From: Chiloscyllium plagiosum
Taxonomy: Eukaryota
Length of the DNA stretch: 57,013 bases
NCBI RefSeq assembly: GCF_004010195.1
Contig: NC_057755.1
Span: 4,808,155-4,865,167, forward strand
Direction: 5' to 3'
The notes beneath the pieces were generated by a model. It ran no database searches. It was not told the DNA's origin and saw nothing but the letters and a program-made list of their open reading frames with translations. The number at the start of each line of letters is the position of its first letter. Positions within the stretch are counted from its first letter, which is position 1. Both the position numbers and the translations under genes were made by a program. Below, piece by piece: positions 1-57,013 of the stretch.

Positions 1-56
1 CCGGCAACACATTTTCAGCTCCGATCTCCAGCATCTGCAGACCTCACTTTCTCCTC
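1..56. mobile_element. End of a short Penelope-derived terminal-repeat element, cut by the window edge
   Basis: 'ttttcagctccgatctccagcatctgcagacctcactttctcc' is near-identical to the end of the element at 55763-55981 and is the reverse complement of 37301-37345. Confidence 0.75.
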
Positions 57-59
57 GAG

Positions 60-870
60 GATCTCCAACCTGCGTTGTGTACATTGATGACCTGGAGATT
101 TTTAGTCACTCATAGAAGGAACATTTCCACCATCTACTGGACTTCTTCAATCGACTTCAGAGGGCAGGCTTGGGGGTAAACCTAGCTAAAAGTGAATTTG
201 CCAAAGCCCAAGTCTCTGACCTGGGTGATGTTATTGGACATGGACAAATAGCCCCACGGGATGTGAAAACGAACGTAAATGGTGGGTTTCGCGCACTTTC
301 AATGAAAAGAGCAGTACTCCAGTTCCTGTGATTGGGTCTGTTTTACCGAAAGTTTGTGACAAATTTTAGCCGAATGGCTGCTCCACTCACCGAATTGTTG
401 AAAAACCAAGGAATTTCAGTGGACAGCATTCGACAGCCTAAAAACTGTGTTAGTCACTGCCCCAATGTTAGCCAAACCTGATTTTGTGAATCCTTTCAAG
501 TTGGCTATTGATGCCTGTGATGTAGGTGTCAGTGTGGTTCTCTTGCAGGAGGGTGACGAGGGAATAGAAAGACCCATTGGGTATTTTTTCAGGATGTTGA
601 ACGTTTATCAACACAAATATTCTACAGTTGAGAAAGAGACTTTGAGCTTGGTGTTGCCATTAAGACATTTCGATGTTTATTTTGCCAGCAACGCATCTGA
701 TGCAATCGTATACATTGATAATAATCCGTTGACATTTGTGGAGAAATTTAAGGAAAAATGCCTGATTGTAGCGATACAGCTTGTTGTTGCAGTCATCCAA
801 TTTGACATTTGTGCAAGGAGCGCATCATGAACATATGGTTGCCAATGCACTGGCGGGACTCGATGATATG
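60..870 (+). mobile_element. Decayed Gypsy (Gmr1-like) pol: RT C-terminus and RNase H
   Basis: YIDD at 80-91 (VVYIDDLEIFSHS*). ORF 447-830 carries the RNase H motifs DACDVG..VLLQ, RPIGYF, YSTVEKETL and YIDNNPL. 'HMVANALAGL' resembles the NxVADALSR end. Stops and frameshifts are present. Confidence 0.9.
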
Positions 871-954
871 CGAAGGTGTTTGCTGGTGGGTGTGCCACGG
901 CCTGAATTCGAAATTGGTTGTGCATGCGTTCATGTGTATAGTCATGTGTATAGT

Positions 955-981
955 GTGTGCATGTGTGTGTGTGTGTGTGTG
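955..981. repeat. (TG)n microsatellite
   Basis: Directly visible dinucleotide run. Confidence 0.9.
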
Positions 982-1064
982 TTTCAGCATACTAACCATT
1001 TTTTGAGGGGTTTTAAAATGAAGCCATCTTTGCACATCAATGGTTCTATTTTTAAGGTGGGAGG

Positions 1065-1736
1065 TGGCACAAAGGTAGTCCTTTGTTTAAAAAAAAATTG
1101 TTTTTTTCCTTCTCTCAAGGATACCGTGCCCTTGTTTTCTTTTCAGAGGTGACGTTAAACATCCCAGGCTCCGATTAGGCTGAAGTGGTACAGAGATGAA
1201 AAGGGTACTGGGAGACCTTTTTTGCTTATATGCAAACAAATCGGTCTTCAGACCAAAGCTTGCAAGTTTTAGAAGCAACATGTATAATGAAAGGGGAGTG
1301 GTCAGTTCAGAAAGCTGAAGTCTTGTTTTTAGTCAGTTCGGTAGTGCTGTGTGTGAAGAAGGGCTGCTGAAGACAGTCAGTTGAGACTGGAACATCTCTC
1401 TCTCCTTCTGCCCTTCTAACTTCGACCTGTAAGCCTCTGCTTCATTTTTACTCCGGGTTTGGCGAATTTGCTCATGGTATCTGTTGTGTATGTTTGGAAC
1501 CGCATAATTAAGTCTAGTTTGGATCGACTGAGTTCTGTGGGTATTTTGTATTCTGTTCTTTGTGTCTTATTCCGTAATTTTGTGAATACACTTTTGTCTG
1601 TTTTAAATCCTTGTAGTCAACGTAGCTGACCTACTCCGGGTAACTTTCACTGTTCTCGCGCCAAAACAAATAGCAAAGCTACAGTCTAGGCTGCCTGCTT
1701 AAAAATGTTTGGAGTAATCTGACGTTGTCCATAACG
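1065..1736 (+). mobile_element. 3' LTR of the Gypsy element, preceded by a polypurine tract (1054-1064)
   Basis: 'aaggtgggagg' is followed by TG..caaag and the LTR ends '..gtccataac'. Alignable to the LTR copies at 6306-6926, 35101-40866 and 50973-51857. Confidence 0.85.
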
Positions 1737-2109
1737 CATTAAATAGCATTATCTCTGGTCCGACAGTCCTCACACACGCACATTTCTCACCATTCCCCAT
1801 AAGAGTTAATCCCCAACTGCTCAAACATCTGTCTCTTTCAGCCTTAAATCTACAGGGAGTGCAGCCAAACCAGTCCATGTGATTGGTACTCCAAAGACAA
1901 CCCGCTGAGCGAAGAAATCCCTTTTCATCTCCGTCCTAACTGGATGCCTCTTAATCCACGCACTCGCATAAGGACAGCTCCAACAACACACAGGAAGCTT
2001 AACAGCATCCAGGACAAGATATGGGAGAGTCAGTGTTGGACTGAGGGGCCAAAGTTAAAAATCACACAACCCAGATTATAGTGTGATGTTGTTCCACCTG
2101 ATGTAGGTA

Positions 2110-2455
2110 CAGAGATCCACTCCCTTCACCACCGGCACTCAGTAGAAGCCGTGTGTACTATCCCCAAATCCACAAAAGATCCTCTGGCAGCACCTTCCAA
2201 ACTCACAGCAACTTCCACCTCGAAGGAAACGAGCAGCAGATACACGGGAACACCGCTCGCTGCAAGTTCCTCTCCAAAAGAATCATCAACCTGACTTGAA
2301 AACATATTGCCTTTGCTTTTGTGTCACCATGTCAAAGTCCTGGAATTCCCTGTCTGAGGGCTTTGTGGGTAAGCCGACATTACGTGGAAAAGAAGACGGA
2401 CCACCACCAATTTCTCAAAAGGCAAATAAGCATAGGAAATAAAAGCTGGCCAAGG
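2110..2455 (+). mobile_element. Decayed 3' end of a CR1/L2-superfamily LINE (second family)
   Basis: Same 3' sequence family as ~7015-7380, 30690-30900, 44400-44670 and 50060-50270; RT-coding relatives lie at 11380-12360. Confidence 0.6.
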
Positions 2456-3842
2456 CGCAATTCTGCGCTATTGCACAAAGCAAATAAACTGACCTGTTAA
2501 GTTGCGCTCATGAAATTGATTAAAACGAGTTGTGGATTTAAATTCCTTCTATGACTATTCTCGTTTATCCCAATTCAGTTTTCTAATTCATAGCAATGCA
2601 ATGCCTTTATTGACGCAGAAATAACTTTACGGAGACCGGCATCCAATCATCAAACCATCTTTTGCTCAATACACTGGCTTTGACCAAACAGCTCAAAGCC
2701 ATTTCGAAAAATGAGAAGAATTTCCAGGTTAATTTGTTTTTTTTAAGCGCTGCAAGCAAATATTCTTCAGGCACGGGCTATTTTCTTCCATCACCATTGA
2801 AATAACTGCACAAAAGCCAGTACCCCATCACCAAACCACCCTTTATTTGCACTTGCAACGTATTTGACTCTGGCCCAGTTTCCGCAGAGTCTGCTCTCAC
2901 CTTGAACAAAAGACCTGGCACTCCTGTTTATATCTGTCAGTCAGGACGCCCTAATTGAACCAGGACAACTGACCCAATCAGAAACTTATTTTGCATGTAG
3001 TCCATCTGTCTGAATTCGTTCTAATCACTGTACTGCCCTCATCCCAGTTGACATTCTAACTCCCAACGTGCCTGGCACCTTTGCAAACTAACCATCCTGC
3101 ACCCTACTGATCTGGCACCCCATGTCATTATCGATCGGGCACATTTCTCTGAAACCACTGTCGTATCTCAGTTGCTGCATTAGAATACAGTTCTGACCAG
3201 GAAATATTTGTCAGTGCTGAAGCATTGTTTCGCCATCATGAGAGTTCCCTGAATGGTTTTCCTGTCAGAAACGCAGAGCTCCACTCTTTCATTCCAAAGA
3301 AATGGGACTGAGTGGCAAGACGTGTGAGCTTCCCACTTACGACAAAATCTATTCGTGTTTTGTTGGTGGAAAAGGTAGTAATAAATGAAAAGCTATGCTC
3401 AGTATAGCACCAAAAGTCTTTTCAAACTGTAGTGCATTGTTCTGAGTTTCAAAAATATTTCAAAGTCAGTCTTTTAACTTTTAACTTGGTTTCATTATTT
3501 TTCTACTTATTACCAAGGACTGGAATGGTTGACCTGGAACTTTGAGTCTTTCTTTTCCCAACATTTAACATAAGACTTTGTACCAAGGTATCTTTTACCT
3601 CAGAAGGAGCTCGGAATGCTATCATTGTACACTTTTTGGTGCATTCACATATTTCTGAATTTGAGTAGACATGACAATAAAATTTAATTTCAATTCTCAA
3701 ATAATTAGTGACATGTTATTCTTCAATCTAGATTCTACTGCGTAATAGCCCTCAGAAGCAATTTGTTAATTTGCTACTTGTTCAAGTTACTGTAACTAAT
3801 TTAATTCTGGCTCATCCAGATTTGAAGTCTCACTGGAACTTC

Positions 3843-3851
3843 TAAATAAAA
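3843..3851 (+). promoter_or_regulatory. Putative TATA-like element of GPCR gene 1
   Basis: TAAATAAAA ~90 bp upstream of ATG 3935. TATA-like boxes sit at similar distances upstream of genes 2 and 3. Confidence 0.4.
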
Positions 3852-3934
3852 GGATGTTGTGTTGACAATGTTATTGTAATCCGGCAGACAGAATTATTGA
3901 CTCCACAATAACAGAAGGATTTGACTGGGACAGA

Positions 3935-4004
3935 ATGAGACATTCAGCAACCTCACAGGTAGCACGAATTTACTTCCCAATACTTGCAGCTGTTGGCATT
4001 ATTG
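3935..4004 (+). CDS. GPR139/GPR142-related orphan GPCR gene 1, coding exon 1 (MRHSATSQVARIYFPILAAVGII)
   Basis: ATG, 23 codons plus 1 nt, then G|GTACGT donor. The phase-1 junction fits exon 2 at 8038, and the exon supplies the first half of TM1. Confidence 0.85.
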
Positions 4005-4089
4005 GTACGTCCCTAATTCCAATTATGATTGTGTAACATCTGTTTAACTTCACTCCCTAATTCTTGATTGAAGTTTGAGATACCTTTTA

Positions 4090-4348
4090 TAGCACTAGGA
4101 AGCTGGGTTCAATTCCACCCTCGGGCGACTCTGCGTCTGCGTGGGTGTCCTCCAGGTGCTCCGGTATGCTCTCACGATCTAATGTTGTACAAGTTAGGTG
4201 AATTGATGATGCTAAATTGACCATAGTGTTCAGGGATGTGTGCCTTAGTCAGCGGTAAATGTCGGGTAGGGGTATGGGTCGGTTTCCCTTCGGAGGGTCA
4301 GCGTGGACTTGTTGGACGAATGGACTGCCTCCACACTGTGGGGAGTCA
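4090..4348 (+). mobile_element. HE1-like V-SINE in the gene 1 intron
   Basis: B-box-like 'gggttcaattcc', V-domain 'tctgcgtgggtgtcctccaggtgctccgg..gctaaattg' and a CR1-like tail. Absent from the paralogous copies at 44.0 and 46.1 kb. Confidence 0.8.
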
Positions 4349-4624
4349 ACGTTCATAATTTCTTTCCATCCATCTGGTCAAGCACGTGTATTTATAATTT
4401 TTTTTTACAGACGACTTAATTCGAATGCTGAGCAGACTGAGTCAGCATTTATTTCTCAACCCGAGTCACAATTGTGAAGCTGGTGGTGAACTTTCTTCTC
4501 AAACCATTCCACAAAGACTGGCGTAAAAGCACTCACAGAGAGTCATAGAGTAATACAGGGTGGATACAGGCACTTCAGTCCAATTCATCCATGCCTTCCA
4601 GGTTTTCTGAACTGAGCTACTCCT

Positions 4625-5365
4625 GCAGCAGGACTTTTCCGCTTAATTGTCACGTCCCAGGGAGTGTTGCTGAACAAAGAGTCATTGGAGTGCAGGTTCG
4701 TGGCTCCTTGAAAGTAGAGTCACAGATAAATAGGATAGCAACGAAGGCTTTTAATATGCTTTCTTTTATTGGTCAGATTATTGAGTGCGAGTGTTGGGAG
4801 GTCATGTTGCGGCTGTACAGGACATTGGTGAGGCCACTTTTGGAATATTGCGTGCAATTATGGTCTTCTTTCTATCAGAAGGATGTTGTGAAACTTGAAA
4901 GGGTTTACAAGGATGTTGCCAGGGTCGGAGAATTTGAGATATAGGGAGGGGTTGAATAGGCTGGGGCTGTTTTTCCTGAGTTGGAGGCTGCGGGTGACCT
5001 CATAGAGGTTTATAAAATCATGAGGGTCATGGATAGGGTAAATATACGAGGTATTTTCCCTGGGGTTGTTGAGTCTAGAACTAGATGGCATTGGTTTAGG
5101 GTAAGAGGGGAAAGATATAAAAGAGACCTCAGGGGCAAGGTTTTCATGAAAATGGAGGTGCGTGTGTGGAATGGGCTGACAGAGGAAGTGGAGGAGGCTA
5201 GTACAATTCTAACGTTTGAAAGGCATCTGAATGGTTATATGAATAGGAAAGGTTTGGAGGGAATTGGGCCAAGTGCTGGTAGGTGGGACTAGATTAGGTT
5301 GGGATATCTGGTCGGCATGCTCGACTTGGATTTAAGGGTCTGTTTCAGTGCTGTACATCCTCTGA
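4625..5365 (+). mobile_element. CR1/HER1-type LINE 3' fragment
   Basis: RT C-terminal motifs LYRTLVRPLLEYCVQLWS, GDLIEVYKIM and VRVWNGL, followed by a CR1 3' UTR. Confidence 0.9.
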
Positions 5366-6305
5366 ACCTCTTTCAAGTCCAACACATGCTCCCTCAGACA
5401 CCGGGCCCAAGCTTAATGAACATATCGTGAGTGAGTTGTGAAATGTACACTAATGAGTAAGGGATGTTGATGAGTAAATGGAACTTTAACTTTTATTACA
5501 CATGTGAGTAGACAATTGTAGTTTTGCATGTGGAATATATCTAAGGGAACAGATGAAGAGAGCTCACAATATGCTATGTTTCAAACAAGCAACTGCAGTT
5601 GTTGATGCAGAGCCAGCTGGATTAGGACACTCTTGATCATGCTGTGAGAATATGGTTTAACGTCTGAGATCCATCATCAACAGGTATACTTTGGTGTGTA
5701 TTTCCAGATGCTTATAATTATAAATTTTCAATTAATTATAAAGTTTGACTATGTATGCATACACCTAAAAAACATCCAATAAGCATTCAAGAGATTCCAA
5801 GAATATCCTCTGGACATGACAGTTTCAGAGAGTAATGGAGAGCCTGCATTCTGTTGCAGGAGGATTGAATGACAAGTGTGGAAGTCAACAGTACTCGTAT
5901 GTGTTTAAGTACAGCACGCATTGTGAAGTAACCAAGTGGTATGGGCTTCGGGAAACATCATGAGATTATAGAACACTGAGGGCCTTCCATAAAGGTTGTC
6001 GATCACTGACCATACAGCCGTGTTAGTAAGTCAACTGGGTGCATCGTTAAGTAATTATTAATATGTTCGACCTGCAATTACTAAAGGAGAGACAAAATAA
6101 ATATGTAATTTTTTTATTCCTTTGTTCATTGAAGAAGTTCTTGAACTCCAGAGGTCTCTTCTTGCCAATGCAACATCAAAAAAGCTCTTTGATACTGGAA
6201 GTGGACTCTGGATATTGAGTGATTTATTTAGTCATTTCGCCCTGACACCACAGCTCAGTTCACGTCGAGAAACCTAACCATTACAGGTAAAAGATACTTT
6301 AACTC

Positions 6306-6926
6306 TGTTATGGACTAGGCCAGACCACTCAAAACATTCTTAAGCAGTCAGCCCAGACAATAACTTTGCACGTAGTTTCCGTAAGTGTACAGTGAAACTT
6401 ACCCAGTTTAAGTTAGTGAAGTTGACTACCAGATGTAAAACAGACAAAACAGTTATTCACAAAATTACACAATGAAACACGAAGAACAGAATAAAGAACA
6501 CGACAGAAATTTGTCTATCCAAGCTAGACTTTATCTGTTGTTCCAAACAGTCACAATAAGCAAACCCACTTTAAAATGCAGAACTAAAAAAAAGGTTAGA
6601 TGATTGCAGGTTGAAGTCAGAAAAGAGAGTTTCCACACAGCTCATTGTTGAACCCCTGACCAGATCTGGACTGAACTAAATTGCTCAGCTAGAGAGTTGA
6701 CCACTCCTTTTTTATTCTACTGCTCACTTCAAAAACATGGCCAGTTTGGCCTGAAGTCTCATCGGTTTACATACAAACAAAAGGCCTCTCAAACTCCTTT
6801 TCATCTCTGTACCAAACCAGTCTGATCGGAGCCCGGCCTGGTTTATTACCCCTCCGAAAAAAGTCAAGCACAGTGTCTCCTTGAGCTAAGGAACAGCTTT
6901 TAGGGGGAACAAACAGCTTTGTAACA
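6306..6926 (-). mobile_element. Solo Gypsy LTR in the gene 1 intron
   Basis: TGTTA...TAACA inverted termini; the reverse complement aligns with 1065-1736. Confidence 0.85.
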
Positions 6927-7014
6927 ATACTAATTTATACATTCAGAATGAAGTTTGAAATCTGACTATTCCTTATCTTCATTCCTGTGTGTCATGTAAC
7001 CATCACTCACTGAC

Positions 7015-7380
7015 GAGCATTTGTTACCCATGCCTAATTGCCCCTTGCGAATATGGAGGTAAGCTGAATTTTTGGTCTGCTGTAGTGCCCCTCCTGTGGT
7101 TTAAACTACAACAATTTGAGGGAGGAAATTCCAGAATTTTGACCCAGTGACAGTGAAGGAAAGGTGTTGTGTTACCAAGTCAGGATGGGGAATTGCGTGG
7201 ATGGGAACGTGCAGTGGGTGGTGGCATTCCTATGTATTTGTGACGTTTGTCCTTTTAAGTGCAAGTATTTAAAGGCGTGTTAAGTGCTGTCTACGAAGCT
7301 TTGGTATAATTCTGCAGGACACACTGGTCTTGGAGAGGTTGGATGTATTTTTCTGAATGTGATGCCAATGAAGCAGGCTG
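7015..7380 (-). mobile_element. Decayed LINE 3' end (same family as 2110-2455)
   Basis: Reverse-complement similarity to 2110-2455 and 30690-30900. Confidence 0.55.
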
Positions 7381-8037
7381 CAATCACAACTTCCAGTTAT
7401 AGTATTACTGTTCTGACAATGTATTGCATTTACAAACTTACATAATGCTTCTCAGCTGCTCCTGCGTTTCCTCATTTTACTCCAGCCTCCCTGATCGACG
7501 GCTCCTTCAGTTTTGTGACCAGCACAAGTAAGAAACCATGACTTTCTTCAGTCATAGGCCAGTCCAATAATCTAAACCTCATAATCAACTGTGTCAATTG
7601 CCCTTCACAAAGTGTATAATGTCGTGGATGCTCATGTGCTATGTTTCTAATTGGGTTTATTGATATAAAATAACTTCTCTCTATTGGTATTTTGATTTAA
7701 TTTTGTCCATTACCAGTTTGGTAAGCGTGAAAAATCTGTTAAACGTTTTGTTGAATCTGCCAACATAGCATGCTTGCATTAGAATATATCATGCCATGCA
7801 GTCATTTTACCCTCAATTAGTTATTTACTTATTCTGTGTGTCTATTTTTGTCAAAGCAAATCATTATTTTATTCTGTGCTTGCTTGCATCAATCATTACA
7901 TTGCAAGGTATCACCATCTGTGGTGCAACTGAGTTAAGAGATTAATATGAGGCAATTGTTATTATTTAGCACATGTTCAGCCGATGTTTTTGGTATGACT
8001 TGCGTCATAAAGAGGTATATCTTTATTTTTCATACAG

Positions 8038-8987
8038 TTAACTCCGTGGGAATTGTGATCCTGAATCGAGGCAATTGTGGACTCTCCAAATGCATCACTC
8101 GCTATTTGTTGGCAATGTCTACAGCAGACTTACTACTTGTCATTCTTAACGTCTTACTTGACCGAATTAACATTCTTTATTTCCCAGTTAATTTCTTATT
8201 CATCACTCCTGTGTGCTCTTTGAGAGTCGGTCTGTACTTTGCAGCCCTGGACTGTTCAGTTTGGTTCACGGTTGCTTTCACATTTGATCGGTTTGTAGCA
8301 ATTTGTTGTCAGACGCTAAGAACAAGATATTGTCATCAGAGAACTGCATTTGTGGCTATAATAACTGTGAGTGCAGTCAGCTGTTTGCGGTCAATTACAT
8401 GGTATTTTGCATTTACACCTTTATTTGTTATTGACAATGTGCCATGGTTTTGTATTGCAATACCAGATTATTATACATCATTGTTTTGGAAAATGTTTGT
8501 GTGGATTGACACGATAATTACACCATTGCTTCCAATTGTATTGATTTTGGCATTCAATTCTCTGACTGTCAGGCATATTATAACAGCCAACCGCATCCGC
8601 TGTCGCCTGCAGAACCAGGGAAATGGGCAGAATAATACTGATCCACAGTTGGTAAACCGGAGAAAATCCATCATCTTGCTCTTTGCATTGTCTGCTAATT
8701 TTATATTGTTGTGGATGACGCATGTCGTACGCTCTTTCAACTGGCAAGAAGTAAACTATAATTATGAAGATAAAACTTTTAATGATCCAATATTTGTTTT
8801 TCAAGAAATTGGATTCATGCTACGGCTTCTGAATTCCTGCACTAACACCTGCATTTATGCTCTAACACAAACTAAATTCAGAGAGGAATTAATCAATGGA
8901 GTAAAATATCCATTTGCTCTAATTGTCAAAATATGCAAATCATCCAACAGGTCTGACCTCTCTTTGAAAATGCATTTACAATCATAA
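8038..8987 (+). CDS. GPR139/GPR142-related orphan class A GPCR gene 1, coding exon 2 (spliced product 339 aa)
   Basis: Acceptor 'ctttatttttcatacag|'. Open frame with the remaining TM segments: LLAMSTADLL, PVC, FTFDRFVAICC, DNVPWFC, TPLLP, RRKSIILLF..FILLW, NSCTNTCIY and KFREEL helix 8. The ORF-track start at 7947 is intronic read-through. Confidence 0.93.
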
Positions 8988-9609
8988 AACAGAATCCCCA
9001 ATTTGAAACTGATTGTGGAATTTCCCTTGATGCATCAGATTTCCATGCCCTAGTAATTGGAAAGAAGCCTCTCAGCCACTCAAATGGGAAATAGAGTGTT
9101 CTGCATAAGAATTAACAAGTTGAAATTAGAATAATATTTCAACGAGATAGAGTATCTGTAAAGGACGGTGCGGGTTAAAAGGCTGAGTCTTTGTTTTTGC
9201 GTTCCATTTTTCCTATTTCTAATTTCTTGCACCAATGCAATTCTTCATGAATAAGTTTATGTTCTTGTGCTGAAAGGACAGTGGAAGCCTTATGTGAATG
9301 TGTTCCACGACGAACTACCAGGGCAACTAAATGCAAAGATTAAACTGACAATCTTCCAAAATGCTTTCATCAGGGATTTAATTTAACTGACATTAATAGC
9401 ACCTGGGACCATTACATTCGATATTCAAAACAGTTTGGCATAATTCACGTTCAGTCTCAAGGCTTCTTTTCTAAAACCAACTTGTCCGTTTATTGCACAC
9501 CATTACCCTAACATCTGTCTTTTAATACCTCATTGTCGGCACTCCAGAACCTTCTTCATTGGGTGTGCCTTGCATTTCTTTTAGCTGTTATACAGTTGCC
9601 AGTTGTGGT

Positions 9610-10200
9610 TTGTGGTGCAATGATAACAATCTCTCTCTCAACGTTGTACAACAAACCAACTGGCCATTGACCTCAGGAAGAAAAGAAGAGGATAAGCCCC
9701 TACCTACATCAAGGGATTTGAAGTGGAGATGTTCGAAGGCATTACGTTCCAATGACTGTCCATAACCTACATGCTTCACAGATCGATGCTATCGGCAAGA
9801 AGGCACAACAACGCCTCATCATCCACAGGCAGCTTCAGAAATTCAGCAGGTACACAAAGACCGCCTCCAACCTTTGCAGATACACGATCGAACATATTTC
9901 ATCAAGCAGCCTGGGTAACAGCCTGGTCCAGCCACCGCTCTGTGCAGGACAATAAAAATAAAAAACTACAGAAAGTTGTTTGCACAAACCGGGACCATCA
10001 CGGAAGCCAGAGACTCCATTTTAAAACTTCTCGTTGTTCAGGAAAGGCTGCCAACATCATCAAATGCCCCTCCCACCCCAGTAATGCTCTCGTTCAGTCT
10101 CTTCCATCAGGGAGATGATGCATAAGCCCTTGAACACTTGCAGCAACAATTTCAAGGAGATTTTCTTCTTTCCCCCCGTTGTTAAGTTGATGATTGCACT
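9610..10200 (+). mobile_element. Rex1/Babar-like LINE 3' fragment, decayed
   Basis: Peptide pieces WCNDNNLSLNV, KKAQQRL, TIEHI, KKLQKVV and AANIIKCPSHP..LPSGR. Confidence 0.75.
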
Positions 10201-10819
10201 TCTCCGACGTCATATAATGTTGATCTTGCCATGTTTGATTTTGCTTTGCTCATCGCTTATGCAGTCCCAACCTTGTAGGCCTCAGTTCGTCAAAGCAACC
10301 TGTGAGCTACATGTCCTTCTTTGCTCTGATCTGCCTCTACTGTTCATAAAACAAAACTTTTCACTGTATGTGACTACAATAAAACAAATCAAATCAGTAT
10401 CTATTTCCAATTTCAACTCTTTATTGTTACTTTGTCCAATTTTTTTCCAGGCATATTGAAGTAATGCACACAGCGGCCTGCATCTAAGATGAAAAGCTCT
10501 CTGAACATTGAAACTGAGTACTGAGATTCACTGTTTAATCCTGACCACTGACACTAATTATACTGAAAGTTCTTGGCCATTGAGGCACATTGTTAAGAGA
10601 ATCCTGACCCAGCCAGTGTGTGTTGAAATAAAAGTGCACAAAGTGTAAGAGCTCTTTGCTCAGAGGGTAAACACAGCGACCTACTCCTTACCGACTATGA
10701 AATTTACCACTTAAAGATTGAAATGGAACGGAATGTCAAGTGAGTGTGTTCAGTCATTCCTCTCTAACAGGGGATGCGTGACATTTGGTGGCTGAGTGGA
10801 ACATTGTGTAGAAGGTCGA

Positions 10820-11095
10820 CAAAACCATAAGGTGTTCATCGATAACAACAGGAGGAGGCTGTTCCACCCTCAAGCCGACTCCACCGTTCAAAATGATCAT
10901 GCTCAGTCAGCATTCCTCACGTCCACTTTCCTGACTTTTCCGCACGACTCTTCACTCTCTGAATGATGAAGAGTCTGTCTCTTTTCGCCTTAAATATTGA
11001 AGATGTACGCCCCAAAACTCTCTGCGAAAAGGAGATCCACAGAATCGCAACCCTCAGAGGGAAATAATAACTCCTTGTCTGACTCTTATAATGAC
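10820..11095 (-). mobile_element. CR1 LINE 3' fragment
   Basis: Minus-strand 'FPLRVAILWISFSQRV..IFKAKRDR' is the CR1 C-terminal FxQRVVxLWNxLP region. Confidence 0.65.
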
Positions 11096-11379
11096 ACCGC
11101 TTAATCAAATTGTCTGCATGAACGCCGCTCCAATAGCACTCAAGAAGCTTGATGCCCTGCAGGACAAAGCAGCCCCCACTTGTCACACATACACACACAC
11201 AGATGCACAAACACATAGACGCACGTATCGACGTGACAATCAATAGTATTGCCTTCAAAACAAGAGGGATTTATGGGGAGAGGAGTTTTGACCCCATTTC
11301 AACGTTTCAAATGCCAAAGCAACAGAGACACCATTACACTGAGATGCACACATCCCTGGATGGTGTCAGCTTCCAGAGT

Positions 11380-12360
11380 TTTTTTGGAGCTGGACCCATC
11401 CAGACAAGTGGGGAATAATCCATCACACTTCAGTCTTGTGCCTCCTAGGGAATGGATAGATTTTAGCGCGTCAGGGGGCGAGTTACTTGCTGCAGTATCC
11501 TTCGACTCTGATCTATTCTTGCAACTACTGCTTATGTGGTGAGTCCAATTGAGTTTCTGCTCAATGTAAATCCCAAGGATGTTGACAGTGAGGGATTCTC
11601 TGATGGTAATGTAGTTGAATGTCAAGGGGCAGTGGTAAGACTGTAAGAAGGCATGCCAGGAGCAGCACGACACTGAGGTATCACCCTGCGGAAGCTACCA
11701 AGTAGGACTACTTGCTTGCCAAACGGCACGAAAAGCAAGTGATAGACAGAGCTAAGCAATCCCACAACCAACGGATCAGGTGTAAGCTATGAAGCCTTTC
11801 CACATCCAGTGGGAGTGGTGGTGAACAATTAAGCAACTCACTGGAGAATGATGTTTCACAAATATCCACATCTTCAACGATGGGGGAGCCCAGAACATCA
11901 GAGCAAAAGGTACGGCTGATGCATTCGCAACAGTCTTCAGTCAGAAGCGCCAAGTGGGTGATCCATCTCCAGCTCCTCCAGTGGTCCCCAGCTTCGCAGA
12001 TACCCGTCTCCAGTCAAGTCGATAGACTCCACTGGATACTGCAAAGGCAATGGGCCCTAATAACATTCCAGCAATGGTACTGAAAACATGTGCTCCAGAA
12101 CTTGCTGATCACCAGTCAACACCGGCGTCTACCCAACAATGTAGAAACCTGCAACACAAAAATAGGATAGATCCAACCCGGCTAATTATGACCCAATCAG
12201 TCTACTCTCGATCATCAAGAAAGTGATAGGAGGAGTCATTAACAGTGTTATCAAGCAGCACCTACTCACTAATAACCTGCTCAGTGACGCCCAGTTTGGG
12301 TTTCGCCAGGGTCACTCAGCGCCTGACCTCTTTATAGTCTTGGTTTAGATATGGACAACA
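11380..12360. mobile_element. CR1/L2-superfamily LINE RT fragments in opposite orientations (about 11380-11645 minus, 11650-12360 plus)
   Basis: Plus strand: NYDPISLLSII..IKQHLLTNNLLSDAQFGFRQGHSAPDL (12184-12330). Minus strand: VNILGIYIEQKLNWTHHI. Confidence 0.75.
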
Positions 12361-14360
12361 TAACTTTCCAACTTCTCTACTCAGTACCCTGACTGATGAA
12401 GGCCAGTGTGCCAAAAGCCTTTTTCAATGCCCTGTCTGCCTGTGACTCCACTTTCAGAGAACCATACACCTAAACTCCAAGTTCCCCATGTCTCACTTTA
12501 CACATTAAGGTCTTACCACTCATCATGAAACTCTACCTTGATTCGATTTTCCAAAATGCAAGACCTCACACTTACTTGTACAAAGCTTAATTTGCTATTT
12601 CTCGAACACTTGCCCAGATGATCAAGGTCCTGTTACAATTTCTGATAACCTTCCTCACTGTCCATGATACCACCTACTTTAGTGCCATCTGCAAAATTAC
12701 CAATCATGCTTGTAACTTTTTATCCAAATCTTTGATATAGATAATAACAGTAATGGGCCCTGCAACGACCTCTGAGGCACTCCACTAGTCAGAGACCTCC
12801 AGGACAACAAGCATCCTTGCACTAATACTCCCTGCTTCCTGCCATCAATCCCAATTGCATATGCAATTTTCCAGCTCCACCTTCCAAGCGTCCTAACCTC
12901 CCAGAGCAGCCGATCATGAGGAACCTTATCAAAAGCATTACTGAGATCCATTCGACTACTTCTACTACCTTTCCCTCGTCATACTTCCTGGTCATTTCGT
13001 CAAAGAACTCTAACACATTTGTGAGGCATGATCTTGCACGCGCAACATTATTCCTAATCAAACCTCCGCGTTCCAAATGCATGCAGATCTTACTTCTCTG
13101 AATTTTCTCAGCTAAATTACCCGCCACAAATTTTAGGTTTACTCATCTACAGTTCCCAGGTATTTCTTTCCAGCTTTTGTTTGAATAATGGCACAATACT
13201 CACTGCCTTCCAGATTTCCAGGATCTCAACCATGGCAAAAAATGATGTAAAAATTGCAGCTAGGACCCTGGCAATTTCCTCTCACGCCTCTTGCGGTGTT
13301 CCTGGATATATGTGGTCAGGACTAGGAGATTTTTCCACCTTCATGCATTCTAGTACGTCAAACACCACCTTTGCTATGATATGAACGGTCCTCAAGACAT
13401 GACGACTAACTTCCCCAAGTTCCCAAGTTTTTATGTCTTTTCTCCACAACAAACACAGAGGAGAAGTATTCATTGAGGACATCACCCACCTCCTGAAGTT
13501 ATGCACATACATGTCTACATTGGTCCTTGAGGTGCACTATTCTCTCTCTCGTTATTGTTTTACCGTTAATATGCTGAAATTACCTCTTTGGATTTACACT
13601 AACCTTCTCAGACGAGTCTACCTCATGCCTCCCTTTTCCCTCCTGATTTCTTTCTTCAGTAAACTCCTGTGTTTCTAATATACCTCCAAGGATCCCCTTG
13701 ATACCAGCTGCTTGTACCTGAGCCATACCTCCACTTCTTCTGGTCAAACCCTCAATATCTCTGGTCACCCAGGGTTCCCTATCCCTGGCAGTCTTGTCTC
13801 TCCCTGTCAGTCTTGCCATTCAAACTCACAGGAGCATGTTGACCTTAAACTGTAGCTATTTCACTTTTAAAGCCCTCCAAATTGCCAGAGGTCACTATGC
13901 CTGCAAACAAATTACTCCAGACCACACCTGCAATCTCCTGTCTAATTCAGTCAAAATACGCCTTGCCCCAGTTTAGAACTTGGACCTGTGGACCACCTTT
14001 GTCCCTTTCTATAAATATTTTAGAATTAATAATCTATGGTCATTGGTCCCAAAGTGCTCCCAACTGTCACCTGTCTCACCTGTCCACCCCTATTTCTCAA
14101 ACTTTGGTCAGGTTTTGCCCCTTTGTCAAGGAGGATTCTCTACATACTGCTTGGGGAAACTTTCCTGAGCGCACTTAACAAATTCACATCTGAACCTTAA
14201 CGCTCTGATAATCCCAGTCCATGATAGGCAAATTAAAATCTCCTACTATGACAACCCAATTGCTCCTGCAAGTCTCTCCAATCACTCTGCATACTTGTAC
14301 CTCTAATTCCTGTTGACTACTTGGGGGTCTGTAGAACAACTTCAATGACGTCACCACCCT
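12361..14360 (-). mobile_element. Decayed CR1 LINE ORF2 (endonuclease end, tether, RT)
   Basis: DLSNAFDKVPH, SGVPQRSLQGP, RSCLTN..FFD, KSPSPDHIYP and EPWVT. Confidence 0.9.
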
Positions 14361-14774
14361 CTTCTTATTTCTTCGGGAGATTTACTCTGTATCAAATCCG
14401 TACTGTCACTGTCCTGGGAATGTTTGATGGGGGACAGCGTAGTGAGAGCTTTACTCTGGCACAGACCCACAATGTCCCTTAGGAAGGGAATTCCTGGATT
14501 CTGACGCATTAACACTGAAGAAACGCTGATGTATTTCCAAGTGACGATGTGACAGCGAGACAGAGCGATAAGGTGTACAATATGTCAGGGCTTCAGATCA
14601 TTGGCCATGGCTATCATGGTCAGATAGCCACATTGGTGCCTGTGAGTCAACCCACTTTTGAGAAATTTACTCTGTGCCCTCAATGTGCCAGCTTCGTGCA
14701 GGCAGCTGGTCATCTGTTTTTTGCAGATTCCTCTCAAACACATATAGACACAGAGAAAGATTCTTAAAGGCTTT

Positions 14775-15240
14775 ATATAGAAGCGCAGGAAATAGGAGCA
14801 GAAGTAGGTCATTCGGCCCTGCGAGCCTGGTCTGCCATTCAACGCACTCTGCCTGATCACCCAATTCAATCCCCTGTTCCTGTTCTCTCCGCCATTTCTT
14901 TTGAACCCTTTAGCCCTAAGAACAACATTGACTTCCATCTCGAAAACATTCAATGTTGTGGCTGTAACTGCTTCCTGTAGCAGATTGATTCGTAGGTTCC
15001 CCACTCTTTGGGTGAAAACATTTCTCCTCATCTCAGTATGAACTTACCCACCCCGCATCCCGACGCCCTGGTTCTGGGATCCCTGGTCAGCGGAAATATT
15101 CTTATTGAGTTTACCACAACAGAACTTTCCAGGGTTCGAAGAGGTTCCACCTCATTATTCTCAACTCCAGTGAACACAATCCTAACAGATCCAATCTCTC
15201 TCCATGCATCAGTGCTGCCATCCCAGGAATCAGTCTTGGA
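14775..15240 (-). mobile_element. CR1 LINE 3' fragment
   Basis: RRNVFTQRVGNLRINL on the minus strand plus a CR1 3' UTR. Confidence 0.75.
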
Positions 15241-15254
15241 AACTAGACTAGCTT

Positions 15255-15560
15255 CCCTACAGTGTGGAAACAGGCCCTGCGGCCCAACAAGTCCTCACTG
15301 ACGCTCCAAACAGTGACCCGCCAGACTCGTTTCCCTACCCTTAGCCCTAACTAAGGTACCTGACACAATGGGCAATTTAACTTGCCTATTCACCTCACCT
15401 GCACATCTTTGGACAGTGGGAGGAAACTGCAGCACCTGGAGGTAACCCACACAGACACGGGAAGCATGTGCAAACTCCACACAGACAGTCGCCCAAGGCT
15501 AGAATCGAACATGGGTAGCTGGCAATGTGAGGCAGCCGTGCTAAGCACTGAGCCACCATG
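15255..15560 (-). mobile_element. HE1-like V-SINE, near full length
   Basis: The reverse complement shows a tRNA-like head (tggtggctcagtgcttagcac..gttcgattc), the V-domain and a CR1-type tail. Confidence 0.85.
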
Positions 15561-16479
15561 TCACCCACAAGCATCCCCTCAGCGACTGGATGCGTGGTGG
15601 GCTCTCAGATTTTGTTGCACCTCTCCCTTTCCCAATCTAACGCTGTTCAGACAATAACCTGGTTTGCTGTTCACGCCCTTTAAAGTCGACTGGAACAACC
15701 ACGTCTCACATCACCCAATCCCAACCTCGTGAAATATCCGCAGTTATTGGCAAAATCCTACCACGGATAACTCCTCCCTCCACAATCATGTACAATCGAA
15801 ATAAAAATTTGGAAGTATAGTTTCAGAATGCTTTTGTTCAAGGTTTTGTGTGGCTGCAAGTTTGTGGAGATGGGCTGAGTAAAAACATTGTCGTGTTCCA
15901 TCAGGCATGATCATATGGAATGGCGGATCAGCTTTGATGAGTTGAGTTTGCAATCCATTGCCTATGTCCCTGTCTTAAACTTAAACCATCTACCTCTAAT
16001 TCTGATACTGTGCTGCCTGGACCAGGAGTCACCAGCCAAAAGGAATCATCTGATTCACATCCACCTACGAAACGTTTCGTAAAGTTCACTGGAACTGCCT
16101 CACATTCTTTCAAATCGTAGAAAGTGCACTGTCTGTTTCCTCAAACCACGTGCACCCTCCATATTAAATTGCTTGTCAATTTCTGCTCAACCTTATTTCT
16201 GCTGGAGCTGTACCTTCATTATTTTGTGGACCTTCATGTTGTGTTTGATGATATCTTTAACATTTTATTGTTTGTTTCGAACAAACGGGTGACTTGTCTG
16301 GGATTAATTAAACAAGAATGAACCAGCAACTAAAAATAAACACGGATGCTGGACAGACAAAACAGACTGGAGAAACTCAGCAGATATAGCCGCAATTGTC
16401 GAGAGGAAGCAAAAATAGCCTTTTCAGTTTCAGTGACCATTCTTCAGAATTAATTATAGAGAGCAAAAGCGGGATTGAT

Positions 16480-16860
16480 TGTGTGTGTGTGTGCGTGTGT
16501 GTGTTGGGGGGGGGGGGGGGGCAGCTGGGAATATTCCTGAAAATGAAACTGCGTGTGTGTGTGTTTCTATTCTCCCTCCTTAATTCTGTCTATGTCTGTC
16601 TGAACCTGTCTCTATCTGTATATCTCTGTTTTCTCATATTGTATCCTCTGTCATTCTTTCCCTGTCAATCTCTATCTCCATCTTTTCTCTCATTCTTTCT
16701 ATCTCTCTCACTTGCGGTCTTAAATTCCATCTGTCTATCGCTCTGGATCCCTCATTCTTCTCTCTTAATCTCTCTATCCCTCTCTCATTGACGCTCTCTC
16801 TCTCTGTCTCTGACTCTGTCTCCCCACTTCTCTCTACTTTTCTTCCCTACCCTCTCTCCT
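16480..16860. repeat. (TG)n, poly-G and CT-rich low-complexity tract
   Basis: Directly visible. Confidence 0.85.
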
Positions 16861-17077
16861 TTTATTCCTATGCGTGAAATGATGATACCACAATTCTATG
16901 GTATTGCCACAAAACCTCTTCAAGAAAATGTTTCTTTTTTGTATTCAGTTACTGATCACACAGAAGTGTTGTCATAATCTGTTTTTCATTGAGTTGAAAA
17001 TGTTGTAACGCCATATCCCCAGGGGGGTGATCTCACAGGCTATAATTGAAAGGCTTGGGAAATTAAAGTCTTCAGTT

Positions 17078-17083
17078 TATAAT
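17078..17083 (+). promoter_or_regulatory. Putative TATA box of gene 2
   Basis: TATAAT ~57 bp upstream of ATG 17135. Confidence 0.4.
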
Positions 17084-17134
17084 GCAGGGAGAGACTATCT
17101 GAATCTCAGAGAAAACTAGCACCTCACACTAAAA

Positions 17135-17201
17135 ATGTCCCGTCCAATTGGTGATGTGCTGAAATTATATTACATGATATTTGCTGTCATTGGAATTCCT
17201 G
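17135..17201 (+). CDS. GPR139/GPR142-related GPCR gene 2, coding exon 1 (MSRPIGDVLKLYYMIFAVIGIP)
   Basis: aaaATG, 22 codons plus 1 nt, consensus donor G|GTAAGT. The phase matches the acceptor before 18279, giving GIP-ANLLAIVILS, similar to GPR139 GLP-ANILTVIILS. Confidence 0.9.
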
Positions 17202-18278
17202 GTAAGTGACAATAGCCAGCGATATTGTGTGATTTTGTTGCTCTCTGCTTTTACTGTATGACTCATAATACTTCGTGCTAAATTAATTGTCACACTTATA
17301 AATTCACGTGAAGAGTAAAATGATTTGGTTAAGTTAATCGTTTTGAATTGTACCTGACGCTTTACCCGATATCCATTGGTGTTCATACATCAGTGTCGCT
17401 GTAGTGGCTATTAGGTCAGACATGTTCAGCTGCATGTGTATCATTAATTAATCTAATTTTGTATGAATACTGTCTATTTAATTCCAGAGGCAATACGTTT
17501 GTCTTTTTATTGCCACTTTTCCTTTTTATTCTTCTTGTTGTTGCCTAAGTTTCGCCTTGTCTGAGTTTTCCTGCATGCTTATGTTCTACACAGGGTATAA
17601 TGAGTAAATGATTTGCCCTTAAATGCTCTCATATCGTTTTGCATTATAATCATATGCAGTCCCCTTCAGAAACGTTCGTCCCCTCTTCTTATTCACCTTC
17701 ATACATGTTATCTTTTATTTTAATTGTTGTCTTGGTGCAAGTTCCAGAACAATGTTTCTTCGCACAATCCATCACTGTCACTAGCCTTCTATTCCTTGAC
17801 TCATTCACTTCCCATTCAGAGGATCGGTAGACAAGTTTCCCATTGTCTTATCAGTGAACAGATTATCTATCTCATCCTCCAACATGCCTGCCTCATCCAT
17901 CAACGCCATCAGCAATACATATTGACTTACCTTCTGTCCCTCTGACCATTCTGTCACAACACAATGAAATTAAGGTCTGAACTCCTTCCTGCAGAGGTCC
18001 AAAAGGAAAAGGATCTATACCTTTAGCTCCCTCGATTACACTTAACAGACTCCTTCTCCTTTCAATAGCAACAACTATTTACGTGAATATTTTCAGATTT
18101 GATCACTGCAATCATTTCTAAAAAGTCCCTTGTGATTTTGAGGAAGGTCAAATACAGTTTGACTAGTAGCTTTTCTGATTTCCTCCCTTCAGTTCGCAAG
18201 ATAAACTTACAACCTTATTGTACATGGAGGATGCATGTTCAGTCATTTTCACATTATCTTCTATTCCTTTCCTTTCAG

Positions 18279-18796
18279 CTAATTTACTGGCGATTGTCAT
18301 CCTGTCTCGCGGAAAGTGTGGCCTCTCTACCTGTACCACTCGCTACCTGGTGGCCATGGCAATAGCAGATTTATCAGTCATTATTTTAATCAACTTTTTG
18401 TGGCACATCAGTTATCATTATTTCCCAGGGACATTGCTGGATATTGCTCCTGTGTGCAGCCTCAAAACTGTACTCGCCTCTGCAACGACAGACTGCTCTG
18501 TCTGGTTCACAGTTGTTTTCTCCTTTGATCGATTTGTGGCCATTTGTTGCCAGAAGCTGAAAATGAAATATTGCACTGAGAAAACTGCAGCCATTGTTCT
18601 AACAGTAACCTGCGTCCTGCTCTGTTTAAGAAACATCCCATACTACTTTACATTTGAGCCATTGATGATAATTGACAATGTACCGTGGCTCTGCACTGTG
18701 AAACCAAGTTATTATACTGATCCTGGATGGGTGGGGTTTGATTGGTTTGATCGGATTTTAACCCCTTTACTCCCTTTCACTTCAATTCTGTTGATT
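18279..18796 (+). CDS. GPR139/GPR142-related GPCR gene 2, coding exon 2 (TM1-TM5; 3' end lost in assembly gap)
   Basis: Acceptor 'ttcctttcctttcag|'. LVAMAIADL, FSFDRFVAICC, DNVPWLC and TPLLP are present, and the frame is open up to the Ns. Confidence 0.9.
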
Positions 18797-19296
18797 NNNN
18801 NNNNNNNNNNNNNNNNNNNNNNNNNNNNNNNNNNNNNNNNNNNNNNNNNNNNNNNNNNNNNNNNNNNNNNNNNNNNNNNNNNNNNNNNNNNNNNNNNNNN
18901 NNNNNNNNNNNNNNNNNNNNNNNNNNNNNNNNNNNNNNNNNNNNNNNNNNNNNNNNNNNNNNNNNNNNNNNNNNNNNNNNNNNNNNNNNNNNNNNNNNNN
19001 NNNNNNNNNNNNNNNNNNNNNNNNNNNNNNNNNNNNNNNNNNNNNNNNNNNNNNNNNNNNNNNNNNNNNNNNNNNNNNNNNNNNNNNNNNNNNNNNNNNN
19101 NNNNNNNNNNNNNNNNNNNNNNNNNNNNNNNNNNNNNNNNNNNNNNNNNNNNNNNNNNNNNNNNNNNNNNNNNNNNNNNNNNNNNNNNNNNNNNNNNNNN
19201 NNNNNNNNNNNNNNNNNNNNNNNNNNNNNNNNNNNNNNNNNNNNNNNNNNNNNNNNNNNNNNNNNNNNNNNNNNNNNNNNNNNNNNNNNNNNNNNN
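18797..19296. other. Assembly gap (500 N)
   Basis: Run of N. Confidence 1.
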
Positions 19297-19421
19297 CTGT
19301 GGGAGGAAACCTGCACAGACACGGGGAGAACGTGCAAACTTTACACAGTCAGTCGCCTGAGGCGGGAATTGAACCCGGGTCTCTGGCGCTGTGAGGCAGC
19401 AGTGCTAACCACTGTGCCGCC
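19297..19421 (-). mobile_element. HE1-like SINE 5' part, young copy
   Basis: The reverse complement 'ggcggcacagtggttagcactgctgcctcacagcgccagagacccgggttcaattcccgcc' has clean Pol III A/B-box-like motifs. Confidence 0.85.
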
Positions 19422-20190
19422 TACGGTATGTATGTATGTTCTATATAAAGAACAATTTGTTATTAGTTGTACACGAAATATTCTTGATTGTTCAAAACTT
19501 GTGGATTTAAAGTACTTTTATCTTGCAATGATTGTCTAAAGTTATGTGAATTATGAAAACACATTTGTTTTATATTCTAAAAAAAAAATGCCTTTAGCAT
19601 TCATTTCAGACCCAGCGGTGGGTTTCCGAAGATCTGTCTTTAATGGATGCTCAACGATTTTCCAACCAAATAATGGCTGGGCGAACTCGTGCCCAATCAG
19701 GGCAATGCAGGGCAGGATGAATACTACAGTCAGCCAAACCATGTTTGTGGAGTGGAGATGCTCGAGCAATCCTTGCAGGAGGAAAGACGTTTGAGCGTCG
19801 GTATAGACTGAGCAGATTGCTGGGAAAAACTTAAGGATTGGTTGGAGACAATTGTTATAGCGGATCTGGCAGAGCTGCCAACGGAAAGGAAAGATCTCAC
19901 AGAGTGCTGGATGTGTGATATATTGGTGATATCTCATTGCATGGGAAAATGACTGACAAATATCACTTTCAACAAAGGATTCATTGAAATACATTTCTTT
20001 GTGTGCAAAAATGCTCGACGTCGTTAAATGGAAAGGAACCAATGCAGGTCTAGGGAAGAGGCTGTAAATGAACTTAAAATCATTTATTAGCAATGTAATC
20101 CTGAAGAGTTGTATGACATGCGATGTTTCGTTTTATTAACGGCAAATGTGATCAAAGCTCAATTGAAAAGATGAAAATTGAACCCATCCA

Positions 20191-20738
20191 TGTGACGATG
20201 ATGTCATTTTGACAAGGTTACTTTCTCCTTGGGAGAGGTCGTCGAGGCAGATCTGCAAAAATGTCTGGAAATATCGAATTTAAGAACGACGGGGGAGTGG
20301 CTAATTCTGCCAGTTCAGGTTTTTTTTCTCCCAGTTTGATTTCTTTGCAGCAGAGAAAAGGAGTGTTACAGTGCAGAAACGTTCCATGCTCCTGCAGGTG
20401 ATTCTTGACTGGCTTCTCTCTCTGAAATCTCTCCTGCCTGCGTGAACCTGCGTTTGAATTTACCTTTTGCCCAAGGGATGTGTTGATGTGATGTTATGGG
20501 AATTGAAGCAGTTCCTCAGTTAAGTTGCCAATATTTAAATTTTTCTAAATTCCATTTTCTTGAGTTCGTGTTGAATTGTGCTGTGCAAACAAATGCTGTT
20601 TTACTTAAAGCGGAGTGGTTGGTCCAGCTGCATCACATCCGAAATATCCACTTCACAACTGCCCTTAAAATGAGAAAACGTAAGGATCGAGGCTACATTC
20701 ATAAAATATTTTGAGGCGATCTGGTCTCATCCATAACA
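20191..20738 (+). mobile_element. Diverged solo LTR related to the Gypsy LTRs
   Basis: Starts TGTGAC and ends 'ccataaca'. Shares 'ggggagtgg' and 'aaaatattttgagg..tctgg' motifs with the other LTRs. Confidence 0.6.
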
Positions 20739-20956
20739 TATAGGAGTGGATACTTCTAATAGTTAACACCCTGACATGTTCACGATACCGTCAATTTCCT
20801 TCCAGGCCCATGCAATGTCTATTCGCAGTGTCGTCACAATTTTAGCAATGGTCACCGCACCTCATAATTTGGCCAAGCATGACTCCAGCATTCACAAACT
20901 GGAAGCACTGTGACACAGCCTGACGCCCGTTGAGATGTACCGATTGATTGCAGAAA

Positions 20957-21828
20957 TTATGTAACCAATGATTTCAAAGCGTTCTTGATTTTCCCTCTGA
21001 ATTTGGACTGAGTCGCTACATAAATGAATGTATTTGTGCAGCAACTTAAATTCCGCAGCATGATTCCAAAATAAGCAGATGTGGTTTCAGAATCAGTGGA
21101 ATCGGTTCCGCCAATGATATCACGAAAGAAGTTTATGATAAATGTCAGCCACAGAAGTATAAAGCTACCGGATATGGTAAAAAGTAAAATGACAGACTTC
21201 CTCCTGCTTTCCACCTCTGCATCACGCTGTATCTCTCCATTAGTGCGGGCTTTCAGCTCCTTACGGACTCGGCTGGATGCTAAAATGCATCTTACAGTCA
21301 AAGTGTTGATTAACAGAATTAGAGCGAATGGGAGCAGTGGCATTAAAGCTTTAGAAAAGCATTCATAACCCACCCAACCAGGATGGGTATAATAACTCGG
21401 TTTCACATAACAAAACCATGGTACATTGTCAACTATATACCCAGGTTCATGAATAAAGTAGACAGGGACACTTTTCAAGCAAAGCAGAATGCAGGTTGTT
21501 GAAAGCACCACAGCTGCAGTTTTCTCTGTGCAAAATCGTGTTCTCAATTTATGGCAACAAACAGCTACATAACGATCAAAAGAGAATGTGACAGTGAACC
21601 AGACAGAACAGTCCATGCTTGCATCACACAGTGCACCATGGGCACTACATGCAGGAGTGATGTCCAAGAAAAACATTGGGGCTTCATAATAATAAATAAC
21701 CTCTCTCAATATGACTTCAAATATGACGACCAGGAGATCTGCCCATGCCATTGCCACGAGGTAGCGTGTGGTGCACTTTGAAACACCACAATGTCCGCGG
21801 GAGAGAATCGCAATGGCCAGCAAATTAA
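20957..21828 (-). CDS. GPR139/GPR142-related GPCR gene 3, coding exon 2 (spliced product 312 aa)
   Basis: Acceptor 'tttccttttctttctcacacag|'. NLLAIAILSRGHCG, LVAMAWADLL, FSFDRYVAVCC, DNVPWFC, RRKSVILLF and SCCTNTFIY in an open frame. Confidence 0.93.
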
Positions 21829-22488
21829 CTGTGTGAGAAAGAAAAGGAAATAAATGCTGGAATTTACTCAGCAAACAGCTTCTCTGTTTGCCGCCGTCAG
21901 TATGGCACGATGAGGACAGAATATGGGAACTGGCGGGCAATCAAATGGTTTCTGTTATTGTTGAATATGGAAATTCTAATTCTAAATCTAAAATAATTTC
22001 AGACTCACCAGGCAATCAGATAGTCGGGTTCTGTTAATTCAGTAATTGCACGACCCTTCCCTAAATCAGAGCCTGATTGGGAGTGGGGAATATATAGCCT
22101 TGTAAATGAGTTAGGCTTTGAATCTTTCACAGGAGGCTTTGTTCTGGATGGTCCCGATAAAATTGGTTCCCATTTCAAACTGAACTTCTTGACTAACTGC
22201 TCACAGAATAAAGCTTTATTCCAGAGATCAGGATGTGTTTGTATGTTTCTCACAAGATTTATTCATGTCGCTTCATCGTCTATTATGTATCAATGTCTCC
22301 ATGAGGTCACAAAGTTGGGGAAGCAATAGACCATGTGGACAATTGATCATGGTGAATCTAACTACCGCACATTCCGTTCAACACAGTGCGCCTTTTATAC
22401 ATTTATAATGCAGAATGGTTCTAACTCAGCCTTAAAAGAATCGTGAATCCATGTGCTTTCAGAAAGTTTTCACAAAGAGAGTTAAATA

Positions 22489-22974
22489 AAGTTTGTGAGA
22501 AGATTTGTAGCTCGGGTGCCTGTTGCTGTGGTTCTGTTCGCCGAGCTGGAAGTTTTTGTTGCAAACGTTTCGTCCCCTGTCTAGTTTCGTCCCCTGTCTA
22601 GGTGACATCCTCAGTGCTTGGGAGCCTCCTGTAAAGCGCTTCTGTGGGGTTTCCTTCGGTGTTTATAGTGGCCTGTCCCTGCCGCTTCCGGTTGTCCGTT
22701 CCAGCTGTCCGCTGCAGTGGCCGTTATATTGGGTCCAGGTCGATGTGTTTGTTGATGGAGTTTGTGGATGAGTGCCATGCTTCTAGGAATTCCCTGGCTG
22801 TTCTTTGCTTCATTTGCCCTATAATGGTAGTGTTGTCCCAGTCAAATTCATGTTGCTTGTCATCTGCGTGTGTGGCGACTAGGGATAGCTGGTCATGTCG
22901 TTTTGTGGCTAGTTGGTGTTCATGGATGCGGATCGTTGGCTGTCTTCCTGTTTGTCCGATATAGTGTTTTGTGC
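22489..22974 (-). mobile_element. Penelope-like (Poseidon-type) element, GIY-YIG 3' fragment, with 13-bp TSD
   Basis: HYIGQTGRQ..RIHEHQLA..REFLEAWHS..INKHIDLDPI. TSD agagagttaaata at 22476-22488 and 22975-22987. Confidence 0.9.
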
Positions 22975-23269
22975 AGAGAGTTAAATAGTCACATGAACGA
23001 AGGAGGACAATAGCTATTCTCAACTCTGACTTACATGTGTTGCCTCTTATATCATTACAGAAACCCTGAGCTCTTGAACCTCTCAAAAGATGAAATTCCT
23101 CTTCCAGTTACGAGCTTCCTTCACTTCAAAAGTGAGAATTTGCATTCCTTGTTAATTCAGACTCAGAGACCAGACTGGAATGCCAACCAAGTAATCTCAA
23201 AAGCCCCTCTGCCGCCATGGTGAAGCGAATATTTCCATTTGCAATAAAACAATCAATCAACCCTGCTTT

Positions 23270-23555
23270 CTCGCACACACCCAAACACATACTCATGCAA
23301 AGAGACGCATACAGAGACACACACATGCACCCACACGCTCACACACACATTCACAAACACACGCACACCCACTCTCTCAAGTGCTTGCACACATGCACAC
23401 AGAGACACACATACACATGAACACACACGATTTCTCACAAGCACACACTCACCCCCACACACGTATTCTCTCTCACACACACGCTCACATGCATACACAC
23501 GCTCAAACAAGCAAACATGCGAGCGCGCACACACACACAGAGCACACACGTACAC
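23270..23555. repeat. Degenerate (CA)n tract
   Basis: Directly visible. Confidence 0.9.
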
Positions 23556-24899
23556 AATCTGAACTCTGATTCGAGAGTTGGTTGCGTCTACATGACTGCT
23601 GTATTCTATCCTTCGGTTTCTCTCTCTGTTTGGTTATCTGCAATTCACACTTTCGGTGATTGGAACAAAGTAATGATTTGGTTGCTGCAAAAACTGTTGA
23701 ATTCATGTGCGTCCAGATCTCAGAGAAGCGCAGCATTGATGCAAACTGATGCTCAATTTCTTAGGCTCAAATGTGAAGCTATGGCGAATGTCCACCATTT
23801 CACAATAACGGTGACACAGGGAAGGTGGAAAATGCTGGTGTCCCAACAATAGAAATAAGGATTTTTGAGACATTGCAGGAGACAGACCAAACCTGTATTT
23901 ATGAATGTGTAGCAAGAAAAATATCCTGCTGATGACCACCTTTCCTACTGCTAGTAAAATTTTATGCTTCATGATATAGTATTGGTATTGACATAAGGAT
24001 CATTCATGGTCATAAAGAATGCTGGTGTAAGTCCAAAGCACCAAATAACCTTCTCCTGCTCTTTTTTGGCTTTAAGTTCAAGTTTCAACCAATACTGACG
24101 AAGTTAAAATATTCATAAAGCTAAATCAATCTTCCAAATGATAATTACCTTGCTGAAAAACCAAAAGTAAGCGAAGTCACACATTATTTATTCCTTTGTT
24201 GTTGCTCCTATTTGATAATTTGGCAACATGATTTCCACTCCCGTCACGTTTTAGACTTGGTCCTTCTCCTGAAATAATCACCAGCCATAATATTGTCCTC
24301 TGATGTCTTCCATGCATAAGTTTCAAATTCTGATCACTCCCAAGATCCTGCCGCAGGATACTTGCTGTGGACCAGGCTGCTCCACCCTAAGTTGTACTTA
24401 ACGTACAATGAAGTATAGAACTGCAGGTGCTGGAAATAGGACAGAGAGACAGAAATTGCTGGAGAAACTCAGCGTGCCTGCCACCATGTGTTCAGGAAAA
24501 ACAAAAAGCAAAACAGATCAGGAAACTACTCACTCGAGTGTGGAAGAACGGCGCTGAATATTCACCCTATCCATGCCAGACAATTCTTTTCTATTTCCTT
24601 CAGGTGTCTCTTCAGCCTCCCCCCCCCCCCCCCTCCCCCCGATACTCTCGGGCAAATGAACAAAATCGTCCAATCTTTCCTCAGGACGAATACACACTAC
24701 TCTAGGAAACACTCCAGTAAACATCTTTGGTGCTCAGTCCAATCCCTCCTGTGGTGTCTAGAATTGCACACAATGCTCTAAATATGACTACAATAAAGTT
24801 GTATTCAGCTGCAACACGGCTTGCTAACCTTTATACTCAATACCCGGACGGATGAAGCCACACATGATGGATGGTTGACAGTGAACACTTACTTCTGAA

Positions 24900-25860
24900 T
24901 GAGTGCTCTTGGATAGATGATCCGAGGAGTGCCAGATCGAGTTTAACTTAGCTGAAAGTGAGACGTTGCATTTTGGTAAGACAAATCAAGTCAAGGTATC
25001 TGAGGAAATTTGCAGAACAGAGTCGCTGGGGGTGCAGTTTCACAGTTTCTTGAAAGTGAAGTCGCAGGTCGACAGATTAATAAGGAAGGCATTTGGTCCA
25101 CTTGCCTGAATTGGTCAGTGCATTGAATAGAGGATTTGGGAAGACATGTACCCGAGAAGCCGGACATTGGTTAGACCAGTTGTGGAATAGTGTGTTCAGT
25201 TCTGATCTCCCTGCTGCAGGAAGGATGTTGTGAAACTTCAAATGGTTCAGAAACGATTTGCAAGCATGTTTACAGGGTTGGAGTGTTTAAGCTGCAGGGA
25301 GAGGCAGAAGGGGCTGTGGCTATTTTCCCTGAAGTGTCAGAGGTTAGATGTTTATAAAATAATGGGGGGCGTGGGTATGACAATTGCCAAAGTACTTTTT
25401 TCCCATCGTCGGGAAGTCCAAAACTCGAGAACATCGGTTTAAAGTGAGAGGGGAGGGATATGAAAATGATCTTAAGGGCAACTTTTGCATGGAGAGGGTG
25501 CTGTCGGTGTGGAATGAGCTGCCAGATGAAGTCTTGGAGGCTGCTACGAAATACAATATCTAAAGGACATCAGGATGGACAGATGAACAGGAAGGTTAAA
25601 ATAAACTAGGAGAAAGTGAGGATTGCAGATTCTAGAGATCCGAGTTGACCGTGTGGTGCTGGGAAATCACAACATCCGAAGAGCAAGTGAATCGACATTT
25701 CTTTAAGAGCCCTTCTTCAGGATGAACAGTAAGGGTTCAGAAGGCCAAATGCTGGTAAATGGGACAAGGTGAATTTTGGATATCTGGTCGGCATGGACAA
25801 GTTGGACTGTGTGGTCTCTGTCCAATGTGTATATCTTTGTGCCGCTATGATTCTATGAAT
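24900..25860 (+). mobile_element. Decayed CR1 LINE 3' fragment interrupted by a short Penelope-derived insert (25598-25720)
   Basis: CR1 motifs KLQMVQKRF and DVYKIM. The insert matches 37301-37405 and is flanked by an imperfect repeat gatgaacaggaaggtt / gatgaacagtaagggtt. Confidence 0.8.
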
Positions 25861-26648
25861 ACTTTTTTTGACGAAGACTTCACTTAACTTACTGGTTGAC
25901 TAGTCTAATTCAATTTCTGCGTTGCATTTCCACATCATTAGGGCGCAAAACAAGCCTGGGCATTTTTTCCACAAATTGTAGAATTAGCCCATAGTGGCAA
26001 TTGTGGGTAAGCTTGAGTCAAGCCACGGCTGATGTTGCAAACATTATAGCCGTCTGTTTTTGGTTATTCCATGCACGGGAATAAAGTGACGGGTTGTTGG
26101 CTTTTATAGGTCAATGAAAGCTGTGAATATACGTGAAAAATCTATTGTTTCCTTTGACTAATAGCAGACACACACACAAAAAACAGCGCGATGGAATATA
26201 AAGGTTGATCAAAGTATAGGCTATTTCCTAATCGAAAGATGTCAATTAATACCAGAGAGCACACTAATCTTAGTACAGCTGCACACAGACAGATACTCAA
26301 AATAATAAAACTCGACTGCAGAAAGCTATTCAATTCCCAAAAGTGAAATTTACCAAGCTCAAATCTGCAAAATAAATGTTTTCAATAATGTCTTCAGGAG
26401 AGTTCCTGAGAGATGAGCTGTGTCCATTACAACACTACACAACATGACACGTTAGGCAGGAAATCGATGCCATAAGATAGCAGTGACTGAAAGCAACCAA
26501 CGAAATGGAATAGAATTGCAAAGACAAATTAACTCGTTTAGTCTAAAAACTAAATGCCTGGTATACAATCTGCACAGTAGGAACCAGCTTGAAATATTAT
26601 CAGGATCAGTGTAAAATTCGCAAATCTTTGATGATTATTCTCACTTAC

Positions 26649-26715
26649 CAAGCAGACCAACTACAGCAAGTATCATGTTGTACACTTTGTTGAAATCATG
26701 CATACGAAGAGCCAT
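26649..26715 (-). CDS. GPR139/GPR142-related GPCR gene 3, coding exon 1 (MALRMHDFNKVYNMILAVVGLL)
   Basis: gaaATGg, 22 codons plus 1 nt, donor G|GTAAGT. Same length and phase as gene 2 exon 1, and in frame with the exon starting at 21828. Confidence 0.88.
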
Positions 26716-26786
26716 TTCTACCTTTATATGTGTCCCTTTATGATCGCTTCATATTTAATTGTGTGGCGATAACATCCCAGTCATTA

Positions 26787-26793
26787 ATTTATA
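26787..26793 (-). promoter_or_regulatory. Putative TATA box of gene 3
   Basis: TATAAAT on the minus strand ~72 bp upstream of the ATG. Confidence 0.45.
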
Positions 26794-28229
26794 CCTTACG
26801 AAATTTCAACAGCGACATCATGATTACAACATTTGTCAACGTCATAATTTCCAGAAAACAGGAATAAACAGATTACACCAATGTGAAAAAAATTCCAATT
26901 TCTTAAAGTGACACGTTGCATTGAGACATTATTGCACAAATCAGGCAAAGTCAAAGAACAATGGAATCTCACAACAATGGTGCTGCCCACTCAAGCATGA
27001 CAGGTGTTCATATACCTATTATTGAATCTGCTACGCTCTTCATCGACAGAAACCACTCACTTGGTGCATTGTGACATTGCATGTGGTCTTGCCATTTTCT
27101 CTGTCGTAATTATGCTACACATAACTTTGGGAAAGCGATACACAACTGGAGCCAGTTAATTCAGAAAATCACGGAAATGGGATGGTGCAGCAGGAGGACG
27201 TTGGGCCCATTTTCAAAAAAAAAATGCACATTGTCATCTCATTAATGTCAACAGTGGCGTTATGTTATGAACACCATCATATAGGTGTTTGGAAATTTTG
27301 CAGAAAAGTGAAGGTGAGGGCATAACTTCATTGAAAAGCAGGTTAACACTCCTGTATTTATCTGGGAGTTCTCTTTCATTTCAGAAGTAGCATGAAGGTC
27401 AAACTGCCGAAAATTCAAGTTGCCTTCAGTGCCTGAAAATGTGGAACAATGTTGATTATATGCATCGTCAATTCTCTGAAAACCTTTATGTGTTTTCAGA
27501 TCTCTGGTCAGTCCCCATCGTCCGGATCGTCCAGGGTGCGTTTGATCTGGACTCAGATGTGGCAGAAAATTTTGGGAACAGGGTGACTCATTACAGAGTT
27601 TCATGGCTTGAGTTAGAGTCCCCAAAACTCAACATCTGAACAATTGTGGATATTCAGGGTAACAGGTTTAACAAAATCCACATGTTCTGCAAAACAATGC
27701 TAACGTGTCTAAAATATGTGATGTTCATCAAGCAAATACTTTGCCTTTGAACCCTCCATGGCAAACAGTTGCTGCGGGACAAAAAAAAAACCTGATGAGT
27801 AGTGACTGAGTGATAACACAATAACTCTGTGGTTTAAATCGCATTAACAAAGTGGAAATTCCGTTCAGGATTCTTTCATGTTCAAAAACACGAGAGGGAT
27901 GTGTTGCAGATAGTAAATCTGCAAAAAAAAAACGAATGATTTCCTCTGCATCCCTCTATGTCTGCCTCATGGTAATCAATGGGCAGTGGCCCTGGTGAAA
28001 TAATATGCTCGCTGATTATGCTAGAGAAGCTGTCAGTAAAAAGAAATGAGATCACGTTCATTATGGGCAGTGAGTTTTATGTTCAGCTGTTCTGCACGGA
28101 AATTCACTTCTCGTATTCGCAACAAAACCAAAAATCAAAACGATTGTGGAAAATTTAACAGAATCAATAGAATAACAAGGACTGATTCATCCCCAGATTT
28201 TTGATTGGAGGACTATATTGATAGGGTTC

Positions 28230-29570
28230 AAGGTTTGTTGAAGGGCTTGTAGCTCGAATGCAGGTTGTCATGGCTGTGTGCATATTCGCCGAGCTGGGAG
28301 GTTGCTTTGCAGAAATTTAGTCCCCTGACCTGGTGACGTCTTCATTGCTTTGTAGGCTCCTGTGAAACGCTGCTGTACTGTGGCTTCTGGGAGTATTTTG
28401 TTTCCGTTCCTGCTGCTTCAAGTTGCCGGTTCGAATTCTTTGTTGGTAGTTGGTATTTGTTGATTGGGTCTTTGCCGGATTGCCTTGCGACTGGGAATTC
28501 TCTAGCTGTCCTATGTTGAGCTTGTCCTGTGATCGTTGCGCTGTCCCAGTCGAATTTGTGGTCCTTGTCATGTGCATATGGCTGCGAGAGACAGCGGGTC
28601 GTGACGTATAGTTGCTAGTTGGTGTTCGTGGGTGTGGACTGCTAGTTGTCTGCCTGTTTGCCCTACGTAGTATTTCATGCAGTGCTTGCATGGAATCCTG
28701 TAAATTACGTTCGTCTTGAACATGATGGGTATACGGTCTTTTGTCCTGGTGAGTTGTCTGAGCATGGATATCTGTTTGTGGGGTGTCATAAATACGAGTG
28801 GTCAGAGAATTCTGCTTGTCATTTCATTGACCTTTTTTGTGTAAGGTAGCGTGGCTCGAGAGTTGCATCTAACCCCTCCACACTTGGTTGCCTACGAGTG
28901 GTCAGAGAATTCTGCTTGTCATTTCATTGACGTTTTTTGTGTAAGGTAGCGCGGCTCGAGAGTTAGGTTGCAGCATGCCCTGGTCTCATTGTTTGTCTGA
29001 TAGGCATCTGTAGATGAAGTTGTGCAGTTATCTGTTCTGAAGACGTTGCAGAGAGCTATTGTTCTCCTTCACTTCGTAGGTCGGGAGTGTTGCAGTGTGC
29101 TTTAGCCCTTTTAAACAGGGTCCTAGTGCAGCTTCTCTTGTGTGCGTTTGGGTGGTTGCTGTTGTAATTTAGGACCTGGTCGGTGTGTGCAACTTTCCTG
29201 TACATTGTTGTGGCGCATTCCTCCTTCTGTGTTCTTTTCGCCATCACATTGCTGGGTTATGTCTCTCGAGTAAATCTGATCCATGTGAGCATGGTGTTGA
29301 AAACCTGGTGTGTACCGAGATGTGTGAGCCGGTAGGTGCTCCATCAATCTGTTCACATAGTTAGCTGTTGAATGTGAAGTATGTCATCAATCAGGTGTAG
29401 TAGTTTGAGTCCTTGTTGAAACGTTCCCCGCTGTTCTGCCTGTCCATGAGCTTGGCTATCGTCTCCCTGGTTAGAGTTTTGTCAATTGAAATGAACAGTG
29501 CCATTACATCGAATGAGACTATTGCTTCGCCCTCCTCTGTGTTTATACTCTTGATGCTGCCTAGGATTAA
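28230..29570 (-). mobile_element. Decayed Penelope-like (Poseidon-type) element, RT and GIY-YIG remnants
   Basis: VSFDVMALFISI, YRKVAHTDQVLNYNSNHP and NVIYRIPCKHCMKYYVGQTGR. The 3' end resembles 22489-22700. Confidence 0.88.
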
Positions 29571-29824
29571 TAAGGTTGAGAAAGGTCTTTTTTTTTCAAA
29601 CATGGACATATGAATGGTACATTGGAAAATTCGCAAACATGAAATAGCCAAACAAATCTAAGCTCTTGGAAATGTGGATGGAATGGTAAAGTCAGTCTGT
29701 TCGGAAAGGAAATTGCACGGTGGTCTTCACACAAATAGCAGTCGACTTGTGTACTTTCGTAAGTTGTTGCATTCAGCCAATTCGGACTGGGTCATTGCTT
29801 TCTTCTCTGGAGCACCAAAGGTTG

Positions 29825-30175
29825 ATAGAACATAGAACATAGAAAAGTACAACACAGAACAGGCGCTTAGGCCTACGATGTTGTGCCGAGACTTAATCCT
29901 GATGTAAAGTATAGTAACTTCACCGTCGCACCCCTCAACTCACTGCTGTCCATGTGCATGTCCAGCAGTCGCTGAAATGTCCCCAATGACGTCTCTTACA
30001 CCACCTCAACTGGTAATGCATTCCATGCATTCATAACCCTCTGCGTAAAGAACCTACCTCTGATGTCTCCTTTATACCTTCCTCCTAATATCTTCAAACT
30101 CTGACTTCTCGTACCAGTCCATCCTGCCCTGGGGAATGACCTGTGTCTATTGGCGCTGTCTATTCCTCTCATTTT
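29825..30175 (-). mobile_element. CR1 LINE 3' end with (TTCTATG)n-type tail
   Basis: 'tagaacatagaacatagaa' tail and FFTQRVMNAWNALP on the minus strand. Confidence 0.8.
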
Positions 30176-30199
30176 TTTTTTGTACGCCTGACCTAATGT

Positions 30200-30560
30200 G
30201 CGATTTTATCAAGTATTACAAAATCCTGAAGGGGTAGATGTGTTGAATAGTCAAGGTATTTCTCCCAGGTAAGAAAACTTCACAATGAGAGGGCCTAAAC
30301 TAAAGGAGAGAGGGAGGAAAGATTTAAAAGGGTACGAAGGAGCAGACATTTTCATGCAGAGGGCGGTGAGTTTATGGAATGAACTAGCAGAGAATGTGAT
30401 GGAGGTAACTATAATTAGGATTGTTAAATAGACATCTGACTGTTTCCATCAATAGGAAGTGTGGAGAGAGCTATGAACCAAATGCTGTCAAGTGAGACTA
30501 TATCAGTTTATGTTTGGCCTGCACGGGCGAGTTGAGACGAAGTGTCTGTTTCTGTTCTGC
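30200..30560 (+). mobile_element. Old CR1 3' fragment
   Basis: FMQRAVSLWNEL motif; paralogous to 56449-56686. Confidence 0.7.
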
Positions 30561-33500
30561 GTGACTCAAGGTCAGTTCAAGAATATGATAGCAGCAGCAA
30601 AGAAGCTGTTCTTGAATCTGATAGCACGTATGCACAAGCCTTTGCACCTTCTACCCAACAGAAAAAGTTGGAAAATTGTATAACCGTGGAGGGAGGAGAC
30701 TTTGTGATGTGGCTTTTGGAAATATATTGCCATTCCTTCACTGTCATTAGGTCAAAACTGTAGAAATACCACCTCATTGCATTTTTAACCCATCTACTGC
30801 ACATGAGATGCTGTGGTTCAAGAAGGAAACACCACATTTTCAAGCACAGCTATGGATTGGCAATAAATGTTGGTCCAGTCAGCGATGCCCACGTTCCACG
30901 AAATAATTTATGAAGAAAAGACTTTTGCAACTAATGAATGAATCATTTGATGAGTTACAAACACACATTTCCCCGAAAGAAAGACAAGTTGGTTGAAAGG
31001 ATATTTGCAAGAAGATAAATATCTTGTATCCGTCACGTGGTGGGAAATAGTTCCAATTAGTACTTAGAGAAGGAAATGTCAGTGTTAGTCTGAAGACCCC
31101 TTGCAGATTAAAAGACAAAAGGTCATAGCTTTCATTGGAAACGAGAATGTGAGGAGTGCAGCTGCTGGAAAGTCAGAGTCAAATGTGGCAGTGGAAAAGC
31201 ACAGCAGGCCAGCCAGCATGCGAGGAGCAGAAGAGTCGACGTTTTGGGGATAAACACTTCCTCAGTCCTTCATTCCTTTTATTGGTATCAGTAATTTAAT
31301 TGGAGGTTGCTTCCGAATTTTACAGATGTTGTGGTTCCCTTGACAGACTTGTTGTTGAAAAAAAAATGAAACAGCATTTGAATGACAAATTTCCAAGTGC
31401 CTCAGACAACTGGACCTCTGACAACATTATGTAGCTGCCGTTCACAGGTTGATTTCTATTAACTCGTTTAAATTTATAACTGGTGGCTATCATGTTGGCT
31501 TTGGTGAATTATTATGACAGTAGGACAAGAGGGGGACTGAATAGCTGACCTTTTTATTTCAGGAGAACTGAAGGGATGCTATCCGAATTTGAACGTTGGG
31601 AGAAAGGATGCTTTGGGTTTCATAATCGCTGTTCAACGTTGTGTTACCATCTCAGCACCTCGGCAAGCAGCACCACTTGTATGGATCGTAACCTTTCTGG
31701 CTTCTTAGAGAGGTTTCACATTACAAATCAGGGATTCTTCCATTATTTTACAAATCCAACCGTGCAATTTGAATTTCATTCAGCAACAGGAAATGAAAAT
31801 ATCACAGTGAATCTTTATCAACAACAAGCATAGATGAAATGGAATATCAATCTCAGAATGGGCCTCTTGGTAACACGATTGCAATAATGATCACCTTAAG
31901 GTGATAAGAACCGTGATAACCTATTGTAGTTGCAAACACAAGTGAGTTTTGCATTGGTCACATGGTCACAGGCGGGTTAAAGTGGACTTGTTCTTGACTG
32001 ATGCTCAAAGATGATCAAATCAGCTGGTGGGAGGTGGGCACGTGTCCAAGCAAGCTAATAAAATGCGAAGGCCAGTCGGCCAAGTTCGTTATCTTGATCA
32101 AACGATGCCAAGCAGACTTCTGCCAGATGGATACTGTCAAACAGGAGGGGAGATGGTCATGGGTACTGTAAGCAAGACCCTCTGTGCAACTTGTACAATG
32201 GAGCAGCATGTTGTGCAGCAAAAGCGTCATACGGAAATGTAGGAGCTCAAGAACTGCTGGGTGTGAGATAATGAGGATTTAAATCTGGATTTATGGTGTT
32301 GGAAGGAGCAACTATTTAATGCATGCTGCTACAAACTAAAAAATGGCTTCCTAATGCAACTAACATAAAATAGCAAAACAAAGTGATTTCTAGGAGCAAT
32401 GGCATCTAACTTTGCTGAAAAGTGCATACTTAAACTAATTGAAATAGATTAGCAAACAATGCCCTGTTCATAGTATGAATTAACTAAGTAAGATGTGACA
32501 TTATTAAAGTATCCTAACTGACCTTGGAAACCAGGTGTCCCGGAGTTAAACAAGTGCAAAACAAGTCAATTCCCAGGAAATGCCATTGGCTTAATTTTAT
32601 GATTATTTGCCATATCATTTCATTTTATAGGATGAATTTTGCAATTAGGGCTGTTCGGTTTGTTAAGAGACCTATGAAAGTTGTCTGTGTTTTAAGATTG
32701 TATGCAGCCTTTCCAGAGTGCACAGAGGTGCTCAGCCCGTGCATTGCTGGGTAACCTATGTCGGGCGTCATAACAAATTGCTAAAACCTGTTAAAAAATA
32801 GACGGAGCTGCTTCTGCTTATTTGACCAATCGCGGAACCGAAAGGCCCCTCTCCAGATTTACAATGGTGGAAATTTCAAACTTCGTCATTTCAAACTTGG
32901 GATTCCCGGAAATAAGTGTCTGTGGGTGTCAAAACTCTCAATGGCTTTCAAATAAAAGAAAAAAAATACACCGGCAGAGAACAATGTCACAGCAGTTTAT
33001 TTTTACATTATTACTAAATAGAACACTGACCATAATTTCTACTGTTACACTTACTTTGTTTTGCCCTTTAATGACACGTTGATAAGGAACTAATCTGACA
33101 AGGTGATAATAGGAATGTTGGAGGAGCCAATATTCCTCACGTTCACCATCCTGACCTGCACGTCGTGCCCCCACATTCATTCCAACAAAATCTCAACTCC
33201 ATTACAACTTAAGTGTTGTTGAACAGCTCCTCACTTGGGGTCACGTAGAAATTTGAAACCCAGGGTGGAAACGCTGTGTCACAGTCGGCTCACTTTCAGA
33301 CGTTTTCATTCATTGTGTAAATTATGCCATTGGAGATTTCAGCGCATGCTTGACTTTGGTGCCTGAACTTGGACTGAGTTGCTGTGTAAATTCATGAGTT
33401 TGTTCAGAAACTCAACCCCCTCAAGCCATGTTTCTAAATTCTTCAAATATTATTTCGGAATTCGTGTAGTCTAGTCCTCGAATGATATAATTGAAGACAA

Positions 33501-33849
33501 CTATAAAAATGATCCATCACAGAAGGGTCAATCTGAGTTATATTTCAGTGGGTCACTGACTGAATACAAGTCTAAACAATACGTACTTTCAATCTAACCA
33601 TCAGAGAGGGAGACAGACTGATGTTAGGTCTGATAGAGGCAGGCTGAAGACTGGCGGTAGGTATGACAATGTGAGAGAGAGAGAGAGCACCGTTGCTAAA
33701 CAAAAATGTTGGGGGATCACTTTCAACTCAAGACAACAGCGAGGGAAACAAAGAGAGAAAGAGACTGGGATTTTTATTCCTCACGTTTTAATTCATTCAT
33801 TCAAACTTCTGTCTCGGAGAAAGTGTGTAACATTGCAGGTCGACCTCAT

Positions 33850-33982
33850 CAAACACACACACACACACAGAAAAGCCTACATAAAAACACACAAAGATAC
33901 AGGGGCACACCACACACACAGCAACGTAAACACAGATGAACAGCGAGACAGAGAGAGAGAAACGCACACAGACACATATACA
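33850..33982. repeat. Degenerate (CA)/(GA) microsatellites
   Basis: Directly visible. Confidence 0.75.
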
Positions 33983-35100
33983 GTATATGTTCCTATTCTA
34001 ATATCAGTGAATATGAGAAAAAGAATCACATTATTTGAATAAAGATTTCGTTAGTGTAATCTATGTTCTTTCTGAGACTTGAATCCTGGACTCTCAGGTT
34101 AAAAATGATGAGACTTAAGACTGAATTAGGAAAAACTAAGACACTATTTGCGACTGAGATTGAATTACATCCGAAAGATGATATTCAGGTGTTGAACCGA
34201 GAAAAGCACACTAAATCAAATTGGAAATGACAGGCTAAACATTTTGAAGAATAAACCAAAAGGAGGTGATGGAAGAAGAATGACAAGAGAGCAAATAAAG
34301 TGACAAAATGTGCAATGTGCAAACTCAAGACTTTTTTTTATTTGCTTTGCCTTGAAAAACATATTGTCCTTCTTCGACATCCACCTGCATATGTCCATCC
34401 CAAACTCAAGCTGTCTTTCCCACCCAGTTCCTGAAGGAAACATGAACCGCTTGGCAAAGACTTGGCTTTGTTTTTGAGTTTTGCTGTGAGCTGACATGGA
34501 GACCCTCTGTCCACGATATGTCCTGAGTGAAGCTGTGGAATTGCCTGCACTCAAATAGTATTCCCCAGCGCAGTTGTTGTTGCGAGGGTGTCTACGTGCA
34601 TCGACATACCCTGCCAATCATTTGCTCCACTTGCTGCATTTCCAGATGACATAGCCAATTGAAGTGCCTGTTTGAAGTCCAGTGTGGCTTCAGTGAGGAA
34701 GTGCTTTTGCAAGGTTATTTAATTAATCCCAGTGCCACAGATGCCACTATCCCATCTCCGAATGATCCTTCATTTACGCCTGAAAAGCCTTTGATATTGT
34801 CCCAGCTTCTTCAGACCAAGCTCTGAATGAACAGAACTCTGACGCTGCCATTTATATTAGTCAGCCGGGACACCCTGATTGGATCAGGTTAACAGCTCCA
34901 AACACAGAAGTCATCTTCTGAAATTGACCTGGCTTACCTTATTACAATCATGGCACCAACTAGATTCCAGTTGGCGTCTAACCCCTCCTCACTTGGCTCT
35001 CTAAATGCCTGCCACCTTGCACCCCTACTAACCTGGTGTCCCACCTCATTCCTCCTTTGTCAAATTATTCTTACAGCACTGACAAATCTTCCTTTCTGCA

Positions 35101-35317
35101 TACCACAAAGCTGGTTTCTAATTTCTAAAATCTGTTCCTTTTCCTAAGGATGTTATTTCCTTTTCTTTTTCCAGAGGTATCGTAAAGGGTACAGGTGCTG
35201 GTTAGACTGCTTTGGTACAGAGGTCAAAGGGTACTGAGAGGCCTTTTTGTTTTTAATGTAAGCAGACAAGACTTCACGTCAGAGTGGTCATGTTTTAGAG
35301 GTGATCTGTATAATGAC
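35101..35317 (+). mobile_element. First part of a Gypsy 5' LTR, split by a CR1 insertion
   Basis: Aligns with 1065-1290 ('ggtacagag..aagggtactg..gttttaga..tgtataatga'); the LTR resumes at ~40448. Confidence 0.8.
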
Positions 35318-35674
35318 ATTTTTACAGAGTGGCAAGCAGTGAAGGTGGAGTGAAGCGAGGGCTGCCCGGAAGGGTAAGTTTTCCCACTTAAAAAGGGACT
35401 TACCACGTGAATCGGGCATCCATTTTGACAGAGGGACGAGGAGAGAAGGTGGAGTGAAGCTCGGGCTGCCCGGATGTTAAGAGCTTAATTTATATTTGGG
35501 CAGTGGCTAAACCCGAGATACTACACATGTAGTGTCTCCCCCCCCGCCCCCCTTCCTCCAACCAGAAGAAAAAGACTCTGTAAGATAAGGCTTTTATAAT
35601 TTCTTTATCTATATGTTTCATATATTTAAGTGAACTGTTTGGTTTTAGTTCGTTCATATAAAGCTAAGCTTATA

Positions 35675-36614
35675 ATGGCAGGGCACCTCAGACCCGTGGC
35701 ATGTGCCTCTTGCTTGATGTGGGATCTTAGGAACCTGTCTGACATTCCTGACTCTAATACTTGCAGGACGTGTGTCCAGCTGCAGCTGTTGTTTGACCAC
35801 ATGATGGTTCTGGAGCTGCGGATGGACTCACTGTGGAGCATCCGCAATACTGAGGTGGTCGTGGATAGCACGGTTAGTGAACTGGTCACACCGCAGGTTA
35901 GAATTGCTGAGGGAGACAGTCAATGGGTGACCAAAAGACAGAGAAAGAATAGGAAGGCAGTGCAGGTGTCCCCTGCGGTCATCTCCCTCCAAAACAGGTA
36001 TACCATTATGGATACTGTTGGGGGAGATGGCTCACCAGGAGAGGGCAGCAGTTGCCAGGATCATGGCATCGTGGCGGGCACTGCTGTTCAGAAGGGCGGG
36101 GAAAAACACTCGTAGGGCCACATTCATAGGGGATTCTATTGTGAGGGGAGTAGATCGGTGGTTCTGTGGCCGAAAACGGGACTCCCGGATGGTATGTTGC
36201 CTCCCAGGTGCTCAGGTCAGGGATGTCACCGATCGGCTGCAGAGCATTCTGAAAGGGAACGGTGAACAGCCAGTTGTATTGGTGCATATAGGCACCAACG
36301 ATATAAGTAGAAAACGAGTTGATGGCTTGAAAGAAGAATTCAGTGAGCTTGGAGAGAAGTTAAAGAGGAGGACCTCAAAGGTAGTGATCTTGGGATTATT
36401 ACCAGTGCCATGTGCTAATGACAAAAAAATAGGCAGGATGAACACGTTGCTTGAGAGATGGTGGAGAAGGGAGGGGTTCAGATTTATTGGACATTGGGAC
36501 CGGTTCTGGGGAAGGTGGGACTATTACAAAATGGGTGGCCTACATCTGAAACAGACCGGAACCAATGTTCTTGGGGGAGTTTTTGCGATTGCTGTTGGGG
36601 AGGTTTTAAACTGA
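35675..36614 (+). pseudogene. CR1 ORF1: Cys zinc finger, leucine zipper and SGNH/GDSL esterase, frameshifted near 36110
   Basis: CASC..CRTC, IGDSIVRG, CLPGA, VHIGTND and GLHL (the block V Asp appears changed to Gly). Confidence 0.88.
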
Positions 36615-37300
36615 TGTGGCAGGGGGCTGGGAACCAGAAGAGAAAACAAGTAGGCAGTGAGGTGGAGACTGTAAAACTATGAAGATAGCATTAATAAAGG
36701 GAAGAGTAGCAGAGAGGAGATGACCGCAAAAAAACAAAACAAAACTGGTGGCCTGAAATACATCTACTTTACTGTGAGGAGTATAGTGTGTAAAACGGAT
36801 GAACTTAGGGCTTGGATTGGTGCCTGGGAGTATGACGTTATTTCAATCACAGAGACTTGGTTGAAGGAAGGGCATGATGATTGGTAATTAAATGTTCCAG
36901 GATATAGACGCTTCAGACAGGACAGGGAGGGAAGTAAAAGGGGGTGGAGTTGCATTGTTGGTCAGGGATGATATCATGGCTGTGCTTAAGGAGGTCACTA
37001 TGGAGGTCATGGGTAGTGAGGCATTATGGGTGAAGCTGAGAAGTAAGAAGGGTGCAGTAACACTGTTGGGGCTGTATTACAGACCTCCCAACAGTGAGCG
37101 TGAGGTAGAAGAACAAATAGGTAAACAGATTATGGAAAGATGTAGAGGCAATAGGGTAGTGGTGTTAGGAGATTTTAATTTTCCCAATATTGGCTGGGAT
37201 ACACTTAACGTCGGAGGTCTGGTTGGGGTAGAATTTGTTAGAAGCGTCCAGAAGAACTTTCTAGAACAGTATGCCAATAGTCTGACGAGGGAAAGGGCCA

Positions 37301-38115
37301 GGAGAAAGTGAGGACTGCAGATGCTGGAGACCAGAGTTGAAAAGTGTGGTGCTGGAAAAACACAACAGGCCAGGCAGCATCCGAGGAGCAGGAGAATCGA
37401 CGTTTCTGGCAGCTTTCAGGAGAGACCACTCCCTCCGTGACTCCCTCATCAGGTCCACACCCCCCACCAACACAACCTCCACTCCTGGCTCCTTCCCCTG
37501 CAACCGCAAGAAGTGCAAAACATGTTCCCACGCCTCCCCCCTCACCTCCCTCCAAGGCCCCAGTGGATCCTTCCATATCCATCACAAATTCACCTGCACC
37601 TCCACACACATCATTTACTGTATCCGCTGCACCCGATGTGGTCTCCTCTACATTGGGGAGACAGGCCGTCTAATTGCGGAACGTTTCAGGGGACACCTCT
37701 GGGAAACCCGCACCTACCAACCCAACCGCCCCGTGGCTGAACACTTTAAACTCCCCTCCCACTCTGCCAAGGACATACAGGTCCTATGCCTCCTCCATCG
37801 CCAGACCATGGCAACACGACGCCTGGAGGAAGACCACCTCATCTTCCGCCTAGGAACCCTCCAACCACACGGGATGAATGTAGATTCCTCTAGCTTCCTC
37901 ATTTCCCCTCCTCCACCTTATCTCAGTCCCAATCCCCGGATTTAGCATCATCCTCTTGACCTGCAATCTTCTTCCCGACCTGTCCGCCCCACCCCCTCTC
38001 TGGCCTATCACCCTCACCTCCTTCCACCTATCGTATTCCCAGCGCCCCTCCCCCAAATTCCCTCCCCCCTACCTTTTATCTCAGCCCACTTGGCACACCA
38101 GCCTCATTCCTGAAG
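37301..38115 (+). mobile_element. Penelope-like (Neptune-type) element with open GIY-YIG endonuclease frame, nested in CR1, 14-bp TSD
   Basis: CNRKKCKTC linker zinc finger, IIYCIRCTRCGLLYIGETGR..RF..H and LGTLQPHGMN. TSD gagggaa(a/g)gggcca at 37287-37300 and 38116-38129. Confidence 0.92.
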
Positions 38116-40447
38116 GAGGGAAGGGGCCATATTGGACCTGGTGCTGGAGAACGAGTCAGGACAGGTGGTAGAAGATGCGATGGGAGATTTCTTTGGCAAA
38201 AGTGACCTCAATTCTGTAAGTTTTAGAAAACTCGCAGATAAAGAAGAGAGTGGTCCTAAGGGAAGAATACTAAACTGGGCCAAGGCAAATTATATGAAAA
38301 TTAGGCAGGAGCTGGGAAATGTGCATTGGACACAGCTATTTGAAGGGAAGTCCACATTTGAGATGTGGGAAACTTTCAAAGATAAGTTCGGTAGTGCAGG
38401 ATAGGCATGTCCCATTGAAGGCAAAGGATAGGAAGGGCAAGATTCGTGAACCGTGGATGACAGGAGAAATTGTACGACTATCCAAGAGGAAAAGGGAAGC
38501 GTACATCAGGTCCAGGCAGCTAAGAACAGAACGGGCCCTGGAGGAATATCAGAAGAGTAGGACAAGTCTTAAAAGAGCAATCAAGCAGTCCAAAAGGGGT
38601 CATGAAATAGCTTTAGCGTGCAGAATTAAGGAAAATCCCAAAGCATTTTATTCTTACATAAGAAGCAAGCATGTAACTAGAGAAAGGATTGGTCCACTAA
38701 AGAACAACAAAGGAAGACTGTGTGTCGAACCTGAGAAAATGGGTGAGATTCTGAATGATTACTTTGCATCTCTTTGCATCACTGAGGAGAGGAACATGAT
38801 GAATGTTGAGATTAGAGACGGAATTTTGATTCGTCTGGATCACGTTGACAGGAATAGGGGAGATGTGTTGGGTAGGCTAGAGGTTATTAAGGTGTACAAA
38901 TCCCCAGGATCGCATGGGATCTATCCCAGGTTGCTGAGGGAGGGGAGAGAGGAAATAGCTAGGACATTGCTTAAATATAGGTGGCATCCTTAAATACAGG
39001 TGAGGTTCTGGAGGACTGGAGGGTTTCTCATGATGTCTTCCTGTACAAGAAGGGTAGTAGGGATATTCCGTGTGATGACAGACCAGTGAGCCTGACGTCA
39101 GTGGTGGGAAAGTTGCTGGAGAAGGTACTGAGATATAGGATCTATTTTTATTTCGAAAAGAATGGGCTTATCAGTAATAGGCAACATGGTTTTGTGCGGG
39201 GGAGATCATGCCTTACCAACTTAATAGAGTTCTTGGAGGAAGTGACCAAGTTGATAGATGAAGGAAGGGCTGTTGATGTCTGTAAGGCGTTTGATAAGTT
39301 TCCCCATGGTAGACTAATGGAGAAATTGAAGTCACATGGTGTGCAAGGTGTTATAGCTGAGTGGATCAAGAACTGGTTCAGCTACAGGAGACAGAGAGTA
39401 GTAGTTGAAGGGAGTTTCTTGAAATGGAGAAAGGTGACCAATGGTGTTCCACAGGGGGCAGTATTGGAGCCACTGTTGTTTGTAATATACATAAATGATC
39501 TGGAAAGGGCACTGTTGGTTTGATCAGCAAGTTTGCAGATGACACGAAGATTGGTGGAGGAGCAGAAAGCATAAGGGACTGTGAGAGAATACAGGAGAAT
39601 ATAGATAGACTGCAGAGTTGGACGGAAAAGTGGTAGATGGTTTTCAATCTAGACAAATGTGAGGTGATGCATTCAGGCAAGACTAATCCGAGAGCGAATT
39701 ATACAATGAACGGAAGAGCCTTGGGAAAAGTTGATGGGCAGAGAGATCTGGGAGTGCAGGTCCATTGTACCCTGAAGGTTGCTGCTCAGGTGGATAGAGT
39801 GGTCAAGAAGGCATATAGTATGCTTGCCTTCATTGGACAGGGTATTGAGTATAAGAGCTGGCAAGTCATGTTAAAATTGTACAAAACATTGGTTCGGCTG
39901 CATTTAGAATATAGTGTACAGTTCTGAGCACCACATTACCAAAAGGATGTGGATGCTTTGGAGAGGGTGCAAGGAAGGTTTACGAGGATGTTGCTTGGTA
40001 TAGAAGGTGCTAGCCATGAAGAGAGGTTGAGTAGGTTAGGTTCATTTTCACTAGAAAGAAAGGAGATTGAGGGGGGACCTGATTGAGGTTCACCACATCA
40101 TGAAGGGTATGGACAGGTGGATAGAGACAAGCTTTTTCCCAGGGTGAAGGATTCAATAATGAGTGGTCACGCGATCAAGATGAGAGGTGGAAAGTTTAAG
40201 GGGGATACACTTGGTACAGAGGGTGGTGGCCGTTTGGAACGCGTTGTCACCAGAGATGGTAGGGGCAGGCACTGTGGATTCATTTAAGTTGCGTCTGGAC
40301 AGATGCAGGAGTAGGTGGGGAGCAGAGGGATACAGATGCTTCTGAATTGACCGACAGTTTTAGAGAGTACATTTGGATCGGCTCAGGCATGGAGGGCGGA
40401 AGGGCCTGTTCCTGGGCTGTAAATTTTCTTTGTTCTTTGTTCTTCTT

Positions 40448-42590
40448 TGAAAGCGGAGTGGTCAGCTCTCTTGCTGAGCAGTTCGGTTCAGTCCGGAACT
40501 AGTGAGGAGGTCAGCAGTGAGCTGTGTGGAAACGCTGTCTCTCTTTCTGCCCTTCTAACTTCCAAGTTGTTAACTGATTTTTGAGGGGGGTTGCTAACTG
40601 GGGCTGTTGTGTTTATTCCGAACAGCATAATTAATTCTAGTTTGGCTAGACGGAGTTCAGTAAGGGTTCTTAATTCTGTTCTTTGCGTTTCATTGTGTAA
40701 ACTTTGTGAATAGATTTTTTTTTGTCTGTTTGCAAACCTGGTGGTCAACCTAGCGAGCTTACTCCTTGTAATTGTCACTGCACACTTACTGAAACAAATA
40801 GCAAAGTAATGACCTGGGTTGCCTGCCCAAAAATATCTTGAGAGGTCTACCATAGTCCATAAAAGATTGGAGGTTCTTTGCAGGATTTTAAACAGCAACT
40901 GGTAGGCGCTAGTGTCTTTATTTCGGGTGTTGTGTTGGTTGGGTAGACAATGCTTGGTATAGTAATGGCTCTTTCAGTCGCCAAAAGTTTTCTGGAAGTG
41001 GATGCTGCGACTTTGGAAGTGTTGCAAAAGTTGAATAAAATTACACTGCAGGAATTAGCAGACAAGCTGGAGTTGGGCCTGTCTGCTTCTGTGAGGAATT
41101 GAGAGATAATTACAACAGTAGATCAGCATTTAATCCTGCTGGAGAAAGCATCAGAATCTATTGCAAAGGCAAGAATTCAATTGCAAATGAAGCAGCTTGA
41201 GTTGGCGGCGAGAGATAAGGAAAGGACAGCAGAATTGGGTTACGGTTAAAAGCAGAAGACAGGGTAAAAGAGAGAGCAGCAGAAGAGACAGAAAAAGAGA
41301 AAACGCAGAGAAAGAAAAGGAGAGAGCTCTTGAACTTCAAAAACTGACACTTAAAAAGTAAAATTAGCTTAAAAAGTAGGAGACAAATGTTAAACATAGT
41401 GTTAGCAAGGAATTAGTGCGAACTCATGTGGAAGAGCAGACGGTTAAAATGGCAAGATCAGCAGCTGAAGTAGCTGATGACTATGAGTTGGTCCATAAAA
41501 CTCCATTTGGCTTCCAGATTCAACTTTGGTCTGCGAGGGACAGAAATTGAGACAAAGGGATATGCTCACGTGGAAAAGGGAAGTTAGATCACAGTGAAGA
41601 TCATAAGGATAACTTACTGCAGGCTAAAGAAATGAAACCACTGGGGGAGACAAAGTAGGTACAAAGCTCTAGTGTTTTAATTGAAATATGGTGGGCTACA
41701 CGAAATCACAGATGTAGGGAAGCCAGACAAGCCTGGATGTTTTGTTGGACGAGCAACAAAAAGCACAAGGAAAATTAGACAACTGCCTCAGAGTGTACAA
41801 GCTGATCAGTGGTTGATTAAGGAAGTAGTGCCAGATTTGTTTAAAAAGTATGCATGCCAGAGTAAAGTTTATTCACATAGGTCAGGAGTAGTAGGTAGGG
41901 AGGTTACAACATTAAGGAACACAGGATCATCTCACTCTGGTAATGCTGAAGAATGAGGAGATATGTACTACTGAGGGACTATTGTCAGAAAAGGAACTGG
42001 TAAAAGGAATTCATGGCGAGGCAAATAGTGCTCAATTATGTAAAGAGAGGCTAGAGAGTCCAGAGAAGAGTGGAGAATCTGTGGTTGGAGTACTGGACAC
42101 ACTCTCAGCTCCAGGAAAACAATTTGTCCTTGCTGATTCACCGGCAGGCATGCTGTGTACGAAAGTTGAAAAGCCTGTGGAGACGCAGGCAACTGAAGAG
42201 ATCAAGAACCAGGAATTTGCCAGGAATTTTCCCAGATTGTGTCGTCACAAGATCGCAGCGACACAAGTTGAAGCAAGAGAGATCATAAGGCCCAGAAAAC
42301 GAAGCTGACATGGCTTCATCCAATTGGAAAGTTCATCAGGGAGCCGTGTGGAAACTCTCTCTCTTTTCTGCCCTTCAAGTTCAACCTGCATGCACGTGTT
42401 ACATTTATCCTGGTTTTTAAAGGAAGCTTGCTTATTGGGACTACTCAGAACAGCATAATTACAGTGAGTCTCATTGGACAGGTTGACCTCTCTAGGGGTT
42501 CTTTATTCTCTTCTTTCTGTTTCATTGTGTACTTCTAGAATAATTTTTTTGTCTATTTTAAAACCTGTTAGTCAACCTAGCTCTCTTAAT
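40448..42590 (+). mobile_element. Gmr1-like Gypsy element: rest of 5' LTR, PBS, deleted gag, protease, partial 3' LTR
   Basis: LTR end 'tagtccataaaa' then PBS-like 'ttggaggttctttgcaggat'. ATG 40965 MALSVAKSFL..LQELADKLEL, AAEVADDYELVHK, zinc-knuckle remnant ~41670-41710, protease LRNTGSS and FPDCVVTRSQ. LTR sequence again at 42330-42590. Confidence 0.85.
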
Positions 42591-43228
42591 CTTATCACAA
42601 TTATCAGACATTTCTAACCAGGACACATCTGTCATGATGGAAGTATGGTGCCGCATTTCCAAAGATGCTCGGAATGGAATCGTTGATCAGAGACAAAGGG
42701 ACTCAAGTGGCTATCTGTGTGAGATTTCTGCTCACGGAAAATCTCTCCTGTTAGTTTGTTGCTGTAAAGGGCAACAATGAAGAAGCATTTACATCTCAGT
42801 ATGGTATAGAATAGCTTTATTGCAAACAGTGGCGCATTGTTATATTTTTTGAAAATATTTGAAAAGTGGTCCTGTACATTTTAAAGTCACTTTTTTTTTT
42901 GACTTCCTACTAAGAAAGATTGTAATGTTTAACTCTTAACTTTGTTTCTTTACTGCTCATTATTTACCCAATGTTTTGTACCCAAGTACCTTGGTACTTG
43001 TTGGAAATAGGGAAAATGCACAATTTTCACAGCGCTCATGTACTGAGTACATGTAACAATAAAATTTAATTCTACTTCTGGGGAAATTAGTGGCATTTCA
43101 GTCATCAACACAGATTCTGTTGAGCTCCCAGGAAAGTGGTTTATTTGCTGCTTGTTTAGATTAGTATGATGAACGTGATTGAAACAGATTTAGGGGCTCA
43201 CAGGACGTTCAGCTTCCAAATAAAATGA

Positions 43229-43434
43229 TGTTAAAAATCACACAACCCCAGGTTATAGTCCAACAGGTTTAATTGGAAGCACTAGCTTTCGGAGCGACGC
43301 TCCTTCATCAGGTGATTGTCGGAGCATCACTCAGAAAGCTAGTGTGCTTCCAATTAAACCTGTTGGACTATAACCTGGGGTTGTTTGATTTTTAACTTTG
43401 CACACCCCAGTCCAACACCGGCATCTCCAAATCA
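43229..43434. mobile_element. Short hairpin (fold-back) element, probably Penelope-derived, 12-bp TSD
   Basis: ~70-bp inverted arms plus a ~35-bp tail. TSD caaataaaatga at 43217-43228 and 43435-43446. Confidence 0.85.
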
Positions 43435-43525
43435 CAAATAAAATGAGGTTGTCGTGACAATGTTATTGTATTTCGGTGGACAGAATCATTGTCTCTACAG
43501 GAACAAAGGACCTGCATGGAACAGG

Positions 43526-43971
43526 ATGAAATATTTAGCAATCTTACAAATAGCACGGATTTACTACCCAATACTCATTGGAGAAAAGAAGGTTTAGGGG
43601 TGACTTGATAGAGGTGTACAAGATGATTAGGGGTTTAGATAGGGTCGACAGTGAGAATCTTTTTCCATGTATGGAGTCAGCTATTACAAGGGGGCATAGC
43701 TTTAAATTAAGGGGGGGGTAGGTATAGGACAGATGTTACGGGTCGGCTCTTTACTCAGCGAGTCGTGAGTTCATGGAATGCCCTGCCAGTAGCAGTGGTG
43801 GACTCTCCATCATTATGGGTATTTAAGCGGGCATTGGATAGGCATATGGAGGATAGTGGGCTAGTGTAGGTTAGGTGGGCTTGGATCGGCGCAACATCGA
43901 GGGCCGAAGGGCCTGTACTGCGCTGTATTCTTCTATGTTCTATGTTCTACTCGGAACTGTTGACATCATTG
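43526..43971 (+). pseudogene. Disrupted copy of GPCR exon 1 (gene-1 type): MKYLAILQIARIYYPIL-[LINE]-GTVDII
   Basis: Homologous to 3935-4004 and 45983-46052. CR1 inserted at 43577-43947, and the donor has changed from GT to GG (attgggaagt). Confidence 0.85.
43577..43947 (+). mobile_element. Young 5'-truncated CR1 with (TTCTATG)n tail
   Basis: SLEKRRFRGDLIEVYKMI..FTQRVVSSWNALP, flanked by 'tactc' on both sides. Confidence 0.9.
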
Positions 43972-45685
43972 GGAAGTGTTCAAATCCAGTTATATTTGTG
44001 GTACAACGTATTTATCTCTACTCCCTCTTTTTTTTTCATGAAATGTGACACACCTTTCCCGCTTTTGGTGATTTCTAAGTCGCACATTCCTTGTGGTGTC
44101 ACTAACGGTGTTATCTTACATCTGCTGAATCAGCTTTATGTACGAACGTTAGCCCATTCGGCGGAGGCTGAGTCAGCATTTATTGACCATTCCCGAGTTA
44201 CACTTGAGAATGTGGCGGTGAGCTGCCTTCTCGACAATTGTTGGAAGAGCGCCTACATAGAATCACGCCGCACAGAAACTGATCGTGACGTCCAACGTGT
44301 TCATGCCGACCAGGTTTCCTAAGCTGAACTGCTCCCACTTGCCCGACTATGGCCCATATCCTGCTAAAGTTTTCGTCTACAAGGAACTACCCAGATATCT
44401 TTTAATTTATCCAGCAAAGCTGAAGGAATGGCAGCATGTTTCCAAGATAGGAAGGCAAATGGTTTGAAGTGAACTTGCAAGTGTTGCCATTCCCATACAT
44501 CTACTGCATCGAGACAGTTGTGGCTGTGAGGTTGAGAGGGAGCACTCTGAGGAGCCTTGGCCAGCTTCTGCAATTCACCTTGTGGATGGTACCCAGTGCT
44601 TTTACTGAGCGACAGTGGAGAGTCAGACTGAAGCTTTCTGACTGTGATGGCAATCGAGTGGCCTGGTATGTTCCGAAAAAGAAAGACAAATTACTGCCGA
44701 TGCAGGGTATCTCAAATAAACAAAGGAAATGTCAGATAAACCCGACAGAGTTTGCAGGTTCTGTGTGCAGAGAAACAAAAGCGAAGAGCTAGAGTCTGCC
44801 TTGACTCTTCTTCAGAATTGTTGCATGACCCTCGATAGTATCAAGTCCCTACAATATTATTGGAGCTGGACCCATCCGGGAAAGTGTGGAGTATTTCATC
44901 ACACTCTTGACTTGTGCCTTATGAATGTTGGATAGGTTTTGGGGAGTCAGGAAGTGAGTTTGTTTTTGCAGATTTACTAGCCTCTGACATAATGTTGCGG
45001 AGACAATCCTGATATGGCTAATCCAGCGCAGTTTTGGATCAAAGGCAATCTTCAGGATGTTGATAATGGTGGTTTACGTGATGGTAATGTCACTGAATAC
45101 CAAAAGGTGACGGTTAGAATCTCCTTTGCTGGAGATGTGATTGCCTGACATTAGGGTAGATCAAATGTTTTTCCTACTTGACCAGAGAATATGAGACTGC
45201 AAAGTAGTTAAACAATTTGGCACAACGAATCCTCTACTCCATTCGATTATAGCTGATAAGTTTCTTTACCCCATTCTTATGCCTCCTCTTGTCACCTTCG
45301 AAATTATCACTGCCTTAATTACACTCAGTGAAGGTCTCTACGGCCTTTCTATGGCAATGAGTTCCACAGCTTCACCATCTTCTGGCTGAAGACATTACTC
45401 ACATGTCAGCTCTAAAGAGTCGTCCCTTCACCGAAGGCTGTGTCCTCGGGTCCCAGTTTCTCCTCCGAGAAACGTCTTCTCCACGTGCTCTCAATCCGTG
45501 TCTCAGTGCTCTGTAGGTTCCAGACTCCCCCTCATTCGTCCAAACCCCATCGAGTACAGATACACAGTCCTCAACTGATTCTGTTGAGCTCCCAGGAAAG
45601 TGGTTTATTTGTTTAGATTAGTATGATGAACGTGATTGAAACAGATTTAGGGGCTCACGGGACGTTCAGCTTCCAAATAAAATGA

Positions 45686-45891
45686 AGTTAAAAATCACAC
45701 AACACCAGGTTATAGTCCAACAGGTTTAATTGGAAGCACTAGCTTTCGGAGCGACGCTCCTTCATCAGGTGATTGTCGGAGCATCACTCAGAAAACTAGT
45801 GTGCTTCCAATTAAACCTGTTGGACTATAACCTGGTGTTGTGTGATTTTTAACTTTGCACACCCCAGTCCAACACCAGCATCTCCGAATCA
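45686..45891. mobile_element. Duplicate of the hairpin element
   Basis: Near-identical to 43229-43434 with the same TSD (45674-45685, 45892-45903). Confidence 0.85.
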
Positions 45892-45982
45892 CAAATAAAA
45901 TGAGGTTGTCTTGACAATGTTATTGTATTTCGGTGGACAGAATCATTGTCTCTACAGGAACAAAGGACCTGCGTGGAACAGG

Positions 45983-46052
45983 ATGAAATATTTAGCAATC
46001 TTACAAACAGCACGGATTTACTGCCCAATACTCGGAACTGATGACATCATTG
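45983..46052 (+). CDS. Orphan GPCR exon 1 copy (MKYLAILQTARIYCPILGTDDII); exon 2 not seen in window, may be a pseudogene
   Basis: Same length and phase as 3935-4004, intact G|GTAAGT donor. Two Asp residues in TM1 suggest decay. Confidence 0.6.
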
Positions 46053-46999
46053 GTAAGTGTTCAAATCCAGTTATATTTGTGGTACAACGTATTTATCTCT
46101 ACTCCCTCTTTTTTTTCATGAAATGTGACGCACTTTTCCCGCTTTTGGTGATTTCCAAGTCGCACATTCCTTGTGGTGTCACTAACGGTGTTATCTTACA
46201 TCTGCTGAATCAGCTTTATGTACGAGCGTTAGCCAATACAGAGCAGGCTGAGTCAGCATTTATTGACCATTCCCGAGTTACACTTGAGAATGTGGCGGTG
46301 AGCTGCCTTCTCGAGCTAATGCAGGACAATTGTTGGAAGAGCGCCCACATAGAATCATGCAGCAAAATAACCTCAAACTACAACCGTCAGATTGGTACAA
46401 CCATGTTCTGCTCGTTTAATTATTGATGCCACTTGATCTGCCCGTTGTGAGCGTGAACAAATATTTCCTCACTATGATGCCTGTGATTAGTTAATATGTA
46501 CTACAATAATCTGACTGTTACAATCTCATCCGGTAGAGTTGCATTGCCTCCCCAGTAAATTGGCAGCAACTTTCAGATCTCCTGTATTGGTGCTATTGGA
46601 TCCAACCGGTGGATCATACCAATCCCACCTGCTCAAGGGATGTGTCATGACATCTCTGAAGAGGTTGATTCGGAAAATATATGGATGCTTTTAAGTACCT
46701 GGCGCTGTTTATAAAGGCAAGTCAGATCATATGTGGTTTTGCAGCACAGATTCAGATTATTCTCCCAAATATTGTTTTGAATGGCATTCGGTTAAATCTG
46801 CTTTTCCTTTCCTGGAATGCAGATAAAGTTCATTTTTTTTTGTAATTTAACATCATCATATTGTCAAATGAATATTTTGTGAACATGTGGACCGACGAGC
46901 TAACAGATTTCGTGAGGAGGATCTTTGTTTTCCATTAATTCTGCCATTTCAGCACTTTTCTACACTCTGAGTTTCCTTCTACAGAACACTTCCTGGAAT

Positions 47000-47345
47000 C
47001 ATAGAAAACTCACAGTGTGGAAGCAGGCCACCGAGCCCATCGAGTTCGTACCATCATTCCATAAAACATACAATTCACTCTCCACTCCACTCTCCACTCT
47101 CCGCGCAACGTTGCACTCCCTATGGCTAACCTATATAACCTGCACATCCCTGGACAACGTGGACAATTTAGCATGGCCAATGCACTCTAACCTGCACATC
47201 CTTGAACTGTGGAAGGAAACAGGAGCACCTGGAGGAAACCCATGTAGACATGACAAGAATGTGCAAAGACCACACAGTCGCCCGAGGTTGTTATTAAAAC
47301 AGGCTCGCTGGCACTGTGAGGCATCAGTGCTCACCCCTGCGCCAC
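47000..47345 (-). mobile_element. HE1-like V-SINE, diverged
   Basis: Similar to 15255-15560. Confidence 0.8.
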
Positions 47346-47399
47346 AATCCCACCCTCAGGCAGTTGCTCAGTTTCTGGACATCTTTGTCCATTTTTCAA

Positions 47400-48000
47400 A
47401 GAAGAAAGAACAAAGAACCGAACCGCACAGGAACAGGCCTTTCGGCCCTCCATGTCTGCGCTGATCCTGATCCTGTACCTAAACCTGCTGCCGATTTTCT
47501 ATAGATGTGTATCCCTTTGCTCTTTGCCTAATCTTGTAATTGCTGAGATAATTTTAAAATGACGCTATAGTTCCCATTCCTAAAACTTCCGCTGGCAATG
47601 CATTCGAGGCACTCACCACCTTCTGCATGAAGAAAGTTCCATGTATATCTCCGTGAAGTATTTCCTCTCTCACTTTGAACATGAGACCCTGAGTAATTGT
47701 GTCCTCTACCCTGGGAAAATGTTGCATGCTATCCAAACTATCGACATCTCGCATGATTTCGTAGAACTCCATCAGGTTCCCCCCTCAACTTCCTTCTTCC
47801 CAGTGAAAATCCTCCTAATGTACTCAACTTCTCCTCACGTCTGCACCGTGCCCAAAGCATCCAAAACCTTTTGGTAATGTGGTTACCAGAACTGTACCCA
47901 GTATTCCAAATATCGCCGAACTAAAGTATTTTACAACAGAAACATGACCTGCCAAATCTTGCACTCAATATCCCATCCAAATGAAAAAAAAAGCATGCTA
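47400..48000 (-). mobile_element. CR1 3' fragment
   Basis: EFYEIMR..FFMQKVVSASNALP and an aagaacaaagaac tail. Confidence 0.8.
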
Positions 48001-48524
48001 TTCACCAACAAGTCCGCCATAAATCAAAGCTCTCCAATTCTGATTGCGGTTCTGAATGCCTTAACTTGGAGTTCTACACTCAGCGGTTTGCAGGCAGATT
48101 CCTTTTTACAATTCAAAGATCAAACATGGCTGCATGTGAATTTTGATGAATCAAGTATTCCAAAAACAAATGTTTTTTTTCCTGATTCCTTTGAAGTCCT
48201 TCCTCCCATATGTTTTTCCATTCAAAAGTGTGAATTCGCACATTTCCATTATCTTTACAAACCCATGATAATTTAAGAGTCTTGAAAGATATAAGAGCAT
48301 ACTATATCGAAGCAGAAATCGGCAATCCTCAAGCCAGCTGGCTGCTTTATGAAATCAGGGCTGATCTGTTGCAAGTTTTTTTTTTGTGCTGGCTCCATAT
48401 TACTTAACTGTATGATATTTCAAAAATCTAACTATCTCCTCAAATACTTTCAGTGATCTAACTTCCAGAAATTTCTGGGCGTAGAGCTCCAGGCAGTCAC
48501 TTATCTTGAGGAGAAATTCACTAG

Positions 48525-49260
48525 AAGCGTGTTCAGTAAGTTTGAGAGTCGCACCAAAATCGGTGGTGTTGTAGACATTGAAGAAGGCTTTCTATATTAC
48601 AAGAGGACCTTGAACAATTGGGCCAATAGGCCGGCGAGTGAAAGATTGAAGTTAGCTCAGATAAATGTGAAGTGTTGCATTTTGGTAAAACGAACAAGGA
48701 CAGGATTTATATACTGAATGGAGCTTTCTTAGGACTTAATGTCAAACAGAGAGACCTCAGGGTTCAGGCGCACAGTCAATTGAAAGGTTTGTCGTAGGTA
48801 GACAGGTTGGGAAAAGAGGTATTTGGCTTTCTTGCTTTCATCGCTCTGACCAATTTATGTCGGAGTTGGAATGGCATGTTGCATTTGTACAGGATTTTGG
48901 TGAGGCTACTTTTGGAGTATTGTGTAAAGTCATGAGGGGGACAGATAAGATGAATAGCCAAGCTACTTTTATTAGGGTCGGGGAGTCCAGAATTAGAGAT
49001 CCTAATTTGAAGGTGAAACGAGAAACCTTTCGAAGAGACCTGAGGGGCAAAGTACTGAGACAGAAGGTGCTTCGTATGTGTAGTGAACTGCAACAGGAAG
49101 TGTTGGATACAGGTGCAGTTAGATTTAGAAGATATTTGCACAGGTGAAGGAATAGAGCAGCTTTAGTGGGGTATGGGTATTACGGAGGCAAATGGGACCA
49201 AATTAGTTTGGTGAAACTGGTTGGCAGGGTCAGATTGGACTGAAGTGTGTTTCCGTGATT
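48525..49260 (+). mobile_element. Decayed CR1 RT 3' fragment
   Basis: TKIGGVVD, KCEVLHFG-like and LYRILVRLLLEYC remnants. Confidence 0.75.
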
Positions 49261-50271
49261 GCCTGATTTAAAACTAACATCAAATTTAAGATGAATAGCA
49301 TCAGAGACAAGTTTAATAAACACTGTTAATTGGATCATGGAGATATGGTTTATTAAAGAAAACAGACCTCCATAAATAAGAGGCAACGTACATTCCCAGT
49401 ATTCAGCTTGTTTATCGTTGAAGCTTACTTTTTAGATGAAATCTTACAGTAACTTAAACCGATCTACCCTTCAATTGGAAACCACCCCTTTGGCCCCTGG
49501 AGATGGTAGCCGTAAATAGTAACGAGGGACCCATATGCTAGCGGGATGTGTGAATTGCAATTGCAGAATTCAGGAATATTTTAACGTGGTTAAGTATAGC
49601 AAGCAATATAAAGCTGCAAAGGTAGCGACAAGGGTGTCTGGGAAACGTTACGAGATCATGGGATAGCAGGGGCCATCTACAAAGACTATCCATCACTGAC
49701 CATCCGGTCACATTGTGAATTGGATTGGGTTCGTATGTCAGTAATTAATACCATGATTGTTCTGTAATTGCTTAAGGTGGGATAAAATAAATGTGTAAAA
49801 GTTTATGTCTTCCCTTTGTAGAGTGTATAAGCTTCTGAACCTCCAGGTGTTTCTTCACATCCGTGTGACATCAACTATCTCTTTGAAACTAGAAGTGGAA
49901 TCCGAGGATCAAGTGTCTTGTTTTGTTATTCCACCCAAAAGCATTTCTTTCACGTCAAAAAATTAATCTTATAGATGTAAGTTATCTTAAAATGAACTTA
50001 ATATTCATACTGACATTTGAATTCGTATTAATTTATTTTTTTCATTCATACGTGGGCTATGAGCATCATTGGGTGGGCCAGCATTTTTTTGCCTGCCTCT
50101 CATTGTCATTGAGAAGGTGGTGTTGAGCTGCAATCTTGAAACGCCACAGTCCACCTGCTGTGAGTGGACCCAGAATGTCCCGAGGGAAGGAATTCCTGGA
50201 TGTTGACCCAGCGACTGTGAAGTAACAGTGATATATTTCATGGTGGGCATGGTGAGTGGCTTGGAGGGAAT

Positions 50272-51857
50272 TCCCTTTCCAGGTGAAGATTTCTCTTTGC
50301 CCCACTTTCTATCCCTCATGGACTGAAATTGATTCTGGAAGGCAAACCGAGTTGTATGGACCAGCTCGTAATCATCAGCCACTTTAGCTGCTAATGTTGC
50401 CGTTTCAACTCTCTGGTCTTCCACATGAGTTTGCACTATTTCCTCACTGAGCTTACCCTCAGCTTGTATCTCTAGCCTTTTAAGCTAAATTTCCTTTCAA
50501 GTGACAATTTTTGAAGTTCAAACACTCTCTCGGTCTCTCTAATCTTCTGCTCTCTCTTTTCCCCTCTCTTCTGCATTTAATCGTAACACAACTGTTTCAT
50601 TTCTGCTACCTTTTCCTTATGTCTTGTTGCCAACTCAAGCTGCTTCATTTGCAATTGACCTCTTGCCATCTCTATAGATATTGATGGATTCTCCAGCAAG
50701 TTTAAGCGCTGAGCTACTGCTGTAATTATCTCTCATTTTCTCACAGAAGCAGACAGTTTCAATTCCATCTTCTCTGTTAATTATTGCAACTTGGTCTTTT
50801 TCACTTTTTTTTAAAAAACGTCCAAAGACACTGCATCCAATCCAGAAAAGTTTTGGCGACTGAAAGTGCCATTACTATCCCAAGCTTTGTCTACCCAACC
50901 AAACCAACACCCGAAGTAAAGACACTACCACTTACCACTCGCTGTTTAACATCCCGCAAAGAGCCCCCAGTCTGTTATGGACTCGGCCTGACCACGCAAA
51001 ACAGTCTTAAGCAGGCATCGCTCGACTATAACTTTGCAATTTGTTTCAGTAAGTGAACAGTGAAAATTACTGGGAGTAAGATAGCTAGGTCGACTACGAG
51101 ATTTTAAAATGGACAAAACATTGTTCACAAAATTACACAATGAAACACAAAGAGCAGAATTAGGAATCTCTACAGAACTCAGTTTATGAGCTGGTCCATA
51201 AAACTCGGTTTGCCTTCCAGAATCAATTTCAGTCCATGAGGGATAGAAATTGGGGCAAAGAGAAATCTTCACCTGGAAAGGGAAAGGTGAAGATCATAAT
51301 GATAACTTACCACAGGGTAAACATAAAACCCTTGAGGGGGACAAAGAAGTTTAAAAGCTCTCGTGTTTTATTGTCATAAAGTGGGCCACACGAAATCACA
51401 ATGTTGGTGGGCTAGGAGAAATCCAGATTAGAGTTAATTATGCTGTTCTGAATATACACAAGTCTGAACAAGCAAACTTCCTTTAAGAGCCAGTATAAAT
51501 GGAACACATGCTTATAGGTCGAAGGTAAAAGGTAGGAAAGAGAGAGAGTTTTCACACAGTTCCCTGTTGAACTTGCCAGTTCAAGACTGAACTTAAACTT
51601 GTCTCAGCTCAGCTAGCCAGAGAGCTGACTACTCCCCTTTATTTATACAGGTCACTTCTAAAACAGGACCATTTTGGTTTGCAGTCTCATCTGTTTACAT
51701 ATAACCAAAAGGCCTCTGAAAATCCTTTTCATCTCTGTACCAAACCAGACTCATCAGAGCCCGGCACGGATTATTGCCCACTGATAAAAATCAAGGACAG
51801 AGTCTCCTTGCGCCAAGGAACGGCTTTTATGGGGGAAAAAAAGGACTAGCTTAGCAA
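50272..51857 (-). mobile_element. Gmr1-like Gypsy element 5' part: LTR (50973-51857), tRNA-Pro-like PBS (50951-50969), deleted gag
   Basis: Minus strand reads ccataaca-gac-TGGGGGCTCTTTGCGGGAT. gag ATG at 50872 (MALSVAKTFL), and AAKVADDYELVH further on. Confidence 0.85.
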
Positions 51858-51859
51858 TG

Positions 51860-52666
51860 CTGCTCCCCCACCTCTTTTACCTCCCTCCCTATTCTTTATG
51901 AAACATCTGAACCCCGGAACATCCAACAACCATTTCGGCCCCTGTGATGTCCAAGTCTCCATAATGTCCACAACATTGCAGCTCCAAGTACTGATCCATG
52001 CTCTAAGTGCATCACCTTATTCCTGACACTTCTTGCGTTAAAACAGACACACATCAATCCATCACACTAACTGCAACTTTATCTATCAACTCTCGATCCT
52101 TCTTCACAGACACGTTGGACGCTGTATCTGCCTGTTCACCAGCTACCCCATCTTCAGATGTGTTGCGCCCGTTCAATGCCCCTGCCAAACTAATTTAAAT
52201 CTTCACAGAGCGTTTTAACAAACCTTCCACTTCGGATATTGGTGCCCCTCCAGTTCAGTTGCAGTCCATCCTTCTTGCACAGGTCGTACCTTCCTCAGAA
52301 TGTATCCCAATGATTCACATATGTGAAGCCCTCCCTCTAACACCAACTCTCCAACCACGTGTTCATCTGCAGTCGCTCTCTGTTCCGAGCCTCACTCGCC
52401 CATGGCGCCGGTAGCAATCCTGAGATTACTACACTGTTCGTCCTGACATTTAGCTTCCAACCGAACTCCATATATTCTCTTTTCAGGCCCTCATCCTTTT
52501 TTTCCCAGTTGTGTCATTGGTACTGATGTGTATCACGACTTATCTCTGCTCACCCTCAGCTTTGGAAATCCTGTTGACTCGACGTGAGACATCCCTGACC
52601 CTAGTACCCAGGAGGTAACATACCATCCAGGGGCCTCGTTCGTGACCACACAATCTCCTGTCTGTT
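51860..52666 (-). mobile_element. CR1 ORF1 esterase and ORF2 start, cut by the gap
   Basis: Minus strand MVCYLLGTRVRDV, YDLCKKDGLQLNWRGTNI and endonuclease-type ETW; homologous to 36150-36950. Confidence 0.8.
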
Positions 52667-53166
52667 NNNNNNNNNNNNNNNNNNNNNNNNNNNNNNNNNN
52701 NNNNNNNNNNNNNNNNNNNNNNNNNNNNNNNNNNNNNNNNNNNNNNNNNNNNNNNNNNNNNNNNNNNNNNNNNNNNNNNNNNNNNNNNNNNNNNNNNNNN
52801 NNNNNNNNNNNNNNNNNNNNNNNNNNNNNNNNNNNNNNNNNNNNNNNNNNNNNNNNNNNNNNNNNNNNNNNNNNNNNNNNNNNNNNNNNNNNNNNNNNNN
52901 NNNNNNNNNNNNNNNNNNNNNNNNNNNNNNNNNNNNNNNNNNNNNNNNNNNNNNNNNNNNNNNNNNNNNNNNNNNNNNNNNNNNNNNNNNNNNNNNNNNN
53001 NNNNNNNNNNNNNNNNNNNNNNNNNNNNNNNNNNNNNNNNNNNNNNNNNNNNNNNNNNNNNNNNNNNNNNNNNNNNNNNNNNNNNNNNNNNNNNNNNNNN
53101 NNNNNNNNNNNNNNNNNNNNNNNNNNNNNNNNNNNNNNNNNNNNNNNNNNNNNNNNNNNNNNNNNN
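52667..53166. other. Assembly gap (500 N)
   Basis: Run of N. Confidence 1.
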
Positions 53167-53970
53167 TCATACAGTCATAGAGATGTACAGCACGGAAACA
53201 GACCCTTTGTTCCACCCCGTCCATGCTGACCAGATATCCTAACCTATTCTAGTCTCTTTGGCCCATATCCCTCCAAACCTTCCCATTCATAAACCCATCT
53301 ACCTACATTTAAAAGTTGCATTTGTACCAGCCTCCACCACTTCCTTTGACAGCTCATTCCATTCATGTACCACCCTCTGTGTGAACAAGTTGCCCCTTAG
53401 GTCTCTTTCATATCTTTCCCCTCTCACCCTAAACCTATGCCCTCTAGTTCTGGACTCCCCCATCCCAAGGAAAAGACTTTGTTTATTTATCCTATCCATG
53501 CCCCTCATGATTTTATAAACCTCGATAAGGTCACCCCTCAGCCTCTGATGCTCCAGGGAAAACAGCCCCAACCTATTCAGCCTCTCCCTGTAGCTCAAAT
53601 TCTCAAATCCGGACAAACTCCTTATAAATCTTTTCTGATCCCATTCAAGTTTCACAGCATCATTCCGATAGGAAGGAGACCAGAATTGCACGCCATATTC
53701 CAACAGTGGCCTAACCAATGTCATGTCCAGCCGCAACATGACCTCTCAATGCCTATACTCAAAACTCTGACCAATAAAGGAAAGCATACCAAACGCTGCC
53801 TTCATTCTCTTATCCACCTGCCACTCTACTTTCAAGGAGCTACGAACCTGCACTTCAAAGTCCCTTTGGTCAGCAACTCTCCCTCGGACCTGACCATTAA
53901 GTGCATAAGTCCTGCTAACAGTTGCTTCCCCAAAATGCAGCCCCTCGCTTTTATCTAAATTAAACTCCAC
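53167..53970 (-). mobile_element. CR1/HER1-type LINE 3' fragment
   Basis: LVRPLLEYGVQFWSP, RGDLIEVYKIM and FTQRVVHEWNEL. Confidence 0.9.
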
Positions 53971-53974
53971 CAAG

Positions 53975-54460
53975 TGGAATAGAATTGAAGGTTTTGGGGT
54001 GTTTTTGAAACATGCTAGTCACACATACATGGAAGTGAGTTACATATTGGAATCTAATCAAGAGGGTTCCGGGTGATTCATATAAATCCGACAGTGGGGA
54101 AACAAGCCCTTCGGCCTAACCAGACCACACTGACCCTCAAAGGAATAACCCATTCAGACCCATGTCCCCACATTTACCCTTGACCAATGCACCTCACCTA
54201 CACATCCCTGGAACACTTTGGGCAATTTTAACAGGGTTTGGATTGGAAGTTTAATATATAGAATAACAGCTACCCAGGAGTGTGATACAGACTGGAATCT
54301 AATCAAAGGATTGAGGTGGCAAATGTACAGAGTGCCTTAAAAATGGAAGTCAGTTACAGATTGGAATTTTATCAAGGGGATTCGGAATGATTATGTGTAG
54401 AATAACAGATACCCAGGAGTGAGCTGCAGACTGCAGTCAAATTGAGGGGATTGGACGATT
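53975..54460. repeat. Degenerate ~70-bp tandem repeat interrupted by a SINE 3' fragment (~54090-54230)
   Basis: Recurring 'gagtgagttacagactggaatctaatc-agggg..atatagaataacagataccc' units. Confidence 0.7.
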
Positions 54461-54464
54461 TGAG

Positions 54465-56447
54465 TCAGAGAGTCATAGAGATGTACAGCACAGAAACAGA
54501 CCCTTCGGTCCAAACCGTCCATGCGTACCAGCGATCCCAACCCAATCTAGTGCCTCCTGCCAGCACCCAGCCCATATCCCTCCAAACCCTTCCTATTCAT
54601 ATACCCATCCAAATGCCTTTTAAATGTTGCAGTTGTACCAGCCTCCACCACATCCTCTGGCCGCTCATTCCATTCATGTACCACCCTCCTTGAAAAACTT
54701 GACCCATAGGTCTCTTTTATCTCTTTCCCCTCTCACCCTAAGCCGATGCCGTATAGTTCTGGACTCCTCGACCCCAGGGAAAAGACTTTGTCTATTTACC
54801 CTATCCATGCCCCTCATAATTTTGTAAACCTGTATAAGGTCACCCCGAGCCTATGACGCTACAGGGAAAACAGTCCCAGCCTGTTCAGCCTCTCCCTGTA
54901 GCTCAAATCCTCTAACACTGCCAACATCCTTCTAAATCTTTTCTGAACCCTTTCAAGTTTCACAACATCTTTCCGATAGGAAGGAGACCAGAATTGCACA
55001 CAATATTCCAACAGTGGCCTAACCAATGTCCTGTCCAGCCGCAAAATGACCTCCCAACTCAATGCTCTGACCAGTAAAGGAAAGCATATCAAACACCTTC
55101 TTCACTATCCTATCTACCTGCGACTCCACTTTCAAGGAGCTATGAACCTGCACTCCAAGGTCTCTTTGTTCAGCAACACTCCCTAGGACGTTACCATTAA
55201 GTGTGTAAGTCCCGCTAAAATTTGCTTTCCCAAAATGCAGCAACTCGCATTTATCTGAATTAAACTCCATCTGCCGCTTCTCAGCCCATTGGCCCATCTG
55301 GTCCAGATCCTGTTGTAATCTGAGGTAATCCTCTTGTCTGTCCACTACACCTCTAATTTTCATGTCATCTGCAAACTTACTAACTGTACCTCTTATGCTC
55401 GCATCCAAATCATTTATGTAAATGACAAAATGTAGTGGGCCCAGCACCGATCCTTGTGGCACTCCACTGGTCACTGGCCTCCAGGCTGAAAAACAACCCT
55501 CCACCACCACCCGCTGTTTTCTAGCCAGTTTGAGCCAGTTCTGTATCCAAATGGCTAGTTCTCCCTGTATTCCATGAGATCTAACCTTGGTAATCAGTCT
55601 TCCATGGGGAACCCTGTCGAACGCCTTACTGAAGTCCATATAGATCACATCTACTGCTCTGCCCTCATCAATCTTCTTTGTTACTTCTTCAAAAAACTCA
55701 ATTAATCAAGTATGTGAGACATGATTTCCCACGCACAAAGCCTTGTTGGCTATCCCGAATCAGAGCTCAAAATGTGTTGCTGGAAAAGCGCAGCAGGTCA
55801 GGCAGCATCCAAGGAGCAGGAGAATTGATGTTTCAGGCATGAGCCCTTCTTCAGGAATGTGAGAAGGGCTCATGCCTGAAACGTCGATTCTCCTGATCCT
55901 TGGATGCTGCCTGACCTGCTGCGCTTTTCCAGCAATGAATTTTCAGCTCTGATCTCCAGCATCTGCAGTCCTCACTTTCTCCTATCCCGAATCAATCCTT
56001 GCCTTTCCAAATACATGTACATCCTGTCCCTCAGGATTCCCTCCAACAACTTGCCCACCACTGAGGTCAGGCTCACCGGTCTTTACCCTTTTATCCTTAA
56101 TATATTTGTAAAAGCCCTTTGGATTCTCCTAAATTCCATTTGCCAAAGCTATCTCATGTCCCCGTTTTGCCCTCCTGATTTCCCTCTTAAGCATACTCCT
56201 ACTTTCTTTATACGCTTCTAAGGATTCACTCGATCTATCCTGTCTATACCTGACATATGCTTCCTTCTTTTTCTTAACCAAACCCTCAATTTCTTCACTC
56301 AGCCAGCATTCCCTAAACCCAACAGCCTTCCCTTCCACCCTGACAGTAATATGCTTTCTTTGGATTCTTGTTATCGCATTCCTGAAGGCTTCCAATTTTC
56401 CAGCCGTCCCTTTACCTGCGAAAATCTGCCTCCAATCAGCTTTTGAA
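54465..56447 (-). mobile_element. CR1/HER1-type LINE ORF2 (RT), decayed
   Basis: YMDFSKAFDRVPH, SGVPQGSVLGP, SKFADD and DLGVQV. Confidence 0.92.
55763..55981. mobile_element. Short hairpin Penelope-derived element nested in CR1, 13-bp TSD
   Basis: ~85-bp inverted arms matching the termini of the Neptune element at 37301. TSD ctatcccgaatca at 55750-55762 and 55982-55994. Confidence 0.88.
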
Positions 56448-56689
56448 AGATGTGTTGACTAGTCAAGGTACTTCTCCCAGTTGTGAAAAATTCAAAATGA
56501 GAGGGCCAATGCTAACGGAGAGAGAGAGGAAAGATTTAAAGTGGTACTAAGGAGCAAACCTCTTCATGCAGAGAGCAGTGAGCGTATGGAATGAACTAGC
56601 AGAGGATGTGCTGTTGGTAGCTATAATTAGGATTGTTAAAAAGACAGCTGACTGTTTGCATCAATAGGAAGTGTGTAGAGAGCTATAAC

Positions 56690-57013
56690 TAAGAAGGAAA
56701 CAGAGGATTACTAAGAAGGAAATACGCAGAGAAAAAATGAGGTACTGGCCATTAATATAAAGGAGGATAGTAAAGGCTTTTTTAGGTATGTGAAAGGAAA
56801 AGGTTAAGACTAAAATTGGGCCCTTGAAGACAGAAACAGGGGAATATATTACAGGGGAAGAAATGGCAGAAGAATTGAATCGGTACTTCAGATCTGTGCT
56901 CACTGGGGAAGACACAAGCAATCTCCCTGAGGTAACAGTGGCTGAAGGACCTGAACTGAAGGGAATTTATATTTGCCAGGATTTGGTGTTGGAGAGACTG
57001 TTCGGTCTGAAGG
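56690..57013 (+). mobile_element. CR1 ORF2 fragment (tether region), runs off the window
   Basis: NIKEDSKGFF, KIGPLKTETG and EMAEELNRYFRSV. Confidence 0.75.

Follow-up and report, generated by a model that had tools for sequence, protein, structure and literature searches.

A large GPR139-related receptor family of sharks and rays as a candidate sensory repertoire

Introduction

Both Trp and Phe activate GPR139, which, according to the available part of the report on this activation (PMC5430874), requires the pocket residues F109, H187, W241 and N271 for it. Two further orphan receptors, conserved in fishes, amphibians and reptiles and both labelled 'probable GPR139', are here called X1 and X2; they are possibly the GPR210A and GPR210B subtypes of Rinne et al. 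(2019; PMC6504862), an article that in its available text does not mention sharks. Cartilaginous fishes are described, in the accessible portion of PMC10869828, as having a mean of 43.8 genes in the four known olfactory families, the smallest vertebrate repertoire despite their large noses, and the genome paper PMC8455134, as far as it is available, refers to a relative paucity of GPCRs in this group.

Here we analyze a window of 57,013 nt from Chiloscyllium plagiosum (GCF_004010195.1, NC_057755.1:4,808,155-4,865,167, forward strand; feature coordinates below are those of the window), in which a tandem cluster of GPR139/142-related receptors had been predicted and proposed as part of an expanded sensory family. 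Our literature search found no published description of this family, and the available parts of the supplements of PMC8455134 (12 of 24 files), PMC7677710 (three files) and PMC11057056 (three files) hold no GPR139 entry.

Results

The window contains three two-exon class A GPCR genes (A, B and C) and one decayed fragment (Table 1), and the three paralogous seven-transmembrane genes of the original prediction were all located where it had placed them. Genes A and C are intact, with products of 339 and 312 amino acids, respectively, whereas gene B, interrupted by an assembly gap, is possibly intact. No receptor sequence attributable to gene B was found beyond this gap, which removes TM5 onward and with it any view of the RRKS motif. 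In each gene a phase-1 GT..AG intron stops 2 nt upstream of the N1.50 codon, and the N-terminus comprises 22-23 residues, half of TM1 included. Exon 1 of gene A agrees with the N-terminal part of an annotated homologue (P0001, 82% identical), and the top PDB match of its exon 2 is GPR139 (E 8e-6). The genes are clustered as expected, but a head-to-tail order did not hold, as A and B lie on one strand and C on the other. The pseudogene debris that had been mentioned is absent from the span of the three genes; one weak relic lies outside it, and comparable relics occur at G000:C46:4766342 and 4869513.

Table 1. Receptor genes and related features in the window.
Feature	Position	Strand	Description
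Gene A exon 1	3935..4004	+	ATG, very short N-terminus, top of TM1; phase-1 GT donor at 4005
Gene A exon 2	8038..8987	+	Remainder of TM1 to C-terminus, open to TAA; Pfam 7tm_1 E 3e-15
Gene B exon 1	17135..17201	+	Donor GTAAGT
Gene B exon 2	18279..18796	+	Open from TM1 to TM5, then gap; Pfam 7tm_1 E 2.8e-12
Assembly gap, 500 N	18797..19296		Truncates gene B
Gene C exon 2	20957..21828	-	Open to TAA; Pfam 7tm_1 E 1.2e-23
Gene C exon 1	26649..26715	-	Donor GTAAGT; second in-frame ATG at 26703
Family-member relic (TM6-TM7)	33317..33525	-	Stops and frameshift; weak tblastn match (E 0.006-0.16) and translation

The family signatures that had been noted are common to the genes, with RGxCGxSxC, DR[FY]VAxCC and DNVPWxC present in all three and RRKS in A and C. 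Pairwise identity among the three is 45-63%. Strong divergence at the tops of TM2-TM3 and in ECL3 had likewise been claimed, and it is seen in the 12-14 of 34-35 columns identical from the top of TM2 to the top of TM3 and the 6 of 36 identical from the top of TM6 to the top of TM7 (A versus C), against 23-28 of 36 at the TM1-ICL1-TM2 base. Pfam 7tm_1 scores above its cut-off in every gene (47-84 bits versus 30.5). P5.50 and the other class A key residues are kept in A and C and are invariant or almost so across 93 intact sequences; D2.50, D3.49, R3.50, N7.49 and Y7.53 are invariant in all 93. An AlphaFold model of P0001 has the seven-helix fold with an ECL2 hairpin (pLDDT 84), and the structures nearest to this predicted fold are peptide receptors, among them the neurotensin, CCK and galanin receptors. 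Judged by profile and model, the family is one of class A (rhodopsin-like) GPCRs.

Genome-wide, a 27-nt family motif has 1,232 exact matches (control, 0), and two other, largely disjoint motifs have 553 and 595; the family size of >1,200 is such a motif-match count, in which intact and broken copies are mixed and which uncollapsed alleles may inflate. The cluster to which the window belongs has 24 loci in 457 kb (8 intact; 16 broken, partial or gap-cut), a 200-kb stretch of contig C44 has 13 loci (7 intact), and half or more of the sampled copies are broken. The family is therefore an expanded one, as had been proposed, and not a matter of a few copies, with more than 1,200 loci, birth-and-death evolution and members in sharks and rays. 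Of the best 120 among 1,824 database homologues, 118 belong to sharks and rays, of which 20 species are represented, and two are unnamed; 114 of the 120 carry the automatic name GPR139, and none comes from chimaera, lamprey or bony fish. Subfamilies in our trees are common to sharks and rays.

Twenty evenly spaced copies on contig C8 share about 2 kb around exon 2 at roughly 80-93%, with patchier likeness further upstream on the same strand, a pattern that reads as probable segmental duplication rather than as a mobile element carrying the receptor. Copies of one young subfamily have 10-20 kb of same-strand upstream sequence in common. No exon 1 was found within 6 kb of exon 2 in this clade because its introns are long; exon 1 was located about 22 kb upstream in one of ten extended loci, and the exon 1 motif with its donor has 545 matches, so that these copies are not exon-1-less fragments.

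Kinship with GPR139 and GPR142 stood up, since the chordate branch that holds both together with the family is separated from invertebrate relatives with support of 100/98 and 100/99 in two trees, and the phase-1 intron of both receptors sits at the position found in the family, 2 nt before N1.50. In the tree, however, the nearest relatives are X1 and X2 instead (support 98/96 for the family with X1 and X2, and 90/89 for the family with X2). The two orphans, whose orthologues in this genome are L103 (X1) and L102 (X2), share with the family the intron position (L102, L103), C3.25 and the ECL2 cysteine, whereas both cysteines are missing from GPR139/142 and ECL2 is longer in the family. Identity between X1/X2 and the family is approximately 30-36%, and in contrast to the expanded family they are apparently single-copy, at about one gene per species.

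GPR139 (PDB 7vug, 9m42) is the solved structure that matches the family best in sequence (E 8e-6), but R6.51 and P6.50 are mostly lost in the family. At the positions of F109/H187/W241/N271, gene A has F/D/W/F, gene C D/S/W/I and gene B S/D/gap/gap; only W6.48 of the four Trp/Phe residues is thus kept in both intact genes. The same genome carries a separate GPR139 orthologue (L021, a single motif match), one copy against the >1,200 of the family; GPR142 of this genome was not located. An approximately unbiased (AU) test rejects a clade of the family with GPR139 (p=5.7e-5). The test does not reject a clade of the family, GPR139 and GPR142 (p=0.058), but the best trees place the family elsewhere, and the stem branches are long. 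The family is a lineage apart from GPR139, and the prediction that its genes are not GPR139 orthologues is upheld by the separate L021, the AU test and the loss of the Trp/Phe pocket.

In samples of intact frames, each of the four groups had a higher dN/dS in its extracellular than in its intracellular half (1.00/0.27, 0.40/0.22, 0.46/0.22 and 0.35/0.19), and the intracellular halves are under purifying selection. The divergence ascribed to the family is concentrated in its extracellular half, both in these ratios and in site tests. The site-wise analysis that had been suggested gave a split result: strong positive selection in one young subfamily (at least 553 copies; M2a vs M1a 2dL 547, 6% of sites at omega 8.5) and none in the clades of gene A (16 sequences) and gene C (6), where 2dL was 0. 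All 17 selected sites of the young clade are extracellular, the extracellular share of all sites being 118/288. The signal survives a hypermutable neutral class (omega 3.85, 2dL 50.6), and simulated mosaicism reached a largest 2dL of 32 across eight runs; neither local hypermutation nor recombination is sufficient to account for it. The window's own clades are under relaxed, not positive, selection.

Polyadenylated reads of the young subfamily occur in one single-cell library (X6, tissue unlabelled), in which approximately 2% of the run was sampled and 312 reads, fewer than one per copy, were obtained. Processed mRNA is made from this subfamily. None of the family reads in X6 spans an intron, two Logan proteins of the family are without the typical exon 1, and our sequencing-run search listed no RNA dataset carrying gene A. 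Run X7, with 0 reads on the two stretches examined, does not bear on expression, and run X8 may contain DNA. No V2R signal was present in the sampled 2% of X6; the library is therefore probably not olfactory epithelium, and expression confined to the nose is doubtful.

On contig C37, members of the family lie scattered among MHC class I genes (for example, a family copy at 15.66 Mb versus MHC class I at 15.64 Mb, and 16.75 versus 16.73 Mb).

Discussion

We tentatively favor the view that the family is a sensory repertoire directed at chemical cues from outside, a reading that we consider somewhat short of probable. A conserved signalling half combined with a varied outward-facing half is what a set of sensors for external cues would present, and those cues would probably be peptides or amino-acid derivatives. 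Each copy may have a different ligand. The sensory cells that read these ligands would be scattered and could lie outside the nose as well, and the signal would pass through an ordinary G protein, as the retained DR, D2.50, P5.50, N7.49 and Y7.53 suggest. Between older subfamilies, such as those to which genes A and C belong, the residues of the deep pocket vary, and ligand class may vary with them; in the young subfamily the deep pocket is fixed and the vestibule varied, as would be expected with larger ligands that share a common core. It is possible, and we put this more cautiously still, that sharks and rays possess a hitherto undescribed set of chemoreceptors, with many hundreds of intact genes, that evolved independently from an orphan GPCR lineage which is single-copy in bony vertebrates. 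The sensory reading is weakened by the lack of V2R signal in X6, the interspersion with MHC class I and the relaxed selection in the window's clades.

These points bear on the main rival, which we regard as rather unlikely though clearly ahead of the others: an innate-immune or barrier repertoire, in which leukocytes or epithelial sentinels would detect microbial or parasite peptides, much as formyl-peptide receptors and MRGPRs do but at far larger scale, with the hypervariable rim as the product of an arms race. It would fit the outer rim of the young clade, where positive selection is very strong (an omega near 4-8 at outer loops being equally typical of immune receptors), and the polyadenylated transcripts in a V2R-negative library. 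The MHC class I neighborhood on C37 is consistent with it as well; mammalian odorant receptor clusters are also MHC-linked, however, so that this linkage does not separate an immune from a sensory role. Against an immune role, the older clades, including those of the window, carry no signal of positive selection, and to our knowledge vertebrate immune GPCR families have tens of members.

An internal role, as receptors of endogenous peptides or as an identity code of neurons or endocrine cells that continues what GPR139 and GPR142 do in brain and endocrine tissues, appears improbable. Kinship with GPR139, the likeness in fold to neurotensin, CCK and galanin receptors and transcripts outside the nose (in X6) would suit it, but endogenous ligands explain neither a copy number above 1,000, with at least half of the sampled copies broken, nor an omega far above 1, and the single-copy GPR139, X1 and X2 orthologues persist alongside the family. 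Slightly less probable again is a role in reproduction or self-recognition, whereby gametes, the reproductive tract or pheromone-sensing cells would read individual-specific, possibly MHC-bound peptides; rapid diversification of the rim and the interspersion with MHC class I are compatible with it. Least probable, and already weakened, is mostly passive amplification, in which the genes were carried along when large segments of repeat-rich chromosomes duplicated and only a few copies would matter. This would fit the 16 of 24 defective loci near the window, the shared upstream sequence of young-clade copies and the few reads per copy, but not an intracellular-half omega of 0.19-0.27 in each of the four groups (intact frames only), positive selection restricted to the extracellular face, the invariance of class A key residues across all 93 intact sequences or subfamilies common to sharks and rays.

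More than 1,200 loci sit under the automatic label 'probable GPR139', and a family labelled in this way would escape surveys of the four known olfactory families. If its receptors are sensory, a large chemoreceptor repertoire would have arisen independently within the vertebrates, one that would rival mammalian odorant receptors in size and overturn the view of cartilaginous fishes as having about 40 receptors. If they are immune, the oldest lineage that has adaptive immunity would also hold an innate receptor family of unusual size. Tissue and single-cell RNA data that already exist allow an immediate check in either case.

In genomic terms, OR, TAAR, V1R, V2R and T2R genes resemble the family, with clusters of intact and broken copies, a short N-terminus and variation on the ligand side. 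The family is nevertheless a member of none of them: the profile search returned 7tm_1 only, the tree (from which sequences of these five families were left out) joins it to GPR139-like orphans, none of their names appears among the PDB and protein matches listed, and the TM1 intron is a further difference. It is at least tenfold more numerous than the roughly 35 intact-looking V2R-type exons of contig C13. Formyl-peptide receptors and MRGPRs resemble it in their lineage-specific expansion and fast-evolving extracellular loops. Profile, PDB and homologue searches gave no sequence kinship with either, save for one automatic 'CCR3-like' label, and the shark and ray family is far larger than both.

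Results

Six-frame translation and tblastn recovered three 7TM genes in the window, A, B and C, and a scan for short first exons placed the start of each (table below). In every case a phase-1 intron separates exons 1 and 2, its 3' end lying 2 nt short of the N1.50 codon. The original prediction of three two-exon 7TM genes at these positions was borne out. Exon 1 of gene A is matched by the start of P0001, an annotated homologue with which the gene shares 82% identity; gene B is interrupted in TM5 by a 500-N gap. The predicted signature motifs common to the three genes were all found wherever sequence is available, and the strong divergence expected at the TM2-TM3 tops and around ECL3 was likewise seen, the tops of TM2-TM3 and TM6-TM7 differing most.

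First exons of the three receptor genes in the window
Feature	Position	Strand	Method
Gene A exon 1	3935-4004	+	scan for short first exons
Gene B exon 1	17135-17201	+	scan for short first exons
Gene C exon 1	26715-26649	minus	scan for short first exons

Gene B (window 18279-18796) is almost identical from TM3 to TM5 to a locus elsewhere in the genome (L035, G000:C4:22.2 Mb) and more different in TM1-TM2, a possible sign of a mosaic or a recent long-range duplicate. To judge by its ORFs, the remainder of the window appears to be mostly LINE-like and simple-repeat debris. Decayed ORFs at 35630-40000, 53300-56500 and elsewhere, with esterase-like ORF1 and endonuclease- or reverse-transcriptase-like pieces, were taken by eye to be LINE-like, and translated ORFs at 22727-23107 and 37286-37942 presumably hold GIY-YIG-like pieces.

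The copy count that the original prediction called for, made by protein search and motif patterns, revealed far more copies than three. In the protein search of the same genome, 125 of 8,272 first-look candidates were scored, every one with E below 1e-89. The pattern FDR[FY]VA[IV]CC gave 1,232 exact genome matches (control, 0), which is an undercount, since in two contiguous regions it picked up 8 of the 37 loci, and 6 of the 15 that are intact. A motif of the young subfamily, one recently expanded clade distinct from those of genes A and C, gave 553 matches, and a TM7 motif designed to exclude that subfamily gave 595 (control, 2). Capture-recapture from one 44-Mb interval put the young clade at ~970 copies. 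As a rough inference, the whole family comprises 1,500-3,000 loci, 35-55% of them intact in exon 2, and hence many hundreds of genes. These counts are possibly inflated up to twofold by uncollapsed alleles, since many matches lie on unplaced contigs and some exon-1/exon-2 pairs recur at equal spacing; against such inflation, the highest nucleotide identity in any pair of 33 sampled young-clade copies was 95.2%.

Clustering with pseudogene debris, also predicted, was evident in the 457 kb around the window, where 24 family loci comprised 8 intact genes, the gap-cut gene B and 15 broken or partial copies. In 200 kb of C44, picked around already known matches, 7 of 13 loci were intact, and of 20 evenly spaced motif matches on C8, the intactness filter passed 9, with 8 broken and 3 lacking an acceptor call. 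C8 carries copies, as do small contigs (C37, C39, C43-C50), and others sit close to the ends of many of the large contigs. On C8 (0-33.5 Mb), the exon-1 motif with an intact donor occurred 94 times, against ~43 for the exon-2 motif; orphan first exons, lower exon-2 recall or scaffolding artefacts may account for the excess. A stretch of ~7 kb with very long open frames, made of simple repeats or satellite, lies at C46 4.612-4.630 Mb, upstream of where the first family locus was found.

A protein database search returned 1,824 matches; 118 of the best 120 came from 20 shark and ray species (2 were unnamed), and 114 of these 120 were named probable or putative GPR139. When the genome's own GPR139 was used to search 50%-identity representatives and the 150 matches were scored with the family profile, a frog protein, amphioxus proteins and a reedfish protein ranked above GPR139 and GPR142, which led to two conserved orphan receptors, X1 and X2, each labelled "probable GPR139" and found about once per species in database matches. 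X1 was seen in fishes (sharks, chimaera, lungfish and coelacanth among them) and X2 in fishes as well as amphibians and reptiles, with no mammal among the matches listed for either; their orthologues here are L103 (G000:C98156) and L102 (G000:C26:36.60 Mb), respectively. Some X2 entries are named TMEM183A, which suggests annotation fused with a neighbour. X1 and X2 may be GPR210A/B, described by Rinne et al. (2019; PMC6504862) as fish and coelacanth subtypes in the GPR139/142 group.

In a 48-row tree the family was monophyletic (support 100/100). Its sister was X2 (90/89), followed outward by X1 (98/96) and amphioxus (89/85), and GPR139 and GPR142 fell outside this grouping; a 53-row tree was consistent, each tree holding only 12-21 family rows. 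The predicted kinship with GPR139/142 thus stood at the level of a wider GPR139-related group, X2 and X1 being nearer in the trees and a clade of family, GPR139 and GPR142 escaping rejection (AU p 0.058).

Exon 2 was divided by helix landmarks into extracellular and intracellular halves before any counting, and all samples were intact frames, many picked by query similarity. Pairwise dN/dS in the young clade was 1.00 (extracellular) versus 0.27 (intracellular; 33 sequences, two divergent ones excluded), compared with 0.40 versus 0.22 in the gene A clade (14 sequences), 0.46 versus 0.22 in the gene C clade (6 sequences) and 0.35 versus 0.19 among 16 other family sequences. In codon site models (own implementation), M2a was favored over M1a in the young clade (2dL 547; omega 8.5 at 6% of sites), and all 17 sites that passed 0.95 fell in the extracellular half, across ECL1, ECL2, ECL3 and the tops of TM6 and TM7, with up to 13 amino acids per site, while deep-pocket positions were almost invariant. 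Hypermutability and mosaicism did not suffice as causes: the signal held when hypermutable sites were allowed a neutral class of their own (omega 3.85, 2dL 50.6) and on a tree built from the intracellular half, and the largest 2dL in eight mosaic simulations was 32. The same models found no positive selection in the clades of gene A (16 sequences) and gene C (6), which argues against a simple story.

An AlphaFold2 model of P0001 (pLDDT 84) shows a seven-helix bundle plus helix 8, with a hairpin in ECL2. Its top Foldseek matches were peptide receptors (NTSR1, CCK1R, galanin); GPR139 (7vug) ranked 17th, with an identity (22%) higher than that of any other match listed. The scores are too close together to rank ligand classes.

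Gene A had no match among indexed RNA runs. In the single-cell run X6, 312 reads among 13.0 million records matched a young-clade locus, stacked at the 3' end, 25 of them with poly(A) at three positions directly downstream of AATAAA and ATTAAA signals, where the DNA is non-A-rich. When the same runs were mapped on a control, a V2R-type terminal exon that has five close paralogues, X6 gave 11 partial reads, none of them 95% alike. The family is therefore transcribed and processed, and the library is probably not olfactory epithelium. A second, antisense read pile runs from the end of the intron into exon 2 (L012:6039-6464). At C13 63.7-65.9 Mb, ~30 V2R-type terminal exons form a cluster in which broken copies are interspersed.

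Discussion

The family is real and far larger than sequence alone revealed, and apparently undescribed as such, although public annotation already includes its genes, labelled GPR139. A full-text literature search, with most subscription papers outside its coverage, found no description of the expansion, nor is the family mentioned in the available portions of PMC11979771 and its preprint, PMC8455134, PMC10620051, PMC13100897, PMC7677710, PMC6504862, PMC10869828, PMC10116579 and PMC11057056.

The family behaves like a diversifying repertoire for recognising ligands. Among single readings, sensory use is the likeliest, tentatively held, and expression confined to the nose is lightly disfavored by X6, which weighs little given fewer than one read per copy, unlabelled tissue and an organism that is possibly a close relative. 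Immune or barrier use ranks next and is rather less probable. The placed MHC class I matches all lie on C37 (0.45-17 Mb), interspersed with family copies, which fits immune and chemosensory readings alike.

GPR139 identity is ruled out, as had been predicted: beside the family, the genome has a separate orthologue on C21, its single motif match, and grouping the family with GPR139 was rejected (AU test, p 5.7e-5). That gene lies at 58.73 Mb (C21 58.60-60.22 Mb), with three family copies within 0.5-1.5 Mb of it and a weak 7tm_3 match 130 kb away, possibly GPRC5B, a neighbour of GPR139 in mammals. We conclude that the family belongs to the class A GPCRs, within the wider group related to GPR139, and is neither GPR139 nor a known chemoreceptor family. 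It shares its intron with true GPR139. Of the residues that GPR139 needs for activation by Trp and Phe (PMC5430874), both intact window genes keep W6.48 only, and the family retains the TM3-ECL2 cysteines that GPR139 lacks.
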